Positions 1 to 64,000 of a stretch of DNA of 64,000 nt are shown one piece after another. The notes under the pieces are model-generated. The model saw only the letters and a program-made list of their open reading frames with translations. It was not told the DNA's origin and searched no databases. The stretch lies in the sequence record MF360958.1; one strand, given 5' to 3'. Numbering within the stretch: position 1 is the stretch's first letter; each line of letters opens with the position of its first letter. A program made the translations under genes and the position numbers.

Positions 1-41
1 AAATCGTAGGTTATATTACCAACAAAATAATAAATATTATT

Positions 42-1004
42 ATGAAATACTATACTGTTTATAAAATAAAAAATAAAATCAATGATAAAATTTATATAGG
101 TTGTCATAAGACTGAAAATCTCGATGATAACTATATGGGATCTGGTATATATTTACGAAGGGCCATAGACAAATATGGTATAGATAATTTTGAAAAACGC
201 ATTATGTTTGTATATGACAATCCATATGATATGTTTTCAAAGGAGGCAGAAATAGTTACCGAGAGCTTTGTAGAAAGAAAAGATAATTATAATTTAAAAA
301 TTGGAGGCATGGGTGGATTTGATTATATAAACAGAAATAAATTAGGATTAATTGGATTTTGGAATTATTGGAATAATTTAACCAGTGAACAATTAGAACG
401 ACATATTCAATTATCAAGACAGGGAGGATTTAAAACATTAAAAGATAGAACAGGCTTGTTTTCAAAAAAATCTATTGAAAATAGAATTTCATCTATTAGA
501 AAAAATAATGAAAATTGGACTTTTGGCGGAATGAAGCATTCCAAAAAAAGTAAAGAAAAAATGTCTAATAGTGCTAAAAAACGTTTGAAAGATCCTATGA
601 AACATTCTCAATATGGCACTATGTGGATCTATTCATTAGATGAAAAACGTGCTAAAAAAATAAAAAGAACAGATAATATACCTAATAATTGTATTGTCGG
701 ACGTAAACCTAAAAAACAAAATAACCATAATAAAAATCCTAAATGTAAAACATGTAGTAATACAACTAGCACATTTAGATCGAGGTATTGTGAAAATTGT
801 AAAAAACTTAGAAATTATCAAAGAAAAGGATATAATAAAATAGATTTTATATCTAGAAAGCATAATATAATTGAAGGAAGTGTATCAAAAAATAAAGATT
901 TTATTAAAGAATGTATTTCTAACAATATTCCAAAAAATAATATTTTAAAATTTTTAAATTGTAATAATTCAGGAGGAAATTATAATATTATTAAAAATTT
1001 ATAA
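42..1004 (+). CDS. GIY-YIG (Seg-like) free-standing homing endonuclease with NUMOD3 motif and C-terminal Cys cluster
   Basis: N-terminal YTVYKIKNKINDKIYIG, YMGSG and YNLKIGG motifs; NUMOD3-like KHSKKSKEKMS; CxxC...CxxC near the C-terminus. Confidence 0.9.
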   Translation: MKYYTVYKIKNKINDKIYIGCHKTENLDDNYMGSGIYLRRAIDKYGIDNFEKRIMFVYDNPYDMFSKEAEIVTESFVERKDNYNLKIGGMGGFDYINRNKLGLIGFWNYWNNLTSEQLERHIQLSRQGGFKTLKDRTGLFSKKSIENRISSIRKNNENWTFGGMKHSKKSKEKMSNSAKKRLKDPMKHSQYGTMWIYSLDEKRAKKIKRTDNIPNNCIVGRKPKKQNNHNKNPKCKTCSNTTSTFRSRYCENCKKLRNYQRKGYNKIDFISRKHNIIEGSVSKNKDFIKECISNNIPKNNILKFLNCNNSGGNYNIIKNL

Positions 1005-1040
1005 TTTAATATAAAAACCACGATAATTAAATTATAAATA

Positions 1041-1295
1041 TTAACAAAGTTTATCTTTGATTGATTTAATACAAAGAAGTTCTATCTTAGCTTTACTAAT
1101 GCGTACACATTTTTCATAAATTTCTTCTTCGGTTAAACTATAACCTGAAGTTAAATTTTCCGGTTCTAAATCTTTTTCAATCAATTCAGAAAGTTTATCG
1201 CATTCTTCCTTGTTAGGAATATATGAAAATTCTGGCTCATCAAGAAGATCTCTCGCAATGTTCTTCTTAGTAATATATCGTTCAAGATATGTCAT
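1041..1295 (-). CDS. hypothetical protein
   Basis: 84-aa ORF with AAGGA RBS; no recognisable motif. Confidence 0.6.
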   Translation of the reverse strand: MTYLERYITKKNIARDLLDEPEFSYIPNKEECDKLSELIEKDLEPENLTSGYSLTEEEIYEKCVRISKAKIELLCIKSIKDKLC

Positions 1296-1384
1296 ACAAA
1301 TTTCCTTAGCCTTTTAATGAAAAATTTATTGAAATATGAAATCTATTTTGCTATAATATAATTATTGTTAAGGAGGTATAGAAA

Positions 1385-1603
1385 ATGTCTGTTGTAAAAG
1401 TACGTAATACTCAAAAATTTCAAAGATGGTTTAAGAAAAACACACCTACTGCCTCAAAAATTATCAATTATGATTACAAAAATAACATTCAGTATGTTAT
1501 CATTGACCTGAATTATTATGGAACAAGCATGGGAAATGAAATTGAAGCTTCTAAAAAAATTAGAACAATTGTTTCTGATTTTAAAGGTAAAAAAGTAAAA
1601 TAA
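1385..1603 (+). CDS. hypothetical protein
   Basis: AAGGAGG RBS and upstream TATAAT. Confidence 0.7.
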   Translation: MSVVKVRNTQKFQRWFKKNTPTASKIINYDYKNNIQYVIIDLNYYGTSMGNEIEASKKIRTIVSDFKGKKVK

Positions 1604-1631
1604 CATTTAATTATTAATCAAGGGGTTAAAT

Positions 1632-2015
1632 ATGTCATATCTTATTATTACTAGTATGTTGTGTCTTATTGTTAGTAATATCTTGCTGATTATAGCGATT
1701 ATTAGATTAAATGATAATAAAAAGAATGTGGATACTTTTACTTTTACACATACTTGTACACAACATCCCGTAATAGTTACGGATAAAGATGGAAATGTAT
1801 ATTTCGAAAAACATAATAATACAATAACTAAAGTTGATCCAGATGGATACGAAATTTGGTCTTATGATGGACACACAAATAGAGTTCGAAACATAGAGAT
1901 AGATCAATTCGGTAATGTGTATAGTGTGAGTGATGATGAAACTATTCGTAAAGTAGATTCATGTGGAAATGAACTATGGACCTATATAGTGAGAAATATC
2001 AATTCGCCAGAATGA
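1632..2015 (+). CDS. membrane-anchored protein with about two beta-propeller blades homologous to the C-terminal repeats of the 3456-aa tail protein
   Basis: Hydrophobic N-terminal helix; KVDPDGYEIWSYDGHTNRV..IDQFGNVYSVSDDETIRKVD matches KIDSRGNEVWKFTGHTDYV..VDASGYIYSGSDDETVRNLD. Confidence 0.75.
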   Translation: MSYLIITSMLCLIVSNILLIIAIIRLNDNKKNVDTFTFTHTCTQHPVIVTDKDGNVYFEKHNNTITKVDPDGYEIWSYDGHTNRVRNIEIDQFGNVYSVSDDETIRKVDSCGNELWTYIVRNINSPE

Positions 2016-2055
2016 ATTGTATTAATTTAAAGTAAAATCAGCCGAGGTTATAGTT

Positions 2056-2433
2056 ATGTCTTTTATTGATGAAGTAAAACAAATTGTAGGGAAGTGTTCT
2101 TATAAGCCCGGATGGGAAATTATGGTTAAAGAGCATGAAACTCGTGGTGTTTATATTCAACTGCATAACACTCAGGGTATGTGTTCTATCACAAGTGAAC
2201 ATCAACCATGGGTAAGTGGTAAGCGTTATCTCAGTGAATTTATGTGCCGCCAAGAAATTGTTGGAGTAGTATTTGCACTTATTAAAGATGCTGAGCTTCA
2301 TGAAATTCATGAATGGTTTCGTTATAAAGGACGTAGTATTTATAATCCTCATCTCGATCCTGACAAACTTGCCGAAGTAGCAAGTAAAAAGGAATCGTTT
2401 GTAACACGAGATGATTCCATGACAAATGCGTAA
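2056..2433 (+). CDS. phage hypothetical protein
   Basis: GAGG RBS; YKPGW...HEIHEWFRYKG pattern typical of a phage family. Confidence 0.7.
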   Translation: MSFIDEVKQIVGKCSYKPGWEIMVKEHETRGVYIQLHNTQGMCSITSEHQPWVSGKRYLSEFMCRQEIVGVVFALIKDAELHEIHEWFRYKGRSIYNPHLDPDKLAEVASKKESFVTRDDSMTNA

Positions 2434-2468
2434 CAATTGAAATATAACTAGTTTTTTGGGAGAAAAAC

Positions 2469-2786
2469 ATGGCTGAGAAATTTAATTCTGAAAAAGATGT
2501 ACACACTGAACACTGTTGTATCCAACATGGATGTAAGTATTGTGATGATGATTGTCCTGTTGTAAACGGTATAAAGACACAAAGTTTTGAATGTGAAGAC
2601 TGCGACCACGATTCGGATTTTGCTTATGAACAAGCTATTGATTTTGCTATCGAACTTGATAATAAAGAAGGTATAGAATTTTTGAAAAGTCTCCGATCTG
2701 AAGATTTTTCTGTTGTTAAATCACGATATCCTTCTTTCTCACAAAAGCTAGGATCTTCGTTTTTTAATAATGAATGGAAATATTGA
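2469..2786 (+). CDS. hypothetical Cys-rich protein
   Basis: HTEHCCIQHGCKYCDDDCPV cluster; GGAGA RBS. Confidence 0.7.
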   Translation: MAEKFNSEKDVHTEHCCIQHGCKYCDDDCPVVNGIKTQSFECEDCDHDSDFAYEQAIDFAIELDNKEGIEFLKSLRSEDFSVVKSRYPSFSQKLGSSFFNNEWKY

Positions 2787-2834
2787 AATAAAATTTATAT
2801 TTTGTTATAATTACATTATTGTTTTAAAGGAGAT

Positions 2835-3185
2835 ATGAATATGGTTAAAATGCAAATTAGTGGTTGTTATCATTATGTAATTTTCTATGTTACAAACAAA
2901 GAAGAAAATCGAATTGATGCTGTGATTTACGGATTCGATAATGCAACTGATATGCGTGAAGATCAATGCAGTGATGAACAAAAACTGAAAATGCTTCGAG
3001 ATTTGAAAGTTGATCCCGAGTACTTTTTCCAGTATGATTGTGATAATGGTGAAATGAGTATTCATAATTATAATCATGTTCGTGGCAACACCGTTTTGAA
3101 AAGTAGGGAGCATGTTCGGTATTTTTCTGAGATGCTTGAAGACTGCTACGATGAATTTGTTGAGATTCATGAAAATAATTTTTAG
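2835..3185 (+). CDS. hypothetical protein
   Basis: AAGGAG RBS, phage-like codon usage. Confidence 0.7.
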   Translation: MNMVKMQISGCYHYVIFYVTNKEENRIDAVIYGFDNATDMREDQCSDEQKLKMLRDLKVDPEYFFQYDCDNGEMSIHNYNHVRGNTVLKSREHVRYFSEMLEDCYDEFVEIHENNF

Positions 3186-3194
3186 GAGAATAAA

Positions 3195-3392
3195 ATGAGA
3201 AAATTAGCCCCAACAACAGGCGCAATTAGAACTGTGAAACGTTTTCAATTTTTACCCAAAACGTTACCTACTCGTATGTATAATGACAGCCATAGGGCAT
3301 ACTACACACGTTATCTAGAATTCGTTAAAGTAAAACAAAAATGTTTTAATATTAAAGATGGTTGGGAAGATGATAAATGGTATGATGTATAA
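3195..3392 (+). CDS. hypothetical protein; 3' half duplicated at 4127-4210
   Basis: AGGAG RBS; the duplicate keeps the same frame and stop. Confidence 0.65.
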   Translation: MRKLAPTTGAIRTVKRFQFLPKTLPTRMYNDSHRAYYTRYLEFVKVKQKCFNIKDGWEDDKWYDV

Positions 3393-3601
3393 GGTATTGC
3401 TATAGAGTATCTAAGTTTAATACCTACATTGATTATTTTTCTATTATCAGCTTATTTCTTTTATTTACAAGAGAAGAGCCTGACACATGATGATTCAATT
3501 CATTTCTTGTCTTGGGTACATCTACGATATTATTTGTGTTAGGATGGATATCATTATTTTGTGCATCCTTACTTTTGATTTTATTATAAGAGGAAAAATA
3601 A

Positions 3602-4105
3602 ATGAAAGATAAAAAAACTGGAATGGGAAGTCACCAATCAGCACATATGAAAACTGATGAATGGTTAACCCCTCCTTAAATTATTGAAAGTTTAGGCGAA
3701 TTTGACCTAGACCCTTGTAGCCCCGGAGATAGAAGACCGTGGGATATGGCAAAAAATCATTATGGACTTCCTGAAAAGGATGGACTTGTAGAACCTTGGT
3801 TTGGTAGAGTATGGTGCAATCCGCCGTATGGCAGGGATACTATCAAATGGATGAATAAATTATGCGAACATGGAAATGGAATAGCTCTGATTTTTGCCAG
3901 AACAGAAACATCCATGTTTTTTGATACTGTTTGGGATAAAGCCGATGCAGTTTTCTTTTTTAGAGGAAGACTTTATTTTAGAGACATTTTTGGTAATAAA
4001 GCTAAAGCTAATGCGGGAGCACCTTCCTGTTTAGTTGCATATGGAAATAATAATGTTTTATCTTTAGAAAAAAGCAATTTAGATGGAAAATTAATTTTAT
4101 TATAA
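3602..4105 (+). pseudogene. phage N6-adenine DNA methyltransferase (Dam-like) interrupted by an in-frame TAA at 3677-3679
   Basis: ATG 3602 frame reads TDEWLTPP*IIESLGEFDLDPC and continues into the VWCNPPYG catalytic motif and ARTET. Confidence 0.85.
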
Positions 4106-4413
4106 GAGGAAAAAATTTACATTATACGATTTCTTGAATTCGTTAAAGTAAAACAGAAATGTTTTAATACTAAAGATGATTGGGAAGACATTCAATGGGC
4201 TGATGTTTAAGGTGGTATTATGAAATATTTAATATTCTTACCACTAATACTTATCTTCTTGATAAGCTATTATTTTTTAAAGAAATGCAAACAAAGTACA
4301 TCAACGTATAAAGCTGTGAATAATATAGGACATGCAACTATCGTTTTCGTCCTTGGATTATTGTATTTTGTTTGCTGTATATTGCTAGTATTAGGTTAAT
4401 AAGGGGATTATTT

Positions 4414-4833
4414 ATGTATGTCAATTTTGAAGATTTAAATGATCATATTGGGCAAGTTGTTTATATGAACAATAAGCCCGAAGAAATTTATGAAATTGTA
4501 TCAGTTAACGAAGTCGTTAATGATATTAAAGTTATTTTTAATATTAGCAATAAACAAAGTCATAACACTCTAAGCTCTAATTTTCATCTCAAAGACTTTA
4601 ACAGTCTTATCCAAAACACCGAAGATGATCTTGAACATTATAAAAATCTGAAAAAAATGTTTACAGGGTGGCATGTTGATCTTTTAGATACTTATATTTA
4701 TACATATATTAATACAGAAGTTTTAGGATTTGAAAAAAATAAAACTGAAAATGGAAGTGATGAACCTATTCCTCAAATTACAAAAGAATCTTTCATTAAT
4801 AAATTTAAAGATATTATAAAATGGTGGAAGTAA
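4414..4833 (+). CDS. hypothetical protein
   Basis: Start moved to MYVNFED, downstream of AAGGGG RBS. Confidence 0.6.
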   Translation: MYVNFEDLNDHIGQVVYMNNKPEEIYEIVSVNEVVNDIKVIFNISNKQSHNTLSSNFHLKDFNSLIQNTEDDLEHYKNLKKMFTGWHVDLLDTYIYTYINTEVLGFEKNKTENGSDEPIPQITKESFINKFKDIIKWWK

Positions 4834-4913
4834 ATATGGACTTTATTACTTTTATTCAATGTATTAATATTTTAGATGGTCTTATTTTCGGATTTTTAAC
4901 TTTTGAAACCCTA

Positions 4914-4942
4914 TTGACATTAACTTAATAATATATTATCAT
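4914..4942 (+). promoter_or_regulatory. sigma70-type promoter upstream of the 278-nt tRNA-like RNA
   Basis: TTGACA(4914-4919)-N17-TATCAT(4937-4942). Confidence 0.7.
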
Positions 4943-5011
4943 GTTTATATGTTGTGGCATGGCGGGTAAGCCCTCAAGATACTTTTAAATGCTTGGAAAC
5001 CGCCTTATAAT

Positions 5012-5289
5012 CTGCTAGTAATGCTCAAAGCGAAAGGGATAGTTTAAAACACTCTCATACTAATATGATCGTGGAAGAAAAATGGTAACATAAAGCAACG
5101 ACCATGTTTAGGGTATCACCCCGCCGACCAGAGCGTATCTGGCAGGCTTTATGGTGACATTGGACTGAAGTGATCAGAATGTGTGATGAAGATTCAAATT
5201 TGAACGAGTAGCGTGGTAGAGCTTGCGCGACACCCTAAACATGGTCTTTTACGCGCAGGTTGATGGTTCGAGTCCATCCTAGCAGGCCA
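5012..5289 (+). ncRNA. 278-nt tRNA-scaffolded ncRNA with ~190-nt D-loop insertion and 22-nt anticodon-position loop
   Basis: Acceptor CTGCTAG(5012-5018)/CTAGCAG(5279-5285)+G+CCA; T-arm GATGG-TTCGAGT-CCATC; D-stem GCTC(5023-5026)/GAGC(5219-5222); stem GCGCG/CGCGC; variable loop AGGTT. Confidence 0.8.
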
Positions 5290-5309
5290 AATTTATTATG
5301 GAGTGATTT

Positions 5310-5672
5310 ATGATAATATTTTTTATTATTTTATTACTGTGTATATTAGTTGCACTGGTTGTAAAAAAGAACAATAAAAAAAGTGAAGTTCTTTTAGATT
5401 GTAGTAATGAAAAATGCCAATGGAATAATAATCAACCATGCCCTTATAAACTAACTAGATGTGATGATGGTAATAATGGATATAGAAGAAAAGTAGAAGG
5501 AATAAACGAATGTTGCAAAACTAGACAAACTAGAGTTAAAATGGCTAAGATAATTTTAGATAACAAAATAGAGACTAGAGGCACACAGATAATTAAAAAT
5601 TCTAAACAAGTATTCGAAAGACATAAACAAGATTATCCAGAAGAACATAAATTTCTATTTGGATTAAAATAA
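5310..5672 (+). CDS. hypothetical protein with N-terminal membrane anchor and Cys motifs
   Basis: Hydrophobic first ~18 aa; GGAG RBS. Confidence 0.65.
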   Translation: MIIFFIILLLCILVALVVKKNNKKSEVLLDCSNEKCQWNNNQPCPYKLTRCDDGNNGYRRKVEGINECCKTRQTRVKMAKIILDNKIETRGTQIIKNSKQVFERHKQDYPEEHKFLFGLK

Positions 5673-6123
5673 ATTTGACTATTAAGAATCGAACCTTCAT
5701 ACTGTATAGAACAAATAGGACTTAATTATGAAAGTAGTTTTCACAATATTAACACTCTTCCTGTTCTTTTTTGGAATGAGTATGTTTGGATTCTATGTTG
5801 AATATGACTCATTTGCAGCCATTGATGCTCAGCATTTTGTTCAATCCTGTCTTATAGCTGTAGTGGGTCTTTTATTTTCATGGCTAGTAAGTGCTATATT
5901 TTAAAACTATAATTAGGATATAAATATGTCAGATGTATTAACAATTTTTTGTTTCGGAGACTCCATGACAGCAACTGAATGGTCTATAAATAATGTTAAT
6001 AAAGGGGAATTTATTAGTTCAATATTTATATCATTTGTAGCAACTTGTTTTGTCTGGGAAACACTGTTAGAAGATTATTCTAAATACGTTGATAAAGATT
6101 AAAAAATCAACATCAAAAAATTC

Positions 6124-6160
6124 TTGACAATTGAGCATTTTTTCAGTAACATTATAAATA
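6124..6160 (+). promoter_or_regulatory. tandem sigma70 and T4-late-like promoter of the leader/tRNA operon
   Basis: TTGACA(6124-6129)-N17-TAACAT(6147-6152), followed by TATAAATA(6153-6160). Confidence 0.75.
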
Positions 6161-6196
6161 AGATAAACAAACGAATTAAACATTAAGGTAATTATT

Positions 6197-6283
6197 ATGC
6201 GTACTAACACAACAGTTAATCAGTATCAACTACAACAACTACCACTGGTTCTCTATCCCTATAATGGAGGGAAGGGCTGTTGA
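6197..6283 (+). CDS. attenuator leader peptide MRTNTTVNQYQLQQLPLVLYPYNGGKGC (28 aa; below the ORF-track cutoff)
   Basis: AAGGT RBS 7 nt upstream of ATG; control codons CAG TAT CAA CTA CAA CAA CTA CCA CTG GTT CTC TAT CCC TAT; the 3' end encodes attenuator segments 1 and 2. Confidence 0.85.
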   Translation: MRTNTTVNQYQLQQLPLVLYPYNGGKGC

Positions 6284-6345
6284 CGTGCGTGTAATATAAA
6301 CATGCAACGAATTCAAAAAGCCCTTCCAATTGGAAGGGCTTTTTT
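6251..6345 (+). promoter_or_regulatory. transcription attenuator: protector 1:2, antiterminator 2:3, terminator 3:4
   Basis: 1:2 CTCT-a-TCCCT(6251-6260)/AGGGAAGGG(6268-6276); 2:3 GGAAGGGCT(6270-6278)/AGCCCTTCC(6319-6327); 3:4 AAAAAGCCCTTCCA/TGGAAGGGCTTTTT plus U-run. Confidence 0.85.
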
Positions 6346-6365
6346 ATTGGGTTTTAGAAAATTTC

Positions 6366-6450
6366 GGGGATGTGGTGGAATTGGGATACACGGTTGCCTT
6401 AGAAGTAACTGCCTTCGGGCTTGGGAGTTCGAGTCTCCCCATCCCCACCA
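6366..6450 (+). tRNA. tRNA-Leu(TAG)
   Basis: GGGGATG/CATCCCC acceptor, GTTGC-CTTAGAA-GTAAC anticodon arm, long variable arm, encoded CCA. Confidence 0.95.
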
Positions 6451-6490
6451 AAACAATTGAGAAAGAAAGAAGTATAGAGAAATAAAGAAA

Positions 6491-7018
6491 ATGATAAAAG
6501 AAGAAGAAATTTGGAAAGATGTTGATGATTATCCAGAATATTTTATGATCAGTTCTTTTGGTAGAGTATGGTCGAAAAGAACTAATAAAATATTAAAGCA
6601 AACAATTGGAAAAACAGGTTATCCAGTAATATCTTCTAAAATAGGTGGTAGAAAAGGTAAATCAATTTGTAAAAAAGTTCATCGTTGGGTTGCTAATGCA
6701 TTTATAGATAATTTAAACAATAGATCCTGTGTTAATCATATCGATGGGAATAAAACGAATAATTATTGGAAAAATCTTGAATGGTGTACGTACAGTGAGA
6801 ACACAAAACATGCTTATAAGAACAATTTAATTGAAGCCAAATGTGGCGAAGAACATTCTTCATCAGTTTTAAGTTTAGATTTTATTAAACAGATAGAAAA
6901 TGAATACGTGCCATATTCTAAAACAAATGGATTAAGAGCTTTAGCAAGAAAATATAATGTAAAACATAATACATTATCAAATGCCTTAAACAATGTGAGT
7001 AAATATTACGGGAAGTAG
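6491..7018 (+). CDS. NUMOD4-HNH free-standing homing endonuclease inside the tRNA operon
   Basis: EIWKDV..Y.ISSFGRV NUMOD4; VHRWVA.AFI..VNHIDGNKTNN..NLEW HNH; last codons overlap tRNA-Pro. Confidence 0.92.
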   Translation: MIKEEEIWKDVDDYPEYFMISSFGRVWSKRTNKILKQTIGKTGYPVISSKIGGRKGKSICKKVHRWVANAFIDNLNNRSCVNHIDGNKTNNYWKNLEWCTYSENTKHAYKNNLIEAKCGEEHSSSVLSLDFIKQIENEYVPYSKTNGLRALARKYNVKHNTLSNALNNVSKYYGK

Positions 7019-7084
7019 CTCAAGTGGGAGAGCACGCGGTTTGGGACCGCGAGGTTGGGGGATCGTGACCCTCCTTCCCGACCA
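7009..7084 (+). tRNA. tRNA-Pro(TGG)
   Basis: CGGGAAG/CTTCCCG acceptor, CGCGG-TTTGGGA-CCGCG, CCA; atypical T-loop ATCGTGA. Confidence 0.92.
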
Positions 7085-7098
7085 GACATGTAAGTAGT

Positions 7099-7176
7099 AG
7101 CTGACTGAAGGGAATTGGTATACCTTTCTGATCGAGAGTCAGAAGCGTCCCGGTTCAAGTCCGGGGTCAGCTACCA
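7099..7176 (+). tRNA. atypical tRNA with anticodon GAG (Leu decoding), C33 and short variable loop
   Basis: AGCTGAC/GTCAGCT acceptor +A+CCA; AAGG/CCTT D-stem; TCTGA-TCGAGAG-TCAGA; CCCGG-TTCAAGT-CCGGG. Confidence 0.75.
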
Positions 7177-7190
7177 ACATTTAGGAAAAT

Positions 7191-7276
7191 GGAGCGGCTG
7201 GGCACACTAGGGGAGCCCATCGGACTGTAAATTCGACGCGAAAGCTGTATAGGTTCGACTCCTATCCGCTCCACCA
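7191..7276 (+). tRNA. tRNA-Tyr(GTA)
   Basis: GGAGCGG/CCGCTCC acceptor, TCGGA-CTGTAAA-TTCGA, variable arm, CCA. Confidence 0.93.
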
Positions 7277-7317
7277 TTTTTTAATAGCATTATTGTTAAT
7301 AATGCTATTGCAGAGTT

Positions 7318-7472
7318 TAGGATGTAGCTGACATTGGTATAGGCGCATGGGTGGTTGACCATGTTGAGGATTACGCAACGGTAACAGGTTAGTGGCAATA
7401 TACTAGTTAAGTTGGCATTGATACTACCAATACGCGCCTCACTTGTGGGTTCGATTCCCACCATCCTAACCA
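7318..7472 (+). ncRNA. 155-nt tRNA-like RNA with 8-nt anticodon loop and ~80-nt variable region
   Basis: TAGGATG/CATCCTA+A+CCA; T-arm GTGGG-TTCGATT-CCCAC; CATGG-GTGGTTGA-CCATG; TGAGG(7365-7369)/CCTCA(7437-7441) closes the insertion. Confidence 0.75.
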
Positions 7473-7537
7473 AACATTATAGAGGTAAAATATGAAATAC
7501 CATATGGAAGAATGGGAAACAGGTTCTAAAGAATAAT

Positions 7538-7614
7538 AGGGGAGTCGCCAAGTGGTCTAAGGCGCTAGGTTTTGATCTTAGTATGCGGAAGTTCGAATCT
7601 TCCCTCCCCTGCCA
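7538..7614 (+). tRNA. tRNA-Gln(TTG)
   Basis: AGGGGAG/CTCCCCT+G+CCA; CTAGG-TTTTGAT-CTTAG. Confidence 0.93.
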
Positions 7615-7617
7615 AAC

Positions 7618-7645
7618 AAAGCCCTCTCAATTGAGAGGGCTTTTT
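7618..7645 (+). terminator. intrinsic terminator ending the tRNA operon
   Basis: AAAGCCCTCTCAATTGAGAGGGCTTTTT perfect palindrome plus U-run. Confidence 0.9.
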
Positions 7646-7732
7646 ATATTGTCTCAAAGTATATATGATTGAGGGGTTGTTTTAAATATTATTTCTTGAT
7701 ATAATAGTAATTAGTTAAAAGGAGATATAGTT

Positions 7733-7981
7733 ATGAAATCAATTTATACAGTAATGTGGGTAGAGAATGAAGGGCTGCGTTTTCCTAATGTGTATCATCA
7801 AGTATATGTATATGCAGATGATCATAAGGATGCTCTTAGGAGATTTAATAAAAACCTAAGAGATGGTAATAAACAATGTCTTACAGTATCCAGTAAACCA
7901 CTGCCGGAAAAATTTTCTGATCTTCCTTTGGGGATCGCTGTTACAAAGATTGAAGTGTTGGATTATCCGGGTGTTGAATAA
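7733..7981 (+). CDS. hypothetical protein
   Basis: AAGGAGATATAGTTATG RBS module shared with 26981 and 27520. Confidence 0.7.
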   Translation: MKSIYTVMWVENEGLRFPNVYHQVYVYADDHKDALRRFNKNLRDGNKQCLTVSSKPLPEKFSDLPLGIAVTKIEVLDYPGVE

Positions 7982-8259
7982 CTATTCATTATAATTTGCG
8001 AGGAAATTAATATGCGGTATTTAGCGTTTTTTATTACTAATATTGCAACAATTGTTCTATCATTGATGTTAATTAGTATCGTTGGAGATACTATTATCAA
8101 TGTATTGTTTGTTGTATTAGTGTCAAGTTTGATCACACCATTAGTAGGGAAATATTTATTGGAATATTTTTATTTTAAAGGACTATGAGAAATAGTGTAT
8201 TATATTGAGAAATATATTTTTAAATATTATAACTGTTCATAGAAATTGTGGAGAAAAAT

Positions 8260-8652
8260 ATGTCTCACAGAAGTGATGATGAAAAAATCAAAGATTACAT
8301 TAATCAAATCAATAACAAATGGTACAAAACAGAGAAAAAAGAAAATATGAAGGAACAAAAAGAAAACATCAGAGAAGGTGTTATTGTTGCTTGGATTTGT
8401 ATTATTGTTATTGCAATTTTAAGCTTGACGAGTTATTTGATTCTTGAAGATTGTGCGGATGGACAACTCATTATTGGTAATGGCTGTAAAATGTCTGACA
8501 ATTATGGCGAAGCATTTACTATAGCAATGTTGATGTCTATAGTTATTTGGATTGGTATTCTCATTGCATTATTTTATCTAAAGCTACTTTTTATTAATAC
8601 ACCAAGGCTTATAATTTGTAAAATTAAAGAAAAACGTCTTGACAAACGCTAA
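8260..8652 (+). CDS. hypothetical membrane protein (two TM helices)
   Basis: Start moved to ATG 8260 after GGAGA; two hydrophobic stretches. Confidence 0.6.
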   Translation: MSHRSDDEKIKDYINQINNKWYKTEKKENMKEQKENIREGVIVAWICIIVIAILSLTSYLILEDCADGQLIIGNGCKMSDNYGEAFTIAMLMSIVIWIGILIALFYLKLLFINTPRLIICKIKEKRLDKR

Positions 8653-8689
8653 GGATATGTGACATACTATATATCCTTAGTCATGGGGT

Positions 8690-8816
8690 ATCTACTAAAG
8701 CTTTGTGCAGTGGATCAAGTGGGCTTGAGGACAGACATTGTGTCTGTCAAACGGTTCGATTCCGGGGCGCTGTAATCAATTGTGTAGTTAAGAGACAAGG
8801 CAAAGCTTTAGTAGAT
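8690..8816 (+). ncRNA. structured ncRNA: cloverleaf-like domain with T-loop on a 16-bp terminal stem
   Basis: ATCTACTAAAGCTTTG/CAAAGCTTTAGTAGAT perfect IR; inner stems TGCAGTG/CGCTGTA, TCAAG/CTTGA, GACAGACA/TGTCTGTC, CGG-TTCGATT-CCG; TTGACA promoter at 8639. Confidence 0.65.
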
Positions 8817-8831
8817 TATTTTTAAACAATG

Positions 8832-8973
8832 GGCTGTAGCTGCGGAATCTTTAATTGATAGCGTGATGTGAGTTAAAGATTATGGCCAAAGCGAGACTGT
8901 CAGTATTATTTCCTAATCACGCCTCTAGGTTTAATACTGACGGTTGAGGGGTTCGAATCCTCTACAGCCGCCA
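8832..8973 (+). ncRNA. 142-nt tRNA-like RNA with two long hairpins whose loops are complementary
   Basis: GGCTGTAG/CTACAGCC+G+CCA; TTCGAAT T-loop; AATCTTTAA/TTAAAGATT and CTGTCAGTATTA/TAATACTGACGG hairpins; loop GCGTGAT(8861-8867) complementary to ATCACGC(8916-8922). Confidence 0.75.
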
Positions 8974-9016
8974 AATTTTAAATAACGCTGATAAACTCTT
9001 ATTAAAAGGTATATGT

Positions 9017-10108
9017 ATGTCACAACTTAAAACATCGTTTTCTGATCTTGATACTATTGTTAAAGTTATTCAATATGATGAAGATAGTGTTACTGACTAT
9101 CTGAAACCAGCGGTATATTCAGTAGATTACAACTTGCTAGATGGATTTTTCCTTAATAAGCATAGTTCTCATTTTGAACAACCAGATAAAGTGTACGGGA
9201 AAATTCATCGTCGCGTTGGAAAAATTATTCATTCATATAGCAACAGCGAAAGTTCTTTTGGTGTTTTACTGAGTGGGTCAAAAGGTTCAGGAAAAACAAT
9301 GACCTCTTGTATTACAGCCAATCGCTGTATTCATGAACTAGGTCTTCCTATTATTTTGGTACAAAATGAATTTAATGCTTTTGAACTTTCTTCTTTTATT
9401 CAAAAGCTTGGCGAAGTCGTTGTATTTTTTGATGAATTTGGCAAAAACTTTAAAAATGAAGATGGAAATCAAAATGGTCTTTTAACACTATTTGATGGTA
9501 CTGGTTCCGATAAGCGTCTAGTTATTCTCACGGAAAATAATGTTTGGGATATTAATAACTTCATGCTAGAACGGCCCGGAAGAATTCACTATCATTTTCG
9601 TCATGATAAACTTGATGAAGAAATGGTTCGAGAATATTGTTCTGATTATGATATTCCTGAAAATAAAATTGAACAAATTTGTCTTCTTCGTGAATCATCA
9701 ATGGATTTTTCTTTTGATACACTGCAAGCGGTCGTTACTGAATACTTAAAATATCCTGATGATATCTTTTCACTTGTAGAAGATTTGAATATCGAACAAC
9801 CTATTTCTATGTCTCAAAAAATGTTGGAAATTACAGAAATTACTGATCAGCAAGGAAATTCAAGAACACTATGGAATAAACGTCATAAAACAAACAATGT
9901 TGTTTTTCCAGAAGGATTTTCTGAGACAGAACTTTTTGTCAATGATGTTGATGAACAAGATTGGAGAATTGTCTTATTAGATTGCGGATCTATCGTAAAA
10001 CGAGAAGGTAATAACTACGTATTCCATACATCATTTGATAATGATCAAACAGAACATTTAGTTATTAAAGGTAGATACTATCAAGATAATTTTAAAAAAT
10101 CGTTTTAA
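9017..10108 (+). CDS. AAA+ family ATPase
   Basis: Walker A GSKGSGKT, Walker B VVVFFDE, ERPGR arginine finger. Confidence 0.88.
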   Translation: MSQLKTSFSDLDTIVKVIQYDEDSVTDYLKPAVYSVDYNLLDGFFLNKHSSHFEQPDKVYGKIHRRVGKIIHSYSNSESSFGVLLSGSKGSGKTMTSCITANRCIHELGLPIILVQNEFNAFELSSFIQKLGEVVVFFDEFGKNFKNEDGNQNGLLTLFDGTGSDKRLVILTENNVWDINNFMLERPGRIHYHFRHDKLDEEMVREYCSDYDIPENKIEQICLLRESSMDFSFDTLQAVVTEYLKYPDDIFSLVEDLNIEQPISMSQKMLEITEITDQQGNSRTLWNKRHKTNNVVFPEGFSETELFVNDVDEQDWRIVLLDCGSIVKREGNNYVFHTSFDNDQTEHLVIKGRYYQDNFKKSF

Positions 10109-10117
10109 TCATGCAAA

Positions 10118-10248
10118 GTTCGGGTAGCTTAAAAGGGTGCAATCGGTTTAGATGAGATCCATGGTATCATTTATTCTTGATTACATCGACAAAGCGGACA
10201 GGACATAGGCCCCCTGTCATGGTGGTTCGAATCCATCCCCGAGCACCA
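10118..10248 (+). ncRNA. 131-nt tRNA-like RNA lacking a canonical anticodon loop
   Basis: GTTCGGG/CCCGAGC+A+CCA; GGTGG-TTCGAAT-CCATC; hairpin GACAGG/CCTGTC before the T-arm. Confidence 0.7.
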
Positions 10249-10261
10249 TACAATAGAACGA

Positions 10262-10377
10262 GTCGCCAGATAGTTTCGGTGCTTACGATTCTGGCTTTGG
10301 CGGGCACAAGCCTACGCGACAACAGCACCCTTCGCATTAACCTTGGAGTATAGATGCGAGGCCGGAGGAAACCCCTC
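10262..10377 (+). ncRNA. GC-rich pseudoknotted RNA element following the tRNA-like RNA
   Basis: GTCG/CGAC, CCAGA/TCTGG, GGC/GCC, loop GGTGCT(10278-10283) with AGCACC(10324-10329), TCGCAT/ATGCGA, GAGG/CCTC. Confidence 0.5.
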
Positions 10378-11119
10378 ATAAACCACTATCAATCATAATA
10401 TCTCCATAGACTGCTAAAAATTGATTATCAAACCACACTTCTTTATGATCTTTAATATTATATTTAAAATTTGAAGTAGAAGTTAAATCAAATTTTGTAG
10501 GAGTGAAGTTTGTTTTTATAAAATTATAAAGACCGTCATTGATAATCGTATCCTTAATATTTTCAATTTCTGGAAAACTTTTTATTAAATTTTCTCTAAC
10601 ATTAGTTTGTTTATTATCAAATTTTTTCACGGTATTAACTAAATCTTTATATGTTTCAAAACCTTCAAAACTTTTGCCTAACATTTCTGATAATTCTTCT
10701 AAAAGATCAATATAAGTATTGAGATCTTTCATAGGTAAATCAAAAGATGCGTTATGCCATATATCACGTTTAGGGCATACGCCGATTTTCGAACCGTTTT
10801 TAGGAAATACTGTATAAACCGTCCCAAAGTTTCGAGCATAATCAGGATTGGTTGTACAAATAACACTCCTATCTGGATATTCTTCCCACCATGGCGCTTC
10901 ATTAATAATTAAATTATAAAAATTAGCGGTATTTCTGGAAATACGGCCTTCTAATGGATTCATTATTTTAAAATTATCAGGTTCATTATCTCCAAAACCT
11001 TTGTATATACCATACCCTTTTTTATACTGCGCATATGCTTCTGAAAAATCATTTTCCAAAAGCTCTTTTAATTTATCAATATTATCGCTTTCATTAAGTA
11101 TTAAATCTTGTATTTTCAT
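10376..11119 (-). CDS. putative virion-packaged ART-fold-like protein (paralog family)
   Basis: Start moved to MKIQDLILNES; YKG..R...DRSVICTT..YARNFG.VY.VFPKNGSKIGVCP..DIW shared with 22759, 16749 and 56252. Confidence 0.6.
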   Translation of the reverse strand: MKIQDLILNESDNIDKLKELLENDFSEAYAQYKKGYGIYKGFGDNEPDNFKIMNPLEGRISRNTANFYNLIINEAPWWEEYPDRSVICTTNPDYARNFGTVYTVFPKNGSKIGVCPKRDIWHNASFDLPMKDLNTYIDLLEELSEMLGKSFEGFETYKDLVNTVKKFDNKQTNVRENLIKSFPEIENIKDTIINDGLYNFIKTNFTPTKFDLTSTSNFKYNIKDHKEVWFDNQFLAVYGDIMIDSGL

Positions 11120-11204
11120 AATATTACCTAATCTTTTAAAATATTTATCTAAAATTTTCATTGACATATATTACTAAATTACGATATAATTATATTAATT
11201 AGTA

Positions 11205-11951
11205 ATGAGGTATATTGTTATGAATCGTAAGCTTTGGGATGTTAATGAATTCAATAAAATCAATCTTCCAGAAATTGTAGGAGAAGTTGAAAATAAAACA
11301 GAATTTGACACCCATCGTGGTACTCGCGTTCTTGATATGCCGGTGAAAATGATCGGTACAGATGTGCGTATCCCTGATTTTGTTCATGAAAGTTTTTCTG
11401 AAATCGTTCATAAAGCAATTGCCCATGAACAAAGTAAATATGGTGATATTTCAGATCATTATGTGTATATCACTATTGATCAAAAATACGTTTATGAAGG
11501 TAAAACGGGTCGCCGTCCCGGTGCTCATTCTGATGGTTATATTGAACGGGATAATCGTCAAATCGACATTACCGAAGATTCCTATGATGTTGTCAGTCAA
11601 GAAGAAGGTGAAGTGTCACATACGTACATCGTAACCAATAAATTTCCTACGGAATTTTTTGCGGTTCCGTTTCCTCTGGATAATACAGACTGTGAATCAT
11701 CTCTCAAAACATTTGATGAAATTGCAGATAATGCTTATCCTATTAAATATCCTTTATACACAATTTTGAAGCTCGATCCTTACGTGGTACACCGTTCATC
11801 AATTGCAGATGAAGATTCATATCGAACCTTTATGAAAGTGAGTATTTCAAAGAAACAATACCGTCGAAAAGGTAATACTATTAATCCACTGTTCAATTAC
11901 GATTGGACGATGAAAGAACGAGAAAATAATTCAAGAAATCATCCATGGTAA
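11205..11951 (+). CDS. putative 2OG-Fe(II) oxygenase-fold protein
   Basis: RPGAHSDG (HxD), distal VVHRS, then RTFMKVSIS. Confidence 0.6.
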   Translation: MRYIVMNRKLWDVNEFNKINLPEIVGEVENKTEFDTHRGTRVLDMPVKMIGTDVRIPDFVHESFSEIVHKAIAHEQSKYGDISDHYVYITIDQKYVYEGKTGRRPGAHSDGYIERDNRQIDITEDSYDVVSQEEGEVSHTYIVTNKFPTEFFAVPFPLDNTDCESSLKTFDEIADNAYPIKYPLYTILKLDPYVVHRSSIADEDSYRTFMKVSISKKQYRRKGNTINPLFNYDWTMKERENNSRNHPW

Positions 11952-12015
11952 TTAAAAATATTGATTTATTTTTAGTGGGTGTGATATAATATCATTATTA
12001 ATTAGGAGTAGTATT

Positions 12016-12210
12016 ATGAAGCGCGAAATCATTGAATACGACCGTCATTGCTGTGGGTGTTGTCCCGGTCATGATCGTTTTCCTAATGGTACCTATAAGA
12101 ACCGACGCAGCAAGAAGCAGCGAGCTAAAGACAAGAAGCGGGAACATAAAGTTGCTCGTGGTTTTGTTAAGCGTAATGTTGCTAAAGAAGCTCAAAACTA
12201 TTATACTTAG
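12016..12210 (+). CDS. small basic hypothetical protein
   Basis: AGGAG RBS; CCGCCPGH motif, Lys/Arg rich. Confidence 0.7.
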   Translation: MKREIIEYDRHCCGCCPGHDRFPNGTYKNRRSKKQRAKDKKREHKVARGFVKRNVAKEAQNYYT

Positions 12211-12240
12211 GTATAGATTTATACTCTAAAGGATACCTAA

Positions 12241-12720
12241 TATGATTGAAATCGATACAACAAAAAATAGTATTATTTAAAAAATATTATCACCAAGCCA
12301 GCGTAACAAAATTAAATGCGATCCTATGGTTAATGGTTGTCATTTCACTATGATGATTGTTTCCAGTTTGTTTTGGACAATTTTTTTATTTTCTTTCCTC
12401 GGAAGTATAGCATTAGGTTTTACTTATGTATTTTTAGTACCATATTTTTTATGCTATAGACTTTTACTTAGGTATTCAAATCTTTACTAAATTAATTATT
12501 GATGACGGATTTGTTGAAATAGGATATCTAATTAATGGTTTAACTGGCTTGTATTATATTCTATCTTATGTATTAAAATAGTTATTGGAACTTAATGGTT
12601 TAATTGATAATAAAAAAACTAAAAAACCAACTAGATTTAATATGTTGAAAGAATATATTAATGATCGTAAGCAGAAGATTTGTCCAGTAGTTAAATTTAA
12701 ATTTGAAGATGATGATTAGG
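12241..12720 (+). pseudogene. degraded membrane-protein gene remnant
   Basis: ATG after AAGGA, early in-frame TAA, hydrophobic segments in shifting frames, internal TAG, plausible C-terminus KQKICPVVKFKFEDDD*. Confidence 0.45.
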
Positions 12721-12730
12721 AGAAGTTGTT

Positions 12731-12967
12731 ATGAATATTAGTGAAAATGAACGTGAATTTATTATTGATTTCCTTCAAGATCAAAACTATCTTTTGATCC
12801 AAGATGAAGAACAATTCAATCGTATGTTCCCTAAAGGAAAAAAAGGTGAATATTGCCCTGAACCTTCTGATAACCCAGATCAATATCCTTGTATGGCTAA
12901 ACCAATTAAGACAGAATATAATTCATATCATAATGATGAATATATTATGGAATTCATTTATATTTAA
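12731..12967 (+). CDS. hypothetical protein
   Basis: AGGAG RBS. Confidence 0.65.
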   Translation: MNISENEREFIIDFLQDQNYLLIQDEEQFNRMFPKGKKGEYCPEPSDNPDQYPCMAKPIKTEYNSYHNDEYIMEFIYI

Positions 12968-13412
12968 AAGGGTATAATATAATGGCCGAAAATAATCAAT
13001 CTTCAACAAAATCAGAACAGAATAAAATTATAGAAGCCATTAGTGTAAATTTCAATAATATAGAAAAAGACAAGGAAAAAATTAGAAAGCGTAATATACA
13101 AGAATCTAAATTGAATTTTACAGAACGGTAAAAGAAACATTTTAAATAATTCTATGGCTCTTGAATATCACAGAATCATAATGTAAACTGAGTGTATTGT
13201 ATTATTCATTAGAATAAACAATATGAGTTTGTATATTAAAACCAATTATTAGGAGAAACGTTATGTGTAATAAAGACGGTCTAGACGAACTTCTTTCTAA
13301 AGAAAGCAAAGAATCTCAAGAGCGTATTCATCAAAAAAGTGAAGACATTCTTGAAGATATTCGCAACAACAGTGAAGACGAAACTGACTCACAATAATTA
13401 ATAGGCGACTAT

Positions 13413-13787
13413 ATGTTTGATTTTAGAGCATGGACTGGTAAAGATATGGTTAAAGTCATATCTATGTCTTTCAATCATAACGGTGATAAAGACAAAGTTC
13501 TAATCAACGATGAGTACGTTATTGACCAAAGTGATATCATGGCCGCTTCTGATCATACTAATCGTCACGATCAAGTAATTTATGATGGTGATATCGTCAA
13601 CATGGTTGAAAAAGACTATACATTAGGTGGGTATCCTGAAACAAAGATGCGTAATGTACGAGTCGATGTTTTCAAAAAATCTAATATTGATGGATTTATG
13701 CTAGGCGGTCCCGATGGTCCTATTGAATATATAGATTTTGAAATCGTTGGAAACATTTACGAAAATCCCGAAATTAACGTTTCATAA
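13413..13787 (+). CDS. YopX family protein
   Basis: N-terminal FRAW, IYDGDIV, C-terminal EIVGNIYENPE. Confidence 0.85.
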   Translation: MFDFRAWTGKDMVKVISMSFNHNGDKDKVLINDEYVIDQSDIMAASDHTNRHDQVIYDGDIVNMVEKDYTLGGYPETKMRNVRVDVFKKSNIDGFMLGGPDGPIEYIDFEIVGNIYENPEINVS

Positions 13788-13807
13788 TCAAAAATGGAGA
13801 TATCAAT

Positions 13808-14107
13808 ATGGCGGTAAGAACTTTAAATCGTGGAATGGATTATTCAGATATTAACGATGATATGTTTATTTACGAATCTTTTAATCCAAAAAAGATTTAT
13901 AAATTTGTAGATTGGGATTATTCAAACGTAACAGATCCATCTGATGATATGGATATGTTTAGTAATCTCCGGGTTAAAGTTATTGATGAAAATGGTAATC
14001 AAGTTTCATTGAGCACCCGAAATATGAAAATTTTTAATGATCTTGTTGAAGATCATCGAAGAAAATATGAAAATCATTTAAAGAAAATGCAGAGCTTTGG
14101 AGAATGA
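13808..14107 (+). CDS. hypothetical protein
   Basis: GGAG RBS. Confidence 0.65.
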   Translation: MAVRTLNRGMDYSDINDDMFIYESFNPKKIYKFVDWDYSNVTDPSDDMDMFSNLRVKVIDENGNQVSLSTRNMKIFNDLVEDHRRKYENHLKKMQSFGE

Positions 14108-14556
14108 GCAATAAAGAACGTTTTATTAATCTAGAATTACTAGAATGGGAGTATGCGCCTGATTCTCGTATACCAGTAAGTTGTACAATTAAAGGGATTT
14201 ACCTCCTTCGTTTTCTAGAGTATATTGAATCAAAGTATAACATAAAAACTAATTATCTTTCAGGACCAGTAGCGCATATCCTGAATGTAGGATTGGTAAC
14301 ATGTCAATCTCATTATGAAACTGTTTATATTGATGATACTAATACTATTAACCAATATCATTTAGTAAATATTACAGACTTTTTCAGTGATAAATTAATT
14401 GAAACAATGTATTCATCCTTATGGTTATTGGAATTATATATAACACAACAACAATGTAACCAATTTTATATTAATAAAATAGATGTAGTGTTTGATGATA
14501 ACGCAATTATAGGACAGCTTGAAATTAAGATTCGCTATAGTGTCTATTATATTTAA
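14104..14556 (+). CDS. hypothetical protein
   Basis: ATGA overlap with the upstream stop. Confidence 0.6.
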   Translation: MSNKERFINLELLEWEYAPDSRIPVSCTIKGIYLLRFLEYIESKYNIKTNYLSGPVAHILNVGLVTCQSHYETVYIDDTNTINQYHLVNITDFFSDKLIETMYSSLWLLELYITQQQCNQFYINKIDVVFDDNAIIGQLEIKIRYSVYYI

Positions 14557-14616
14557 TGTTGAATTCTTACTATAATTTTGATACACTATATTTAGTAATG
14601 ATCAGGAGCACATAGT

Positions 14617-14898
14617 ATGAGTGAAGAAATGACCCTTCGTGATTGGATCAACCTTAAAAGTCCCGACTATCTTGCCGAAAATGATGGGTTTTCAGAAAAA
14701 ATTCTTTCTCTCAAAGTAGATAAAGAATATCGTAGCCATGAAAGTATGCCATTTCCTCAAACCAAATTTCTTTATCGCTATGTTCATATTTGGGTTCTTT
14801 TTGAAGATGGTAGCGCAGTAGGTTTGAACGAATCTCCACGGAGTGGACATTCTATGCCTCGTCTTGGAAAAAAGACAGTTAGTAAAAAACTTCCTTAA
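14617..14898 (+). CDS. hypothetical protein
   Basis: AGGAG RBS. Confidence 0.7.
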   Translation: MSEEMTLRDWINLKSPDYLAENDGFSEKILSLKVDKEYRSHESMPFPQTKFLYRYVHIWVLFEDGSAVGLNESPRSGHSMPRLGKKTVSKKLP

Positions 14899-14913
14899 AA
14901 ATTTGGACATTAT

Positions 14914-15624
14914 ATGTTAATGACTTTAGAAGACTTCAAATATATTTTTGAAAATCGCAATATAAAAATTGTCTATAGAGATAAAGACCATTCTATGCGA
15001 TTATATAAAGGTGATTATTGTTTTCCCCATGCTATCATACCATATAATGTATATCATTTTTGTGAACACAGTATTGATGTTTTTGCACGATTCTGGAAAA
15101 ATAATACTGTAACTAAATGGGAACAAATTGATATTAATCCCACCAAAGATAGTATTGAACATTATTTGAATACTACTAAAAATATTATTCATCTAAAATT
15201 AGAAATTCCACAACATCAATTTATTATTAGAATATTGCATTATATTTTTGAAGAACAATATAAAAAAAATATCAAAATGAGTCTATTTCATAATAAATTG
15301 ATGGAAGGCGAAAAAAGTTTGAAATTCTATAATGTAATTATTTTAAAATGTCACGATCCCGATTGGGAGCTTAGAAAACATCTACAAAGTTATAACTGTT
15401 TTAAAGATAAATTTACTTCTGACAGTAGGTCTATAGATGTGATATTATGGAGTGATGAAAATGGAGTATTTTCTAATGATGTTAAAGATTGGAAAAAATT
15501 AAAATTATTAATATTACAAAATCGTGAAACTATAAAACAAATAAAACTTAGTACTCCATCTGATATGAATCGTAATCAATTTGTAAGTTTTATTAACTGT
15601 TTAATGTATCTAAAAGACATGTAG
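14914..15624 (+). CDS. hypothetical protein, tandem paralog of 15631-16359
   Basis: MTLEDFKYIFEN...LWSDENGVFSNDVKDWKKLKL. Confidence 0.7.
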   Translation: MLMTLEDFKYIFENRNIKIVYRDKDHSMRLYKGDYCFPHAIIPYNVYHFCEHSIDVFARFWKNNTVTKWEQIDINPTKDSIEHYLNTTKNIIHLKLEIPQHQFIIRILHYIFEEQYKKNIKMSLFHNKLMEGEKSLKFYNVIILKCHDPDWELRKHLQSYNCFKDKFTSDSRSIDVILWSDENGVFSNDVKDWKKLKLLILQNRETIKQIKLSTPSDMNRNQFVSFINCLMYLKDM

Positions 15625-15630
15625 GAAATT

Positions 15631-16359
15631 ATGATTACACTCAAAGATTTTAAATATATTTTCGAAAATGATTTTATTATCGTAAAACAACGTTTTATTG
15701 ATAAATCGATACGTTTAGGTGAAAAACATTATGTAAGTTCTGGAAAAGTTTCATCTCAAGTTGTTTGTAATAATATTGCTAATAGTGTTGTTCTTTATGC
15801 AAAATACCACGATCATAATGGACTGAGCGGATGGGCCGAATTAAATATTAATCCTGATAAAGATTCAATTGAAAATTTTATAGAAAATACTGAGAAACTT
15901 TATGGTTTAAAAGTAGAATTACCTTTTCAACTTGATCTTCAGAAAATGCTTTATTATACGTTTAGACAAGATTATTATGACTGTCAATGTACAACGTATT
16001 ATCAAGATAATGCCTATTTTAATCTTCGTGAATGCCAAAAAGTTGTAAAAGGTTTTGATAATCATATTAGTCTATTTTTTAATAATAATAAATCTATTAT
16101 TGAACAACTTGAAAATAATGAACAGTTTAAAAATCATTATATAGAGATTTCTACCGGGTTAGAATTTGTATTATGGTCAGACAAACATGGAGCTTTTTCT
16201 AATGATGCTAAAGATTGGAGAAAGTTAAAACTATTTTTATTTGAAGACTTATCTCATAAGATGATTGGCCTTTCTTATAAACACAGTCATAGTTCGCCAT
16301 GGAATCGAGGAACATTTATTGATTTCATTGATGCATTAGAATTATTAGGGCAAATTTAA
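15631..16359 (+). CDS. hypothetical protein, tandem paralog of 14914-15624
   Basis: ITLKDFKYIFEN...LWSDKHGAFSNDAKDWRKLKL. Confidence 0.7.
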   Translation: MITLKDFKYIFENDFIIVKQRFIDKSIRLGEKHYVSSGKVSSQVVCNNIANSVVLYAKYHDHNGLSGWAELNINPDKDSIENFIENTEKLYGLKVELPFQLDLQKMLYYTFRQDYYDCQCTTYYQDNAYFNLRECQKVVKGFDNHISLFFNNNKSIIEQLENNEQFKNHYIEISTGLEFVLWSDKHGAFSNDAKDWRKLKLFLFEDLSHKMIGLSYKHSHSSPWNRGTFIDFIDALELLGQI

Positions 16360-16371
16360 GAGAATTATAAT

Positions 16372-16707
16372 ATGAAATTTTTTAATGAAACATACCAATA
16401 TCATGATATCGAACCTTGTGAAAAACATCCTGCTTACGAGGTTATATTTAAACCTCATGCTACGTGTGAACAATGTTTTGATATTTGGAGAAAACGCTGC
16501 ATCGATGAACTTGATTATAGGGCAATGGCGTATAAAGCCGCTGAAAATAAAGCTATTTCTTCTGACTTTTTTGATAAAGGATTTGTATTATATTGGAATC
16601 GATCAGGGGAATGCGTATGTATTTCTTTATCATGTCATAATTTCTGGTTCACAATCAATCAAGTTGAACAATTACATTTTGGTGAATCGTTTGTTTTTAC
16701 AACATAA
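16372..16707 (+). CDS. hypothetical protein with Cys/His motif
   Basis: CEKHP...CEQC. Confidence 0.65.
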   Translation: MKFFNETYQYHDIEPCEKHPAYEVIFKPHATCEQCFDIWRKRCIDELDYRAMAYKAAENKAISSDFFDKGFVLYWNRSGECVCISLSCHNFWFTINQVEQLHFGESFVFTT

Positions 16708-16712
16708 TATTT

Positions 16713-16720
16713 TATAAATA
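16713..16720 (+). promoter_or_regulatory. T4-late-like promoter
   Basis: TATAAATA 29 nt upstream of the ATG of a putative virion protein. Confidence 0.6.
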
Positions 16721-16748
16721 ATAGTAATAATAGAGGATAAGACTAATT

Positions 16749-17663
16749 ATGAAAATTAATGAACTTTTAAATGAATCATCTAATCAATATTCAGATGAAA
16801 AACTCTTTGAAATAATTTTAAATAGTAAATTCTATAACGATAATAAACATATTTTGGATTATGATTTTGCGCTGTTTCGAGGTATAGATGGAGAAGTTGA
16901 TACAAACACTATTCATAATTTTAAATTTCGCAGTAAACCCACAGATAGTAGTATATTAATACATGATATTGTTAATGAATTAAGTGAAGAACAGCTAGGT
17001 TTAGAAATTCGAAATCTTATGTTTGGTACAACCGATGCTACAGTAGCAGATGGATATGGAACCGTTCGTAATGTTTTTCCTATTGGAAATTATGAATTGT
17101 ATTATCATCCAGACGTAGGAGATTTTCTAACGGTTATAGCTAATGAAGATCGTCTTTATAGTGTTATCATAGAAGGTAATGATGATAATTTTTCGCATAG
17201 TATGCAAGATGAATTTGAACTGTTAATAGATAACGTAAATGATAATGATCAACAAACATTATCATCATGGTTTAAAGATACCAATATTGATCACATCAAG
17301 ACATATATTTCAGAAATTGTTGGCTTTACTATTGACTTAAATCGCGAACAACTTCATGAAAAAGCTCTTAAAATGGCAGAACGCTATATACAAGATAGTC
17401 TACTGCCAACTTATAATTTTGATGATGAACGAGAAGTAGCTAAAATCATAAGACATCTTTTTAAATTTGGTATAGATTTAATCATAGAATTTCTCGAAGA
17501 TAATATGAGAGGGTATATTGATGAAATAAACGAAGCAAATGACCTATCTGATACTACTATGGGTGGTGACGGTCATGAGATCATGATTTATTGTGAACAA
17601 TTTATCTTACTATCTACTGAACAATATGATGAATTTTTAAATAACTATCATAACGCTAATTAA
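16749..17663 (+). CDS. putative virion-packaged ART-fold-like protein (paralog family)
   Basis: MKINELLNES leader; LFRGI..R..P.D..EIRNLMFGTT..VADGYG.V..VFP. Confidence 0.6.
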   Translation: MKINELLNESSNQYSDEKLFEIILNSKFYNDNKHILDYDFALFRGIDGEVDTNTIHNFKFRSKPTDSSILIHDIVNELSEEQLGLEIRNLMFGTTDATVADGYGTVRNVFPIGNYELYYHPDVGDFLTVIANEDRLYSVIIEGNDDNFSHSMQDEFELLIDNVNDNDQQTLSSWFKDTNIDHIKTYISEIVGFTIDLNREQLHEKALKMAERYIQDSLLPTYNFDDEREVAKIIRHLFKFGIDLIIEFLEDNMRGYIDEINEANDLSDTTMGGDGHEIMIYCEQFILLSTEQYDEFLNNYHNAN

Positions 17664-17684
17664 TTATAAAACAATGGTGATAAT

Positions 17685-17927
17685 ATGAAATACATTGGTG
17701 CTGTTCTTCCTACAGTTATTCTTTATTTTGTGATAGTAGCTATACCTATATCCACTGTATCAATTTCAATCTATATGTTTTTTATAGGTAAAACTGCTAT
17801 GGATATTTTAATGTTTTTGGTCACAACAACATTTTCATTATGGTTTTTATTATTTTTTACATTACTATCAATTTATACTGTTAATTCTATCAAAGAACAT
17901 AGAAAAAAATGTAAAAAATTTAAGTAA
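17685..17927 (+). CDS. small membrane protein
   Basis: Two hydrophobic helices with a basic tail. Confidence 0.6.
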   Translation: MKYIGAVLPTVILYFVIVAIPISTVSISIYMFFIGKTAMDILMFLVTTTFSLWFLLFFTLLSIYTVNSIKEHRKKCKKFK

Positions 17928-17956
17928 TACATTTCCATACCTTTCAATGAAACTCC

Positions 17957-17964
17957 TATAAATA
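17957..17964 (+). promoter_or_regulatory. T4-late-like promoter
   Basis: TATAAATA upstream of the AGGAG RBS of 17989. Confidence 0.6.
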
Positions 17965-17988
17965 ATTAAAATTATAGGAGTTTTTTAT

Positions 17989-19107
17989 ATGCTTATTAAT
18001 GAAATCATCACCCATGGTAAAGGACCATTCATAGTTTATTTTCGAGGGGATTCTTGGCAATTTGAAGATGAAAGCGAAGAATTTGACTTTGAAAATAACG
18101 AATCTCATAGAAAATTTAAAGAAAAATTAGAACCTTATATTCAGCAAATGGTTGACGAGAAATTTGAATTTGAAGAAGGTAGAAATCTAGATGATATCTT
18201 AGGTGAACTTGAAGAAAGCTCAGAAATCATAGCTGGTACTATTGATGGGAATAGTTTTGAACTGTCACCCATAATAGGACTTAACTTTCGTCATTCTACT
18301 GCTAATAAAAATCTTCTTAAAATAATGGAAGAATACAATGTTGATAGAGTGGTTGCATATTATACACAATTTGATGAAACCGGGGAAGAAATGGAACAAG
18401 TTATTGAACATGGAAAGGAAGAATTTCTTGAACCATTAGAAAATAAAACGTTTTATCACGGTACAGAATTTAGTTCTTTACAAGAAATATTAAATAAGGG
18501 ATTAATGGCTGATGTGAATAAAACAAATTTTGATAATATTCATCACGAAGATGCTGTATTCATCACTATAAATTATGAGAAAGCAACATTCCACGCTATT
18601 CATGCAGCACAAAAAAATCCAGATACATTGCCCATTATTATTGAATTTGAAATACCTGATGTGAGTAAGCTTGTGTTAGATTATGATATTGCAATTGAGT
18701 TATATGGTAAAGAACATCCATTGACAATGAGTCTTAATTATGATGAAATAAATGAAATGGCTACCGGTAATATTGGTGCTGAAATATATAATGGTATACG
18801 TCATGGTATGAATAGTAATTATATAGATCAAATTACCGATAAATCTTCTCTAAACACAAAATTGGGAGTGTTTGGCTACAAAGGCCGCATAGCTGCTTCT
18901 AAAATTAAAAATATTCATATTGATAGAGAAGGAATAGATGCATGGGTTAAAGCTGATGAAGTCGGAATGGATTTGAAAGAAATTGGATATGATATGATGA
19001 ATTTCGTTAAAGATGCTGAAAGATTAAAACCTAAAGAAGTTCAATTAGCTATTGATAATGCTAGAGAAGATCTAGAAAGTGAAATGGAAGATGAAGACGA
19101 CGATTAA
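17989..19107 (+). CDS. putative virion protein with H-type ADP-ribosyltransferase/Tpt1-like domain
   Basis: MLINEII leader; FYHGT...ILNKGL...VFIT....A..HA...IIIEF. Confidence 0.65.
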   Translation: MLINEIITHGKGPFIVYFRGDSWQFEDESEEFDFENNESHRKFKEKLEPYIQQMVDEKFEFEEGRNLDDILGELEESSEIIAGTIDGNSFELSPIIGLNFRHSTANKNLLKIMEEYNVDRVVAYYTQFDETGEEMEQVIEHGKEEFLEPLENKTFYHGTEFSSLQEILNKGLMADVNKTNFDNIHHEDAVFITINYEKATFHAIHAAQKNPDTLPIIIEFEIPDVSKLVLDYDIAIELYGKEHPLTMSLNYDEINEMATGNIGAEIYNGIRHGMNSNYIDQITDKSSLNTKLGVFGYKGRIAASKIKNIHIDREGIDAWVKADEVGMDLKEIGYDMMNFVKDAERLKPKEVQLAIDNAREDLESEMEDEDDD

Positions 19108-19154
19108 TCATTGACGTAAACCTAGATGTGCTATACCATATAATAGTTATTTAC

Positions 19155-19230
19155 CTCGGGTTGGCAGAGTGGCTAATGCGCGGGACTGCAAATCTCGTTT
19201 TCGCCGGTTCGATTCCGGCACCCGAGTCCA
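19155..19230 (+). tRNA. tRNA-Cys(GCA)
   Basis: CTCGGGT/ACCCGAG, U73, CCA; CGGGA-CTGCAAA-TCTCG; promoter TTGACG(19111)-N17-TACCAT. Confidence 0.93.
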
Positions 19231-19245
19231 AATTAGGAAAAGGTT

Positions 19246-19650
19246 ATGCAATATGTTTTAAACGTCATCATGAACGAAAACCGAGATCGGGTTCTTCTTA
19301 TTCGAAAAAACCGCCCTAAATGGCAAAAAGGCAAATACAATTTTGTCGGTGGTAAAGTAGAAGATAATGAAAATGAATTTGAAGCTGTTATTCGTGAAAC
19401 AAAAGAAGAATGCGATCTCTATATCTATCCTCAACTTATTGGTACGATAAAAAGTAACGATTTTACAGTGTATGTGTATCGTTCTATTATTAATAACCTT
19501 TACGATGTTCAACAACAAACAGATGAATCTCTGGCTATCTTTAATGAAGATTCATGGGATTCTTTAAGAAAGTTAGGTGTTGAGAATGTTTCAGAAATTT
19601 TAGAGATTTGTGCTAAACAAAAACCTCAGTATTTTATTTTTAACTATTGA
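19246..19650 (+). CDS. Nudix hydrolase
   Basis: Nudix box GGKVEDNENEFEAVIRETKEE. Confidence 0.9.
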   Translation: MQYVLNVIMNENRDRVLLIRKNRPKWQKGKYNFVGGKVEDNENEFEAVIRETKEECDLYIYPQLIGTIKSNDFTVYVYRSIINNLYDVQQQTDESLAIFNEDSWDSLRKLGVENVSEILEICAKQKPQYFIFNY

Positions 19651-19709
19651 CAACTGTAATTATTTTTTGATATAATACTTCACGTAATGATCAATAAGAG
19701 GATTCATTA

Positions 19710-19910
19710 ATGAGTATTAAACAAGGCGACCAAATAGTTCTGAACAAGTGTGAAGATGCACAGGTTTACGATGTGAAAAGTGTTGAGGGTTTTAACCTCA
19801 CCGTTAATTACACAACCGAAAAAGGCACTGTCACAAAAGATCAAGTAATCGATGAGTGCATGGTTGCTGGTAAAATCGTTAAAGGTAAGGTAAAATATCT
19901 GAAAAAGTAA
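19710..19910 (+). CDS. hypothetical protein
   Basis: GAGG RBS; TTGACA-N18-TATAAT promoter at 19647-19676. Confidence 0.7.
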   Translation: MSIKQGDQIVLNKCEDAQVYDVKSVEGFNLTVNYTTEKGTVTKDQVIDECMVAGKIVKGKVKYLKK

Positions 19911-19915
19911 AGTAA

Positions 19916-20069
19916 TACCAAACAGCCAGATACCCTAAGATGTGATCCATCTAGCCCGAAACTGGTGATGTGTCCTATAAAAAGTATGCTTAATAGGGTT
20001 GAAATGGACACTAATTCAACTACAGGACTCGCAGGGTGGGTGGATATTCAACAACCCTGCACATTTTTT
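19916..20069 (+). ncRNA. structured intergenic RNA ending in a terminator-like hairpin
   Basis: CCAG/CTGG, AGATG/CATCT, GTGTCC/GGACAC, GTTGAA/TTCAAC, ACCCTA/TAGGGT; GCAGGGT/ACCCTGC followed by ACATTTTTT. Confidence 0.5.
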
Positions 20070-20097
20070 AAACTTTCTTAAACAATTTGAGAAAATT

Positions 20098-20736
20098 ATG
20101 TCTAAAAACTTTATTTCCATTTTTAATGCTAATTTTCCTGATGCTGAATATAATAGTTTATTTGTGTTTGGATCACGGGTTTATGGAAACACAACTGGAC
20201 TTTCAGACATTGATTACATCGTGATTAGTGATAATATGTCTTCAGCAAATATTCATGATTATATCAATGTTTCCTGTTATACGAATGAACAATTTAATAA
20301 ACTTATTCAGGATCATGAAATTACAGCTTTGGAAGTTTTATCACTATCTTTAAATAATGACTGCGAGAACTATTACGATGGCGATGTTCCTGAATTTTAC
20401 ATTGATCTATCAACATTGCGTTCTTCCATATCATCAAAAGCAAGCAATTCATTTGTAAAAGCTAAGAAAAAATTAACAGTAGATAAAGACTATGATTTTT
20501 ATTGCTCAATGAAATCACTTTTTCATGCAATTCGAATTTATGACTTTGGTAAGCAACTTGCCGAATACGGTTATATTCACAATTTTGAAAGTTGCAATGA
20601 TATTTTCTATAATATTCAACGAGATTATAATAGTTGTATTAATACCGAACAAATTTTAAAAGTAATTGACAATGTATATAAACCTACGTATAATCAATAC
20701 GCATCAGAATTCAGAAAAGTATGTCCAAAAGAATAA
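20098..20736 (+). CDS. Pol-beta-superfamily nucleotidyltransferase
   Basis: Start moved to ATG 20098; FGSRVYG...SDIDY motif; C-terminal KSLFHAIRI. Confidence 0.8.
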   Translation: MSKNFISIFNANFPDAEYNSLFVFGSRVYGNTTGLSDIDYIVISDNMSSANIHDYINVSCYTNEQFNKLIQDHEITALEVLSLSLNNDCENYYDGDVPEFYIDLSTLRSSISSKASNSFVKAKKKLTVDKDYDFYCSMKSLFHAIRIYDFGKQLAEYGYIHNFESCNDIFYNIQRDYNSCINTEQILKVIDNVYKPTYNQYASEFRKVCPKE

Positions 20737-21014
20737 ATTATGAGCAATCTTAAAAACAGAATTAATAAATTAAACAGGCGTAAGCAAAAAAACGCCAGCG
20801 GTTGAATAAAAAATATAACAAACTCATTGACAAACTTGAGAATCAATGTAAAAATCATAAATATGGAAAATAGAAAACACGACCCGATAATTTCATGGTA
20901 GATTTCAAACAAGTGTTTATGGTAATCTTATTCTATTTCAAAAATGTAAAGTTTGTAGTAAAGTGGAAGAATACGTTCCTAACCTAGAGAAGAAAAGGTA
21001 AATAAAGAATAGAC

Positions 21015-21090
21015 GGGCCTGTAGCTCAGCGGTAAGAGCAGAACCCTCATAAGGTTTTGGTCACTGGTTCGAATCCAGTCAGGCCCACCA
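21015..21090 (+). tRNA. tRNA with CAT anticodon, most likely Ile2 (lysidine type); elongator Met not excluded
   Basis: GGGCCTG/CAGGCCC+A+CCA; GAACC-CTCATAA-GGTTT; G1-C72 rules out initiator; C4/C5 and TGGTC resemble Ile2. Confidence 0.85.
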
Positions 21091-21111
21091 GTTTCAAAAA
21101 GGTAAAAAACT

Positions 21112-21390
21112 ATGGCAGTAAAGCCCGAAGAAGTTAATCGTTAAATAAAAATCAACAATAATCTTTAGACAGTATTGAAAGTCGGTTAAATTTTAAATTA
21201 AAGAACCAACCTCGAAGGGATAAAGACGATTACGTTCGTGAAAGTATTTTTAGTTTTGAGTTAAATATTGATCAGATACATTATAGATGAACTTAAAAGG
21301 TTATATTTAAAAGCTGGTTGGGCTTATGTCCATATTGAAAAAAAAACAGAACTATACAATCAGTTGAAGTAACGTTAAAAAGGTGGTAAC
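21112..21390 (+). pseudogene. degraded gene remnant between two tRNAs
   Basis: AAGG RBS and MAVKPEEVNR*, then plausible peptides SLDSIESRLNF and IIDELKRLYLKAGW in shifted frames. Confidence 0.45.
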
Positions 21391-21403
21391 ATATAAACTT
21401 ATT

Positions 21404-21486
21404 CTCCCGTGCCCCAACACTGGCCTTCTAAGCCAGTCCTTAACGTTGGAAGGAGGTATGAGGTTCGATTCCTCCACGGGAGGCCA
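21404..21486 (+). tRNA. D-armless tRNA-Arg(TCT)-like RNA with 8/4 acceptor/T fold
   Basis: CTCCCGTG/CACGGGAG+G+CCA; GAGG-TTCGATT-CCTC; CTGGC-CTTCTAA-GCCAG; variable hairpin TCCTT/AAGGA; only ~8 nt where the D-arm should be. Confidence 0.75.
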
Positions 21487-21509
21487 ATTATATTACACTT
21501 GAGGTTGTT

Positions 21510-21743
21510 ATGGGTAAAGATGTAGAACCAACCGAAGAAGATCTGAGAACCGCACGTCATGGTGTAATGTTACAGTTACGTAATCATTGTGAAGCATTTA
21601 AAGAATTGACAAATGGTGATCTTGATCAAGCATTGGATATGCTTGGTGAAATGGGATTAAATAATTTCATTGAAAATCAAGTTCAGGTAATTGCTAGTGA
21701 AAGGGCATACAGCAGATTCCTACATAGTTGTATAAAACCGTAA
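21510..21743 (+). CDS. hypothetical protein
   Basis: GAGG RBS. Confidence 0.65.
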   Translation: MGKDVEPTEEDLRTARHGVMLQLRNHCEAFKELTNGDLDQALDMLGEMGLNNFIENQVQVIASERAYSRFLHSCIKP

Positions 21744-21790
21744 ACTAAACTTAAAATTTATTTAAAAAACATTTAAAGGAGAATATTATA

Positions 21791-22201
21791 ATGTTCCCAA
21801 ATAGTCTAAACAAAACTCCTAGTGTTGAAACAGAAAAGATTAAAGGTTATTTCCTCGATGATGAACGCGAACCAGAACATGTTCGTTGGAAAAGTTATCC
21901 CAATAATGTAGAGTGGGAAATCTTCAGAAATGGTGATGATTTTCTGGAAGCTCTCTACAACAATGAACAACCTGATCTCATCTCACTTGATTATGAACTT
22001 CACCGTATTCCTATGGTTAATGGGTGGAATGGTGTAACGGTTCTTGAGAAAATTCTTGAATATTATAAGCAACAAGGTTGGAGCATTCGTTACACTATGT
22101 GGATCATTCATTCACGTGCTAAAGGCAGTGATAAAGAAATGCAACGTATGATCAGCGTAGCGCGTCGAGAACAAATGAAAGATGAACAAAACAACGAATA
22201 G
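21791..22201 (+). CDS. cyclic-phosphate-processing receiver-like domain protein
   Basis: FLDDER.P, ISLDYEL, NG.TVL and IHS motifs. Confidence 0.7.
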   Translation: MFPNSLNKTPSVETEKIKGYFLDDEREPEHVRWKSYPNNVEWEIFRNGDDFLEALYNNEQPDLISLDYELHRIPMVNGWNGVTVLEKILEYYKQQGWSIRYTMWIIHSRAKGSDKEMQRMISVARREQMKDEQNNE

Positions 22202-22209
22202 GATATACT

Positions 22210-22467
22210 ATGTCTTTTACTAACAAAATTTTAAATTATGTGAAAGAAAAGGTCACGTTGTTTAATGTTGTTGATGTGATCATCAGTGTATTTTTATTGG
22301 GAGTTATCAGCTATCATATTTTCAAAATCAGCGGATCTTTTGAATCAGTAGCTATTATTTTACTAGTTGCTATGGTATATGGAGCACATTGCCGTAATAT
22401 GATATGGATGAAATACGGTTACAATCCTGCCAAAACAGATAAAGTGGCTAATAATGAAAACGGTTAA
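22210..22467 (+). CDS. small membrane protein
   Basis: Two hydrophobic helices. Confidence 0.6.
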   Translation: MSFTNKILNYVKEKVTLFNVVDVIISVFLLGVISYHIFKISGSFESVAIILLVAMVYGAHCRNMIWMKYGYNPAKTDKVANNENG

Positions 22468-22774
22468 TATTCTTGAAGATCATGACCACATTGATCCACA
22501 TGACTATATGCGTCCTCTCACACTTCTTCCTATCAGTCCTAGTTCGGGTATTATCGATGTTGAATCATATTCCGAATTTAGTTCTACCCCAATGAATAAT
22601 ATTCGTTGGATTAAGGTAAAAGATTATTTTGGAAAATGTCATTGGGGTAAAACGGTTCAACAAATTCATAAAGAATTCTCTGAAATGTATTATAGTTATA
22701 ATATCAATATGAAATTTGAATTTATTCGTGGGGATATTCCTTCTGAGAATGTTTGGACTCAATCATCTCCATAA
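22454..22774 (+). CDS. hypothetical protein
   Basis: Coupled to the upstream ORF; phage-like codon usage. Confidence 0.65.
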   Translation: MKTVNILEDHDHIDPHDYMRPLTLLPISPSSGIIDVESYSEFSSTPMNNIRWIKVKDYFGKCHWGKTVQQIHKEFSEMYYSYNINMKFEFIRGDIPSENVWTQSSP

Positions 22775-23694
22775 TTTCGTTCGTAATATTCTTTAATAAT
22801 ATCGTATGCTTCAAATGTCATCAGTATACAAGGCTGATCAATCCAACATTCTAAAGGTTCATCATTTTGAATAGCGGTTTTATAATCTAAAACTTGGAAA
22901 TTTTCTGGTTCAAACAACTCATCAAACGATTTAATAAATCCATTATTTAAAATATATCGTACATGAGTTGGCATCATTGCTTCGCGTCTAAGAATAATAT
23001 ATTCATAAATTGAATATTGAAATTGGCTTACAATATAGCTATCCACATCTTTATTTTTATAAAATTCTGGATTATTTTTTATATGGTTTAACAATTCATC
23101 ATATTGTTCTAATGTTTTTCTTGTTTCCGAATAACTCATTCCATGTTTTAAAGTTTGTATTTTTATACCCGATAATGTTGAAAATACTCTAAGGTTCTCA
23201 ACAATATTTCTTTGGACATCATCATAAAACATGTTTAATGGCATTGATTCATCAATCATATCATTGATTTTTACAAAACTATCATATATATCACTTTCAG
23301 GGCATAATCCTATTTTCGAACCGTTCTTAGGAATAACCACACATGTTTCTCCACGGCGATCCGATATATCTTCAGCATTGGTTGAACAAATAACATTTCT
23401 TTTAGGAAATTCTGACCAATCAGGATGATTATTAATCCAAAGATTGTGAATATTTAATAAAGCGTAAGCAGCTTTACGTTCCGAATCTGCATTTTTAAAC
23501 GCAACAGCTACTTCATATACAACTTCAGCATCTGCTCTGAATATAGCATGTTGTAAATTGTTGTTTCTAACAATATTCCATGCTTCTGAAAAATCCGAAT
23601 TTAATTTTTCACAAACATCACTCAAAAAATCTTGCGAAAATTCTGTGTCATTATAAACATCAGTATGTTCTTTTAATAATTGAGATATGCGCAT
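22759..23694 (-). CDS. putative virion-packaged ART-fold-like protein (paralog family)
   Basis: MRISQLLKE leader; IFRA..R..KRNVICST...VIPKNGSKIGLCP..DIY; CATAAATA box at 23722-23729. Confidence 0.6.
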   Translation of the reverse strand: MRISQLLKEHTDVYNDTEFSQDFLSDVCEKLNSDFSEAWNIVRNNNLQHAIFRADAEVVYEVAVAFKNADSERKAAYALLNIHNLWINNHPDWSEFPKRNVICSTNAEDISDRRGETCVVIPKNGSKIGLCPESDIYDSFVKINDMIDESMPLNMFYDDVQRNIVENLRVFSTLSGIKIQTLKHGMSYSETRKTLEQYDELLNHIKNNPEFYKNKDVDSYIVSQFQYSIYEYIILRREAMMPTHVRYILNNGFIKSFDELFEPENFQVLDYKTAIQNDEPLECWIDQPCILMTFEAYDIIKEYYERNYGDD

Positions 23695-23761
23695 TATAAC
23701 ATTCCTCTTTAACTATGTTTGTATTTATGGTACACTTAAAGCAAGTTAGAGAGGTACAATT

Positions 23762-24053
23762 ATGGAAGGTTATCTTGGAGAATTTGATGTAACAGATCAC
23801 CGAGATACATCAAAAGACACTATTATCAAAGAAATGATTCTGACATTTGGTGGTATTGATGGGGGCACATCATAAAGATTGGTTACTTGATCAAATAGCT
23901 CGTATTGTTAATAATGCACCAATTACTATTGTTGAAGCCCGGTGGAGCAATGGACATTGTGAGGATCGTATTCGTATTGGGACTTGTGATGAATATAATC
24001 AATGGGTAGAATATGTAAAAGATGGCGAAGACGGTCCTGAGATTCCGCCATGA
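23762..24053 (+). pseudogene. frameshifted phage gene (GGIDGAHHKDW family)
   Basis: G5 run at 23861-23865; removing one G joins TFGGIDG to AHHKDWLLDQIAR. Confidence 0.65.
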
Positions 24054-24150
24054 ATAATATTGACATTACCAAATAAAGATGTTTAAATGTGAATAATAAG
24101 GCATTGGGAATAGCGAAGTAACTAATAATCATACTACTTTTCTATTCCAA

Positions 24151-24224
24151 GTCATGGATAAGTTAATGGGAGTTAGGTTCGCTACCAACTCGAAGGTTCA
24201 ATTCCTTCAAACTGATTCCATGGC
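24151..24224 (+). ncRNA. small T-arm-containing structured RNA
   Basis: GTCATGGA/TCCATGGC closing stem; GAGTT-a-GGT/ACC-AACTC hairpin; GAAGG-TTCAATT-CCTTC. Confidence 0.55.
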
Positions 24225-24264
24225 GATTTAACAACAATGAGTAGTTAATTATAATGCTATTCAT

Positions 24265-24436
24265 TAACGATAACGGAGGCGGTCAGAACCGGATACGGGA
24301 CCAATGGGAGTTAAGCTTCGAATTGCCGTTACTTGTGATATCCCATAGACTTCTCCATACAATCAATGATTAAGAGTTCAAATCCCTAAGACGGCTTCAA
24401 GCTGTATTGGTATCAGCGGTTGATTGATTATCGTTA
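24265..24436 (+). ncRNA. ~170-nt multi-pseudoknot structured RNA
   Basis: TAACGATAA/TTATCGTTA closing stem; AGCTT-GAA-GCCGT / ACGGC-TTC-AAGCT helix; crossing ATGGGA/TCCCAT; TATAAT at 24250. Confidence 0.55.
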
Positions 24437-24454
24437 CTTATTAAGAGAGTAAAT

Positions 24455-24586
24455 ATGAAAAAAATTATATGTTTTTTAATTGGACACAAGCTAAAAGTTG
24501 ATAAAATTGTAAGATCAAAAGATAGCAAACCAATAGTTTATAAATCATGTGAGCGGTGTTCATTTGATAATTATCGAGATCGTTAA
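24455..24586 (+). CDS. small putative Zn-binding protein (C..GH...CxxC)
   Basis: 43 aa: ICFLIGHK...SCERC. Confidence 0.55.
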   Translation: MKKIICFLIGHKLKVDKIVRSKDSKPIVYKSCERCSFDNYRDR

Positions 24587-24607
24587 TATTATAAAAAGGG
24601 AAATATT

Positions 24608-24778
24608 ATGAATTGGAAATTAAGAAATCTTATAAAATCTTGTAACTCTGATCAAACAGAAATTAATGGTCAATGGGTTCCTGCTCGACCAATGCGTGTT
24701 AAGCGTTTCAATATTAAAGGGGCATGGGATGTCCTTAGAGGAAAAGCAGATGCAGTTTATTGGCCCGGAGGTCAATAA
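24608..24778 (+). CDS. small phage protein
   Basis: 56 aa MNWKLRNLIK...GQWVPARP...AWDVLRGKADAVYW; AAGGG RBS. Confidence 0.6.
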   Translation: MNWKLRNLIKSCNSDQTEINGQWVPARPMRVKRFNIKGAWDVLRGKADAVYWPGGQ

Positions 24779-24855
24779 AAGTTAAAAGCTATGAATCACC
24801 AAAAATAACACAAAAAATCAAGAAATCCATATTTTCTTTCCATGGATTATAAACA

Positions 24856-25053
24856 ATGATTAATACATTCAAATGCAACAGTAATGAATGGATTCATAAT
24901 AAAAAATACAATTCATGGCGTCATCGAACAAAACGCAAAATTATCTTTAATCCTATACTACGTTTTGTTCAAGGTTATCCTTTTAATAAACGTCCTTTTA
25001 TTATCGCAAGTATTTGTGATAATAAAAATGGTAGACCTTTTCATACTGGTTAA
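24856..25053 (+). CDS. hypothetical protein
   Basis: ORF track; plausible composition. Confidence 0.5.
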   Translation: MINTFKCNSNEWIHNKKYNSWRHRTKRKIIFNPILRFVQGYPFNKRPFIIASICDNKNGRPFHTG

Positions 25054-25148
25054 TATGTTTTCATGAGAGTTCAACATTTTTAAAATGCAACCTTTACATT
25101 TAATACATAATTCGTTATAATATAGATATATTAATTAAGGAGATTGTC

Positions 25149-25352
25149 ATGGGTAAAACACATCAGATTGATTATCAAAAAGCATTTGATCACGCAAAGC
25201 ATGATGTTTTCAGTGATGCCGAATGTGCGGTTCTTCGCCTTCCTAAAATCTATAAAAGGAAATACAAAGAACTTAGTGAACGCAATAACATCTCCGACGA
25301 AGTTAAACAAGGCTATATGGATGGTATTGATTCGGCTTTTTATGAACTTTAA
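25149..25352 (+). CDS. hypothetical protein
   Basis: AAGGAG RBS. Confidence 0.65.
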   Translation: MGKTHQIDYQKAFDHAKHDVFSDAECAVLRLPKIYKRKYKELSERNNISDEVKQGYMDGIDSAFYEL

Positions 25353-25383
25353 CTCAACCATCAAATAATTATAGGTTACTAAT

Positions 25384-26199
25384 ATGCGTGTAAAAATGAA
25401 TGAGTTGGGTGACCAACTTAAAACTATCGAACATCAAAATTCGGAAACATTATCTTAAATGTTTCCAATCTACGCACGTCTTGATGGTAAGTCTTTTAGT
25501 AAATTCACTAAAGGAATGAAAAAACCTTTTGATGATTCGTTCTACGAAATGATGCATGAGGTTACAAAAGTTCTTATTGAAGAAACTGATGCCAAACTTG
25601 GTTATTTCCAAAGTGATGAAATCAGTCTTTATTGGGATAATAAGAAAACATCTCAAGAAGACATGATGTTTAAAGGTCGAAAAGAAAAATGGGTTGGTGA
25701 ACTTTCTTCACTAGCAACATCCGTGATCACACAACAATGTATGGAAAAATTTCCTGATAGGGTTCATCATCTACCTAGATTTGATTGTCGTGTCATGAAC
25801 GTTTTAGATGATGTTGGTGCAAAATTTTTCCTTTGGCGGCAATTGGATTGTATTAAAAATTCGATATCAGTAATTTCTTCGTCACAGTTTTCACATAAAA
25901 AACTTCAAAATGTATCTACGAAGAAGCGCCGTGAAATGCTTCATAACATTGGCGATCCATGGGAAAAATATCCGGGTGCTTATCGTCTTGGAACATTTAT
26001 GACTAAAGTTAAAAGACTCATGGAAATTGATAAAAGTCATATTCCTATAGAATATCATCATAAAGTTCCAGATGAAGCCATTAGAAATGTTATTGAGTCA
26101 TACGTGTATCCTTATCTTCAGAATATTGATAATGTTGCAGATGTTCTTAATCACGAACGTATGAAACAATATAACATTGAAAAAATTGAAAATATCTAG
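25384..26199 (+). CDS. thg1: tRNA(His) guanylyltransferase Thg1-like 3'-5' polymerase; in-frame TAA at 25456-25458 separates the conserved N-terminus
   Basis: LGDQLKTIE in frame upstream of TAA; IYARLDGKSFSKFT, YFQSDEISL and FDCR motifs; intact from ATG 25459. Confidence 0.85.
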
Positions 26200-26260
26200 T
26201 TCGTATAAGTAGTTGACAAAGCTTCTCATATTTTGTTATACTTCTTTCCACAATAGAGAG

Positions 26261-26387
26261 AACATTCCAGAGGACTTTACAAGATGGCGGAACATCTTTA
26301 AATAACTCCGCACGATCTGGATTGGTGGCACGAGGGTAAGGGGGTTACCACCAAAATTTCCTTACCAATAAAGTCCTCTGGAATGTT
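26261..26387 (+). ncRNA. stand-alone sRNA with 19-bp terminal stem and H-type pseudoknot
   Basis: AACATTCCAGAGGACTTTA/TAAAGTCCTCTGGAATGTT; AAGATG/CATCTT; TTGGTGG/CCACCAA crossed by GGTAAGG/CCTTACC; upstream TTGACA...TATACT. Confidence 0.65.
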
Positions 26388-26430
26388 TTCTTACCGTTCT
26401 TAAATCTTCTAATATAAAGGTTGTGTAATA

Positions 26431-26775
26431 ATGTCGGAACAAGTTAAAGAAGAAGCTCATACTAAATTTGAAACTTGTGAGCAAAAAGGTCATCATCTTA
26501 ATAAAGTTGAATGTTGGGTCAATGGTACTCATTATTCTGGCACAATTCAGTGTGGTGTTTGTGGTACTAAGTTGAAATATGATTATAGTTTCCCTGTAGA
26601 TCCTACTTATAATCTACAAAAAGTTTATAAAGTAAAGACTAATGGATACTGGTATAATGTTCATTATGATGACTTAGTTTTTACTTTTGAACAAGAAAAT
26701 GAACAGGATGATGAAGAAATACAACAAAGAATACCAACATTTTTCGAAAAGCTTAAAGACAAATTTAAAAGGTAG
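26431..26775 (+). CDS. hypothetical protein with CxxC motif
   Basis: CEQKGH...CGVCG. Confidence 0.65.
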   Translation: MSEQVKEEAHTKFETCEQKGHHLNKVECWVNGTHYSGTIQCGVCGTKLKYDYSFPVDPTYNLQKVYKVKTNGYWYNVHYDDLVFTFEQENEQDDEEIQQRIPTFFEKLKDKFKR

Positions 26776-26939
26776 ATGATTATGGATTTTTGGACACTGT
26801 TAGCAATTATCAATATCACCAGTGGAATAATTCTTGGGTTTCTAACTTTTCGAGACAGAGATTGGTTAGGATTTATGTTATGCGGTGTTTTAGTAATTGG
26901 CCAAACTCTAAGTATGATTTATTGACAGAATAAATTTAA

Positions 26940-26986
26940 TTATTGTATAATATATGAAATAGTTAATAGGAGATATAGTTATGAAA
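26940..26986 (+). repeat. 47-nt promoter(-10)+RBS+ATG module, exact copy at 27479-27525
   Basis: TTATTGTATAATATATGAAATAGTTAATAGGAGATATAGTTATGAAA in both places, each preceded by TTGACA. Confidence 0.85.
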
Positions 26987-27457
26987 TATTCCCCAACTGT
27001 CGTAAATTGGTATCAAAAAGACCATTATTGGTTTGAAAAGAACGGTGGCGGGCTTGGTAATGGTGTTAATCCTTCTGATCATAAAGATGATGAAGGATAT
27101 GATGAATATGGATTCGATGAAAATGGTAAAGATCGAGAGAATCTTACTGAAGAAAATTATCATGATAGACTATCATTTTACTATGATATTATTTCTTCTG
27201 AAGTTTACGATTCTTTTGAAAATTACAAACAATATATTGAAAGAAAAAAAGAAATTTCTGAAATTGACGTAGGCGATCTTGTAGAACTTGTATGCAATGG
27301 CATTCGTCTATATGTGATCGAACTGCGTGATAATGGAACAGTTGCATCTCTTGGTTATTGTTCTCCATCAGATCAACTTCTTATGGATAAAGCAGATTTT
27401 GACATGACACAATACGTTCATTCGGTAGGCATTGGACATTTGAAAAAAGTACAATAA
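26981..27457 (+). CDS. hypothetical protein with DxxGYDxYGFDxNGxD motif
   Basis: DDEGYDEYGFDENGKDR. Confidence 0.7.
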   Translation: MKYSPTVVNWYQKDHYWFEKNGGGLGNGVNPSDHKDDEGYDEYGFDENGKDRENLTEENYHDRLSFYYDIISSEVYDSFENYKQYIERKKEISEIDVGDLVELVCNGIRLYVIELRDNGTVASLGYCSPSDQLLMDKADFDMTQYVHSVGIGHLKKVQ

Positions 27458-27519
27458 TTATTGACAAAATAGATTTATTTATTGTATAATATATGAAATA
27501 GTTAATAGGAGATATAGTT

Positions 27520-27915
27520 ATGAAAGGCTAAATGATTTTTACAGAAGAAGGTAAGAAAGCATATCCCTATATTGTTTATGACACAAAAGAAAAATGTGAA
27601 AATACAATCAAGGGATTAAAAGAAATAGATTCTGAAACATACTCAAATTAAACAGCAGAATACGTGGAGAAATAATTATGTCTGTCGAAGTAAATGTTGA
27701 AGATTACGAAACTCGTAGTGAGGGTGTTGATGAAGCTACAGTAACCGAGAGAGCTACTATTACGGAAGATTCCCGTATTGGATTCAGCCAGCTATGACGG
27801 TGGCCGCGTATCAGTTACTGTAGACGGTGTAGAAGTTTACAATTGCCCTTGTCATAGTCATGATATCTCGGTGTCAGTAAGCAACAGTCGCGACTATAAT
27901 CTAGGAGTTCGGTAA
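27520..27915 (+). pseudogene. two stop- or frameshift-interrupted small genes
   Basis: MKG*MIFTEE...YSN*TAEYVEK* (TAA at 27529 and 27649); a second gene from ATG 27678 needs two frame changes to stay open. Confidence 0.5.
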
Positions 27916-28001
27916 TAGAGCAATATAGAACGAAAATTGAAAAAACAAAAACGTTTTATACAATTCTTGAAGATAATACTGTAAAATTCGGAGAATAATA
28001 T

Positions 28002-28331
28002 ATGGGTCAAGGTGCTGAAGATGCAGATAATGCTGTAGTATCAGTTGTTAACGAAGATATTGAGGATTTGGAAAAAGCAATTTTCCAATTGGGAGAAGTT
28101 CTAAAAAATCTTGAATACTCTAAAGTATATAATAAAAAAGAGTGTAACGTTGGTGATAAGATCAAATGTGCCAATTGTAGTAAGACTGTGAATAAGAAAA
28201 GTTATCAACAAGTATTCTGTTCAAGTCCAAAATCTGGACGAAAGAATTGCAAGGATGTTTACTGGAACCGTGTTCGAGGAATTAAAGAAAAAATCCAAGA
28301 ACTTGAGGAAGAAAAAAACGAACTATTCTGA
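28002..28331 (+). CDS. hypothetical Zn-finger-like protein
   Basis: CANC...FC...CKDVYWN. Confidence 0.65.
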   Translation: MGQGAEDADNAVVSVVNEDIEDLEKAIFQLGEVLKNLEYSKVYNKKECNVGDKIKCANCSKTVNKKSYQQVFCSSPKSGRKNCKDVYWNRVRGIKEKIQELEEEKNELF

Positions 28332-28341
28332 AGATTAAAAT

Positions 28342-28707
28342 ATGAGCCAAATTAACATCAATATCACACAGTGTAAAACTATTAATTCAGCACTAGAGAC
28401 TGTTATTGGAAACGGCATTGATCCAAAATTAAGTTACTCAAACACACATGGTTTCGTGTTGGATCTAGATTTTGGAACAAAAGCATATGTTTATATTATG
28501 CTCCATGATGAAGGGTCAGACGAAAATGGAGTAATAACAGTTGATCGTTACGGTAGTAAAGAGTATGTCAAAAACCTTGAGGATCTTTTAGAGCTATTTA
28601 AAGACAATTTTTCCTCAAAGGAATTCGGTAACAAAGATTGGATTGATCTTTGCATAGCAAACGGTGTGATGGAAAAACACGTCGAAGAAGTGGTTACTTA
28701 TAAATAA
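28342..28707 (+). CDS. hypothetical protein
   Basis: ORF track; phage-like codon usage. Confidence 0.7.
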   Translation: MSQININITQCKTINSALETVIGNGIDPKLSYSNTHGFVLDLDFGTKAYVYIMLHDEGSDENGVITVDRYGSKEYVKNLEDLLELFKDNFSSKEFGNKDWIDLCIANGVMEKHVEEVVTYK

Positions 28708-28720
28708 CCACTATAAAAAA

Positions 28721-29206
28721 TTATTTAACCGTGGAATCGACTGTGAAAATTCTAACAGGTAAATCAAAATGTTCCACGGTTTTTCTTGCCCTTTCTACAT
28801 ATTCCTTTTCTAGATCCGAATCTTGATCTACTATTAAAGCACAAACAGGAGCTTCACCTGTGAGTCGTGAGTAGTGCAAGGATTGACCTATACATTCATA
28901 CCACTTCCTAGCATAATCAAACTCTATGGCTTCTGTGGACGTATGACAATCAATTCTTGTTCCATCTTCCATAACATTTTCAATTTCATATTCAGATGAC
29001 ACAATAGGACAGTAATGATCTACATAATCAGTTTCTGTATAATCATCTGATGCAAAAACTTGTGCCGAAAATAGTACAGCGCTTAATATCACAATACCAA
29101 GCAATATTGCATTTACATATTCCACGAACACTTCACGCTCACCATCTCTTTTCAATCCAATAAGATCCATAAAGTTACTTAAGATTTTATTATAAACTTT
29201 TCTCAT
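28721..29206 (-). CDS. signal/TM-bearing protein with PD-(D/E)xK-like domain
   Basis: Hydrophobic segment ending AQVFA; DGTRIDC...AIEFD...KWYECIGQSLHY. Confidence 0.55.
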   Translation of the reverse strand: MRKVYNKILSNFMDLIGLKRDGEREVFVEYVNAILLGIVILSAVLFSAQVFASDDYTETDYVDHYCPIVSSEYEIENVMEDGTRIDCHTSTEAIEFDYARKWYECIGQSLHYSRLTGEAPVCALIVDQDSDLEKEYVERARKTVEHFDLPVRIFTVDSTVK

Positions 29207-29455
29207 ATTCTATTCCTTTTCATTATGTCTTATATTTATACATTACAAATTGACACTTTCAATAGATAGATTAATATATTCATTAACGTTTAGTTTTATC
29301 TACTAGGACTCATCTATAAATATAATGACCTATTTAAAATAAACATATCTTCTATATAAATGTTCTTTACGAAACGTAATATTTTGATAGTATACTACTA
29401 TCAACCAATGAGCTATTAACATTTAATAAAACTATACATAACGAGGTAACAACAT

Positions 29456-30739
29456 ATGACAGATTCAGAAGACAGTAATATTGAAAAAGCACACCCACCA
29501 AGACAAGTAATAAAGCGCAATGGTGATGTTATAGATTTCAATCCTGAAAAAATCACAAATGCTATTACAAAAGCCATGAACCGCTTAGAAGAAGAACATC
29601 GAACCGATCCCAATCATATCACCAATCAAGTTATTGACTCTTTTATTGATGATGAAGATGACGTGGTTGATGTGGATACTATTCATAAACTTGTTGAAAA
29701 TACTCTAATGGATAACAAATGTTATGAAATAGCAAGAAGCTATATCACGTATCGTGAAAATCATAAACCTAATATCTTTCGTGAGCGAATTTTCTATAAG
29801 CCATTTGAATATCCTGAACTTTCACAATTTGTAGATGCTATCGAACAATCTTATTGGATTGTAACTGAATTCAATTTCACATCTGATATTAATGATTACA
29901 AAACAAATCTTACTATTGAGGAAAAAGAATGTATTCGTCGTAGTATGCTTGCCATTTCTCAAATTGAAGTAGCAGTTAAAGAATTTTGGGGAAAGATTGG
30001 TGATAAGTTTCCTAAACCCGAGATTCAGGAAGTTGGTGCAACAATCGCTGAGAACGAAGTGCGTCATAGTCGAGCATACAGTCATCTTTTAGAGTTACTA
30101 GGTCTTAACAATGAATTTGAACACGTGTTTAAAATTCCATCCATTAATAAACGTATTGATGTTACACAACGGGCGCTAAAAGATAAAAATTGTTCTGATA
30201 AAGATTTCATTAGAAGCCTTGTACTATTTTCAATTATTGTTGAAAACGTAAGTCTATTTTCACAATTTCTTATTATTTCGACAATCAACAAAGAAAAAGC
30301 GGCTCTTAAAGGCATGACCAATGTTGTGTCGGCAACTTCTCTTGAAGAAGATTTGCATTTCAAATTTGGTGCTGCGCTTATTAACACAATACGTAAAGAA
30401 CATCCTGAAATGTTCGATGATGAACTTGATAAAATTGTTCGCGAAACTGTTGAACAATCCTATGAAGCTGAAAAAGAAATCATTCATTGGATCTTCGATC
30501 AGGGTGAACTTGACTATCTTTCAATAGATGATGTTATTGAATATATCAAAAATCGTTACAATCGTGGTATGAAAGAATGCGGGTTTAATCCTCTATTCCC
30601 TGTTAACGATAACAAATTAGAAAAAACAAAATGGTTTGATATTCAAAATACTGTAACCATGCATACCGATTTCTTTGATAAGCGCCCGGTTAATTATTCT
30701 AAGTTTTCCAGTAGCTTTGATGAAGACAGTCTGTTTTAA
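29456..30739 (+). CDS. nrdB: ribonucleotide reductase small subunit with N-terminal ATP-cone
   Basis: VIKRNGD..F...KI..AI.KA ATP-cone; ferritin-like ENEVRHSRAY and DEDLH-type EEDLH motifs. Confidence 0.92.
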   Translation: MTDSEDSNIEKAHPPRQVIKRNGDVIDFNPEKITNAITKAMNRLEEEHRTDPNHITNQVIDSFIDDEDDVVDVDTIHKLVENTLMDNKCYEIARSYITYRENHKPNIFRERIFYKPFEYPELSQFVDAIEQSYWIVTEFNFTSDINDYKTNLTIEEKECIRRSMLAISQIEVAVKEFWGKIGDKFPKPEIQEVGATIAENEVRHSRAYSHLLELLGLNNEFEHVFKIPSINKRIDVTQRALKDKNCSDKDFIRSLVLFSIIVENVSLFSQFLIISTINKEKAALKGMTNVVSATSLEEDLHFKFGAALINTIRKEHPEMFDDELDKIVRETVEQSYEAEKEIIHWIFDQGELDYLSIDDVIEYIKNRYNRGMKECGFNPLFPVNDNKLEKTKWFDIQNTVTMHTDFFDKRPVNYSKFSSSFDEDSLF

Positions 30740-30799
30740 AATTAATAATGTAAGTAAGTAAAAATAAAAATTAATATAAAAATAAGGAGAAATAAGTAT

Positions 30800-33469
30800 A
30801 TGGCATTTGAATGGCTAACACAAAATTCAAGAAATTTTCTTTCTGCGGGATACCTTACCGGAGATGAAACAGCAGAACAGCGTATTTGGGATATCGCTGT
30901 TAATGCTGAAAACATTCTCAACATCGATGGTTTTGCAGAAAAATTCTATGACTATATGAGTCGTGGGTGGATTTCACTATCAACACCAGTATGGACAAAC
31001 TTTGGTAAAGAAAGAGGAATGCCGATCAGTTGCTTTGGATCATACATTGGTGATTCTATTTCTGAAATTTCCTATGCATCTTCTGAAGTTGCTCTCATGA
31101 GTAAACTTGGTGGTGGGACATCTGGTTATTTTGGAGATATTAGAGGGCGCGGTTCTGATATCAGTGATAATGGTTACACATCAGGTTCTGTCCATTTTAT
31201 GGAACTCTTTCAATCAGTAACTGATGTGGTATCACAAGGTTCTGCTCGTAGGGGTAGAATGGCAACATATCTTCCTCTACGTCATTATGACGCAAATGAA
31301 TTTCTTGATATAGGCACAGAGGGGCATCCTGTTCAAAGCATGACAACAGGCGTCACAGTGGACGATGAATGGTTTAAAGATATGATGGACGGTAATTCTG
31401 AAAAACGCCAACTTTGGGCTAAAACACTTCGCCGTCGAAGCGAAGTAGGCTTTCCCTATATTATGTTTGAAGACAATATGAATCGTAACCGTCCTCAAGT
31501 TTATAAAGATAAACAAATGAGGATTAAAAACAGTAATCTATGCGTTGCACCTGAAACAAAGATTCTTACAGATGCAGGCTATCAAACTATCGAAGAACTT
31601 GATGGTCAAAAAGTAAATGTGTGGAACGGTCACGAATTCTCTGAAACAACAGTTTATAAAACCGGTTCTGATCAAAAACTATTAAAAGTAGTTACGGATT
31701 CGGGTTTTGAACTCGAATGTACTCCTTATCATAAGTTTTATGTTATGGATGGCTATAAAAACGTAACTATGAAACGGGCTCATGAGCTTGAAGCTGGTGA
31801 TAAGCTTATTAAACATAATCTCCCTATCATCGAAGGTGAAAATGAACTCGAACATGCATACGCAAACGGATTTTACAGCGGGGATGGTTGTGATACAAAA
31901 CAAGGAAAGCGCATTTATCTTTATGGTGAAAAGAGAAAACTAAAAGATTCATTTGGTGATATTTTCAAGAACTGGAAAGTACAAGATGATTTTGATCGTG
32001 AATATGGACATAGTGATGTTTTACAAGACAAATATTTTGTGCCAGTAGAAAATTATACTGTAAAGTCTAAACTTAATTGGTTAGCTGGATACTGTGATGC
32101 TGACGCTACTGTTACTACAGTAGATGGAAAATCACAGACACTTCAGATTTGTTCAATTGAAAAACAATTTTTAAAAGACATACAAATGATGCTTCAAACA
32201 ATTGGTATCAAAAGTAAACTAACAAAAAACCAAGAATCCAGATATGAAAATATGCCTAAGAATGATGGTAGCGGAGAAAAAGCATTATATCTTAGACAAT
32301 CTACATATAGACTTCTGTTTGGAAGATCTGAAATTAATAAAATGATTGATATGGGTTTTGCTCCTAATCGTATTAATTTTAACGACCATATTCCAAATCG
32401 TGATGCTACGAGATTTGTAAAAGTTGCTAATGTCCATGATGAAGGGCGTTATGATGACACATACTGTTTTGAAGAACCGAAACGTGGTATGGGTATGTTT
32501 AATGGTATTTTAACAGGACAATGTTCCGAAATAGCATTACCAGTTAACGAGATGGAATCGTTTGTTTGTGTACTGTCTTCAATCAATCTTAAACATTATG
32601 ATGAATGGAAACACACAGACCTTGTTGAAACTATGATTTATTTCCTCGATGCTACTATTACTGAGTTTCTACAAAAATTAGAATCTCGTAAAAATTCTGA
32701 AAACCATCAAGATCGTTTAACTTTTGACTTTATGGAACGTGCTTATAATTTTGCAAAAAACCATCGTGCTCTCGGGCTTGGTGTGCTAGGTTGGCATAGC
32801 TATCTTCAAAGTAATATGATCAGTTTCGCTTCTCAAGAAGCTATGGAAAAGACGGATGAAATCTTTTCTCTAATGGATGAAAAGTCTCTAAAAGCAACCA
32901 AGGAACTTGCTGAAAAATATGGAGAACCAAGTGTTCTTAAAGGTTACGGCCAGCGTAATACGACACGTCTTGCAATTGCTCCTACAACTTCTTCGGCGTT
33001 TATTCTTGGTCAAGTTAGCCAAAGCATTGAACCATTAATGAGTAATTATTACATTAAAGATCTTGCAAAACTTAAAGCTGAAATTAAAAATCCATATCTT
33101 AAAGCAATTCTCAAAGAGCGTGGATATGATAATGCAGAAGTTTGGGATTCAATTGCTGAAAAAGATGGTAGTGTGCAACATCTAACTCATATACTTTTTG
33201 AACATGAGCGTGATGTGTTTAGAACATTCCGTGAAATTGATATGTATGCCATTATTAATCAAGCAGCAATACGTCAAGAGTATCTTGATCAAACACAATC
33301 ACTGAATTTGATGATCGATAATAACTATAGTCCAAAAGATATTAATGCTCTAATGATTCATGCTTGGGAAATGGGAATTTGTACATTATACTATCAACAT
33401 AGTGTAAACGCTGCACAAGAATTTTCCAGAAAAGAAACGGCTTCAAACTGCGTTTCTTGCGAGGCATAA
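30800..33469 (+). CDS. nrdA: ribonucleotide reductase large subunit without ATP-cone, interrupted by an intein
   Basis: STP..NFG, ISCF, SNLC|SE active site, LAIAPT, C-terminal CVSCE. Confidence 0.93.
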   Translation: MAFEWLTQNSRNFLSAGYLTGDETAEQRIWDIAVNAENILNIDGFAEKFYDYMSRGWISLSTPVWTNFGKERGMPISCFGSYIGDSISEISYASSEVALMSKLGGGTSGYFGDIRGRGSDISDNGYTSGSVHFMELFQSVTDVVSQGSARRGRMATYLPLRHYDANEFLDIGTEGHPVQSMTTGVTVDDEWFKDMMDGNSEKRQLWAKTLRRRSEVGFPYIMFEDNMNRNRPQVYKDKQMRIKNSNLCVAPETKILTDAGYQTIEELDGQKVNVWNGHEFSETTVYKTGSDQKLLKVVTDSGFELECTPYHKFYVMDGYKNVTMKRAHELEAGDKLIKHNLPIIEGENELEHAYANGFYSGDGCDTKQGKRIYLYGEKRKLKDSFGDIFKNWKVQDDFDREYGHSDVLQDKYFVPVENYTVKSKLNWLAGYCDADATVTTVDGKSQTLQICSIEKQFLKDIQMMLQTIGIKSKLTKNQESRYENMPKNDGSGEKALYLRQSTYRLLFGRSEINKMIDMGFAPNRINFNDHIPNRDATRFVKVANVHDEGRYDDTYCFEEPKRGMGMFNGILTGQCSEIALPVNEMESFVCVLSSINLKHYDEWKHTDLVETMIYFLDATITEFLQKLESRKNSENHQDRLTFDFMERAYNFAKNHRALGLGVLGWHSYLQSNMISFASQEAMEKTDEIFSLMDEKSLKATKELAEKYGEPSVLKGYGQRNTTRLAIAPTTSSAFILGQVSQSIEPLMSNYYIKDLAKLKAEIKNPYLKAILKERGYDNAEVWDSIAEKDGSVQHLTHILFEHERDVFRTFREIDMYAIINQAAIRQEYLDQTQSLNLMIDNNYSPKDINALMIHAWEMGICTLYYQHSVNAAQEFSRKETASNCVSCEA
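31541..32521 (+). mobile_element. 327-aa LAGLIDADG intein in NrdA, ending in Gln
   Basis: Begins CVAPETKILT after SNL; ends GILTGQ before catalytic C+1 (CSEIALP); GFYSGDG and LAGYCDADA blocks. Confidence 0.92.
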
Positions 33470-33479
33470 GGAGATTATT

Positions 33480-33704
33480 ATGAATTTTGTAATATATGGC
33501 AGTACGGTTTGTCCGTACTGCAAAAAAGCAGTAAATCTCATTGATCGTGAAGGACATACCTACGATTATGTTAATATTCAAAAAAACGATCAGGCCCGAG
33601 AATACATTAAAGAAGAACTTTCGTTACGAACGGTTCCTCAAGTGTTCTTAAATGGTGAAAGGATTGGTGGTTATGATGATCTTGTCAATTTTCTACAGGA
33701 ATAA
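33480..33704 (+). CDS. grx: glutaredoxin
   Basis: CPYC, TVPQVF, IGGYDDL. Confidence 0.93.
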   Translation: MNFVIYGSTVCPYCKKAVNLIDREGHTYDYVNIQKNDQAREYIKEELSLRTVPQVFLNGERIGGYDDLVNFLQE

Positions 33705-33706
33705 TT

Positions 33707-33736
33707 AAAAAGCGGTTTAAAAGCCGCTTTTTTTTA
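33707..33736 (+). terminator. intrinsic terminator after the nrdB-nrdA-grx operon
   Basis: AAAAAGCGG/CCGCTTTTT plus U-run. Confidence 0.85.
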
Positions 33737-33787
33737 TATAATGCCATATGATACTATACAAAAAATTATCTATTAAAGGTATTATAT

Positions 33788-34420
33788 ATGGTATTAATTT
33801 ATATTGGAATCACAGGCGCGATTCTAGGTTGCGTTGCTCTTGGATTTATTATGCTTACTCTTATTGATGGTACATTTGATAACTATCAAAATAACATCAA
33901 AACCCGAAAGCAACTTTTAGAAGAACGTAAACAAAGATTGATAGAACGCTCTGATGACAGTTTAAAACATCACAGTGGAAGCATATCAGATGCTGAATAT
34001 ATAACTTATGATATGCTTAAAGGTATTATTGGTGGATTTTTCCCACGATCTGAAAAAACAAGACAAAACTTAACTGAATTAATCCGCACCTATGTGTTTA
34101 TTGATATCGATAGTGGTTATCCTTTTGATAAAATGAAACAAGTACGATTTAAAAATCCTTTCATTATTAATGATGATGAAAAGATTGATCTTATAAGATC
34201 ACATTATAAACAATCATTTATTGAATTACTGCTTTATGGTTTTCAACAACAACCTTCTGAATATCTTAAAAAACAAGTTAATAAATTGAAACTTACTATT
34301 GGTTTGCCCGAGCAAGATTATTATGTAGAATCTGAACAGTATATGCAAGAGATAGAACTTAATGAGGAACAGTTCAATAAAGTCTATAAAATAAACAAAA
34401 AGTTTCTAGGTGAATTATAA
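33788..34420 (+). CDS. membrane-anchored hypothetical protein (NKLKL paralog family)
   Basis: N-terminal TM; PSEYLKKQVNKLKLTI. Confidence 0.65.
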   Translation: MVLIYIGITGAILGCVALGFIMLTLIDGTFDNYQNNIKTRKQLLEERKQRLIERSDDSLKHHSGSISDAEYITYDMLKGIIGGFFPRSEKTRQNLTELIRTYVFIDIDSGYPFDKMKQVRFKNPFIINDDEKIDLIRSHYKQSFIELLLYGFQQQPSEYLKKQVNKLKLTIGLPEQDYYVESEQYMQEIELNEEQFNKVYKINKKFLGEL

Positions 34421-34677
34421 TGAAATCCAAACCTTCAGAACAATATTTAAAGAAATCAATACATCATGTTACCATGATCACAATATGGTTTGCTATAACT
34501 TTTAAATTATGTTTAATATTATTACTTTGGGGATATTTTGGAGAATGGTCAATAGTAATGTCTAATTTAACATTGGTTTCATCTTTTTGTTTTTTCTTAC
34601 TATTATGCTATGCTAATGGGATAGGAATTGTTAATTATATGTATTTGACATTGACGAGCTTAGGTTATGATGTATGA
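34420..34677 (+). CDS. small membrane protein
   Basis: Coupled start; hydrophobic. Confidence 0.55.
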   Translation: MKSKPSEQYLKKSIHHVTMITIWFAITFKLCLILLLWGYFGEWSIVMSNLTLVSSFCFFLLLCYANGIGIVNYMYLTLTSLGYDV

Positions 34678-35123
34678 ATTTAACAGATATTGATATACAA
34701 CAACTAATGTTATGGATTCTTATTGCTGTATTAATTATAGCTAATTTAGCATTTACATTATATTGTTTGGTTAAATTAGATAAAACCTTTACGGCTCAAA
34801 AATATCATTTTTTAGAATTAGATATTAACCTATTAAGAAATTATAACACATTTAATTATGAGATGATCAGACTTGCATTCTATAATGGCAGTGATCATCA
34901 TTTACGTGAAATTCAGAACATAGTGAGTATTGATAAACGAGGAAATGAACGAAAGAAAAATCCTTTTCGAAAAATGAAAGATGATGATAAACTAGCTATT
35001 ATTCGTCGTATGAGAAGTGAATGGTTGACTAACTACATACTCTATAGATGCAATGATAAACCATCAGATTATCTTCAAAAAGAAGTTAATAAATTAAAAC
35101 TAAAGATAACCTTTAATGATTGA
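34674..35123 (+). CDS. membrane-anchored hypothetical protein (NKLKL paralog family)
   Basis: TM; KNPF...DDDK..II; PSDYLQKEVNKLKLKI. Confidence 0.65.
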   Translation: MNLTDIDIQQLMLWILIAVLIIANLAFTLYCLVKLDKTFTAQKYHFLELDINLLRNYNTFNYEMIRLAFYNGSDHHLREIQNIVSIDKRGNERKKNPFRKMKDDDKLAIIRRMRSEWLTNYILYRCNDKPSDYLQKEVNKLKLKITFND

Positions 35124-35479
35124 GAGCTATTATGGCAAATTATAATCCTGATCCTCAATGCAGTAATGATTTTGAACATCATACTAAAAAAGTGATGTCT
35201 AGTCTTACAGTTGAAGAACAAAAACATTGTATATCAGATAATTGGATTAATTATTTTATGATTAATGAACCTTGTGAAGAAGTTATATATCACTTTGTGG
35301 GACAATGTGAAATAGGCATTCAAACAATTGCTTATCCAGATAATGAAATGATTAAACATGCATTAGACCATAACTGGACTAAAAATGTGTACAATTGGGT
35401 TATAAATCATTATACTATTGATGATGACCTTCAGCGTTTTATTAATAAACTAAAAATTTCAAAAGGACCACCTTGTTAA
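35120..35479 (+). CDS. hypothetical protein
   Basis: Ends FINKLKISKG, weakly like the upstream paralogs. Confidence 0.6.
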   Translation: MRAIMANYNPDPQCSNDFEHHTKKVMSSLTVEEQKHCISDNWINYFMINEPCEEVIYHFVGQCEIGIQTIAYPDNEMIKHALDHNWTKNVYNWVINHYTIDDDLQRFINKLKISKGPPC

Positions 35480-35632
35480 GTTAAGTTCAGTTCAATTTAT
35501 TTTTAAAATTAAAATCATGGGTTAGGCTCAAAACCTAACCCGTACATAATATTACACAGTAAAGTTTAGTAGTGTTTAGCAAGAAGCGCCTATCCTCACC
35601 TTCGTTCGGACTCAATCGGCGCTTGATAGCGA

Positions 35633-36373
35633 TCACGTGATCAGTGTTAAGCAGGGACGCCAACCATAATAAGAATTGGAATAAGACGAGGTATCGGCAT
35701 CGAAGTAGGACAAGGAAGTGTGACCACGGCCAACACGTCTTAAAGTATTGTAACTAGGTGTTTCTTGACACCATGTACGTCTACCATCTCCACTACCCAC
35801 TACAATATCACTATCTGTATAATTTGCCCAATTATTGCCTTCTTGGTTAGTAGGTGTATCTTGATGAATACGATAAATTAGGTCATTCCATTCAGAACCT
35901 ACAGCTTCGGTTGGGTCATATCTTGAATTACTAGTTCCATCAGCAGCCCCTGAATCATACTCCCAACTGGTAGGATCATTACTAGCACCTTTTAGCAAAC
36001 GTACCTTAAAATTATAGCCTGATTTAGCTACCTCCGCATCATTCTCTCCACCATAGACCGCATCTACTGCATCAATATCATCCCAAGATAAATCATATCT
36101 ATAAGGTTTCTTAGCTACGTATAGGATATCTCCCTTATAAGCAAATTTTAGCCATGGTTCATTATCCCATTGAGCCGTTCCTGCTGTGAGATTGATTTCA
36201 CTAGCTAATTCAGGTCCAGTGAAAAGTTCGGAAGCTAGGACTTCTCCAAAAAATCCTGCTTGCATATCACCAGCTATCAGTTCAGTAGGGCCAATGCCTA
36301 GCTCAACTGAAGGGCTTGCTTTCTTTACTTTGGATTGGCCAGTTTGTTTTACATTATTCCACTTAATACTCAT
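35633..36373 (-). CDS. C-type-lectin-fold (Mtd/FGE-like) virion protein, candidate DGR target
   Basis: Start moved to MSIKWNN after AGGAGA; WLKF...LYVAKKP..LSWD, EWNDL, RRVGRG...GWRPCL C-terminus; TATAAATA at 36418-36425. Confidence 0.75.
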   Translation of the reverse strand: MSIKWNNVKQTGQSKVKKASPSVELGIGPTELIAGDMQAGFFGEVLASELFTGPELASEINLTAGTAQWDNEPWLKFAYKGDILYVAKKPYRYDLSWDDIDAVDAVYGGENDAEVAKSGYNFKVRLLKGASNDPTSWEYDSGAADGTSNSRYDPTEAVGSEWNDLIYRIHQDTPTNQEGNNWANYTDSDIVVGSGDGRRTWCQETPSYNTLRRVGRGHTSLSYFDADTSSYSNSYYGWRPCLTLIT

Positions 36374-36468
36374 TATAACTTTTCTCCTATAATATTCTTT
36401 AGTAATTATTCTAATAGTATTTATATAATTCATTCTCATAAATACTTAAAAATGATGGAGAAACGTAC

Positions 36469-38415
36469 ATGCCTTCTATGCGAGATTATATAAATCTTAT
36501 TGATTCATACTCAAAAAATCAAATACTATTAGAATCTTATAAAGACGCTCGTAAATCATTTCTAGATATAGAAAATGATGAAGCTGTAGTAGATGATTAC
36601 CTAAATCGCTTCAAAAATCTTTCCAAACAAAATAAAATCTCTGGACAAAATAAAGATATATCATACTGGATTAAACAAGGTTGGGAAGACTTTAAACAGT
36701 TTGTTGATGAGGCTGAAAAACAATATACAAAAACTCAAGTCAAAAAGCGTAAAGCTCATGATACATCCGATTCTATAACACTCATTTCAGGTAGTGAAGA
36801 TTCCAACATTGAAATCGTTGCTGTACCTTTAACAAAAAACGCAAGCTGTTTCTATGGTAAGGACACACAATGGTGTACTTCTGTTGTGAGTGAAGATAAT
36901 AGATTTGGTCACTATGTTGGATCAGGAAGTATTCTTGTTTATATTATAACAAAAGATGACAAAAAATATGCTCTAGTTTATGATATTATCAACAATAATA
37001 TTGAAGAACTTCGTAATTCTGAAGACAATCTCGTTAATTCTAATAAAGTTGAATCTAATACAGGTATTGAACCTGAATTGATTGTTAAACAACTTAAAAA
37101 ATATATGAATACGTTAGAAAAGGTTTCTAAAAAATATCGTACTACTGACGCCTATACGGCTTATCGTTATGCTAAGAAAACTGGAAAACGTTTTGAAGAA
37201 GGTGAGGATGTGATTTCTGAAGACACGATGATTTCATACTTTTATGCTAAAAACATTCTTAAAGATCGTTTTTATAAAGCAGAACTTAAAATGGGTCGTG
37301 GACAATTCGATGATGATACAGACGAGGTAAACAAATATATAACACGTTATATAGAAGAATTTCAACATAGCGGTGAACGCCTTAAACCTCTCGAAAATTA
37401 TATATTCTCTGTACAGACTAGTACCTCGCTAAAAGGCACGTATATTCAAAGACTCGATGGCGAGTCTATTGATGAAAACGAAGAATATATAATCGATCTT
37501 CTTCATAACGAAGAAAAAATGTCTTATACAAAGACTTTCTATTTATATCTTAATAATATCATAGAATCTAATTATTATGTTGAAAAACTTGAAAACTTTC
37601 TAAGTAAAATCAACGAGGCAGATTTAAAACCTATAATTGATTTACTGTCTGATATAAAAATCAATCCAAAAGCTACGACTGTTATATATAACTACATGAT
37701 TGAACATCATTCTGAATTTGTGAAAAATATGTCTAATGTTCAATTACTTAGAGCACTAGTAGAGTCGGAATATAAAGGGTCTATGAAAAAACTTCTAGAT
37801 TATATTGATTATGATCAAATATTTGAATCTGATAATATTGTTACAACCTTGCTTAGTCGGTTTATAAAAAATAATGGTTCAAAAGCAATTAAAGATCTTA
37901 AAAAATATATGAATGATGAAGATTGGATTTCATGGTTTAAAAAATCACCCATCTTTGAACATAGAAATATGCTTCAATTTATAGATGCGGATTTTCCTGT
38001 CAATGAAATCATTAGAAAAATTATAAACATAGAACGACAAAATAATAGAAATAATGTTCTAGAAGATTTTAATCCGTCCCAAGATGTTATTAATAAGATC
38101 AATGATGAAGTTCGTGATCTAATGATTGAACATAACGGTAAACTTATTAATCTTTTCGATGTGGATAATATTGATGAAGAATTGATGAATAAGAGCTTAG
38201 AAACTTATCCATACAATATTAAACATATAGATAATCCTACGGAACAGCAAATTGCTAAAGCTTTAAAGGGTGCTTTTGATTTGGATATCGAGTTTGAATT
38301 AAGAGAACACTTGGATAACATTTATATGACACTCATAAAGACTATTAATAATAATCATTCATTATCTAAGTATTATCGTTTTCTAGAAAATGAACTTGAA
38401 AAAGAACTGGAATAA
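36469..38415 (+). CDS. putative internal virion protein
   Basis: MRDYINLIDS..ILLES leader; ASCFYGKDTQWCT motif; CATAAATA at 36437. Confidence 0.6.
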   Translation: MPSMRDYINLIDSYSKNQILLESYKDARKSFLDIENDEAVVDDYLNRFKNLSKQNKISGQNKDISYWIKQGWEDFKQFVDEAEKQYTKTQVKKRKAHDTSDSITLISGSEDSNIEIVAVPLTKNASCFYGKDTQWCTSVVSEDNRFGHYVGSGSILVYIITKDDKKYALVYDIINNNIEELRNSEDNLVNSNKVESNTGIEPELIVKQLKKYMNTLEKVSKKYRTTDAYTAYRYAKKTGKRFEEGEDVISEDTMISYFYAKNILKDRFYKAELKMGRGQFDDDTDEVNKYITRYIEEFQHSGERLKPLENYIFSVQTSTSLKGTYIQRLDGESIDENEEYIIDLLHNEEKMSYTKTFYLYLNNIIESNYYVEKLENFLSKINEADLKPIIDLLSDIKINPKATTVIYNYMIEHHSEFVKNMSNVQLLRALVESEYKGSMKKLLDYIDYDQIFESDNIVTTLLSRFIKNNGSKAIKDLKKYMNDEDWISWFKKSPIFEHRNMLQFIDADFPVNEIIRKIINIERQNNRNNVLEDFNPSQDVINKINDEVRDLMIEHNGKLINLFDVDNIDEELMNKSLETYPYNIKHIDNPTEQQIAKALKGAFDLDIEFELREHLDNIYMTLIKTINNNHSLSKYYRFLENELEKELE

Positions 38416-38426
38416 TCCAGTTCCTT

Positions 38427-38927
38427 TTATTTTCCATCATGACATAATTGTTTAAATGATTCATTATTATCTTCAAAGAAGATATCATAATCAAAAAATA
38501 CCCAACCTTTATATTTTAAACCACGAGTAACATCATATTTAGGATTGTTTTCAACACAAATATACTTGCCTTTACGATTAATCTTTATAACAATAATATT
38601 AATATCATTCTTATCAGCTGGCTCTAAACATTGTTCAATCCATGTGTCAAGTAAAGGACAAGCATTACTGAATAATTGATGAAAATTAAACTCTTTATAA
38701 AACTTACATTCCATGTTCATAAATCCAAATACATCAGGAGGGGTAACGTCGCCTTTATGTGAACGTGTCTGTGTTTCTGTTAATGTGTCCTTTCGATAAG
38801 CATTAGCACCACCAACAAATGCTCCCGAACCAATTGTACGAACAAATGTTTCTCCATACCGTTGCGTTAAATCTTTTGCAATATCACGTTCTAAACTGCT
38901 TCCTTTTGATTTTTGTTTACTTGGCAT
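38427..38927 (-). CDS. Holliday junction resolvase (archaeal Hjc / T5 D14-like)
   Basis: SKQKSKGSSLERDIA, GD, MECKFYK. Confidence 0.8.
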   Translation of the reverse strand: MPSKQKSKGSSLERDIAKDLTQRYGETFVRTIGSGAFVGGANAYRKDTLTETQTRSHKGDVTPPDVFGFMNMECKFYKEFNFHQLFSNACPLLDTWIEQCLEPADKNDINIIVIKINRKGKYICVENNPKYDVTRGLKYKGWVFFDYDIFFEDNNESFKQLCHDGK

Positions 38928-38974
38928 ATGTTTTATCCTCTTATATGTCTTTATTGTATTTATAGTTTATACAA

Positions 38975-39072
38975 CCCCCTTGAAAAAATTTTAATAAGAA
39001 CCTATATAAAACAATGAAAGGTGATCAATGATACCTTTCATAACAATGATTTATTAACTGCCTAATAGGAGG
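38975..39072 (+). promoter_or_regulatory. sigma32-like promoter plus ROSE-like RNA thermometer of hsp20
   Basis: CCCCCTTGAAA(38975-38985)-N15-CCTATATA; 5' UTR hairpin GAAAGGT/ACCTTTC; CT-G(bulge)-CCT paired with SD AGGAG. Confidence 0.6.
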
Positions 39073-39079
39073 ATAAATT

Positions 39080-39601
39080 ATGAAAAGTATGTTTCCAACT
39101 AATACACGTCCAACACTTTTTGATGAACTATTCAATTTAAACACAAGTGGTTTTTTTGAAAACAGTCCTATGACTACATCATTACTTAGTAATGAAAATG
39201 ATAATTTTCCACCAGTGGATATAACCAGTCTTGATAATAATAATAACTATTATATACGTCTTTCTGTAGCTGGTTATAATAAAGATGAAATTGATATTTC
39301 AATTAATGAAAATAATCAATATGCAAAAGTGAAAAGTTTAACAGTTGAAGCGTCTAAAACAGTTGATGAGAATGGTGAAAAAATAAGCTCTAACGATAAA
39401 GATTGGAATGAACATATTAATAATAAAGATGTAAAATTCTTTAAGAGGGGAATTGCCAATAGAAACTTTACACAAAATTTTATGATTAGTAAAGATGATG
39501 AAGTTGAAAATTGTAAGCTTGATAATGGTATCCTTCTGATAAAGATGAAACGTACTATTCCAGAAAATAAAGATAATGTTAAACGTATTGAAATATCGTA
39601 A
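39080..39601 (+). CDS. hsp20: small heat shock protein (Hsp20/IbpA family)
   Basis: FPPVDI, VAGYNKDEI, RGIA.RNF...F, LDNGILLI, C-terminal RIEI. Confidence 0.93.
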   Translation: MKSMFPTNTRPTLFDELFNLNTSGFFENSPMTTSLLSNENDNFPPVDITSLDNNNNYYIRLSVAGYNKDEIDISINENNQYAKVKSLTVEASKTVDENGEKISSNDKDWNEHINNKDVKFFKRGIANRNFTQNFMISKDDEVENCKLDNGILLIKMKRTIPENKDNVKRIEIS

Positions 39602-39612
39602 TAAATATTAAC

Positions 39613-39640
39613 AAAAAGGGAGCTTATAGCTCCCTTTTTT
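39613..39640 (+). terminator. intrinsic terminator
   Basis: AAAAAGGGAGCT/AGCTCCCTTTTT. Confidence 0.85.
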
Positions 39641-39697
39641 TATGTTTATGGAAAACATAAATAATAGTAATTATATATTCATAGGAGTTAAAGATAT

Positions 39698-42600
39698 ATG
39701 GCAGATTTAAATCGGGGAACTACCATAGGCGGTAAAAAGATTATTCATCAAGGAATTGCTGACCAACATTTTCATCATATAGATAATATAATTGACATAG
39801 GTTCAGCAGCATATACAGATACTGGTAAAGGTGGCGGTTTATATGCGGATACTATTAGTGGTAAACACTATAGTGATTTAAAAAATGATTTTATAGAATT
39901 ATCAGAAAACAATTCTATAAAATCGTTAATATTAAACGATAATCCTAATGAAAATGATGATGCCGTTAATCTTGATTATTTAGAAGAATTAAGTAATAAG
40001 TATAATACATCATCAATGCTTAATTTGACATTTATCGGGGATTTAACAAATACTATTCAATATACTATTCATAATAATCATGAATTTACATTAGAACGTT
40101 TAAATATAATGGTTAAAGGTAAAGGTTATATTGTTAAAAAATCTGATTATAATATTCTTAATGTAGAACCACGATTTAAAGATAATAATAAAATACATAT
40201 ATTTTTAAGTTTTAATAAATCTAATGAAGAATGGTCATATAAATTCTCTACAGAATTACATGATAATAGTTCAGATTTTATTTACATTGGTACTATAATT
40301 ACTAATAATAATGGTATAAATGATATAAACTTTATCACTGATGATCAAAGAATAGGTTTTGATCATTATTTAATTAATAATGATCAAAAACCATATAGTT
40401 TAATAACAGCAAACTCAGATGGAAAAATTGATTCAAAATATTATCCTTCCAATCATAGTGCAAAAACTACTATAAAAGGACCAGATAAACTATTAGTAGG
40501 TAGAATAAACCTTTATGAAGTAACAAATTATAATAATTTTTCTGGATACTATACAAATATCTCCAAAGGACATAGTTATATGGATGGAGATGTTATACAA
40601 GTTAAAGCTCCTGATAATCTCAATGCTCAAAATATAATCCTATATATTACAAGAGATTCATATACAGTAGAATATGAACTCGGTATAAAACAGGGTTACG
40701 ATGAAATACTATTAGATGGTCCTGATCCTGTTAAATCAGATAATACCTATGAATACACTATAAAAAATTATAATCCTCATATACTTTATAGTGTATCATC
40801 CGATTTGGGTAATGTTCGTATTGAAAATGATAAAGTCATATTAGAAACACCTGATGAAAAAAATACTGAACACGATACTATTACTATTACTATTACAGAT
40901 GGCTGGGTGACCACGGATCTTACTGTAGATTATCTTTATGATGAAATTATATTAAACGGTCCCAATCCGGTTAGATCTAATAATACCTATGAATATACCA
41001 TAGAAAATTATGATTCTAAAAAAACTTATCAAGTATCTTCAAATATTGGAAATGTTTCTGTAAGTGGTGATAAAGTTATATTAAAAACAACAGATAATTA
41101 TACAAAAGATCAAACATTAACAATCAATATAAATGATGGTAGAATATTCTCAGAACATAAAATTGATTACTTATATAATAAGATTATATTGGATGGTCCA
41201 AAAACATTACATCCCGGACAAACTTATAATTATAAAATAGATAATTATTTTTCAGGAAAGAACTATAGTGTAACGACAAATAAAGGAAGCGCATCTATAA
41301 ATGGCGATAATTTAACATTAAATTTATCTAATGTTAAATCAGAAGGCACCGTCAAACTTACAATAACAGACGGCACTATAATTTCTAATTATAATAGTAT
41401 ATCTTCTGATTATAATTTTGAAGTGAAAACAATTGATTATGATGAAATATTATTAGATGGTCCTGATCCTGTCGAATCAGGTAATACTTATGAATACACA
41501 ATTACCAACTATGCATCAATTAAAGATTATAATGCATCAAGCGATTTAGGCCAAGCTTCTGTAAACGGTGATAAAGTCATATTAAAAACACCCGGTAGTA
41601 ATGATTACGAACAAGATTTAACTATAAGTATAAACGATGGAGATGTATTCTCCAATCATAAAGTTACGTATCTTTATGATCGTATCCTATTAGATGGTCC
41701 CGATCCTGTACAAACAGGAGGAAGTTATCAATATACAATAACGAATTATGTTTCAAATAAAAACTATACAGCTACTAGTGATAAAGGTAATGTTTCTGTT
41801 AGTGGTGATAGTTTAACATTAGATTTATCTAATGTTAATTCTACAGGCGAAGTAACAATTACAGTTTCTGATGGACGTATTTCTACCCCACATACATTTA
41901 CTATTTCAAACAAATCCATAGAGTTAGATAGTAATTTATATATTGCAGATGGTTCAATAGTAAAACGTTTAGATAGTGATGCCCAAGAATTATGGTCCTA
42001 TAATACAACAACTCATGTACACGATATAGCAGTAGATGATGAAGGAAGTGTATATACAGCTAATAAAAAGGCAGTTACAAAAATTGACAAAAATGGTAAT
42101 AAGATGTGGACTAATGATGATTTTTTTCAAGACGTATATGGTATTGACGTAGATTCAAATAAAAATGTTTATGCAGGTGGTGGTTCTACTAGTGGATATC
42201 CAGAAGACATGAAATTACATAAAATAAATCCATCTGGAGGAACAATTTGGAAGGTACAATATGATGATCGCCCAATAGAAAGTGTTAGTATTGATCCTAC
42301 AGATGATAATAAAATTTATACATGTAATTATAATGATCACTTGTTCAGAATAGATTCAAATGGAAGTAAAATATGGGAAGATAATAACGTAGGCTGGGGG
42401 CGTTTCGCAAAAGTTGATAATAGTGGAAACATATATTTAAGTGGTGCAGGTGGAATACAAAAATTTAATAGTAATGGAGATACACTTTGGGAATGGTATC
42501 CTAGTCAGATATATGACTTAGATTTTGATGAAAATAACAATGTTTATTTAGGATATACAGATCAGAACCAATTTTCTGATTCCACATATAATCTCGCAAA

Positions 42601-42814
42601 ATTGGGCCCTAATGGAAATATTATATGGGAAAATCTAAAAAAAGATATAAGCTTTGGAGATCCGATAATAGCTACTTCAGTAAGTAAAAGCGGCAATACT
42701 ATATGGTTTACAAGAGAAGATGATTATTTGAAATCTGCGGATTCTAATGGTGATTTGAATTTTTCAACGTCACATAGTACAAATTACCGTTGCCTTATTT
42801 TATTTAAAAAATAG
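39698..42814 (+). CDS. tail fibre/adhesin with about six 80-aa Ig-like repeats and a C-terminal beta-propeller
   Basis: MADLNRGTTIGG..I.H tail-fibre-type N-terminus; ILLDGP.PV...Y.YTI.NY repeats; D..G...W blades. Confidence 0.75.
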   Translation: MADLNRGTTIGGKKIIHQGIADQHFHHIDNIIDIGSAAYTDTGKGGGLYADTISGKHYSDLKNDFIELSENNSIKSLILNDNPNENDDAVNLDYLEELSNKYNTSSMLNLTFIGDLTNTIQYTIHNNHEFTLERLNIMVKGKGYIVKKSDYNILNVEPRFKDNNKIHIFLSFNKSNEEWSYKFSTELHDNSSDFIYIGTIITNNNGINDINFITDDQRIGFDHYLINNDQKPYSLITANSDGKIDSKYYPSNHSAKTTIKGPDKLLVGRINLYEVTNYNNFSGYYTNISKGHSYMDGDVIQVKAPDNLNAQNIILYITRDSYTVEYELGIKQGYDEILLDGPDPVKSDNTYEYTIKNYNPHILYSVSSDLGNVRIENDKVILETPDEKNTEHDTITITITDGWVTTDLTVDYLYDEIILNGPNPVRSNNTYEYTIENYDSKKTYQVSSNIGNVSVSGDKVILKTTDNYTKDQTLTININDGRIFSEHKIDYLYNKIILDGPKTLHPGQTYNYKIDNYFSGKNYSVTTNKGSASINGDNLTLNLSNVKSEGTVKLTITDGTIISNYNSISSDYNFEVKTIDYDEILLDGPDPVESGNTYEYTITNYASIKDYNASSDLGQASVNGDKVILKTPGSNDYEQDLTISINDGDVFSNHKVTYLYDRILLDGPDPVQTGGSYQYTITNYVSNKNYTATSDKGNVSVSGDSLTLDLSNVNSTGEVTITVSDGRISTPHTFTISNKSIELDSNLYIADGSIVKRLDSDAQELWSYNTTTHVHDIAVDDEGSVYTANKKAVTKIDKNGNKMWTNDDFFQDVYGIDVDSNKNVYAGGGSTSGYPEDMKLHKINPSGGTIWKVQYDDRPIESVSIDPTDDNKIYTCNYNDHLFRIDSNGSKIWEDNNVGWGRFAKVDNSGNIYLSGAGGIQKFNSNGDTLWEWYPSQIYDLDFDENNNVYLGYTDQNQFSDSTYNLAKLGPNGNIIWENLKKDISFGDPIIATSVSKSGNTIWFTREDDYLKSADSNGDLNFSTSHSTNYRCLILFKK

Positions 42815-42875
42815 TATTTACTAATTTTTTGTACAATGATATAATACTTTCAGTTAATATTATTAGGAGATTATC

Positions 42876-43139
42876 ATGGAACTTCTTAATGCTGCAAACT
42901 TTGGAACACTAAGCCAATTTATTATATTCATATATTGTTTTATGTTTTTATTATTATTGTTTATGAAAGAACAATTTTATATGGCATTTGAAATAGAAAC
43001 ACAACAAAATATAAACTATAATAGATTTATTAAAGCATATATCATATTTTTTATATTTTCTCCTATTATAATCATAGCGTTTACTATTTCAAATCTTTAT
43101 TATATGTTTCATATTGTTCTTTTTGGATATGAACCTTAG
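42876..43139 (+). CDS. small membrane protein
   Basis: AGGAG RBS; two hydrophobic helices. Confidence 0.6.
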   Translation: MELLNAANFGTLSQFIIFIYCFMFLLLLFMKEQFYMAFEIETQQNINYNRFIKAYIIFFIFSPIIIIAFTISNLYYMFHIVLFGYEP

Positions 43140-43304
43140 CTTTATTTAATAAAAATGGTGATAGGAATGATTCTTATTTGTTACATTCAGTTACAAAAAA
43201 TGATTTTGAAATGATTGCATAAATCGAAAAAATTTTATAAGATAATAATTGTTGTCGAGGCGAAAAGCCAAGCAAGTAAACCAAACTAATTAGGAGAAAT
43301 TGTT

Positions 43305-43634
43305 ATGAGTGAACAAACACAAATCCAAGAGCAAGAAACAGAACAAACAGAAACTCAAATGGAAACTACTGAAACTACGTCGGTACAACATAAAGGTAAT
43401 CCGGGCCGTCCTCTTAGCGAAGGGGCTCAAAAAGCCCAAGATGAAGCGATCAATCTGGCTGAAGCAGGGGAGCGATTTACAGCAGATCAAATTCAGGAAG
43501 CAAGTGGTGCTTCTAAAGCTGTAGTGCGAAATCGTCTAAATGTGCTTGTGAAACAAGGTGTTCTTCAACAGTCCAAAGGAGAACAGCGTAAAGAAAGCCG
43601 TGGTCGTCCAAGCAGTGTTTTTGAAAAAGCATAA
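43305..43634 (+). CDS. winged-helix DNA-binding protein with GRP (AT-hook-like) motifs
   Basis: FTADQIQEASGASKAVVRNRLNVLVKQGVL HTH; NPGRP and RGRPS. Confidence 0.7.
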   Translation: MSEQTQIQEQETEQTETQMETTETTSVQHKGNPGRPLSEGAQKAQDEAINLAEAGERFTADQIQEASGASKAVVRNRLNVLVKQGVLQQSKGEQRKESRGRPSSVFEKA

Positions 43635-43659
43635 AAAATTTTGAATAAAGATGGAATCT

Positions 43660-43690
43660 AAAAAGGGCTACCATCTGGTAGCCCTTTTTT
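43660..43690. terminator. bidirectional intrinsic terminator between convergent genes
   Basis: AAAAAGGGCTACCA/TGGTAGCCCTTTTT. Confidence 0.85.
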
Positions 43691-44018
43691 ATGGTTCATA
43701 AAAATAATGTATGTCTTCTTCAGGATTGTATAAAACATATACATCATTTTTTTTATTGTATATAAGTACAGAATTATCATCTAAAGAAGGAACATAATTT
43801 AATAATTTATCTGCATAATCTATTAAGTTTTTGCTTTTATCATTTAATGCTTCTTCTATATCAGTTTCATCTATGATTCCTAAATCTTCAATTGATAAAA
43901 GTTGACCATGGCAATATTCCATTGTATCTTCGTCAAAACTATCAACACAATTTCCTACATAATAATATTTATTTTCAGCATTTTCTATTAGTTGTTTATA
44001 ATGTTTTATATTATTCAT
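43689..44018 (-). CDS. small acidic protein with virion-type leader
   Basis: MNNIKHYKQLIENAE...YVGNCVDSFD. Confidence 0.6.
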   Translation of the reverse strand: MNNIKHYKQLIENAENKYYYVGNCVDSFDEDTMEYCHGQLLSIEDLGIIDETDIEEALNDKSKNLIDYADKLLNYVPSLDDNSVLIYNKKNDVYVLYNPEEDIHYFYEP

Positions 44019-44021
44019 TTG

Positions 44022-47000
44022 TTAACTCCAAAATCCTGCACCAACAGTTCCGGGATCTACAGCAACACCACGAATTCTATTACTAGTTGTAAAGCTCCAT
44101 ACCTCGTGACCCGAGCTGTCAATCCTACGTAAAACTCTCTGATCACCATGATTACCACCACCATACACGTTACCATCTTGGTCTACCGCTACGCTTTTAA
44201 CTGCATCATCATATCCAGTAAATTTCCATACATCATTGCCTGAGCTATCAATCTTACGTATACCTTCATCTCGACTACCAGTATAAACATTACCATTTTG
44301 ATCTACCGCTATACTATTATGAACATATGCATCACCACTCCTACTCCATATTAAATTTCCTGAACTATCAAACTTGCTTGCAAGCTCTTCAACAGAAGTG
44401 CTATATACATTACCATCTTGATCTACCGCTACGCTTCGAATAGGATTATCCTCGGGGTTATTAACCCATACTTCATTTCCATTACTATCTATTTTACGTA
44501 GAGTGTTATCAGATGAACCACTATAAACATTGCCATCTTGATCTACCGCTACACTTATAACATCATCAGTATGTCCAGTAAATTTCCATACCTCATTACC
44601 TGAACTATCAAGCTTACGTACAGTGTCATCAGCAGAACCACTATAAACATTGCCATCTTGATCTACCGCTACACTTATAACACCAAAAACAGTACTACTA
44701 TGTCCGGTAAATTTCCATACCTCATTGCCTGAACTATCAATCTTACGTACAGTGCTGTCCTCACCAGCACTGTATACGTTACCATCTTGGTCTACCGCTA
44801 CGCTTTCAACTTCATCAGTATGTCCGGTAAATTTCCATACCTCATTACCTCTACTATCAATCTTTCGTACAGTGTCATCAGAAGAACCACTATAAACATT
44901 CCAAATATAATTTAATGGTTCGTTAACAGTATAACTATAATCACAAGAAACACTGCCATCTGTTATTGTTATATTAGCGGTGGCTGATGAACTAACATTG
45001 GTTAAATCTAATGTAACTGTATTACCATTTACTGACACAGTACCTAAATCAGTAGTTGCGGTGTATGTTTTATTTGAATCATAATTACTAATTGTATAAT
45101 CATATATATTACCTGCAAGTATTGGATTAGAACCTTCTAATAATATATCATTCCAAAACCCTGCTCCAATTGCTCCGGGATCTACTGCAATATCATAAGC
45201 CGTATTTGTAAATCGCGTGAATGACCATAATTCATTACCTGAACTATCTAACTTGCGTACAGTTTCATCAGTAGAACCACTGTATACGTTACCATCTTGG
45301 TCTACCGCTACACCAACAACATAATCCGTATGTCCGGTAAATTTCCATACCTCATTACCTGAACTATCAAGCTTACGTAAGGTGTAATCATGATTATTAC
45401 TCGAACTACCACTACAACTATATACATTTCCATTTTGGTCTACCGATACACCATTAACATGATTAGTATGTCCAGTAAATTTCCATATCTCATTACCTGA
45501 ACTATCAAGATTACGTACAGTCTCGTCATCACTACCACTATATATGTAACCTGAAGCATCTACCGCTACACTATTAACATAATCCGTATGCCCGGTAAAT
45601 TTCCATACCTCATTACCTCTACTATCAATCTTACGTACAATGTTATCATATTCAGCAGTGTATACGTTACCATTTTGGTCAACCGCTACGTCATAAGCAA
45701 CATTAATACTCAATGACCATAGTTCTCTACCCGAGCTATCTATTTTATAAACACGGGTTGAGTCACTACAATACACCCAGCCATTTAAGTCTACCGCTAC
45801 CGCATGAACACGACCTAGATCCCTATCGTTTTTAACCCATACTTCATTACCTGAGCTATCAATCTTACGTACTGTATTATCAAGACCGCCACTATATACG
45901 TTTCCATGTTGGTCTACTGCTACACTATAAACAGCACCATCCTGATCATTGCTATGTCCAGTGTTATGTCCAGTAAATGACCATACTTCATTACCTGAGC
46001 TATCAATCTTACGTACTGTATTATCAAGACCAGCAACATATATGTTGCCACTACTACCTTCACCTGAGCCACCATCTATTTCTTCAACAGTATAAATATA
46101 ATCTGATGATACAGTCCCATCAGTTATCGTCACATTAGCAGTTTCTGCTGAATCAACATTACTTAAATCCAACGTTAAAATATTACCATCAACAGTAACA
46201 GTTCCTATATCAGTACTTGCACTGTAAGATTTACTTGAATCAAAATTCGTTATTGTGTATTGATAGGTATCGCCTATCTGTATCGGATCAGGCCCATCTA
46301 ATAATATATCATCATATAAATAAGTAACATTTTTGCTACCACTTATTTGCTCATTATTAATACTAATAGTAATTGTTTTTTCTGTATCATTACTTTCAGG
46401 AGTTTCTAAAGTTACAATATCATCACTAATTGAAACAGTTCCTATGTCAGTTGATACATTGTAATTTTTACTAGAATCATAATTAGTAATTGTATATTGA
46501 TAGGTATTATTAGATTCTACCTGCTCAGGTCCATCTAAATCAATATAGCTGTTTACTACAATAATAGGTGAAAATGATATAACATCATTTAATACTGTAG
46601 ATTTCCAAATGACATTTCCATTTGTGCTTATTTTATAAATTTTTTCCTCTAATGCATTGCTTATTATCAAATTATCTTGAGAATCTATATCATAATCATG
46701 ATAAGAAGGAATTTCACTATTACTCCATAATCTATTATCATTTGAATCATATCTCATTATATAAGGTGCATTGGGCGTCCCCCACTGATCTTTTTCCACC
46801 AATAGATAATAATTATCTTGCGAATCTATTTTTATATAAGGTGCTTTATCATAAATATCTTCAAAATTTTCAGACCATAATATAGTACTACCATCTATAC
46901 TAATTTTTTGAAGAACAATATTATTAGTAGTTGTAAAATTATCAAATGTAGCATATACATTTCCAACAGAATCTACATCAAATCCATTAATAGTGTGATT

Positions 47001-50000
47001 GGATTTTTGATAAGACCATACTTCATTAAGATTACTATCAAACTTTCTTATTATATCTTCATATTGTGTTCCGCCACCTTCTGGAAATCCACCTCTTTCT
47101 AAAATATAATAAGAACCATCAGGACTTAATTTAAAATCTATGAATTGACTATTATCAGAATTATTATCATGAGTTATTTCCCATACTTTATCTAGATTGC
47201 TGTCTAATTTAACGATCTGATTAATTGTATCATTACTAGAATTGGTATATTCGTGATTTATATAAAAATTGTTGTTATTATCAACCATGGTTACATTAAT
47301 AGAATTCATATTAGTTCCGAATTCTGAAACTTTATAATATTGCTTCAACGTTACAAATTGATGATTTTTATCAATTATTTCAATATTATTATTATTAGTT
47401 GAAGAATGATCAAATATATAAACATTCCCTTCGTTATCAGCAGTTATATTATCTGATGAGTAATGGGGTTTATAATGCCATAATAACTCCCCGTTGCTAT
47501 TAAGCCGTACTATACTTTCATAATTATCAGTAAATACATATACATTATCTAATATATTTCCATAATCCAATATATAATTAATCATATTAAGATAAAATCT
47601 ATTTACTTTATCACCATCATCTACAGTTAAATTAATTATAGCACTACTGTTTAATCCTGTTAAATCTACTGATATCGTATCATTATTTATTGAGACATTT
47701 CCTATATCAGTTGATACATTATAATTTTTACTAGAGTCATAATTTGAAATAGTAAATTCATATATATTATCTGGTTCCAGAATTTCAGGACCATTAAGTA
47801 TTATATTATTTTCTTCGTAAAAATAATCAGTTTTTATATTATTCGGAGCATCATTATCATTTAATTTAAAGCTTATTAATTCTTCACCATTACTATTATA
47901 TTTTTTAATATAAAGATAATCATCAAAATCTTGGAAATATAAATTATTAAAATCATCAGAAGTTAAATGTCTTATACTTTCATTAGTTATTTGTTTCTTC
48001 CATATTTGTTGACCATTTGAATCTATTTTATGAATATCATTATAATCACCAATATAAATATTTTGATCATTATCTATGGTTCCACTATAATATGATATTT
48101 CAGTATTACCAACATTTTCAGTATATGCAGTCCAAATAATTTCACCATCAGGATTAAATTTAGTGATATGATGTCTAGAAAATATATAAATATTTCCTTT
48201 CTTATCTGTTTCAAGATATTCTGGATAACTATTTTCTTCAACTCCGTCAACAGTTACATGACGTTCTACAGTAGAATCATAAATTCTAAAAAGATTTTTA
48301 TCAAATTTAATAAACACATATTCATTATTAAGTTGGTATATATTTTCACCTTCATCTACATATAAATTTCTATCAGTATGAGGTGTTAATACAGAATTGG
48401 CGACATTTCCTGAATTATCAACTTTATAAAGATGATATAAATTATCATTATTTTTATCTTCACCAATCATGTAATTATAATTTCCATCCCGAGAGCAGGC
48501 AATTGTTCTTTCAAAATTTTGTACTATATCAGAAAAATCATTATTGCTAATAATTGTTCCAAAACTATTTAAAATTATTAGATGATTATTATCTGTCAAT
48601 ATATGAACTTTACCTTTATAATCAATATCAAAATCCTTTATAAATGCAGAATTTGGAATGGAATTATGCCATATTGGTTCTAAATTCTCATCAAGTTTAT
48701 ATATTGCACCACTATAATCAACATAAATATTACCATTATAATTTGGTTTTTTGGTAACAGTATAAGTATAATCTGATGATACAGTCTCATCAGTTATCGT
48801 CACATTAGCAGTTCCTGCTGAATCAACATTACTTAAATCCAACGTTAAAATATCACCATCAATAGTAACAGTTCCTATATCAGTACTTGCACTATAAGAT
48901 TTACTTGAATCAAAATTCGTTATTGTGTATTGATAGCTATCGCCTATCTGTATGGGATCAGGCCCATCTAGTAATATATCATCATATAAATAAGTAACAT
49001 CTTTACTACTACTTACATGTTCATCATTAATACTAATAATAATTGTTTTTTCTGTATCATTACTTTCAGGAGTTTCTAATGTAACTGTGTTATCACTAAT
49101 TGAAACAGTTCCTATATCAGTTGATACATTGTAATTTTTACTTGAATCATAATTAGTAATTGTGTATTGATAGGTATTATTAGATTCTACCTGCTCAGGT
49201 CCATCTAGTAATATATCATCATATAAATAAGTAACATCTTTATTGCTGCTAACTTGTCCATCATTAATATTAATAGTAATTATTTTATTGCTATTATTGC
49301 TATCAGGTGTTTCTAATGTAACTGTGTCATCACTAATTGAAACAGTTCCTATATCAGTACTTACACTATAAGATTTACTAGAATCATAATTAGTAATTGT
49401 GTATTGATAGGTATTATTAGATTCTACCTGCTCAGGTCCATCTAATGCTATACTATCATATAGATACGTTACATTTTTGCTACCACTTAATTGCTCATTA
49501 TTAATACTAATAGTAATTGTTTTTTCTGTATCATTACTTTCAGGAGTTTCTAATGTAACTGTGTTATCACTAATTGAAACAGTTCCTATATCAGTTGATA
49601 CATTGTAATTTTTACTTGAATCATAATTAGTAATTGTGTATTGATAGGTATTATTAGATTCTACCTGCTCAGGCCCATCTAATGCTATACTATCATATAA
49701 ATAATCTACACTAATATTAGAAGAAACAGTTCCATCATCAATACTAATAGTTATAGAATCATATGTTATATTATTAATATCAGGTGTTTCTAAAGTTACA
49801 ATATCACCATCAATAGTAACATTTCCTATATCAGTTGATACATTGTAATTTTTACTTGAATCATAATTAGTAATTGTGTACTGATAGGTATTATTAGATT
49901 CGACTTGCTCAGGTCCATCTAGTAATATATCATCATATAAATAAGTAACATCTTTACTACTACTTACATGTTCATCATTAATACTAATAATAATTGTTTT

Positions 50001-53000
50001 ATTCATATCATTGCTTTCAGGTGTTTCTAATATAACTGTATCATTAGTAATTGAAACAGTTCCTATATCAGTACTTACATTGTAATTTTTACTAGAGTCA
50101 TAATTAGTGATTGTGTATTGATAGGTATTATTAGATTCTACCTGTTCAGGTCCATCTAGTAATATATCATCATATAAATAAGTAACATCTTTACTACTAC
50201 TTACATGTTCATCATTAATACTAATAATAATTGTTTTTTCTGTATCATTACTATTAGGTGTTTCTAAAGTTACAATATCATTAGTAATTGAAATAGTTCC
50301 TATATCAGTTGATACATTGTAATTTTTACTAGAATCATAATTAGTAATTGTATATTGATAGCTATTATTAGATTCTACCTGCTCAGGTCCATCTAGTAAT
50401 ATATCATCATAAGGATATGTTATATTAACATCCGTGAAAACTTCACCATCATCAATACTAATTGTTATAATTTTATTGCTATTATTGTTATCTGGTGTTT
50501 CTAATGTAACTGTATCATTAGTAATTGAAATAGTTCCAATATCAGTTGATACATTGTAATTTTTACTAGAATCATAATTAGTAATTGTGTACTGATAGGT
50601 ATTATTAGATTCTACCTGTTCAGGTCCATCTAATTTTATATCATCGTAAAGATATCTAATATCATAATCACTAAATATATTCCCATCATCAATACTAATA
50701 GTAATTGTTTTTTCTGTGTTATTGCTATTGGGTGTTTTTAATGTAACAATATCATCACTAATTGAAACGGTTCCTAAATTAGATGAAACGTTATAATTTT
50801 TAGAAGATTTATAATTTTCTATAATATATTCATAATTTTTGTTAGATTTTACTGAACTTGGTCCATCTAACAATATTACATCAAATAAAAAATCCATAAC
50901 GTAATCAGTTGTAACAGTACTATCAGTTATAGATACCGTTAATACTTCATTAAAAGCATTAGATTCTGGCGTTTCTAGTGTGATTTTTTTACCATCTATA
51001 GAGACATCCCCTAGATCAGATGAAACATTGTAATCTTTAAAAGGATCATAATTAATAATATAAAGTTTATAAGTATTAGATGTTTCTATAACTTCTGGAC
51101 CATCTATTAATATCTCATCATAAACGTATCTACTTGTATGATCTGTATATGCTACATCATTATTAACTGTTATGGTTGCAGTTCTTTCACTTCTATTATC
51201 TTCAGGTGTTTGTAAAGTAATTGTATCCCCTTCTATAGAAACACTTCCTGTATCACTTGTTACATTATAGCTTTTTTCTGGATCATAATTAGTAATTTTG
51301 TATTCATATGTGTTATTAGATTTTATTATTTCAGGACCATCTAACTCTATTACATTATATGTAGATGTGAGAAATGGACATATAGGTCTTGTTTCATTAT
51401 TATCCCCAATAATAACACCCGCACAATAAATATTACCTTCTTTATCCTGAGCAAATGTAGAATATGTTCCATTAGAAATTGTTTGAATAAACGGGATATC
51501 AGAAGACATATCACATTGACTATAATCATTATTACCGAAACAATGAACAATTCCATCTGATGTTAATGCTACAATATGATACGAACATCCCATTGATGAA
51601 ATTTGAACAACATTATCGATGTCTTTTACTTGTTTAATATTAGATGTATTATTTTCTGCACCCCAAATTTCAACTTTACCATTTGTACGTAATGCAGCAC
51701 TAAAATCATTTCCTGCACAAACTTGTATTATATCTTTAAAATCTTCAGGAACATTACATTCACCGTGGTTATTCTTCCCCCAGCATTTAATAGAACCGTT
51801 TGACAATAATACAATATTATGTCCAGAACCACTATCAATTTGTACTATATTTCCTAAATTTTGTGGTATGATAGTTTGTCCCCAACTATTATCACCCCAT
51901 GCATACAGTGTTCTATCTGATAATAATGCTAAACTATGAAAATCACCGGTGGAAATCATTATGACTGGTTTTGATAATACACTAGGCTGAGAAGCTTGAC
52001 TTAGATTATTTTGTCCACGTCCTTTAACTGAGTTGTTATCAATAACAAGAAAATGATATTTACTGGAAGCAATTTGTGAAACATTTTGAGTTTGAATAGG
52101 TTCATATTCTTTCCATTGACTTGTTTGAGCATACCATCCCCAATATTTAACCTCATTTTCCGTGAGCGAACTAATAGCAAATTCTATTGTACTTGTAATA
52201 TGATTGGGTATGCCTCTGAATACTAAATTTAAATCTTCAACATCTTCTATATTATCTTTTCCTATTAAATAGTGTTCTTTTATTAATTCAGCATCAATAA
52301 ATTTATCATAGAAAACTAACTCATCGAAATAAAAAGATGAATTGTTTCCCGAAGAGGTATTAATTGTTAATGTATGATCTAAAAATCGATTTGCCCAATT
52401 TACACCACAAATTTCTAATGATAGCTCACCATTAACATAACATTGAAATAAACGTAATTCACTTATCTTAATAACAATATGATTCCAAGCATCAAATTCA
52501 AATTCTTCAATAGGTAAAATTAAATCATTAACATTTTCTCCATTTTGATTATTTTCAAATATTTTAATAAAAATTAAATTATCATCTTGATAATCTTTAA
52601 TAACTCTGATAAACCATTGATCATCATTACTCTTAAATTCCATAATTATATGAGAATCATCATTAGAACCATCATAATGAATCCAAAATTCAATTGAACC
52701 ATTATCCCATTTATATACAGGAGGAAATTCATTTAAATACGTACTACTATTATTGTCGTAATAAACACCAAAACCTTCTAAACCAGAACGTGCAATATTT
52801 ACACCACTTTCATGGTTTAATTTAACATCATTAATTTCATCAATAGCTTTGGTTCCTCTATTTTCTTGAAAACGCCAATAGTAACTTGGTTCATCATATA
52901 AAATACGTTCTTGATATGTTTTATCCCATTCGGTATTTTCATTTACATCACTACTATAATCAGGAATTTTCTGAATAACACCCCAAGGTAAATAATTATC

Positions 53001-54392
53001 ATCATTTATGACAAAATTTCCTATAGTATTAATACGTGCCCAACCATTATCATTAAATAATGAAGTTGCAGGATGTAGGCTTATATTTTCGATGTAATTA
53101 CTAAAAGAATGTGCAATGATAAGTTGCTTATCAATATAAATTTCAATATCATAAGTATTAAAATTAAGAAATATGCTTACTACTGATTGATTGTTAAGAT
53201 CATACGATTGTCCCGTGCTTATTTTTTTATAATTCCGATTAATAGCAATATATAATATCCATTCTTCATCTTCACGATATACTGCTAAAGAATTTTCAGA
53301 ACAAGGGAAGCTTGAACCTAATTTAGTATAATTACTAGCTTTTTTATCAGCTAAACCAAAACCTATACTATCATTATTTTTTTCACCATAATAATAAATA
53401 TCAAATTGATATCTTCCCGAATTATTATTTCTATATCCTAAAGAGTTATTCCATATATTTTCAGGAGATGATTTTTTATAATAAACAGTGTCATTATAAT
53501 AAGTTTGCGTTTCAAATCTTAGATATCCAGAAGAAATTTCAGGGAACCATCCACCTAATGAAGGTAACGTTTTACAAACTTCATTTTGATTCTTAATTTG
53601 TTCGGTATCTAACTTATAATCATAAAAAGCAATCTCATCAAAACCATATGGATTATTATTTGTACTATACCCAAATGCTAATTTCAAAGGTTTGTTATTG
53701 GTAGGTACTTGTGTTGTTATTATTTTTTCAAAGTATAATTCACCATCATAATAAATGTTTAACGTACTATTCTCAAAAGTTATTATAAATTGTTGGAAAA
53801 CTGAGAGTTCAATATTATTAATTACAAATCTATCTTGATATAATGGTTCAGGAATAGTATTATCGCTATTGATTGTTTGAGAATCCCATATATTAAATTT
53901 TAATAGAAAGTCATAATTTTTTGTATTACCGTTGAATATTTGCTCGCATTCTATAGAAAATTGGTTTATATTTATATTTGTAGGTTCTCTTAAACCAAAA
54001 TCAGAATCATCATTACCAAAACTTAATATTTTGTTTTCGTTATCAAATGGTTTATACCAAAATTGTATACTAAATCCATTCGGGTAATCTAATAATGATC
54101 TATTTAAATCTGCTAAAAACGCATTATTTTCATTTCCAATAATTCCAGTTATGGCAGATGAAGAAACCAAACCATCAATAATATCAAAAGAATAATTTAA
54201 AGATGTATCATATATTTTAAATTTTGATCTATTAAAAAATCCATCAATTGGATCATCAATTATATTTTCAAAATACCAATATTCATATGGTTTTGCGTTT
54301 ATAATCTGACGATGACAATTGTTATTAGTATCAATACGTTTTTTCCGTATATTAGTTAATATATCTACGCCATTATAATTTTTATAGCCCAT
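44022..54392 (-). CDS. 3456-aa giant tail/adhesin: LamG, SPRY, LamG, RCC1 repeats, about 15 Ig-like 80-aa repeats interleaved with four beta-propeller blocks
   Basis: FSIQFWY..FDEIAFY; GRYQFDI..IGFGLA; WRFQE..GSIEFW..WNHIV; STGDFHSLAL..AWGDN..GQ; LDGPEQVESNNTYQYTITNYD; FTGHTD.V..VAVD. Confidence 0.8.
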   Translation of the reverse strand: MGYKNYNGVDILTNIRKKRIDTNNNCHRQIINAKPYEYWYFENIIDDPIDGFFNRSKFKIYDTSLNYSFDIIDGLVSSSAITGIIGNENNAFLADLNRSLLDYPNGFSIQFWYKPFDNENKILSFGNDDSDFGLREPTNININQFSIECEQIFNGNTKNYDFLLKFNIWDSQTINSDNTIPEPLYQDRFVINNIELSVFQQFIITFENSTLNIYYDGELYFEKIITTQVPTNNKPLKLAFGYSTNNNPYGFDEIAFYDYKLDTEQIKNQNEVCKTLPSLGGWFPEISSGYLRFETQTYYNDTVYYKKSSPENIWNNSLGYRNNNSGRYQFDIYYYGEKNNDSIGFGLADKKASNYTKLGSSFPCSENSLAVYREDEEWILYIAINRNYKKISTGQSYDLNNQSVVSIFLNFNTYDIEIYIDKQLIIAHSFSNYIENISLHPATSLFNDNGWARINTIGNFVINDDNYLPWGVIQKIPDYSSDVNENTEWDKTYQERILYDEPSYYWRFQENRGTKAIDEINDVKLNHESGVNIARSGLEGFGVYYDNNSSTYLNEFPPVYKWDNGSIEFWIHYDGSNDDSHIIMEFKSNDDQWFIRVIKDYQDDNLIFIKIFENNQNGENVNDLILPIEEFEFDAWNHIVIKISELRLFQCYVNGELSLEICGVNWANRFLDHTLTINTSSGNNSSFYFDELVFYDKFIDAELIKEHYLIGKDNIEDVEDLNLVFRGIPNHITSTIEFAISSLTENEVKYWGWYAQTSQWKEYEPIQTQNVSQIASSKYHFLVIDNNSVKGRGQNNLSQASQPSVLSKPVIMISTGDFHSLALLSDRTLYAWGDNSWGQTIIPQNLGNIVQIDSGSGHNIVLLSNGSIKCWGKNNHGECNVPEDFKDIIQVCAGNDFSAALRTNGKVEIWGAENNTSNIKQVKDIDNVVQISSMGCSYHIVALTSDGIVHCFGNNDYSQCDMSSDIPFIQTISNGTYSTFAQDKEGNIYCAGVIIGDNNETRPICPFLTSTYNVIELDGPEIIKSNNTYEYKITNYDPEKSYNVTSDTGSVSIEGDTITLQTPEDNRSERTATITVNNDVAYTDHTSRYVYDEILIDGPEVIETSNTYKLYIINYDPFKDYNVSSDLGDVSIDGKKITLETPESNAFNEVLTVSITDSTVTTDYVMDFLFDVILLDGPSSVKSNKNYEYIIENYKSSKNYNVSSNLGTVSISDDIVTLKTPNSNNTEKTITISIDDGNIFSDYDIRYLYDDIKLDGPEQVESNNTYQYTITNYDSSKNYNVSTDIGTISITNDTVTLETPDNNNSNKIITISIDDGEVFTDVNITYPYDDILLDGPEQVESNNSYQYTITNYDSSKNYNVSTDIGTISITNDIVTLETPNSNDTEKTIIISINDEHVSSSKDVTYLYDDILLDGPEQVESNNTYQYTITNYDSSKNYNVSTDIGTVSITNDTVILETPESNDMNKTIIISINDEHVSSSKDVTYLYDDILLDGPEQVESNNTYQYTITNYDSSKNYNVSTDIGNVTIDGDIVTLETPDINNITYDSITISIDDGTVSSNISVDYLYDSIALDGPEQVESNNTYQYTITNYDSSKNYNVSTDIGTVSISDNTVTLETPESNDTEKTITISINNEQLSGSKNVTYLYDSIALDGPEQVESNNTYQYTITNYDSSKSYSVSTDIGTVSISDDTVTLETPDSNNSNKIITININDGQVSSNKDVTYLYDDILLDGPEQVESNNTYQYTITNYDSSKNYNVSTDIGTVSISDNTVTLETPESNDTEKTIIISINDEHVSSSKDVTYLYDDILLDGPDPIQIGDSYQYTITNFDSSKSYSASTDIGTVTIDGDILTLDLSNVDSAGTANVTITDETVSSDYTYTVTKKPNYNGNIYVDYSGAIYKLDENLEPIWHNSIPNSAFIKDFDIDYKGKVHILTDNNHLIILNSFGTIISNNDFSDIVQNFERTIACSRDGNYNYMIGEDKNNDNLYHLYKVDNSGNVANSVLTPHTDRNLYVDEGENIYQLNNEYVFIKFDKNLFRIYDSTVERHVTVDGVEENSYPEYLETDKKGNIYIFSRHHITKFNPDGEIIWTAYTENVGNTEISYYSGTIDNDQNIYIGDYNDIHKIDSNGQQIWKKQITNESIRHLTSDDFNNLYFQDFDDYLYIKKYNSNGEELISFKLNDNDAPNNIKTDYFYEENNIILNGPEILEPDNIYEFTISNYDSSKNYNVSTDIGNVSINNDTISVDLTGLNSSAIINLTVDDGDKVNRFYLNMINYILDYGNILDNVYVFTDNYESIVRLNSNGELLWHYKPHYSSDNITADNEGNVYIFDHSSTNNNNIEIIDKNHQFVTLKQYYKVSEFGTNMNSINVTMVDNNNNFYINHEYTNSSNDTINQIVKLDSNLDKVWEITHDNNSDNSQFIDFKLSPDGSYYILERGGFPEGGGTQYEDIIRKFDSNLNEVWSYQKSNHTINGFDVDSVGNVYATFDNFTTTNNIVLQKISIDGSTILWSENFEDIYDKAPYIKIDSQDNYYLLVEKDQWGTPNAPYIMRYDSNDNRLWSNSEIPSYHDYDIDSQDNLIISNALEEKIYKISTNGNVIWKSTVLNDVISFSPIIVVNSYIDLDGPEQVESNNTYQYTITNYDSSKNYNVSTDIGTVSISDDIVTLETPESNDTEKTITISINNEQISGSKNVTYLYDDILLDGPDPIQIGDTYQYTITNFDSSKSYSASTDIGTVTVDGNILTLDLSNVDSAETANVTITDGTVSSDYIYTVEEIDGGSGEGSSGNIYVAGLDNTVRKIDSSGNEVWSFTGHNTGHSNDQDGAVYSVAVDQHGNVYSGGLDNTVRKIDSSGNEVWVKNDRDLGRVHAVAVDLNGWVYCSDSTRVYKIDSSGRELWSLSINVAYDVAVDQNGNVYTAEYDNIVRKIDSRGNEVWKFTGHTDYVNSVAVDASGYIYSGSDDETVRNLDSSGNEIWKFTGHTNHVNGVSVDQNGNVYSCSGSSSNNHDYTLRKLDSSGNEVWKFTGHTDYVVGVAVDQDGNVYSGSTDETVRKLDSSGNELWSFTRFTNTAYDIAVDPGAIGAGFWNDILLEGSNPILAGNIYDYTISNYDSNKTYTATTDLGTVSVNGNTVTLDLTNVSSSATANITITDGSVSCDYSYTVNEPLNYIWNVYSGSSDDTVRKIDSRGNEVWKFTGHTDEVESVAVDQDGNVYSAGEDSTVRKIDSSGNEVWKFTGHSSTVFGVISVAVDQDGNVYSGSADDTVRKLDSSGNEVWKFTGHTDDVISVAVDQDGNVYSGSSDNTLRKIDSNGNEVWVNNPEDNPIRSVAVDQDGNVYSTSVEELASKFDSSGNLIWSRSGDAYVHNSIAVDQNGNVYTGSRDEGIRKIDSSGNDVWKFTGYDDAVKSVAVDQDGNVYGGGNHGDQRVLRRIDSSGHEVWSFTTSNRIRGVAVDPGTVGAGFWS
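48960..51350 (-). repeat. coding tandem repeat, 240-nt unit
   Basis: CCATCTA(G/A)TAA-type anchors recur at 240-nt spacing (about 48963, 49201, 49441, 49681, 49921, 50161, 50401, 50641). Confidence 0.85.
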
Positions 54393-54790
54393 TATAGCAC
54401 CCAGTGTTTTTTGTAATGTTTATGAGAATTATCTTTATTTTTATAATTTAGAAATTCTATTTCATCAATAATAAAATATTCTTTTGATACTTCATAAAAT
54501 TCAATACCTTCTATAGAAGGATTATATAAAGCGATCTTATATACATTTTCCTCATCTTCTAATAATTTTGCTTTTACAAATCGTTGATTATAACATCTTA
54601 ATGCTGAGATACAGTCACAATTATTTTTAATATTTGGTATCATAATATCCCTAATGCATGAAAGATGTTCAAACATTTTGTAATAATTTACATATTTATA
54701 ATTATTATGATTTGTATATTCCATCGTTTTACTAGCAGGTATTAATTTTTTATCAGCACAGTCATATTGATCATTCATAATTTTCTCCAT
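54392..54790 (-). CDS. hypothetical protein coupled to the giant tail gene
   Basis: Stop overlaps the giant gene start. Confidence 0.55.
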   Translation of the reverse strand: MEKIMNDQYDCADKKLIPASKTMEYTNHNNYKYVNYYKMFEHLSCIRDIMIPNIKNNCDCISALRCYNQRFVKAKLLEDEENVYKIALYNPSIEGIEFYEVSKEYFIIDEIEFLNYKNKDNSHKHYKKHWVL

Positions 54791-54792
54791 TT

Positions 54793-56193
54793 TTACAATT
54801 CTTTAAATACATACCAACCTTTTCGACCGGGAAATTTTCTTTTTCCGATATCATAAACTTGTGCAATTTTTTTAATCAATGAAATGGTTATTCGAGGCGG
54901 CAATTTTCTAAATAAAAATGTATCAAAATTAAAGTCATTTTCTTCCATTGTCTCAATAACATTAAGTTTATTTGGCTCTGGTCTTTTAATAAATTGCTCA
55001 ATCAAATCATTAATAAATAATTTATCATAATTAGAAAAATATCTAAGAACTGGCATAATTATACCTTTAGAACGTGCATATTCACGCATTCTTGGATAAT
55101 ATTTATCCACAGTTTCAATAATTTCTTCTCTTTGTTCATCAACAATTTTTAATTGTTTTCGAATTCCGGTCATGAACATATCGCGATTTTGGGGTTCCCA
55201 ATCAGAAACAGAAACTTGCATTGATGCATAATGCTTTGCAACATCTTTGGCAACATCATCGAATGTATCTTCTACATCAGAGCTATGTATTAATGTACCA
55301 AAAGGAGTTTTCATTTCCACAACATGGTACACTTTGTCTGTATTATCTTCATCTTTTTGACTAAATGCTTCGGTAATTTCAATTTGTATACCTTCTACTG
55401 TCCAATAAAAAAATTTTAAAAACATCACATAAGGTTCATCTTTATTAAGTTTCGTTCCAATAGCATGTGATATTTTTATAGCTAATTTTTGAATTTCATA
55501 TTTGTCGCGATAATAAGGAAGTTTATTATTATTATTAGTATTTTCACTACTATATTCTTCAATATCATATTTGTCATATTCACGAAATCCATTATTTTGA
55601 ACAATTATACCAATACTTGGATATGATTTACTTAAAATTGCATGAGAAGGTTTTTTCGATAAATCACATACTGCTGAATATCCCATATTCATAATACGTT
55701 CTGTTACATATGAAGAAGCTATATTACCATCTTCTATTTGGCCCTTATTAACTTTTGACCAAAGAAGTTTATAAAAAATAAATGCATAGAATTGGGATGT
55801 GGATAATTTAAATGATTGTTGTTTAATGTTCATATATTCTTCTATGGTCTCATCATTTATATTTAACTGTTGTGCAAGTTGTCTAATATGATTATATCGA
55901 ATATTAGACATATTAATAATCTTTCCAGAAATCTTAACAACAAAAAGATACCGATTATTAGAATACTCACTAAATTCTCCCGGATTATTAATAATATATG
56001 ACAATGGAAACACTACCATACCACTAGGTAAATTTGAAAAATCATTATTATCTTTATATTTTAAATGGGTATCATTTGAAAAATAAACAAATAGCGAATT
56101 ATCATAAATATCACTATAATCAAGTAAAAATTGATGAAAATTTTCACTGTAAATATCTTTAATATTTGATTCTATAAGATTTGTTAAACGCAT
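54793..56193 (-). CDS. putative internal virion protein
   Basis: Start moved to MRLTNLIES; LPSGMVVFPLSY motif; TATAAATA at 56216-56223. Confidence 0.65.
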   Translation of the reverse strand: MRLTNLIESNIKDIYSENFHQFLLDYSDIYDNSLFVYFSNDTHLKYKDNNDFSNLPSGMVVFPLSYIINNPGEFSEYSNNRYLFVVKISGKIINMSNIRYNHIRQLAQQLNINDETIEEYMNIKQQSFKLSTSQFYAFIFYKLLWSKVNKGQIEDGNIASSYVTERIMNMGYSAVCDLSKKPSHAILSKSYPSIGIIVQNNGFREYDKYDIEEYSSENTNNNNKLPYYRDKYEIQKLAIKISHAIGTKLNKDEPYVMFLKFFYWTVEGIQIEITEAFSQKDEDNTDKVYHVVEMKTPFGTLIHSSDVEDTFDDVAKDVAKHYASMQVSVSDWEPQNRDMFMTGIRKQLKIVDEQREEIIETVDKYYPRMREYARSKGIIMPVLRYFSNYDKLFINDLIEQFIKRPEPNKLNVIETMEENDFNFDTFLFRKLPPRITISLIKKIAQVYDIGKRKFPGRKGWYVFKEL

Positions 56194-56251
56194 AATATAA
56201 TCTATCCTTTTATTATATTTATAAAATTCACTGATAAAGGTTACTATCATA

Positions 56252-56911
56252 ATGTCAATCGAAAATCCTCCTGAAGAAAAAATTATAACAAACTGTTCAA
56301 AATATTTAAAATTACTAGAATACATGCATTCTCAAGGTATTAAAAAACCATTGCTTCGAGGTGATTCAAATGCTTATACAGAATTAACAAAGCGAAATGT
56401 AGACACACGTAAACCTAGCTTAACCCCAGAAAATATTTTCAATATAACAGACAAATGGTTTGAAGATAATTTTGGAGTTAGAGCTAGAAGTCAATCTATT
56501 TTCGCAACAACTTCAACACAACAAGCTAGTGAATATGGTCATATACATTATATATTTCCAATAAAAAAATTTAATATAATACATTCTAATAAAATAGATG
56601 ATTTGTATGCACATTTAGGAGAAAGGGCTATATCAGAAAAAATTAATTCATTATATGGAAATATTAACGTTCCAAAAAAATATAAAAATATCGCACAATA
56701 TTATGAAGAAAATTATCCAAAATATTTTGAAAATGCTATCCGAGCAATGCTCGATACTTTTGAATATAAAAAGAATGATTATGCCAATGCTTTCAATTCA
56801 GGGAATGAAATAATGATAATAACAAAAACATTCTATATTGTTGAAAAACAACAATGGGTCAACGAATTTTTTGAAGAATTTATTTATGGTCGAGATATAT
56901 ACGGAGTATAA
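56252..56911 (+). CDS. ART-fold-like paralog family member
   Basis: LLRG...RKP...FGVRARSQSIFATT..QASEYG..YIFP......DDLY. Confidence 0.6.
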   Translation: MSIENPPEEKIITNCSKYLKLLEYMHSQGIKKPLLRGDSNAYTELTKRNVDTRKPSLTPENIFNITDKWFEDNFGVRARSQSIFATTSTQQASEYGHIHYIFPIKKFNIIHSNKIDDLYAHLGERAISEKINSLYGNINVPKKYKNIAQYYEENYPKYFENAIRAMLDTFEYKKNDYANAFNSGNEIMIITKTFYIVEKQQWVNEFFEEFIYGRDIYGV

Positions 56912-56979
56912 TAAACTTAATGTTTATAAATGTATTCGTAAAGTTTAAATAATTGTAGAGACAATACAATGGGAAATAT

Positions 56980-57552
56980 ATGTCACTGGATAATGAAGAC
57001 CGTAAATTACTAGAAGAATTAATAGAGTCTAGAAACAATACTCATAAAAAGGATAAAAGTTTAAAAAGCCTTTTTGATAATAAACAAAATCCCGGATTTT
57101 TATCTTTAAAGGGATTATTTTCTGTAATTATAAGTGTAATAGGAGGTATTGTATTAGCAACCACATGGTGGTTAAATATTAATAATAATATAAACTCTTT
57201 TAATGAAAGGATCGATGCACAAAAGAATGAAGTGCAAACAATAAGAAAAGATTTAAATAGTCTCATTAAAGAACATAATAAAGAAATAAATGAACTAAAA
57301 GATAAAATTGTTAACATCGAGCATAAATTAAAAGAATTTAAAAATACTGTTAAGAATGATAAACATTTTTTTAATATAATAAATGAACGCGTTATTAATA
57401 GTATTAAAAAAGATATTGATAAATTAAAAAAAGATATAGAAAATATAACACAAAATACAATAGAATCGGAGTTGACTCGAAAAGAAATAAGTTATCGAAT
57501 CGAAAAATTAGACAAGCGAATTAATAAACTAGAAAATTTTAAAAAAGAATAA
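56980..57552 (+). CDS. single-TM coiled-coil protein
   Basis: Hydrophobic LFSVIISVIGGIVLATTWWL followed by heptads. Confidence 0.65.
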   Translation: MSLDNEDRKLLEELIESRNNTHKKDKSLKSLFDNKQNPGFLSLKGLFSVIISVIGGIVLATTWWLNINNNINSFNERIDAQKNEVQTIRKDLNSLIKEHNKEINELKDKIVNIEHKLKEFKNTVKNDKHFFNIINERVINSIKKDIDKLKKDIENITQNTIESELTRKEISYRIEKLDKRINKLENFKKE

Positions 57553-57585
57553 ATAATTATAACAATTAATAATGGAGAAAATATT

Positions 57586-58233
57586 ATGTCAAGTGTATAT
57601 GATAAATATGGAGTCCCTACAGCGGATGGTGCGCTAGAGGCTCCAATTCAACCAAAACTTTCTTATCGCTTTAAAGTTGCTTTTGTAGGGTTCGGCGGTC
57701 TTACAGATACTTTTGGTCTTACAAAAAATGTTGTAAGTGCAGCTATTCCAAATTTTGAACAAGAACCACAAGAGATTGATTCATATGTATCACGTTACTA
57801 TGTATTTGGAAAACATACTTTTGGTACATTTAATGTTACATTACGTAATGATGCGAACAACACAGTAGCTAATATTGTTCAAGCACAGCTTGACTCACAA
57901 CACAACGCATTTGAACAATCAAATGCTCCAAACGCAGGTGCCGTTAAATTTAACACTAAAATTTTAATGCTTGACGGTTCCAATGGAGAAGATGTTCAAA
58001 TTCTTGAAGGATGGCACATGACCGGTTGCTGGCTATCAAGTGTTGAATGGGGAGAATTAAACTATAGTGAAGGTTCGCCTGTACAAATTAGTTTAACTAT
58101 TCGTCCAGATAATTCATTCCATATTGTGGATCAAGAACTAATGGGTGATGAAGAATCTGTATCCTTTACAAATTCTACAGCAGCAACAGAAGGAACTGAA
58201 ATATCTTCAACTGGTAATACATCAGCGGTATAA
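57586..58233 (+). CDS. tail tube protein (T4 gp19-like)
   Basis: QPKLSYRFKVAF, GKHTFGTF.VTLR.D, LEGW..GCW...WGELNYSEG.PVQISLTIRPDN. Confidence 0.8.
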   Translation: MSSVYDKYGVPTADGALEAPIQPKLSYRFKVAFVGFGGLTDTFGLTKNVVSAAIPNFEQEPQEIDSYVSRYYVFGKHTFGTFNVTLRNDANNTVANIVQAQLDSQHNAFEQSNAPNAGAVKFNTKILMLDGSNGEDVQILEGWHMTGCWLSSVEWGELNYSEGSPVQISLTIRPDNSFHIVDQELMGDEESVSFTNSTAATEGTEISSTGNTSAV

Positions 58234-58251
58234 CTAATTTAGGAGTTATTT

Positions 58252-59034
58252 ATGGCGCTATATTCTAAGTTTGGTGTCCCAGTTGATTATAATACTGGTC
58301 GTGATGTTGCACTACAACCCAAACAAAAATTCAAATTTAGGGTTCGTTTTATAAACTTTGGGGGGCTGGAATCAGCCTCCTATGGTTTTGATGCGTCCCA
58401 ACAACTTATTCGTGTACAACGACCTACCGTAAACTTTGAATCTACTAATATAGGAACATATTCTGGTAACATTAAAGTATTCAATAAACCTACCTTTGAT
58501 CCTATTAATATCACATTTCGTGATGATGTTGCTAACACTTTAGGAAAGGCAGCATGGTCACAAATGCAGAAACAATTTGACTTTAATAATGGTCGTTATG
58601 CAATATCTGCCGGTGCTGCAAAATTCACAACAATTATTGAAACATTAGACGGCCAAAACGAAATACGAGCTATAGATTCGTTTGTTTTAGAAAATTGTTT
58701 TATCGCAACTATGGATTATGACGAATTGGATTATTCTTCAGGTGAAATGTCTACTGTGAGTATAGGTGTTGAATACGATTATATTGGTTCTTATAAAAGC
58801 GAGTCTGATGGTATTAATGATCCTGATTATCTATTATGGTATGTTACATCCAATGCTACTAGTTCTTCAACTGCTATGGATGTTTCCAGTGGAAATAGCA
58901 GTGAATTATTTGAAAATCCTGAATCACAATCACAATCACAATCACAATCACAAGGAATTTTTAATGATTTATCTAATAACCCTGCCTTCCCTGATACAAA
59001 CAATCCACCTGATATAACTAATTTTGGGATATAA
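58252..59034 (+). CDS. tail tube-like paralog
   Basis: QPKQKFKFRVRF, NKPTFDPINITFRDD, LENCFI...YDELDYS. Confidence 0.75.
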   Translation: MALYSKFGVPVDYNTGRDVALQPKQKFKFRVRFINFGGLESASYGFDASQQLIRVQRPTVNFESTNIGTYSGNIKVFNKPTFDPINITFRDDVANTLGKAAWSQMQKQFDFNNGRYAISAGAAKFTTIIETLDGQNEIRAIDSFVLENCFIATMDYDELDYSSGEMSTVSIGVEYDYIGSYKSESDGINDPDYLLWYVTSNATSSSTAMDVSSGNSSELFENPESQSQSQSQSQGIFNDLSNNPAFPDTNNPPDITNFGI

Positions 59035-59088
59035 TTATATCCCAATTAGTTCTGAAATCATAAATAATTATAAATAAAAGGTTAATTT

Positions 59089-59868
59089 ATGAGCTACAGT
59101 AAGATTAATAAATATGGTGTTCCTATTTCACAAGAACGAGATATAAGACAGGGCTTACAACAACCTAAATTTTCTAATCGTTTTAGAGCACGTTTTCAAA
59201 ATTTAGGTCAAGTAATTATGAATACTGATGATGATACATCATCTAATGAATTGTCTAATGATATTTTAACAGGTTCAGTAGAATCATTTACTAAACCTAC
59301 ATTTACTTTTGAAAAACAAACATCTAAAGGATTTATTTCAACTGCTAATTATTCTGGTCGTCCAAGTTTTGATGATTTTACAATTGTTATACGTGATGAA
59401 ATCACAAATACCGTTATCGGGAAAATTTATAATCAATTAAAAATGCAAACTTATAAATACCAACCTGTCACATCTCCCGATGGAGAAAATTTAATTAAAT
59501 CAAAATTCCTAGGCATATCAACAAAATTTGATGTTCATATTGATATTATGGATGGACATACTAATCATACTGCTATAGAAATATGGTCATTTTATGGTTG
59601 TCAAATAACATCATTAAGCAATACTGAAAACAGTTATGAAGATTCTCAAAGCATTACAAAATTAAATTTAACTTGTTCATTTGACTATGTTGATGTTCAT
59701 CAACCATCACGTAAACAATTTGCTTCAAGCTATGAGTATGAAGAAGATAAAACTAATGCACAATTTAATTCTACAAGTAACTCAGAAAATAATGAAAATA
59801 ATGAAGAAAATAATTCCAATACAATTAATAAGTATGCTAATGAATTGTTTGATGGGAATATTTTTTAA
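59089..59868 (+). CDS. tail tube-like paralog
   Basis: QPKFSNRFRARF, GRPSFDDFTIVIRDE, WSFYGCQI...FD; TATAAATA at 59069. Confidence 0.75.
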   Translation: MSYSKINKYGVPISQERDIRQGLQQPKFSNRFRARFQNLGQVIMNTDDDTSSNELSNDILTGSVESFTKPTFTFEKQTSKGFISTANYSGRPSFDDFTIVIRDEITNTVIGKIYNQLKMQTYKYQPVTSPDGENLIKSKFLGISTKFDVHIDIMDGHTNHTAIEIWSFYGCQITSLSNTENSYEDSQSITKLNLTCSFDYVDVHQPSRKQFASSYEYEEDKTNAQFNSTSNSENNENNEENNSNTINKYANELFDGNIF

Positions 59869-59883
59869 AGGAGAATATAATTT

Positions 59884-61110
59884 ATGAGTTTCTTACCCGG
59901 TTCCTTAGATAATGATCAAATAGCACAAACAGGCGGAAATCTTTTTAGTGGGATTCCTAAAGCCAGTGAAGATTTAGCTTTTTCACGAGCAGATGGACCT
60001 ATTGAAGAAGCTCTTGCTTCTGTTGGATCATTTGGTGTTAACCAAATTATTGATTCAATGTTTCAGAATGAAGGTAAAAATGTAATACCTCCACAATATT
60101 CAGGAGAAACTGATATTGAAATAAAAGAAAAAGACTTTTGGGATACATATAGTTTTGCAAATAGCAAATTTTTTAACGAAACATTACTAGATAATAATGT
60201 TCGTTATCATAAAAATCATCCAATGACAAAAAGTTTATTCTTGATAGATTTTGAATTTAATCAAGCTATTGCAAACGATCCGCGTTTACAAAATACATAT
60301 CCTAAATCAATGGCATTTAATTTAAAAAATATGACAATGCCTAAAGCAACAATCAGTACGCAAAAAATTCCTTCTTATAATATAGACAAAATTATTACAC
60401 AAAAAATTGATTATGAACCTATAAGCTGTAGCTTTGGCGATATATACACTGCATACAAACCTGATAATAGCTTAGTTTCAATGCTTGACTTTTTTCAGCA
60501 ATACATGAGCTATTACTTTAATGATTTTGTTGCTGATGATCAAAATTTACATTATGGTTATGCAAGTGGAAGAGAATTCAAACAATTTATTGATAACATT
60601 TCCATCTATTTCTTTTGGGCTGATGGTTGCCGAAAGATACGTTTACGTAATCCTATGATCACAAGCATTGCTTATGAAGATCTTGATTATGAAAATGATG
60701 AACAAATGAAACTTAATATGGATATATCTTATGAATATATTGATATGCATAATCTTAATATAAGTTTTGATGAATTTATAAATTCAGCAGGAAGTCTTCT
60801 TAACGAAGTTAAAAATAATGTTAAGTCATCAAATTTAGACAACCCTTATTTCAACGATGAACGCCTTGAAAGTGGAGTAAGTTTTGAAGATGATCAGCGT
60901 AGTCAAAACCTAGATAATCCTGCTGCACAATCATTAATAAGATTAGCAGAGATAGGAGAATTAGATATTACCGAAGATCTGATTAATTCTGAAAATCCTT
61001 TATTACAAACAGTAGGAACAAACGTTCAAAATGAAGGAACAAATATTATTTCAGGCGCAACCGAAACAGGGTTTTCAGAAATAGGTGATGCAACAAACGG
61101 GTTATTATAA
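59884..61110 (+). CDS. baseplate/tail-tube initiator-like protein (gp48/gp54-like)
   Basis: MPKATISTQ..YN...QKIDYEPI...F.D, NPMITSI..EDLDY; adjacent to the tube genes. Confidence 0.6.
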   Translation: MSFLPGSLDNDQIAQTGGNLFSGIPKASEDLAFSRADGPIEEALASVGSFGVNQIIDSMFQNEGKNVIPPQYSGETDIEIKEKDFWDTYSFANSKFFNETLLDNNVRYHKNHPMTKSLFLIDFEFNQAIANDPRLQNTYPKSMAFNLKNMTMPKATISTQKIPSYNIDKIITQKIDYEPISCSFGDIYTAYKPDNSLVSMLDFFQQYMSYYFNDFVADDQNLHYGYASGREFKQFIDNISIYFFWADGCRKIRLRNPMITSIAYEDLDYENDEQMKLNMDISYEYIDMHNLNISFDEFINSAGSLLNEVKNNVKSSNLDNPYFNDERLESGVSFEDDQRSQNLDNPAAQSLIRLAEIGELDITEDLINSENPLLQTVGTNVQNEGTNIISGATETGFSEIGDATNGLL

Positions 61111-61111
61111 T

Positions 61112-61393
61112 ATGAAACAAAATGAACAATATTTTGACCAAATTAAAACAAAACTTATTAATCTAGGATATGATTCTACTGATATTGATGAAAAAGTTAC
61201 CGCAATAATTCAGTATGCTAATCGTAATGATTTAAATGCTATTAAAATCATGGAATCAGGATTTGATTTTGAAAATCTTGATTCAACTATCGTAGGGTTA
61301 CTTAATTATTATAGAGAACCGACATCTTATATTACTAAACGGATTAAAGAGGTGCCTACTTCAAAATTTGTAAGGAGAAATATAATTGAGTAA
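61112..61393 (+). CDS. hypothetical structural-module protein
   Basis: Start moved to ATG 61112; coupled to both neighbours. Confidence 0.6.
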   Translation: MKQNEQYFDQIKTKLINLGYDSTDIDEKVTAIIQYANRNDLNAIKIMESGFDFENLDSTIVGLLNYYREPTSYITKRIKEVPTSKFVRRNIIE

Positions 61394-61856
61394 GGTTCAC
61401 TGGAAATCCGGTCGTTATATTCCAAATAATAAAGAAAAGTACATAGGTCGTGAATTTCCTACTTATAGGAGTTCTTGGGAACATAAGTTTTGTCAATTTT
61501 GTGATGAACATCCTAATATAGCGTTTTGGGCATGTGAAGCTATTGCTATTCCTTATAAACATCCATTTACAAAACAAACTAAAAATTATGTACCAGATTT
61601 TTTTGTAATATACCGAGATAACAAAGGTCGTAAGAAATCGGAACTTGTGGAAATAAAGCCTCTTCAAGAATCTATACCTCGTTTAGCTAAAGGTAAAAAA
61701 CAAAAAGAGGCTGTTATTATTAATCAAGCCAAATGGGAAGCTGCACGTGTTTACTGTAAGAAGAATAATATTAATTTTCGAATTATATCAGAAAATCACA
61801 TTTTTAGTAAAACAAAACACAGTAAGAATGTTAAAAATCGTAAAAAGAAACGCTAA
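61386..61856 (+). CDS. head completion nuclease (T4 gp4 / TnsA-like)
   Basis: G.Y.P.N..KY.G, YRSSWE..F...CD, Y.PDF, VEIKP, NQAKW.AA. Confidence 0.9.
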   Translation: MSKVHWKSGRYIPNNKEKYIGREFPTYRSSWEHKFCQFCDEHPNIAFWACEAIAIPYKHPFTKQTKNYVPDFFVIYRDNKGRKKSELVEIKPLQESIPRLAKGKKQKEAVIINQAKWEAARVYCKKNNINFRIISENHIFSKTKHSKNVKNRKKKR

Positions 61857-61860
61857 TACG

Positions 61861-62715
61861 CTATTCGATATTTAATTGTTTTTTGACTTCATTAGCACTT
61901 GTACTCTTAAATGTTCCCAAATTTGTGTTTATTTTAATAATAGGATATAAATCTTCATCATAATTTTGACTTGCAAAATAATCAGTAATATCGAAATTAA
62001 TTACCTCACATATCTTCGTGTACTTACTAATATGAAAACTGTTTTTTGCAGTTGTAATTACATTACAAGCAAAATAGATAGTCATAAATTCCATCATTCC
62101 ATATTTGTAAAATACACTCATAATTAGTGCAATATATATATAGTAGAATAATTTATAACTTTTTGTTCTATATTTTAAGAGTTCGGGATAGCCCCGTACA
62201 ATATAGTTAAGGGCTTGTGTTTTTTGAATATTGTTTAATTCACCATCGTACTTTTCTGTTTTACCACCTAAAATATATTTTCCAATATCACCATCACAGT
62301 TGTTATATAATTCGTTTTGAAATTTACTTAATTTTAACCATTTTTCCATAATCAAATATGGCACTAACAAACTTATTAACGTTCCAACAACTACCATAGT
62401 CATAAAAATTTGTGGATAGTAAACAACCATAACCAGTCCAATAATAACACTTATAATATCAATATTGCCTATTGTAGAAGCAATATCAAACATTCCTAAA
62501 GTTTTTCTGGCATTCTTAGACGTATTTTTAAAACCATTTCCTTCAAAGAACCATTTGTTTGCGGCATATGGATAGTATACTATGTACTTAGCTTCATTAC
62601 TTACTGCTGAATCTTTTCTTACTACATTTCTGGAAAATTTGCTTAAAAAAGAACTATACTTCATCCGTTCTTTTAAATTACCATTCTTCAATTGTTCGTT
62701 ATCAATATCTGACAT
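61861..62715 (-). CDS. multi-TM membrane protein
   Basis: Several hydrophobic helices. Confidence 0.6.
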   Translation of the reverse strand: MSDIDNEQLKNGNLKERMKYSSFLSKFSRNVVRKDSAVSNEAKYIVYYPYAANKWFFEGNGFKNTSKNARKTLGMFDIASTIGNIDIISVIIGLVMVVYYPQIFMTMVVVGTLISLLVPYLIMEKWLKLSKFQNELYNNCDGDIGKYILGGKTEKYDGELNNIQKTQALNYIVRGYPELLKYRTKSYKLFYYIYIALIMSVFYKYGMMEFMTIYFACNVITTAKNSFHISKYTKICEVINFDITDYFASQNYDEDLYPIIKINTNLGTFKSTSANEVKKQLNIE

Positions 62716-62726
62716 AATTACTACCT

Positions 62727-63524
62727 TTAAAAAATTTCATTAGGATTTTCTTCGATTTCGTAGAAACGTGTTAAATCAATATATTCACTACGAGATTTTT
62801 CATACCTATTAATATGATTAGATATAAAATCATCATCTAATTCTTTTAAATGTCTATCACTCATAAATCGATATAGTTCACCTTTATCCAGTTTTTGATT
62901 AACTTGTTTTCTCAAAATGTCCTGACGAATTTTGAGATCTTCAATCATATCCTTTATAGATTTTTTATCATACATATCATCTTTTATATCCAACATTATC
63001 TGATAATGATTATCAGAAAAGTTGTTAGAATACTCTCCACCTTGAATAAGATGTTCTGCGGTTATAATGCCTCGGTAAGCATGTAAAAGCCGTTTGTTAT
63101 CTTTCTGTGAAAATTTAAGATCTCTTTTTGCAAGACCGATATAAGCTTTAATTGTACTGTAATTATAAAACTCTTTACGAATATTATAAAGATATTCAAT
63201 TGAACTTCCAATCATTTGTTCTGAATCATGAATAAGTTCAAAGAAGTATGTTTGCTCACCATTAAGAAGATTTCTAACAAAATTTCTGATGTTCACATAA
63301 TTACGGTCTTCATCAATGTCTTCAAGACTACGTTTATATTGATAATTAAATGAACATGTTAAAAAACTATTAAGCTCATTTTTAAAAATATTATACAATA
63401 CAAGATAATCTTTATCAGAATTCGCATTATCCAAACCAAACAAATATGAACCTATTTCAAATTGCTCAATTTTGTTATCTTCTAACTGATTAAAAATTTT
63501 TGTTGATTCTGTTTGTATATTCAT
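62727..63524 (-). CDS. Pol-beta-superfamily nucleotidyltransferase
   Basis: IGSYLFG..NANSDKDY, KAYIGLA, KRLLHAYR. Confidence 0.8.
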   Translation of the reverse strand: MNIQTESTKIFNQLEDNKIEQFEIGSYLFGLDNANSDKDYLVLYNIFKNELNSFLTCSFNYQYKRSLEDIDEDRNYVNIRNFVRNLLNGEQTYFFELIHDSEQMIGSSIEYLYNIRKEFYNYSTIKAYIGLAKRDLKFSQKDNKRLLHAYRGIITAEHLIQGGEYSNNFSDNHYQIMLDIKDDMYDKKSIKDMIEDLKIRQDILRKQVNQKLDKGELYRFMSDRHLKELDDDFISNHINRYEKSRSEYIDLTRFYEIEENPNEIF

Positions 63525-63563
63525 AATATATACTCATTTAAAAATCGATGTGAGCATTATTGC

Positions 63564-63983
63564 TCACATCATAAATTTGAGGTTGAGTTTCTTAATACTA
63601 GACTTCATCATTTTAGTATCATTTTTAGCATTATGATTCCATCCAAGATAAACTACTTGTTTAACCATGTTATTAACATCTGTCTGTTCTTGATTATAAT
63701 CAATCATATCATGAGCATCTGTGAAACCACCTTCACAATATGAACTCCAATCGCGACCTTCTTCACCAAGATATTGATTGATTGAAATAGAAAGACGTTG
63801 AACATGTTTTTTGCTATAAATATGAATTTCTTCTACTTCATCCCATTTACGTTTAAACTGGCACTTTTTTGAGAAAAGGAATCCCGTTGCACTCCCCTCA
63901 GCATTAAATCGAATAGAACGCTCATATTCATCATCTTCATCGTAATAATGTAGAATACTCGATTCAAGAACTTCATATTCCAT
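63564..63983 (-). CDS. hypothetical protein
   Basis: ORF track; plausible composition. Confidence 0.55.
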   Translation of the reverse strand: MEYEVLESSILHYYDEDDEYERSIRFNAEGSATGFLFSKKCQFKRKWDEVEEIHIYSKKHVQRLSISINQYLGEEGRDWSSYCEGGFTDAHDMIDYNQEQTDVNNMVKQVVYLGWNHNAKNDTKMMKSSIKKLNLKFMM

Positions 63984-64000
63984 ATCATAGTTTTCTTCAA

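Follow-up and report, generated by a model that had tools for sequence, protein, structure and literature searches.

A candidate interrupted tRNA gene of the tRNA-Asn lineage with two complementary inserts in Salicola phage SCTP-2

The window analysed here is a stretch of 64,000 nt, corresponding with 100% identity to positions 310001-374000 in the genome of the 440-kb Salicola phage SCTP-2 (MF360958.1). Coordinates are window positions unless marked as genome positions, and the features of the locus described lie on the + strand. A 278-nt element with the frame of a tRNA (element A, 5012-5289) occupies the gap between gp376 and gp377 and carries no GenBank annotation. In the stretches examined, the GenBank record contains protein-coding genes only, with no tRNA gene annotated, and most proteins are called hypothetical; 20 of the 541 phage proteins were covered by a Pfam scan. 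No homologue of gp376 was found. The gene gp377 (5310-5672), which has marine homologues and served as the syntenic anchor, starts 20 nt after the CCA of element A. GC content across 4950-5290 is 0.41-0.48, up from about 0.2-0.3. Upstream of the element, a sigma-70-type promoter-like site (TTGACA-17-TATCAT, 4914-4942) matches the consensus at 11 of 12 positions and is the best in 4000-8000, an interval in which the total of such sites is not above that in shuffled sequences. No terminator was found between element A and gp377, and the 4914 promoter therefore probably drives both. A preliminary description of this DNA had given the element a sigma70 promoter of its own at 4914; the site is there, although it probably serves gp377 as well.

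The tRNA frame of element A is complete. The 7-bp acceptor stem (CTGCTAG 5012-5018 / CTAGCAG 5279-5285) is followed by G73 (5286) and CCA (5287-5289). The D stem is formed by GCTC (5023-5026) and GAGC (5219-5222), GCGCG (5225-5229) pairs with CGCGC (5252-5256) around 22 enclosed nt, and 3' of CGCGC follow AGGTT and the T arm GATGG TTCGAGT CCATC, whose 5-bp stem and UUCRANY loop are canonical. The sequence agrees throughout with the frame as it had been described before. All 21 stem pairs are Watson-Crick, and 5 of them differ on both sides from those of a paralogue in the same genome (element D, discussed below), that is, by compensated changes. The bases U8, G18/G19, U33 and A37, the T loop, G73 and CCA are intact. 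Element A thus does not qualify as a tRNA pseudogene by broken stems or lost invariant bases; its inserts and an extra AU are compatible with a recent pseudogene. Two junctions are irregular: that between the acceptor and D stems has 4 bases (TAAT; UAAU 5019-5022), compared with 2 in a normal tRNA (positions 8 and 9), and that between the D and anticodon stems has 2 bases (TT) instead of the normal 1 when GCGCG/CGCGC is taken as the anticodon stem.

Three exon-like pieces separated by two inserts can be distinguished in this frame. Piece 1 (5012-5026), delimited by the sequence, the frame scan and ARAGORN on deletion variants, consists of the acceptor strand (5012-5018), U8 and A9 (5019-5020), the extra AU (5021-5022) and the D-stem strand GCUC (5023-5026). 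Between this 5' strand of the D stem and a complete D-loop, AGCGTGGTA, lie 183 nt (5027-5209). Because AGCGUGGUA is already a complete D-loop, these 183 nt are an insert (insert 1) between positions 13 and 14, a placement that was also obtained by alignment to D and to the tRNA-Asn of JG004. The D-loop of about 190 nt noticed earlier is confirmed. The border of insert 1 can slide by a few bases, since AGCG is repeated at 5029-5032 and 5210-5213. Its GC content is 0.41 compared with a genome mean of 0.30, which places it in the top 4.5% of windows, and a profile of the phage's tRNAs detected no tRNA pieces inside it.

Piece 2 (5210-5228), delimited by the alignments, ARAGORN and a strict cloverleaf solver, carries the D-loop AGCGUGGUA, the D-stem strand GAGC, U5223 as position 26 and the anticodon-stem strand UGCGC (5224-5228). 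It is followed by insert 2, GACACCCUAAACAUGGU, which has 17 nt (5229-5245), lies at tRNA position 31/32 and was delimited by an ARAGORN intron call, the strict cloverleaf solver and complementarity. Piece 3 (5246-5289), delimited by ARAGORN and the phage tRNA profile, begins with the anticodon loop CUUUUAC (5246-5252; anticodon UUU 5248-5250) and the stem strand GCGCA (5253-5257) and continues with the variable loop GGUU, the T arm (5262-5278), the acceptor strand (5279-5285), G73 and CCA. The phage tRNA profile aligned to this piece over positions 33-76 (E 3e-06).

The two inserts are complementary to each other. Insert 2 pairs over its full length with a segment of insert 1, arm L (GACCATGTTTAGGGTATC, 5100-5117; located by repeat search, complementarity and folding), and C5246 supplies the 18th pair of the long helix. 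Arm L and the reverse complement of 5229-5246 differ by 1 mismatch in 18, the same count of 17 of 18 pairs that had been reported before. Repeat search lengthened the arms to 21 nt at 90% (5097-5117 / 5229-5249), and at up to 3 mismatches 2 arm-like matches were found in the 64-kb window compared with 0.03 expected from shuffles. Directly 3' of arm L lie A5118, C5119 and C5120, which resemble a discriminator base followed by CC. Insert 1 contains a second long-range pairing (5081-5096 with 5146-5161; 16 nt, 81% complementary). It is closed by a 7-bp helix (5042-5048 with 5199-5205) in the fold of insert 1 alone and in the cloverleaf-enforced fold; the pair probability of this closing helix is only about 0.4, and it leaves a 4-nt tail (5206-5209) before piece 2.

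The long helix and the cloverleaf compete in the predicted folds. The duplex of the long helix alone was calculated at -27.2 kcal/mol. The minimum-energy fold of element A retains the long helix together with the acceptor stem and T arm but has neither the D stem nor the anticodon stem, and in the ensemble the pair probabilities are about 0.99 for the long helix and about 0 for the D and anticodon stems. Enforcing the cloverleaf gave -72.0 compared with -80.1 kcal/mol, a penalty of 8. As a whole, the fold has a weak z-score (-1.7; -0.9 when the leader is included). The earlier proposal that the 18-bp helix excludes the anticodon stem agrees with the ensemble and the enforced-fold energies, as given by a thermodynamic model of a single sequence, and the wider claim that the gene derives from a tRNA, carries a giant insert in its D-loop and yields a primary transcript that cannot decode is supported.

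Native element A is recognised by neither Rfam nor ARAGORN, both of which had been named for its examination. Default ARAGORN reported no tRNA, its tRNA, tmRNA and intron modes returned only forced, mismatched models, and the Rfam tRNA model RF00005 gave no match to the element as transcribed, at the gathering score or at E up to 10. When 5027-5209, 5229-5245 and AU 5021-5022 were taken out, the resulting 76-mer was called tRNA-Lys(UUU) by default ARAGORN. When only insert 1 and AU 5021-5022 were taken out, the intron mode of ARAGORN found a 17-nt insert at 5229-5245, with the stem UGCGC/GCGCA and the loop CUUUUAC. The strict cloverleaf solver, applied to element A, returned this ARAGORN parse as its only solution. 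The register UGCGC/GCGCA is shifted by one base relative to GCGCG/CGCGC, and with it a single base remains at position 26 and the odd two-base junction is gone. The true acceptor stem was used by ARAGORN only once AU 5021-5022 had been removed; this dinucleotide, between positions 9 and 10, is left unexplained by the interrupted-tRNA parse.

The preliminary description had taken the 22 nt enclosed by GCGCG/CGCGC as a 22-nt anticodon loop. The enclosed length stands, but as insert 2 is the arm that pairs with 5100-5117, these 22 nt are better parsed as the 17-nt insert plus the intact, canonical 7-nt loop CUUUUAC. A spliced tRNA, which had been named as an outcome that would speak against the proposed two-state or guide RNA, is therefore available as a reading through insert 2 and the intact loop, with splicing as a predicted step.

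The specificity of this parse was judged against two controls. A 5-bp anticodon stem with a 7-nt loop bearing U33 and a purine at 37 is present only after removal of 5229-5245, and 32.5% of shuffled 22-nt loops admit some canonical solution. Brute-force deletions in another over-long element of the same genome (element C) produced many spurious ARAGORN tRNAs. In view of the shuffle and deletion controls, weight is placed on three points jointly, namely that the border of the insert is also the border of the helix, that the register shift fits, and that the D arm fits without free choice. The insert taken out of the loop coincides with the complementary arm to within one base. We estimate the joint chance of the border coincidence, the register fit and the D-arm fit at a few per cent.

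Homologues of gp377 (63% identical) were found on short marine contigs (Tara, ENA, Logan). On contig L025, an intact tRNA-Asn(GUU), preceded by a tRNA-Asp, ends 22 nt upstream of the gp377 homologue, compared with a spacing of 20 nt from the tRNA end to gp377 in SCTP-2, and the flank GCCAAUUUA is common to both. On contigs L018 and L019 a GIY-YIG homing endonuclease gene lies between tRNA-Asn and the gp377 homologue, and on contigs L020 and L021 just the last 25 nt of tRNA-Asn are left. The synteny with gp377 on these contigs indicates that element A is the positional counterpart of tRNA-Asn at a rearrangement hotspot. The exon parts of element A are closest to tRNA-Asn (0.77 to D and 0.71 to JG004), compared with 0.64 for the phage's own tRNA-Lys. 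Element A has lost the Asn anticodon, and a normal tRNA-Lys(UUU) is encoded by the phage in addition. Homologues of element A were found neither by blastn against 50,697 phage records, nor in IMG/VR by exact-pattern scans or via gp377 and its marine homologue, nor in JGI metagenomes by arm pattern or gp377 alignment. Element A is very probably a tRNA gene that descended from tRNA-Asn at a conserved position and that, apart from its 183-nt and 17-nt inserts, retains a complete cloverleaf with the loop CUUUUAC (UUU, lysine-type).

A scan for a T arm, a 7-bp acceptor stem and CCA detected four over-long tRNA frames in the tRNA island of SCTP-2 (genome 296.7-331 kb) and none in the rest of the genome. 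Besides element A, these are element B (7318-7472, 155 nt), element C (10118-10248, 131 nt) and element D (genome 298729-298850, 122 nt), the last of which was also detected by Rfam. Element D scored 46 bits on the Rfam tRNA model, in an alignment whose anticodon loop is broken after CUGU by a gap of 48 nt, and over its 3' part it shares 90% identity with tRNA-Asn of Pseudomonas phages. After removal of a 45-nt insert, D was called tRNA-Asn(GUU) by ARAGORN. The D arm, the GCGC core of the anticodon stem, the variable loop, the T loop and G73 are common to A and D. The 45-nt insert of D folds in the model into two stacked stems of 6 and 5 bp, the latter capped by the loop UUCAACU (ensemble frequency 0.79), and in this predicted form it is shaped like a tRNA acceptor/T-arm minihelix.

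ARAGORN made 24 calls in the phage, comprising 23 standard tRNAs and one tRNA-like oddity (element E); 17 amino acids are represented, with Asn, Ala and Arg missing, and no uninterrupted tRNA-Asn was found by ARAGORN in the whole genome. In codon use, AAT ranks first (76 per 1000) and AAA fourth (61 per 1000). Both Asn-lineage genes, A and D, are interrupted at the anticodon loop. In B and C no canonical tRNA was obtained by the strict solver, and B, C and E are the non-canonical members of the island. B and C were considered as the missing tRNA-Ala and tRNA-Arg; deletions led to spurious ARAGORN calls and the strict solver gave none, and no such claim is made. A shared insert family was also considered on the basis of the motif GACCATGTT(T/G)AGG in A and B and was dropped, as the local alignment scores lie within those of shuffles (p 0.03 in one comparison). 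A reading of element A as a MITE with terminal inverted repeats was likewise rejected, since the arms enclose genuine tRNA parts in their proper order.

The leader of element A contains a hairpin (GGCGG...CCGCC, 4961-5004) similar to the anticodon arm of tRNA-Ser(UGA). It matches the loop and 3' stem of the phage tRNA-Ser(UGA) at 12 of 13 positions (z 4.3; 0 of 300 shuffles), its 5' strand GCGGgU also matches, and its GC content is 0.435. The hairpin looks like a tRNA-Ser(UGA)-like anticodon arm interrupted at the same 31/32 junction by some 25 nt, and by this sequence likeness it is taken as a dead fragment of a third interrupted tRNA. With B and C unresolvable and the leader a probable tRNA fragment, the island does contain decaying tRNA genes.

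The best single reading, which we hold tentatively and at somewhat less than even confidence, is that element A is an interrupted tRNA gene of an intron-like kind, from whose transcript both inserts are cut during RNA processing, leaving a UUU-reading tRNA. The transcript would begin at the 4914 promoter, and in its first fold the two inserts would be paired in the 18-bp helix alongside the acceptor stem and T arm, with the D and anticodon stems unformed. The long helix would be the inserts' own structure, tying them together and showing their borders to host endonucleases. At the helix end, an internal A-C-C-C follows the pair G5229:C5117, and in the favoured fold the bases 5' of G5229 are single-stranded. 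Minihelices, and helices formed with a guide, are cut by RNase P when they carry a 3' RCCA tail; the helix end, with the minimal form of an RNase P substrate, could be cut at 5228|5229, which is the 5' border of insert 2. Metal-dependent endonucleases leave 3'-OH and 5'-phosphate ends. RNase P-type cuts would yield such ends, and these could be joined by the phage's two ATP-dependent RNA ligases (gp50, an Rnl1-family protein, and gp464, PF09414). With both inserts out, a tRNA of 76-78 nt reading AAA would result. Element D might be matured in the same general way, and the 5' border of its minihelix insert would also fit RNase P.

An enzyme is proposed for only one of the four cuts required in element A. 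We infer the splicing steps in A and D by analogy with established enzymology, and we know of no protein-dependent tRNA splicing in bacteria or their phages. In its specific form, the proposal would have the insert helices (the minihelix of D and the guide helix of A with its ACC tail) recruit host RNase P and other endonucleases that leave 3'-OH and 5'-phosphate ends, with phage Rnl1/Rnl2-type ligases rejoining the pieces; this would be a protein-dependent route new to bacteria, and we consider it distinctly unlikely to be right as it stands. The inserts may persist by breaking the recognition of the highest-demand tRNAs by homing endonucleases or anticodon nucleases.

Removal of the inserts has to be weighed against its nearest competitor, which we rate only somewhat lower, namely that element A is a dead or dying tRNA gene at a homing-endonuclease/rearrangement hotspot and that its inserts are repair scars. 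On this reading insert 2 would be an inverted templated copy from 111 nt upstream (a quasi-palindrome template switch), the helix would be functionless and the RNA would be made only as leader of gp377. The same spot in relatives holds a GIY-YIG gene or only the last 25 nt of tRNA-Asn, the leader of element A itself appears to be a fragment of another interrupted tRNA, and the non-canonical B, C and E lie in the same island, all of which would suit a locus in decay. So would the irregular AU at 9/10, the loss of the Asn anticodon beside a normal tRNA-Lys, and the weak fold z-scores, while the near-perfect arms (1 mismatch in 18) are expected of a recent copy. Against decay stand the 21 intact stem pairs and the intact invariant bases, the 5 pairs compensated relative to D, and an insert that keeps 41% GC in a genome of 30% GC. 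A phage with about 23 tRNAs but none for its top codon, in which both Asn-lineage genes were hit in the anticodon loop, also argues for the interrupted tRNA gene over the dead one.

The two-state switch or masked guide suggested by the preliminary description would make element A a non-decoding, RNase P-processed tRNA-scaffold RNA that toggles between cloverleaf and long helix or hides a guide or antisense segment of 17-18 nt; a decoy for tRNA-targeting defences is grouped with these possibilities. U at -1, the 7-bp acceptor stem, the T arm and CCA should indeed give processing and stability, the two predicted states are 8 kcal/mol apart, the insert is GC-rich and structured, and the same island includes further tRNA-like genes that do not decode. 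No target in trans was found for the guide or antisense segment: outside the element itself, the best match to the arms in the 440-kb phage genome is a single exact run of 14 nt within gp17, and the 18-mer has 5 matches in 185,579 representative genomes, all in unrelated MAGs and no more than expected by chance. A scaffold RNA would also leave the canonical anticodon loop beside the insert unexplained, and with homologues absent from the collections searched there is no sign that either state is conserved; we regard this reading as improbable. More improbable still is a role in processing or regulating the downstream mRNA, by which RNase III or RNase P would act on the 18-21-bp helix in the leader of gp377-379 and the tRNA frame would do no more than free the mRNA. 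It would fit the missing terminator before gp377, the ribosome-binding site and ATG 20 nt past CCA, and a helix length near the RNase III requirement, yet a normal tRNA does the same job without inserts in relatives, the helix is far from the mRNA start, and nothing specific favours RNase III.

Membership of a known RNA class, whether a group I or group II self-splicing intron in a tRNA, a tmRNA or a Y-RNA-like tRNA mimic, is hardly credible, even though bacterial tRNA introns are group I, the inserts total 200 nt and so come near the smallest group I introns, and a 20-codon frame starting with GCA runs from 5095. With 4227 Rfam families searched at E up to 10, a cmscan of 601 nt produced only two chance snoRNA matches and no intron or ribozyme. 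The base before insert 1 is C5026 and not U, the last base of insert 1 is U5209 and not G, and the insert sites are at the D-loop (13/14) and at 31/32, not within the anticodon loop; group I features and hammerhead-type motifs were looked for by eye in element A and none were seen. For a tmRNA, ARAGORN in tmRNA mode and Rfam gave no match, and the acceptor has G3:C70 instead of G3:U70, for which reasons the GCA frame at 5095 was also discarded as a tmRNA tag. The ends of element A form an acceptor stem, unlike those of Y RNAs.

Nothing on phage tRNA inserts of this kind was found in a literature search. To our knowledge, interrupted tRNA genes in bacteria carry only self-splicing group I introns, and those of archaea and eukaryotes depend on a dedicated endonuclease. 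Phage tRNA clusters contain stable tRNA-like RNAs of unknown function, such as the T4 species 1 and 2 RNAs. The resemblance lies in the extra, over-long tRNA-like RNAs among phage tRNA genes; unlike the T4 RNAs, the SCTP-2 element resolves into a canonical tRNA and inserts. Quasi-palindrome template-switch mutations, described in T4 and E. coli, make or perfect inverted repeats from a nearby complementary stretch. Such an event would explain why insert 2 is reverse-complementary to a site at a distance of 111 nt, whereas the usual events span a few bases and the copy in element A sits exactly at the stem/loop border. tRNA-like structures cut by RNase P or RNase Z, and guides that direct such cuts, are represented by MALAT1/mascRNA, mitochondrial tRNA punctuation and EGS technology. 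Element A resembles them in that its helix terminates as an acceptor does, with a G:C pair and then A-C-C, and D in that its insert is predicted to form an acceptor/T-arm minihelix. Those structures are only cut, whereas the pieces of element A would need to be rejoined, its ACCC tail is internal, and its cleavage is a prediction.

The closest comparisons are with genuinely interrupted tRNA genes. Bacterial tRNA genes with group I introns include the cyanobacterial tRNA-Leu(UAA) and the Azoarcus tRNA-Ile (reviewed in PMC3984707). Element A is similar in being a tRNA of the bacterial world with a structured, ORF-less insert of about 200 nt and with homing endonuclease genes nearby in relatives; it differs in having no group I core (Rfam), U(-1) or terminal G, and in having two inserts separated by an exon piece. 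Genes for tRNAs that are split or contain several introns are found in archaea, among them Thermoproteales, Nanoarchaeum and Caldivirga (PMC4090602, PMC3978253). Like these, element A is interrupted more than once, at non-canonical sites of which one is the D-loop, and has complementary stretches that join the pieces; unlike them, SCTP-2 has a gammaproteobacterial host, and no splicing endonuclease is known or was found, with 20 phage proteins covered by the Pfam scan. A bulge-helix-bulge (3-4-3) was not seen by inspection at the borders of insert 1, insert 2 or the insert of D, and the 5' border of insert 2 lies within the GCGCG/CGCGC helix.

SCTP-2 is a gammaproteobacterial phage with at least two Asn-lineage tRNA genes whose inserts fit neither kind of interruption, and with further over-long tRNA-like genes alongside. 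In either case, standard tRNA finders miss such genes. If the inserts stay in the RNA, the locus clearly documents the erosion of phage tRNA islands at homing-endonuclease hotspots. If they are removed, this would amount to a new way of maturing tRNAs in the bacterial world, and phage RNA ligases would gain a role beyond repair.

The tRNA island of Salicola phage SCTP-2 (genome 296.7-331 kb) contained three further over-long tRNA frames besides element A, the interrupted tRNA gene of Asn lineage at window 5012-5289. Element D, at L002:38729-38850 (genome 298729-298850), is a tRNA-Asn(GUU) whose anticodon loop is interrupted by 45 inserted nt at CUGU|...|UAA; its D stem has a bulged A. The insert was predicted to fold as a tRNA acceptor/T-arm minihelix, in which UUCAACU resembles a T-loop, and its 45 nt correspond to 7+10+17+7+4, that is, tRNA positions 1 to 76 minus the D and anticodon arms. 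Both strands of the leader hairpin of element A (window 4961-5004) matched the anticodon arm of SCTP-2 tRNA-Ser(UGA), with an insert of ~25 nt at the 31/32 junction, as in element A, and the anticodon altered to UGG. In this hairpin a third interrupted tRNA gene survives as a fragment.

Element B (window 7318-7472) lies with tRNA-Tyr on one side and tRNA-Gln on the other and is a tRNA frame of 155 nt. The frame comprises TAGGATG/CATCCTA, A73, CCA and canonical T and D arms; its CAUGG/CCAUG stem bears an 8-nt loop, and ~80 additional nt precede the T arm. Neither an Rfam match nor a canonical tRNA parse was obtained for it. Element C, a 131-nt frame at window 10118-10248, begins 10 nt past the AAA-ATPase gene gp384 and scored 26 bits against the Rfam tRNA model, under the cut-off of 29, with a fold z-score of -2.5. 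Its D-loop holds a rod-like hairpin of ~52 nt, the anticodon loop is 10 nt and the variable region is just 2 nt.

A tRNA-like gene at L002:38517-38587 (Rfam, 40 bits) has the alanine identity set, G3:U70 and A73, and was assigned as Tyr(ATA) by ARAGORN. Its anticodon loop is replaced by a loop of 4-5 nt, a C7·A66 mismatch is present and CCA is not encoded. Two unannotated GC-rich stretches, L002:38090-38180 and 38590-38728, adjoin tRNA genes; the former spans GGATG to CATCC-ACCA, resembling an acceptor stem and CCA end, with no T arm recognisable. Across the whole phage genome (loci L002, L003 and L006-L012 together with the window), ~23 standard tRNA genes were found, with no standard one for Ala or Arg and no uninterrupted one for Asn. 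AAT ranks first in codon use (76 per 1000) and AAA fourth. No tRNA genes were among the annotated features in the stretches of the GenBank record examined. The annotation also places the terminase large subunit on three separate CDS, gp224 (genome 215993-218077), gp267 (256428-257321) and gp534 (429356-429748); these could represent paralogues or the pieces of one gene that has been split or fragmented.

An exact match of 14 nt to arm L (CATGTTTAGGGTAT), which spans window 5100-5117 in element A, lies at L008:12345-12358 (genome 12345-12358), inside the minus-strand gene gp17. Positions 5103-5116 of the insert could therefore base-pair with gp17 mRNA, but the match is probably a coincidence, because the rough chance expectation is ~0.03 after multiple testing.

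An HNH homing endonuclease gene (NUMOD4 and HNH_3) lies at window 6491-7018, flanked by tRNA-Leu(UAG) and tRNA-Pro. In marine relatives, a GIY-YIG homing endonuclease gene (224 aa, SegE-like, NUMOD3) separates an intact tRNA-Asn from the homologue of gp377, the gene starting 20 nt after element A. Other marine contigs have a 108-aa ORF in place of the GIY-YIG gene, and tRNA-Asn is reduced to its last 25 nt. These features are located at L018:612-1286, L019:481-1155, L005:48-368 and L020:560-585. The tRNA-Asn/gp377-homologue spot is a rearrangement hotspot.

Follow-up and report, generated by a model that had tools for sequence, protein, structure and literature searches.

The tRNA Region of Salicola Phage SCTP-2

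The stretch of DNA analyzed here (the window, 64,000 nucleotides) corresponds to positions 310001-374000 of Salicola phage SCTP-2 (MF360958.1, 100% identical), and no RNA genes are annotated in it. Genes, RNAs and helix arms located below by window coordinates are all on the + strand. ARAGORN called seven canonical tRNAs in the window and missed all five of the elements that are the subject of this study, which lie amid these tRNAs. Five tRNAs are interleaved with the elements: tRNA-Leu-TAG (6366-6450), tRNA-Pro (7009-7084), tRNA-Leu-GAG (7099-7176), tRNA-Tyr (7191-7276) and tRNA-Gln (7538-7614), with an HNH/NUMOD4 endonuclease gene among them (6491-7018). Farther downstream, tRNA-Cys (19155-19230) lies 5' and tRNA-Met (21015-21090) 3' of a NUDIX gene (19246-19650) and a nucleotidyltransferase gene (20098-20736). 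Two promoter-like sites (4914 and 8639) and two terminators (6315 and 7618) were found. Some 23 kb of the tRNA region lie upstream of the window and contain 15 further canonical tRNAs and at least three additional odd tRNA-like genes. In its entire length of about 40 kb it contains 22 canonical tRNAs together with genes for tRNA repair and maturation.

Two proteins of tRNA end repair are encoded near the last element, a cyclic-phosphate-processing cREC domain protein (21791-22201, Pfam 1.3e-10) and a Thg1-like 3'-5' polymerase (25459-26199, Pfam 7.1e-25), and a Pth-like protein is also encoded in the region. Such richness in tRNA repair genes (Thg1-like, cREC, nucleotidyltransferase, Pth-like) points to pressure from tRNA-targeting defences. 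It speaks for a proposal made from the sequence alone, that the elements are decoys for anticodon nucleases or for sensors of uncharged tRNA; the alternative named there was a carrier for functional RNA cargo. Such decoys, which might also capture further defence proteins that bind tRNA, would show a normal top half on a lower half that is neither cleavable nor able to signal. We regard the decoy proposal as unlikely, for reasons given with the individual elements.

Five tRNA-Shaped Genes

The elements were sought with a scanner that requires a paired T stem around a T loop TTCRANN, followed by the acceptor 3' strand and NCCA, and a complementary 5' strand upstream. Besides the canonical tRNAs it finds 5012-5289, 7318-7472 and 10118-10248 (7/5) and 21404-21486 (8/4), hereafter elements 1, 2, 4 and 5; element 3 is 8832-8973. 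A retained acceptor stem, T arm and encoded CCA above a remodelled lower half, as the sequence-only reading had described, were seen in all five, and the four internal complementarities that it had claimed (elements 1, 2, 3, and 5) were every one found. Element 3, which also has these three features, is less clean: its acceptor and T stack is 11 bp in the canonical T-loop register and attains 12 bp only after a one-base shift of the T loop. The original list of five is incomplete, as a further structured RNA lies at 8676-8820 in the window and three odd genes lie upstream. The term "family" did not hold: in an all-against-all blastn comparison only the T arm was common, except that elements 1 and 2 also matched each other at 13/15, so that the five form a class and not a homologous family. 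Elements 1-5 are real tRNA-shaped genes, but they are not one family. None of them has a match in Rfam at the gathering level.

The search for homologs divided the set, since element 5 proved widespread and searches of 50,697 phage genomes, of IMG/VR by pattern and of phage tRNA-cluster loci totalling 1 Mb gave no homolog of elements 1-4. The orphan status of elements 1-4 would suit decaying tRNA pseudogenes that have acquired insertions and are now unused, and a tRNA pseudogene has been reported in the relative XacN1 (PMC5852040). This explanation appears improbable, as four of the five elements have perfect acceptor and T stems, the encoded CCA is intact in all five, and the GC content of the inserts (36-42%) is far above that of ordinary spacers (14-27%) in a genome of 30% GC.

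Element 5 and Its Relatives

Element 5 (21404-21486, 83 nt) is read as a non-canonical tRNA(UCU) on the basis of an Rfam tRNA-Sec match (31.5 bits in an alignment that deletes the D arm), homologs and covariation. It has an acceptor of 8 bp, a T stem of 4 bp, an encoded GCCA and no D hairpin, and its anticodon arm is ACUGGC / CUUCUAA / GCCAGU. At the D stem position, CCAAC (21414-21418) pairs with GTTGG in the variable region (21445-21449). In the single sequence this 5-nt complementarity, termed helix X, has p = 0.077, and it was borne out by covariation among 57 homologs. In the alignment of 57 distinct sequences, in which 97.9% of cells are paired, helix X (columns 17-21/53-57) is 99.3% paired with compensatory changes in four of its five pairs, and the 22 variants are all paired at 5/5. 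The covariation score of 0.709, against 0.08-0.14 for slid controls, was reached by none of 500 shuffles. The anticodon loop CUUCUAA is invariant across the 57 sequences.

Full-length homologs were found by blastn in six unrelated phages of Acinetobacter, Aeromonas, and Escherichia (76-80% identity over 80-93% of the length), Escherichia phage Av-05 and Acinetobacter phage KARL-1 among them; they adjoin tRNA genes and are unannotated as RNA genes. A pattern search matched 103 IMG/VR stretches vs. 20 in 596 Gb of genomes, and 19 members lie on bacterial genome contigs, including Acidobacteria (Pyrinomonadaceae). The 8-bp acceptor is perfect in 97 of 110 IMG/VR matches, and nearly all end in NCCA. 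Judged by these sequence comparisons, element 5 is a member of a widespread, hitherto unannotated phage tRNA family of 83-91 nt with anticodon UCU, and it is clearly under purifying selection, which also argues against the pseudogene explanation. In this family, a 5-bp helix between the D region and the variable region replaces the D hairpin beside an 8/4-bp acceptor/T branch. Helix X would cross the short variable stem to give a pseudoknot, the register of the stem differing between subfamilies.

A canonical tRNA-Arg(tct) was present in only one of the 103 IMG/VR loci with element 5 (loci of up to about 14 kb), and no canonical tRNA-Arg was found in the 114 kb of SCTP-2 scanned; AGA is used 10.8 times per 1000 codons. 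Because canonical tRNA-Arg(UCU) is almost never at the same loci, element 5 is probably an AGA decoder; the invariant anticodon loop, this near absence and the use of AGA without another tRNA-Arg all point to a working one. It would be charged and stand in for canonical tRNA-Arg(UCU), reading AGA for an AT-rich phage in a presumed GC-rich host. A canonical, invariant anticodon loop and the replacement of tRNA-Arg(UCU) fit a decoder better than a decoy, and for element 5 the decoy or cargo-carrier reading is probably wrong. The ArgRS of E. coli uses D-loop A20, which is absent from element 5, and the discriminator base of the family is variable (U 24, A 17, G 15, C 1), so that element 5 might be charged with a different amino acid or not at all.

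Element 1 and an Interrupted tRNA-Asn Gene

Element 1 (5012-5289) is a 278-nt RNA recognized by the scanner and by alignment to a tRNA-Asn gene. Its acceptor 5' strand (5012-5018) is followed by about 188 nt before the D arm, after which come a GCGCG/CGCGC anticodon stem with a 22-nt loop, the T arm and GCCA. An inverted-repeat search revealed a long-range helix between a 5' arm at 5097-5117 (core GACCATGTTTAGGGT) and a 3' arm at 5229-5249 within the enlarged anticodon loop. The arms are 21 nt long at 90% complementarity with 15 nt perfect, far beyond chance. The resulting 15-bp duplex masks the anticodon loop, a point in favor of decoys. The insert folds like shuffled sequence (z = -0.6), which would suit a pseudogene; the 3' body, however, aligns to a paralogous tRNA-Asn gene outside the window (L008:38729-38850) with differences in the T and acceptor stems that are compensatory, as is not expected of decay. 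On this alignment, element 1 is a tRNA-Asn derivative.

The tRNA-Asn gene bears on another explanation, in which the elements are interrupted tRNA genes whose introns are removed by a pathway so far undescribed in bacteria, for instance with tRNA-processing nucleases cutting and an RNA ligase sealing. Removal of 45 nt from this gene leaves a perfect tRNA-Asn(GUU) with the loop CUGUUAA, in a cluster otherwise without tRNA-Asn, although 9% of the codons are Asn codons. The match of its 3' exon to phage tRNA-Asn genes (90%) begins exactly at the exon boundary, and the 45-nt insert itself resembles a tRNA minihelix, with a 6-bp stem, a GG-containing bulge and a T-arm-like hairpin. The Lak megaphages provide a precedent for such "enigmatic" tRNA introns (PMC6784885). 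For the five elements we hold the explanation to be doubtful at best. Reduction to a canonical tRNA after intron removal, which would speak against the sequence-only reading, was seen in the sibling gene and cleanly in none of the five, and single deletions yielded no tRNA from elements 1, 3, or 5. Moreover, Rfam gave no match to a group I intron or ribozyme, no bulge-helix-bulge motif was seen, and an RNA ligase was not found within the window.

Elements 2 and 4

Element 2 (7318-7472), a 155-nt tRNA-like RNA from the scanner and a forced tRNA model, combines an acceptor and a degenerate D arm with an AGGCGC/GCGCCT stem around 88 nt of inserted sequence, and a T arm and ACCA complete it. Its ATTGGTA (7333-7339) is complementary to TACCAAT (7427-7433) over 7 nt (p = 0.025), and its insert, like that of element 1, is no stabler than shuffled sequence (z = -1.0), again as a pseudogene might be. 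Element 4 (10118-10248), a 131-nt tRNA-like RNA with an MFE z of -2.5, aligns to the Rfam tRNA model at 26 bits. Its D stem GCUU/AAGC closes a hairpin insert of about 56-61 nt, and the arm at the anticodon position (GACAGG/CCUGUC) has a 10-nt loop without U33, followed by the T arm and ACCA.

Single deletions can force elements 2 and 4 into Gly(ACC) and Ser(CGA), as introns would allow. The best model of element 2 as Gly(ACC) has a 74-nt insert and a mismatched stem, and for both elements the forced models suffer from mismatches in the anticodon stem and from an A34 or C37 that is atypical, and many other solutions compete with them. In addition, Rfam puts the insert of element 4 in the D loop and leaves no U33 loop.

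Element 3 and an Upstream Structured RNA

Element 3 (8832-8973) is a 142-nt RNA with a fold z of -5.4 and a layout like that of T4 RNAC. Two long hairpins of 12 and 13-14 bp accompany its acceptor, T arm and GCCA, and the apical loops GCGTGAT and ATCACGC are complementary over 7 nt (p = 0.015 by shuffling). The arms alone have z = -4.8, contrary to what pseudogene decay would suggest. Directly upstream, an inverted-repeat search located the extra structured RNA at 8676-8820 (z = -4.2), a perfect 16-bp helix around three hairpins, one of them T-loop-like, with the promoter-like site at 8639.

Interpretation of the Set

We favor, with reasonable rather than strong confidence, the explanation that the five are separately originated tRNA-derived genes, element 5 being a UCU tRNA and elements 1-4 lineage-specific scaffold RNAs. 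Each would be transcribed together with the neighboring tRNAs. Maturation like that of a tRNA is probable because an acceptor/T minihelix of 11-12 bp and the encoded CCA are retained. RNase P and the enzymes of tRNA 3'-end trimming and repair recognize this minihelix. Elements 1-4 would be stable RNAs on a tRNA scaffold, of the T4 RNAC kind and specific to the SCTP-2 lineage, with long hairpins or domains placed in the D loop, in the anticodon loop or where the acceptor and D arm join, and with internal loop-loop or loop-insert pairings that would lock the lower half.

Elements 1-4 are unable to decode as they stand. That they retain the minihelix and yet cannot decode would be expected of decoys, but the anticodon loop that anticodon nucleases generally recognize is missing in these four, and they are confined to one phage, so that recurrent selective use is not demonstrable. 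As scaffold RNAs, they might bind or titrate a protein that recognizes the top half of tRNA, a role that we put forward as a best guess and infer only weakly.

Comparison with Known Systems

The closest layout is that of T4 RNAC (species 1 RNA), which is expressed and whose role is still unexplained (PMC3014915, PMC9697503). RNAC (139 nt) combines an acceptor-like stem and two long hairpins with a GGUUCGAAUCC T arm. Its homologs preserve this arrangement, with compensatory changes in 15 pairs, covarying hairpin stems and invariant, mutually complementary apical loops UUGACG/CGUCAA. Element 3 has the same layout, including the loop-loop (kissing) match, 7 nt in its case, and the 8676-8820 RNA precedes it as rnaD precedes rnaC in T4, where RNAC and RNAD are encoded at the end of the tRNA cluster beside a homing endonuclease gene. 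RNAC departs from element 3 in having an acceptor broken into 3 + 2 bp and no encoded CCA. As a detectable RNAC homolog element 3 was rejected, for the RNAC covariance model gave 7.3 bits, no better than ordinary tRNAs. Elements 1, 2, and 4 have layouts other than that of RNAC.

Like the elements, tmRNA and YrlA (Y RNA-like) carry an acceptor/T-arm module on a large non-tRNA body. In YrlA both ends of the RNA belong to the Ro-binding stem and not to an acceptor, and the elements differ from tmRNA in having no tag reading frame and no G3:U70. ARAGORN found no tmRNA, and Rfam gave T-arm-sized matches only. Devoto et al. (2019) have reported tRNAs with short "enigmatic" non-group-I inserts in Lak megaphages, and one such insert may itself fold as or encode a tRNA (PMC6784885). 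Compared by description, the SCTP-2 tRNA-Asn gene outside the window fits these intron-tRNAs, whereas elements 1-5 differ from them in that none reduces cleanly to a tRNA.

The element 5 family shares with allo-tRNAs and tRNA-Sec a 12-bp acceptor/T branch split 8/4 and an extra variable-region arm. Allo-tRNAs and tRNA-Sec retain a D hairpin, whereas the family has only 7-8 nt at the D position, paired with the variable region. Its anticodon is fixed as UCU, in contrast to 35 anticodons in allo-tRNAs, and unlike them it is mostly viral; the allo-tRNAs are the 8/4 tRNAs of Mukai et al. (2017), as reviewed in PMC7609411. A missing D hairpin with retained acceptor, anticodon and T arms is also found in mitochondrial D-armless tRNAs, such as metazoan mt-tRNA-Ser(AGY) and nematode mt-tRNAs (PMC7609411, PMC12221289). 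Phage and bacterial tRNAs are said to be canonical cloverleaves throughout (PMC11551756). The element 5 family differs from the D-armless tRNAs of mitochondria in its normal T loop, its covarying replacement helix and its predicted pseudoknot, and in its occurrence in phages and bacteria.

Genomic setting of the tRNA-like elements

The window is identical (100%) to positions 310001–374000 of MF360958.1, the genome record of Salicola phage SCTP-2, a 440-kb jumbo phage whose source is a solar saltern. The record annotates zero RNA genes in this region. ARAGORN detected seven canonical tRNAs in the window (Leu-TAG, Pro, Leu-GAG, Tyr, Gln, Cys, and Met). Each of them lies on the + strand and has its CCA encoded, and five of the seven were confirmed by Rfam at gathering level. 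The GC content of the window is 30%. Several neighboring genes have links to tRNA biology. Those encoding an HNH/NUMOD4 endonuclease (6491–7018), an AAA ATPase (9017–10108), a NUDIX protein (19246–19650), and a nucleotidyltransferase (20098–20736) lie among the tRNAs. The cluster is adjoined by genes for a cyclic-phosphate-processing cREC domain protein (21791–22201; Pfam, 1.3e-10) and a Thg1-like 3'-5' polymerase/nucleotidyltransferase (25459–26199; Pfam, 7e-25), which together form a tRNA end-repair toolkit. Upstream, the cluster continues into the 50 kb of SCTP-2 directly preceding the window (locus L008), which adds 15 canonical tRNAs and an annotated peptidyl-tRNA-hydrolase-like gene. Across the 114 kb of SCTP-2 scanned, a canonical tRNA is absent only for Arg, Asn, and Ala. 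Elsewhere in the window, the gene for the ribonucleotide reductase large subunit (30800–33469) is split by an intein with a LAGLIDADG domain, and the minus strand carries an ORF of 3456 aa (44022–54392). An ORF of 372 aa directly upstream of tRNA-Cys (17989–19107) has weak ADP-ribosyltransferase-fold look-alikes in the ESM Atlas (DarT, PARP, and Arr); Pfam and PDB searches with this ORF returned no match.

Five tRNA-like elements on the + strand of the window, at 5012–5289 (element 1), 7318–7472 (element 2), 8832–8973 (element 3), 10118–10248 (element 4), and 21404–21486 (element 5), had been proposed in a sequence-only reading to be one dispersed family of tRNA mimics. A scanner was built to find T stems paired around TTCRANN that precede an acceptor 3' strand and NCCA and have a complementary 5' strand upstream. 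Along with the canonical tRNAs it recovered elements 1, 2, 4, and 5 at exactly the proposed positions. Element 3 deviates slightly: its acceptor and T stack amounts to 11 bp in the canonical T-loop register, and a 7/5 division is obtained only after a 1-base shift of the T loop. None of the five was called as a tRNA by ARAGORN, none reached the Rfam gathering threshold for tRNA (RF00005; 29 bits), and none matched the intron, ribozyme, or tmRNA families in Rfam. Element 4 came closest to the RF00005 threshold, at 26 bits and with a 56-nt D-loop insert, and the match of element 2 to the Rfam tRNA model was confined to the T arm. A canonical anticodon loop (7 nt, U33, purine 37, and a 5-bp stem) was found in element 5 only, where it reads CUUCUAA; elements 1–4 lack one.

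The internal complementarities that had been reported in four of the elements are all present. In element 1, 15 perfect base pairs (21 nt at 90%) join the insert to the enlarged anticodon loop. In element 3, 7 nt in the apical loop of one hairpin are complementary to the apical loop of the other (p = 0.015). Element 2 has a 7-nt complementarity (p = 0.025), and element 5 a 5-nt complementarity with p = 0.077 when taken alone. By these statistics alone, the complementarity is compelling for element 1 only. All-against-all blastn revealed nothing common to the five beyond the T arm, except that elements 1 and 2 share a 13/15 match. The set of five is also incomplete, as there is a further structured RNA at 8676–8820 and three more odd tRNA-like genes upstream of the window. 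Overall, the original observation was largely right, and its framing as a single family was wrong.

A family of tRNA-like genes represented by element 5

The most valuable result of the analysis is that comparative sequence evidence places element 5 in a conserved, unannotated family of putative pseudoknotted tRNAs that lack the D hairpin and carry the anticodon UCU. The family is defined by an 8-bp acceptor stem, a 4-bp T stem, a 5-bp stem capped by an invariant CUUCUAA loop, and pairing over 5 bp of the D-region strand with the variable region, and all 22 pairs of this model are formed in element 5. In an alignment of 57 distinct family sequences (A6), standard pairs occupy 97.9% of cells versus 40–52% when the partners are slid, and the covariation score is 0.709 versus 0.08–0.14 in the slid controls, a value reached by none of 500 shuffles. 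Covariation extends to nearly all pairs of the acceptor (8 bp) and anticodon (5 bp) stems; the T stem has 4 bp, and the anticodon loop is invariant. The pairing of CCAAC (21414–21418) with GTTGG (21445–21449) in element 5, already noticed in the sequence-only reading, corresponds to columns 17–21 × 53–57 of the alignment, which are 99.3% paired with compensatory changes at four of the five pairs. This helix, referred to here as helix X, occurs in 22 sequence variants, every one of them fully paired. Its first strand follows the acceptor and pairs with a strand of the variable region so that the anticodon arm is enclosed; only 7–8 nt separate the acceptor from the anticodon stem. In every aligned sequence a short variable stem can be detected, in a register that depends on the subfamily, and because this putative stem crosses helix X, a pseudoknot is predicted in place of the D hairpin. 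Downstream of helix X, a nearly invariant GG might stand in for G18–G19 of the D loop at the elbow. Identity as tRNA-Sec was also considered. In the Rfam tRNA-Sec alignment, the acceptor of element 5 is long, its anticodon stem has 6 bp, and the CUUCUAA loop and an extra arm are present; the assignment was rejected with a score for RF01852 of 31.5 bits against a threshold of 47, an anticodon of UCU and not UCA, and 5 nt in place of the 16-nt D arm.

Homologs of element 5 were recovered by blastn from six phages, with 76–80% identity across 80–93% of the length. These are the Acinetobacter phages ME3, Maestro, and KARL-1, the Aeromonas phages AhSzw-1 and Aszh-1, and the Escherichia phage Av-05, and all of them could be aligned at full length; the Av-05 copy lies at L014:296–380 and the KARL-1 copy within L017. 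AhSzw-1, a member of the Demerecviridae (the family of T5), gave two matching pieces, which suggests tandem copies of the homolog. The phage homologs adjoin tRNA genes, and none of the six phage records opened annotates the homolog as an RNA gene; one copy lies under a small ORF on the opposite strand. A search of IMG/VR with the pattern CTTCTAA-N(26-40)-GGTTCGATTCCTCC matched 103 stretches, representing 77 distinct sequences of mostly 83–91 nt. The 8-bp acceptor is perfect in 97 of 110 IMG/VR matches, and NCCA terminates nearly all of them. Phages of at least four families or subfamilies carry members, as do some contigs of Verrucomicrobia and Acidobacteria. A scan of 185,579 species genomes yielded only 20 stretches, which points to a family that is mainly, but not only, viral. 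The family structure is present in 19 of these (L133–L152, contigs of GTDB MAGs or isolates), many from Verrucomicrobiales or Pyrinomonadaceae and others from Spirabiliibacterium and further taxa. Several of these bacterial members are without an encoded CCA and one lies on a 1.28-Mb contig; certain bacteria may therefore carry the family on their chromosomes as well. ARAGORN called none of the 57 aligned members, and no earlier description of the family was found in the literature searched.

Predicted decoding role of element 5

The CUUCUAA loop is identical to that of Escherichia coli tRNA-Arg(UCU). Canonical tRNA-Arg(UCU) is otherwise among the commonest phage tRNAs. Canonical tRNAs occur near the family member in 71 of the 103 IMG/VR loci, and a canonical tRNA-Arg(tct) in only one of the 103. 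No canonical tRNA-Arg was detected in the 114 kb of SCTP-2 scanned, and AGA is used at 10.8 per 1000 codons. The shared UCU loop, the near absence of the canonical tRNA-Arg(UCU), and the use of AGA together argue for reading element 5 as the probable AGA decoder of SCTP-2. The discriminator base varies across the family (U in 24, A in 17, G in 15, and C in one), and the D-loop A20, a determinant for the E. coli ArgRS, is absent from it.

An interrupted tRNA-Asn gene and elements 1–4

A tRNA-Asn(GTT) gene with a 45-nt insert inside the anticodon is located upstream of the window at L008:38729–38850 (record positions 298729–298850), as called by ARAGORN with introns allowed. In the window, 9% of all codons specify Asn. 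The joined exons give a perfect stem with a CUGUUAA loop, and this is the only gene in which removal of the insert cleanly restores a canonical tRNA. Its 3' exon matches Pseudomonas phage tRNA-Asn genes with 90% identity, the alignment beginning exactly at the exon boundary. The insert folds into a 6-bp stem, a 10-nt bulge with GG, and a T-arm-like hairpin, and in this modeled fold it resembles a miniature tRNA top half. A possible route for excision of the insert would be RNase P-type cleavage followed by ligation. Searches of the window against Pfam, PHROGs, and PDB sequences revealed no RNA ligase, and the junction pattern of the insert gave only chance matches in coding DNA in IMG/VR.

Judged by sequence resemblance, element 1 is derived from tRNA-Asn. 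It resembles the interrupted gene in the D arm, the GCGCG/CGCGC stem, the variable region, the TTCGAGT loop, and G73, and the differences between the two in the T and acceptor stems are compensated. The 5' strand of its acceptor lies about 188 nt upstream of the remaining body, and the 15-bp duplex masks a 22-nt "anticodon loop." An antisense target for this 15-mer elsewhere in the window was sought and rejected, the only candidate being a 13/15 match inside element 2. In element 2 a D arm persists in weak form, and a 6-bp stem closes an insert of 88 nt. Rfam aligns element 4 as a tRNA whose D loop contains a 56-nt hairpin; the arm found where the anticodon arm would be carries a 10-nt loop without U33. 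Element 3 combines an acceptor and a T arm with two long hairpins (z = −5.4).

Several explanations of elements 1–4 as known or degenerate genes have been weighed. Simple decay is argued against by the GC content of the inserts, which is 36–42% versus 14–27% in the neighboring spacers; the stability of the inserts of elements 1 and 2 is not unusual. A group I intron (RF00028) or small ribozyme inside the elements gave no Rfam match at E ≤ 10 with permissive filters, and the inserts of elements 2–4, at 36–88 nt, are too short for a group I intron. For tmRNA there was no ARAGORN or Rfam call, only T-arm-sized fragments, and no acceptor stem has G3:U70. The single-insert intron model was examined by brute-force single deletions followed by ARAGORN. 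No deletion yields a tRNA from elements 1, 3, and 5; elements 2 and 4 gave many weak, mutually inconsistent calls, the best of which, Gly(ACC) and Ser(CGA), have mismatched stems. Homologs of elements 1–4 were detected neither by megablast or blastn against 50,697 phage genomes, nor by exact 3'-end patterns in IMG/VR, nor by nhmmer against 1 Mb of phage loci, and a kissing-loop pattern search found none for element 3. The neighbor-gene route through the AAA ATPase, whose nearest relative is 53% identical, led to loci that hold other odd T-arm RNAs and no homologs of elements 1–4.

Other candidate structured RNAs

The structured RNA candidate at 8676–8820 (145 nt, z = −4.2) has a promoter-like TTGACA upstream at 8639. 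Its three hairpins, one of which bears a T-loop-like GGTTCGATTCC, are enclosed by a perfect 16-bp helix. About 350 nt at 24060–24440 are free of ORFs behind a promoter-like TTGACA and include T-loop-like hairpins at 24196 and 24376 and a repeated AATGGGAGTTA motif; this region may be another structured RNA. GC-rich hairpin stretches in the AT-rich genome are also seen at 10249–10400, after element 4 and overlapping minus-strand ORFs, and at 19911–20097 (38% GC). Upstream of the window, an RNA candidate at L008:32465–32580 (record positions 292465–292580) follows a perfect TTGACA-17-TATAAT promoter. This candidate contains two hairpins of the T-arm type, is closed by an acceptor-like GCTGTG/CACAGC pairing, and lacks a CCA; an annotated minus-strand ORF (gene 327) overlies it. 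A tRNA-like gene of 84 nt at L008:47176–47259, not called by ARAGORN, has an acceptor and a T arm without a D arm; its central arm is 11 bp long and has a loop of 8 nt, and its tail is TTCCA. A conserved RNA-like element of about 230 nt with no Rfam match lies upstream of ATPase homologs in a Marinobacter prophage (L002:9380–9620) and a Vreelandella plasmid-like phage (L005:9150–9400). Phage-like loci with the same ATPase also contain many T-arm hairpins uncalled by ARAGORN (L005:7860–8350, L005:9397–9760, and L003:2090–2180), among them those of two tRNA-like RNAs, one of 179 nt that has a second T arm inside it and one of 91 nt whose anticodon arm is extended.

A joint reading and its implications

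The observations can be joined in one reading, which we hold tentatively and consider rather unlikely to be right as a whole. In it, the element 5 family represents a naturally occurring D-arm-less tRNA that would function on bacterial ribosomes by means of its covarying pseudoknot. Phages would be its main carriers because host enzymes that sense or attack tRNA-Arg(UCU) miss the altered body, or because this body makes the phage independent of tRNA modification by the host. In SCTP-2 the strategy would go further: the intron of its tRNA-Asn gene would be a miniature tRNA, which tRNA-processing nucleases cut out before an RNA ligase rejoins the ends, and elements 1–4 would be re-engineered tRNA bodies with regulatory or anti-defence roles. 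If the members of the element 5 family are charged and used, they widen the range of tRNA structures accepted by bacterial ribosomes and synthetases, explain the apparent lack of the common tRNA-Arg(UCU) in many phage tRNA sets, and offer a natural scaffold for orthogonal tRNA engineering; phage tRNA annotation would then need correction. Since homologs occur in phages of E. coli and Acinetobacter, the family is testable in laboratory hosts.

Comparison with known systems

According to recent literature, all known bacterial tRNAs are canonical cloverleaves (PMC11551756), and a review of non-canonical tRNAs lists no D-arm-less tRNAs outside mitochondria (PMC7609411). Element 5 and its family resemble allo-tRNAs (8/4 or 9/3) in their 12-bp acceptor branch of the 8/4 type, whereas the D hairpin that goes with the cloverleaf or five-stem junction of allo-tRNAs is absent from them; element 3 is ambiguous in this respect. 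For element 3 the closest comparison is with RNAC (species 1 RNA) of T4, a stable RNA of 139 nt that closes the T4 tRNA cluster (L007:1409–1547), is expressed, and has a role still without explanation (PMC3014915; PMC9697503). Four divergent homologs from four T4-like phage genera (T4, EcS1, UFV01, and NM4.3; L009–L011 for the homologs) were aligned. The acceptor-like stem, two hairpins, and T arm are supported in them, and 15 of the pairs are compensated. The stems covary, but the sequences of the two apical loops, UUGACG and CGUCAA, never change and are complementary to each other, which suggests a conserved kissing-loop fold. Among the five elements, only element 3 shares the acceptor, the two hairpins with complementary apical loops, and the T arm. 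As an RNAC homolog it was rejected, since the covariance model, whose sensitivity is low because it was built from only four sequences, gives it 7.3 bits (E = 0.67 in 5.6 kb), like ordinary tRNAs. On paper, element 3 follows the RNAC design by layout, with family membership unsupported by the covariance model. The candidate at 8676–8820 lies directly upstream of element 3, an arrangement that recalls the rnaD–rnaC pair of T4. The insert of the tRNA-Asn gene may be compared with the "enigmatic" tRNA introns reported from Lak megaphages, one of which possibly encodes a tRNA (PMC6784885). Elements 1–4 and the interrupted tRNA-Asn gene provide new cases both for the stable RNAs RNAC and RNAD of T4 and for the "enigmatic" introns of phage tRNAs.

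Follow-up and report, generated by a model that had tools for sequence, protein, structure and literature searches.

A putative leader-peptide transcription attenuator ahead of a tRNA operon in the giant Salicola phage SCTP-2, one of four paralogous cassettes

Introduction

The leaders trpL, hisL, pheL, leuL, thrL and ilvL of Gammaproteobacteria share with the phage cassettes described here a promoter, a short ORF in which regulatory codons form a run, the alternative pairings 2:3 and 3:4, and an intrinsic terminator; a predicted 1:2 pairing is common to part of the cassettes. The stop codon lies, as in trpL/hisL-type leaders, where a terminating ribosome would occlude region 2, and the sensing of more than one amino acid is also found in thrL (Thr, Ile) and ilvL (Ile, Leu, Val). 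In the pheST attenuator of Escherichia coli, the leader peptide pheM controls Phe-tRNA synthetase, and a leader rich in cognate codons thus governs part of the translation machinery, as would be the case here; its product is however a protein enzyme, one amino acid is sensed and tRNA genes play no part. T-box riboswitches likewise attenuate transcription according to tRNA status by competition between an antiterminator and a terminator. They differ in that the RNA binds uncharged tRNA directly and without translation, and they act on synthetase or amino acid genes, mainly in Firmicutes.

Leaderless short ORFs with polycysteine runs have been described as codon-run attenuators of operon expression in mycobacteria (bioRxiv 10.1101/834739), and have the leaderless short ORF in common with one of our leaders (E), which is probably leaderless as well. 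These Cys-rich ORFs respond to one amino acid, control metabolic or stress genes, are not known to gate tRNA genes, and act by translation-coupled operon expression rather than by a demonstrated 2:3/3:4 switch. In work on the VapC4 toxin (Barth et al. 2021), the loss of a specific tRNA to the toxin was reportedly read out by stalling on small ORFs. This is the logic that had been proposed for the present locus in a preliminary description of the DNA, namely that the phage senses loss of charged host tRNAs and induces the matching replacements.

Phage tRNA genes are commonly regarded as early genes with constitutive expression, and to our knowledge their regulation is largely unknown. The tRNAs of phage T5 counter the PARIS and retron defence systems. 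Phage tRNAs have been discussed as a means to compensate for codon usage, or to replace host tRNAs that defence nucleases have cut, which supplies biological reasons for having particular tRNAs at particular times; text searches of two such papers (PMC5852040; PMC10264068) found no mention of how phage tRNA genes are regulated.

The window analysed here, a stretch of 64,000 nucleotides, is part of the genome of Salicola phage SCTP-2 (MF360958), a giant phage from salterns with 440 kb and 30% GC. Its host belongs to the Gammaproteobacteria, the same class in which the trpL/hisL-type leader operons are found. Most probably, a ribosome-mediated transcription attenuator of the leader-peptide type gates a tRNA operon in this window; the genome has four paralogous cassettes, of which this is one. 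Unlike the amino acid operon leaders, these cassettes would regulate tRNAs and not enzymes, so that the product directly supplies the decoding that is sensed. They would sense up to five or more codon families each, they have region 2 inside the ORF, and they are phage-borne and present in four tailored copies. Our literature searches found no prior description of leader-peptide control for tRNA genes, in agreement with the preliminary description, whose author knew of no such attenuator in a phage.

Results and Discussion

Leader J and the tRNA operon behind it

The leader in the window (leader J) and the operon behind it comprise the following features.

6124–6152, + strand: sigma-70-type promoter (TTGACA 6124–6129, 17-nt spacer, TAACAT 6147–6152; 10/12 consensus matches)
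6185–6189, + strand: Shine-Dalgarno-like AAGGT, 7 nt ahead of the ATG, identical in leader I
6197–6283, + strand: leader ORF J, 28 codons plus TGA (6281–6283), absent from the MF360958 annotation
6221–6262, + strand: control codons 9–22 (CAG TAT CAA CTA CAA CAA CTA CCA CTG GTT CTC TAT CCC TAT)
6253–6260, + strand: region 1, pairs with region 2 in untranslated RNA (MFE folds)
6268–6278, + strand: region 2, AGGGAAGGGCT, formed by the final sense codons of the leader, ends 2 nt ahead of the stop codon
6279–6308, + strand: spacer hairpin within the 2:3 antiterminator (nascent-RNA fold)
6315–6327, + strand: region 3, 5' arm of the terminator, AAAAAGCCCTTCC, includes AGCCCTTCC (6319–6327)
6332–6345, + strand: region 4, 3' arm of the terminator and T-run; hairpin alone -19.8 kcal/mol
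6366–6450, + strand: tRNA-Leu(UAG)
6491–7018, + strand: HNH/NUMOD4 homing-endonuclease ORF inside the operon
7009–7084, + strand: tRNA-Pro(UGG)
7099–7176, + strand: tRNA with anticodon GAG, class-I-shaped, without long variable arm
7191–7276, + strand: tRNA-Tyr(GUA)
7319–7473, + strand: tRNA-like gene with an insert of ~88 nt replacing the anticodon loop
7538–7614, + strand: tRNA-Gln(UUG)
7618–7643, + strand: operon-final terminator

Promoter, Shine-Dalgarno sequence, ORF, region 2 and terminator were all found where the preliminary description had placed them, and all five tRNAs that it had listed, Leu(UAG), Pro(UGG), an atypical tRNA(GAG), Tyr(GUA) and Gln(UUG), could be located. The homing-endonuclease ORF, the insert-bearing tRNA-like gene and the operon-final terminator had been missed, and so had a reading of the CA-rich run in frame +2. 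The 37-nt promoter module TTGACAATTGAGCATTTTTTCAGTAACATTATAAATA has two sites only, one in leader J and one in the paralogous leader I. No promoter was found in the gap between terminator and first tRNA of the SCTP-2 cassettes, and an internal promoter for the tRNAs at this place was rejected on these grounds.

The ORF encodes the peptide MRTNTTVNQYQLQQLPLVLYPYNGGKGC, followed by the stop codon. By strict wobble rules, 12/27 of its codons are cognate to tRNAs of the operon against a background of 13.9%. Thirteen of the 14 codons 9–22 are Gln, Tyr, Leu or Pro, as had been noticed before, and this run of Leu(CUN)/Pro/Tyr/Gln codons is the genome-wide maximum, reached once in 879,920 14-codon windows (six frames, 440-kb genome); none of the other small ATG ORFs (n=2,460) exceeds 11 such codons per 14-codon window. 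The earlier remark on the Leu codons, which are CUN in all four cases, is correct, but carries little weight alone (p ~0.06) because CUN makes up 49% of the Leu codons in SCTP-2.

Alternative RNA structures of leader J

In untranslated RNA, region 2 is predicted to pair with region 1, and the MFE fold placed this hairpin at 6253–6260/6268–6275, within 2 nt of the previously proposed 6251–6260/6268–6276. The last 9 nt of region 2 (GGAAGGGCT, 6270–6278) recur without a mismatch where the terminator 3' arm begins. When a masked ribosome was placed upstream in constrained folding, region 2 paired with region 3, and the suggested antiterminator 6270–6278/6319–6327 turned out to be an exact 9-bp pairing of GGAAGGGCT with AGCCCTTCC. 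The terminator, given before as 6315–6345 and about 20 nt ahead of the first tRNA, has its stem at 6315–6327/6332–6344 and a T-run to 6345, and tRNA-Leu(UAG) starts at 6366. Three copies of GGAAGGGCT are present in the 64-kb window where 0.11 would be expected, all of them in leader J, namely as region 2, as region 3 (reverse complement) and as region 4. Because GGAAGGGCT is, within the window, confined to leader J and the 13/14 codon run occurs once genome-wide, a chance origin of the leader J features is excluded. A point against the model is that, among the control codons, only codons 9–17 would be able to antiterminate, and a ribosome stalled on the last four (6251–6262) would itself cover region 2.

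Four cassettes in the SCTP-2 genome

The terminators of the four cassettes read CCCTTCC-N4/5-GGAAGGG. A search of the 440-kb genome for CCCTTCC-N3-6-GGAAGGG gave these four matches and no others, always on the + strand, about 21–34 nt ahead of a tRNA cluster and behind an ORF of 28–44 codons. The four leaders are loaded with codons of their own tRNAs: Asp/His/Met/Ile/Asn in A, Lys/Phe/Trp in E, Ser/Glu/Thr in I and Leu/Pro/Tyr/Gln in J. In a 4x4 matrix of leader codons against tRNA sets, the diagonal holds 17/43, 12/42, 15/36 and 12/27 cognate codons (order A, E, I, J), and all 12 off-diagonal cells only 0–4. If all tRNAs up to the next leader are counted, the diagonal becomes 29/43, 20/42, 15/36 and 12/27; this wider count includes an insert-bearing tRNA-Asn, which accounts for 12 Asn codons of leader A. 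Binomial p-values for the diagonal were 7e-4 to 9e-6 against the coding background, which overstates significance for small AT-rich ORFs. Because similar values are attained by ~1% of random small ORFs in the AT-rich SCTP-2 genome, we replaced them by empirical and permutation tests as the basis of significance. Compared with ~2,460 small ORFs, the empirical p was 4e-4 to 8e-3 per leader, and the product of the empirical own-set p-values was 1.6e-9 to 1e-11.

The match extends to synonymous codons: in leader E all Ser codons are AGY (5/5) and tRNA-Ser(GCU) lies downstream, and leader I uses mainly UCN and has tRNA-Ser(UGA) in its operon. Leader I also contains six Arg CGN codons, yet its operon has no Arg tRNA, which counts against the model. 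Leaders I and J are nearly identical in promoter, Shine-Dalgarno sequence and terminator flanks, whereas the interiors of their ORFs are different, and the reading frame across the conserved DNA at the ORF start is not the same in the two. Selection therefore acts on codon content, not on the peptide. Both have TTGACA-17-TAACAT promoters with an AAGGT Shine-Dalgarno sequence, and that of leader A is AAGGA. In leader E a TTGACA-16-TAGAAT promoter ends 7 nt ahead of the ATG and a Shine-Dalgarno sequence is absent; because of this short distance, its mRNA is probably leaderless, and this too counts against the model.

Among 51 terminators of the genome, three cassettes rank as the top three by upstream complementarity to the terminator 5' arm, at a constant distance of 34–41 nt. 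Cassette J stands outside this ranking (it failed the T-tail filter) and was scored separately at -19.7 and -21.0 kcal/mol. For the four cassettes, the duplex of ORF 3' end and region 3 with 10-nt upstream flank reaches -15.7 to -22.2 kcal/mol. In A, E and J, the own region 2 and the own region 3 are the best-pairing partners, and J has GGGCT/AGCCC where the others have GGGT/ACCC, alike in regions 2, 3 and 4. The G-rich core of region 2 ends 2–11 nt ahead of the stop codon in 4/4 SCTP-2 leaders. Constrained folding yielded the antiterminator in all four with a ribosome in mid-ORF, and the terminator with a ribosome on the stop codon. A 1:2 hairpin is part of the MFE structure of I and J, whereas naked A and E RNA folds as antiterminator. 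In these two the antiterminator (13–15 bp) is more stable than the terminator, and untranslated RNA should therefore read through, unlike in classical super-attenuation, which is a further point against the model. The near-identity of the four terminators could likewise point to a hairpin-recognising factor instead.

Leaders ahead of tRNA arrays in other phages

Close relatives of SCTP-2 were not found: with the leader as query, megablast and blastn searches of 50,697 phage records matched SCTP-2 only, besides generic terminators, and the terminator pattern retrieved only unrelated terminators from IMG/VR and JGI metagenomes. In bacterial genomes, GGAAGGG..CCCTTCC..GGAAGGG gave at least 120 matches, one of them near a tRNA, and that one was unrelated. 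Neighbouring proteins are poor anchors, gp365 being an HNH, gp366 a GIY-YIG/NUMOD protein and gp384 an AAA ATPase with bacterial homologues. Evidence independent of close relatives is available because SCTP-2 has four differently programmed copies and other phages have more.

A blind scan of IMG/VR (T-run ahead of a tRNA D-arm) yielded eight distinct leaders, all with the same two-state folds. The 1:2 hairpin is in the MFE structure of all eight, and masking up to stop+10 gave the terminator in 12/12 leaders (4 from SCTP-2 and 8 from IMG/VR). Their terminator sequences are unrelated, but the layout is kept: an ORF that ends in a copy of the terminator 3' arm, followed by the terminator. On one IMG/VR contig with 60% GC, the leader has the run W-R-R-Y-W-R directly ahead of tRNA-Tyr, Trp and Arg(ACG). 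None of 200,000 permutations of the arrays matched the leader codons as well as the own arrays did (12 leaders), and a leader set picked regardless of codon content gave a permutation p of 5e-5. Synonymous choice tracks anticodons here too, for example ATA with tRNA-Ile(UAU). Individually, the codon match is weak (p 0.02–0.1) for leaders ahead of very large arrays, and the leaders of arrays with 14–18 tRNAs contain nearly all amino acids.

A homologous cassette heads the tRNA array of a 201-kb AT-rich contig. Its codon match is weak (p 0.02–0.04), and ~430 nt with endonuclease remnants precede the first tRNA; this cassette speaks for a link between leaders and tRNA arrays, but not for covariation. 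The preliminary description had made its reading dependent on homologs that keep the ORF and show leader-to-tRNA covariation, and three paralogous cassettes and eight leaders of other phages agree with it. Leader anatomy, alternative pairings and the codon-tRNA match, with covariation across paralogues and other phages, are established at the level of sequence and predicted folds.

A scan for terminator plus ORF detected no leader ahead of the tRNAs in the Rak2-like Erwinia phage Hallingskeid, Sinorhizobium phage Phosso (42 tRNAs), T5 or XacN1; tRNAs directly follow promoters in T5 (annotated) and Hallingskeid (read from sequence). T5.070, a Cys-rich ORF ahead of tRNA-Cys, was rejected as a leader, as it has no terminator and contains CxxC motifs, and was taken as a zinc-ribbon protein.

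Proposed mechanism and alternative explanations

Classical ribosome-mediated attenuation, applied to tRNA genes and resulting in product feedback on decoding capacity, is the most likely reading of these cassettes. Host RNA polymerase would initiate at the sigma-70-type promoter, and a ribosome would translate the 28-codon leader, the interior of which consists of Leu CUN, Pro, Tyr and Gln codons of the operon's tRNAs. With slow decoding the ribosome would lag and leave region 2 (6268–6278) free to pair with emerging region 3 (6319–6327), which would block the terminator and let polymerase continue into the tRNA genes. With fast decoding the ribosome would reach the UGA (6281–6283) and cover region 2, the 3:4 terminator would form, and transcription would halt about 20 nt ahead of tRNA-Leu. 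As the control codons are decoded by the very tRNAs that the operon produces, the feedback would be direct, and the circuit would keep decoding capacity in balance as a homeostat with codon resolution. The tRNAs of the four SCTP-2 clusters would probably be made only upon slow reading of the leader codons.

Control of read-through by leader translation, like its natural trigger, is inferred. Supply-and-demand homeostasis of phage tRNAs in a phage with 30% GC appears at least as likely as a trigger by anticodon nucleases; the GC content of a different phage from this host genus is 56%. It is possible, though we regard it as doubtful, that leaders ahead of phage tRNA arrays are widespread, undescribed codon panels that monitor decoding per codon family. 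They might then serve both as homeostat and as inducible counter-defence, in which loss of a host tRNA to an anticodon nuclease or another tRNA-depleting system would stall ribosomes on the matching codon and switch on the operon of replacement tRNAs.

The leader might instead be a general sensor of translation, reporting for example ribosome availability after host shut-off; any slowing would then open the operon and the codon match would be secondary. The architecture would indeed respond to any ribosome delay, and specificity is hard to see in the leaders of 14–18-tRNA arrays with their nearly complete sets of amino acids. Such a general role is nevertheless unlikely given the diagonal of the SCTP-2 4x4 matrix with its depleted off-diagonal cells, the synonymous choices that follow anticodons (Ser AGY versus UCN; ATA with tRNA-Ile(UAU)), and the permutation tests of the own-array codon match. 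A protein or other factor that binds the conserved GGAAGGG/CCCTTCC hairpin, as TRAP, PyrR and BglG do with their targets, could also decide on termination and make the ORF incidental. This would fit four almost identical terminators behind unrelated ORFs and a sub-threshold match to the Rfam PyrR model (27 bits, gathering score 54). Duplication explains the terminator identity as well, however, since I and J share flanks; moreover, the analogues in other phages retain the layout with unrelated terminator sequences, and factor binding leaves the codon-tRNA covariation unexplained, which makes this explanation quite improbable.

Least probable, and very much so, is that the leaders are just small genes, each ending in a terminator of its own. 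Transcription of the tRNAs would then depend on leaky read-through or on promoters elsewhere, and the codon likeness would be due to chance or low complexity. The CA-rich run of leader J is biased in every frame (six Thr codons in frame +2), and for one or other of the four sets a comparable enrichment is seen in ~1% of random small ORFs. Against this stand the product of the empirical own-set p-values (1.6e-9 to 1e-11), the genome-wide maximum of the leader J run, terminator-tRNA gaps of 21–34 nt that leave no room for a promoter and in which none was found, the top-ranked complementarity of region 2 among the genome's terminators, and the recurrence of the layout in unrelated phages.

If attenuation by leader translation holds true, it would represent direct product feedback on decoding capacity, which differs from the classical use of this device in amino acid synthesis. 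The cassettes offer a concrete way into the question of what phage tRNAs are for, compensation of codon usage or replacement of tRNAs that defence systems have destroyed. As natural modular sensors of specific tRNA availability, they could be reused as reporters. Short unannotated ORFs ahead of phage tRNA arrays, such as leader J, which is missing in MF360958, deserve annotation.

Similarity to known RNA families

Apart from weak look-alikes of leaders and terminators, Rfam models detected neither a T-box nor any other known cis-regulatory RNA family at 6100–6400 with E up to 10. Membership of leader J in Thr_leader (RF00506; 33.4 bits, gathering 55) and Phe_leader (RF01859; 31.1 bits, gathering 55) was rejected, and the alignments to both models rest on the terminator and the CA-rich run. 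A poly-Thr leader in frame +2 was also rejected, as that frame has no start codon; the sub-threshold match to Thr_leader is due to the CA-rich run, which reads as six Thr codons in this frame.

Leader J and its tRNA operon

The window was 100% identical to bases 310,001-374,000 of MF360958.1, the genome of Salicola phage SCTP-2, a jumbo myovirus of 440,001 bp from an Italian saltern. Rak2-like jumbo phages have major capsid proteins ~61% identical to that of SCTP-2, for which no close relatives were found in the collections searched. ARAGORN predicted 24 tRNAs in the whole genome, most of them within 296.7-331 kb. Protein genes are the sole annotation in the deposited record, and the ORF of leader J is absent from it. 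The cassette and operon comprised the following features (window positions):

6124-6129 and 6147-6152: promoter, TTGACA, 17 nt, TAACAT
6185-6189: Shine-Dalgarno sequence (SD), AAGGT
6197-6283 (record 316197-316283): leader J ORF, peptide MRTNTTVNQYQLQQLPLVLYPYNGGKGC, then stop
6315-6327 / 6332-6344: terminator, 13-bp stem, T-run to 6345
6491-7018: HNH/NUMOD4 homing endonuclease
7319-7473: tRNA-like gene with large insert
7618-7643: terminator closing the operon

Promoter, SD, ORF, hairpins and terminator were each found where the preliminary description had placed them; the last three features of the list had been overlooked there. The leader terminator sits 20 nt 5' of tRNA-Leu(UAG), which starts at 6366. 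The MFE fold contained the early hairpin (regions 1:2, 6253-6260 / 6268-6275) plus the terminator (regions 3:4), with a z-score of -5.4 against shuffles. The motif GGAAGGGCT was present in three copies in the 64-kb window (0.11 expected), all inside leader J, where they constitute region 2, region 3 (as reverse complement) and region 4. A run in which 13 of 14 codons are Leu(CUN), Pro, Tyr or Gln was the single maximum among 879,920 14-codon windows in six frames of the whole genome. Given this motif count and codon run, chance could be excluded for J.

By sequence, leader J did not belong to any of the Rfam leader families. A sub-threshold match to Thr_leader (33.4 bits, gathering score 55) is due to the terminator and to the CA-rich run, which in frame +2 reads as six Thr codons; this poly-Thr reading was rejected, as the frame lacks a start codon. 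The tRNA(GAG) of the operon (7099-7176) is nominally a tRNA-Leu of 78 nt without the long variable arm, and the annotation of Sinorhizobium phage Phosso includes 'tRNA-Leu(GAG)' genes that are just as short (L023:19951-20028 and 24940-25016).

Paralogous cassettes in SCTP-2

Inspection of the 260 nt 5' of each tRNA cluster, rest of the genome included, revealed three further cassettes built like J, each ahead of a tRNA cluster. Terminators of the four were nearly identical, and their motif CCCTTCC-N3-6-GGAAGGG occurred exactly four times in 440 kb, always on the + strand and 21-34 nt 5' of a tRNA.

Table. Leaders of SCTP-2 (record positions), peptides, tRNAs that follow, and cognate codons for these tRNAs / for every tRNA up to the next leader
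A: 296535-296669; MNSNTMNNNVNTSINEMNISVDHNIAMHNDHINNDIDMSWRVLI; Asp, His, Met, Ile; 17/43 / 29/43
E: 303694-303825; MINASTTNIAKSMIGKAAKVSFKGGFVWAFSFKKASGQRGFLE; Lys, Phe, Trp; 12/42 / 20/42
I: 308741-308854; MNALTRTFTLTITTRSSERTSEVRSTERETVGERKGV; Ser(UGA), Glu, Thr; 15/36 / 15/36
J: 316197-316283; MRTNTTVNQYQLQQLPLVLYPYNGGKGC; Leu, Pro, GAG, Tyr, Gln; 12/27 / 12/27

A 37-nt promoter module was identical in I and J and found nowhere else, and their SD, terminator and post-terminator flanks were near-identical. The ORF interiors of the two differ, and the conserved DNA just 3' of the ATG is read in different frames. Judged from these sequences, the switch was conserved during cassette evolution and the codon content rewritten, which argues against a function of the leader peptides themselves. 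The promoter of leader E (TTGACA-16-TAGAAT, L008:3659-3694) stops 7 nt before the ATG and no SD is present, so its mRNA is probably translated leaderless.

Leader codons match the downstream tRNAs

Cognate codons were counted by standard wobble rules against the codon usage of 314 long ORFs. In the matrix of leaders and tRNA sets, high counts were restricted to the diagonal (Table), with 0-4 cognate codons in each off-diagonal cell. Since about 1% of random small ORFs from this AT-rich genome give comparable binomial values for one tRNA set or another, empirical nulls were used; own-set p values were 4e-4 to 8e-3 per leader, with a product of 1.6e-9 to 1e-11. In the A region, ARAGORN with introns allowed and the Rfam tRNA model both detected a tRNA-Asn(GUU) interrupted by a 45-nt insert; this gene accounts for the 12 Asn codons of leader A.

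The choice among synonymous codons, too, agrees with the anticodons. Leader E has AGY at all five of its Ser codons, and tRNA-Ser(GCU) lies downstream together with tRNAs Val and Gly; E may also govern these three, although a consensus promoter lies in between. Leader I uses mainly UCN for Ser and has tRNA-Ser(UGA) in its operon. Six of its 36 codons are Arg CGN (2.2% genome-wide), despite which no tRNA-Arg was found in the operon. At record 307176-307256, 1.5 kb upstream of leader I, there is a weak tRNA-like 'Arg(GCG)'.

Alternative pairings

The final sense codons of every SCTP-2 leader complement the 5' arm of its terminator. Cassettes I, A and E had the three strongest upstream complements among the 51 intrinsic terminators detected in the genome, at a constant 34-41 nt; J fell outside this list by its T-tail filter and was scored separately (region 2, -19.7 and -21.0 kcal/mol). 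J carries GGGCT/AGCCC in regions 2, 3 and 4 alike, where the other cassettes have GGGT/ACCC. Sequences of their own lengthen the antiterminator helix (2:3) past the shared core in A (13 bp) and E (15 bp), and in A, E and J the best pairing was that of region 2 with its own region 3.

Two ribosome positions were represented by masking. A mask reaching to 30 nt before the stop codon, on nascent RNA that lacks region 4, gave a predicted antiterminator in all four cassettes; one reaching to 10 nt past the stop gave a predicted terminator in all four. The naked RNA of I and J was predicted to form 1:2 together with the terminator, that of A and E to form the antiterminator. Only a ribosome at codons 9-17 of J would be distant enough to leave region 2 free; the last four control codons overlap region 1.

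Analogues in other phages

No leaders were found ahead of the tRNAs of phages Hallingskeid, Phosso, T5 and XacN1. T5.070 (L024:8628-8756), a 42-aa ORF just 5' of the T5 tRNA-Cys with six Cys in CxxC pairs, was rejected as a leader for want of a terminator and is more likely a zinc-ribbon protein.

We scanned IMG/VR for GGAAGGG-N25-55-CCCTTCC-N3-6-GGAAGGG. One match, in a 115-kb contig of 60% GC, contains the ORF MTRFLSLPPKNFWRRYWRSEGGTGF with six consecutive codons TGG CGC CGA TAC TGG CGT and a 3' end forming region 2; tRNA-Tyr, tRNA-Trp and tRNA-Arg(ACG) follow as the first of 12 tRNAs in the 20.7 kb examined. Another, in a 201-kb AT-rich contig, is a true sequence homologue of the I/J cassette and heads an array of at least 15 tRNAs; its codon match is weak. 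In bacterial genomes the same pattern gave at least 120 matches and showed no association with tRNAs; a single match lay near a tRNA, and it was unrelated.

A further scan, blind to ORFs, sought T-runs that have G/C-rich sequence on their 5' side and are situated 18-48 nt upstream of a common tRNA D-arm. Within the 33 loci obtained, each terminator-before-tRNA site was assigned the longest ORF that starts with ATG, has 20 codons or more and can pair through its 3' end with the terminator arm. This gave eight distinct leaders, among them:

MTSLTCNSNYFTSSFSNYGKTDQWGFA, then tRNAs Phe, Phe, Asn, Ser, Cys, Asn
MIQTLKHSKHFSSSSKWFTTIGVEVKLLCQV, then tRNAs Arg, His, His, Phe, Phe, Ser, Lys x5, Trp
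MMSRINTYYFKKSYKKYLIGIGNRMISS, then tRNAs Lys, Lys, Val, Tyr, Tyr

For several of the eight, Bacteroidota hosts are suggested by TAnnTTTG-type promoters and the lack of an SD. Predicted folds of all eight gave the antiterminator in the stalled state and the terminator at the stop codon. The covariation of leader codons with the downstream tRNA set that the preliminary description would expect in other phages was indeed found: the observed own-array match of 12 leaders was reached in 0/200,000 permutations, with p = 2.5e-5 when the SCTP-2 leaders were left out and p = 5e-5 for a leader set picked regardless of codon content.

Further observations were made on these contigs. In the 60% GC contig a long, imperfect hairpin (L156:9640-9733), with GGGGAGAGGTTTTTT at its end, immediately precedes tRNA-Arg(ACG) and may be a second kind of control element. 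An ORF adjoining the tRNA array of the 201-kb contig (L035:625-1890) looks by eye like an RtcB-type RNA ligase. Two contigs encode CUA-anticodon tRNAs (L157:17353-17427; L159:11986), possible amber suppressors. Six Bacteroidota-type contigs (L163, L177, L178, L185, L189, L190) share a conserved motif, GTTCTTTGACAT or a variant of it, that lies between leader terminator and first tRNA.

Mechanism and comparison with known systems

The sequences and predicted folds are best read as ribosome-mediated attenuation of the classical kind, here acting on tRNA genes. With the control codons decoded slowly, region 2 would stay free, the antiterminator would form and transcription would proceed into the tRNA genes; with rapid decoding, the ribosome would cover region 2 and the stop codon, and the terminator would form. 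As the operon products themselves decode the control codons, this would be direct product feedback. The leader-peptide attenuator of the preliminary description is supported as far as sequence can test it, in anatomy, alternative pairings and covariation; the regulation itself and its natural trigger are inferred. Supply-and-demand matching is a plausible trigger, since the phage is very AT-rich (30.0% G+C) compared to the other known phage of the host genus (56%). Cleavage of tRNAs by host defences, the putative trigger of the preliminary description, would also be compatible.

A sensor of translation in general, indifferent to codon identity, is contradicted by the diagonal matrix and by synonymous codons that follow the anticodons. 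Recognition of the conserved hairpin by a factor is at odds with the analogues in other phages, whose terminators are unrelated. Chance, or small genes independent of the tRNAs, has all statistics against it, and no promoter was found 3' of the terminator.

In build, and presumably in action, the SCTP-2 cassettes resemble the leader-peptide attenuators trpL, hisL, thrL, ilvL and pheM before pheST; the element is not a T-box. Unlike the classical attenuators, the cassettes would regulate tRNA genes, and these products would feed back on the switch directly. SCTP-2 has four copies of one cassette, each with its own codon programme. A single leader would sense up to five or more families of codons, and the element is present in phages of several lineages. 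The preliminary description knew of no leader-peptide attenuator of phage tRNA genes, and our full-text literature searches likewise found no description of such attenuators ahead of tRNA genes. One of the two nearest concepts is ribosome stalling after loss of tRNA-Cys, reportedly described for small ORFs and the VapC4 toxin of M. tuberculosis. The other is the leaderless polycysteine attenuators in mycobacteria (bioRxiv 10.1101/834739).

Other features of the tRNA region

Inserts of 36-90 nt interrupt or adjoin the anticodon loop in several SCTP-2 tRNA or tRNA-like genes, none of them annotated (MF360958 298729-298850, i.e. L007:48729-48850; window 7319-7473, 8830-8975 and 10118-10250). One of these genes is a clear tRNA-Asn(GUU) whose 45-nt, hairpin-forming insert lies inside the anticodon. 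A near-consensus promoter (TTGACA-17-TATCAT, window 4914-4942) precedes a GC-rich structured RNA of ~340 nt (whole span 4914-5295) without Rfam match, the 3' end of which resembles a tRNA T-arm and acceptor (CTGCTAG...CTAGCAG), as if of a tRNA with a ~200-nt insert.

Homing endonucleases crowd the region: gp366 (GIY-YIG/NUMOD-like) and gp380, gp360 and gp365 (HNH), at window 42-1001 and 6491-7018 and L008:7398-7958 and 9232-9921. The AAA ATPase gp384 (window 9017-10108) showed 48-53% identity to Marinobacter and Vreelandella proteins and no phage relatives were found for it, which suggests acquisition from host-related bacteria. SCTP-2 further encodes two RNA ligases, gp50 and gp464.
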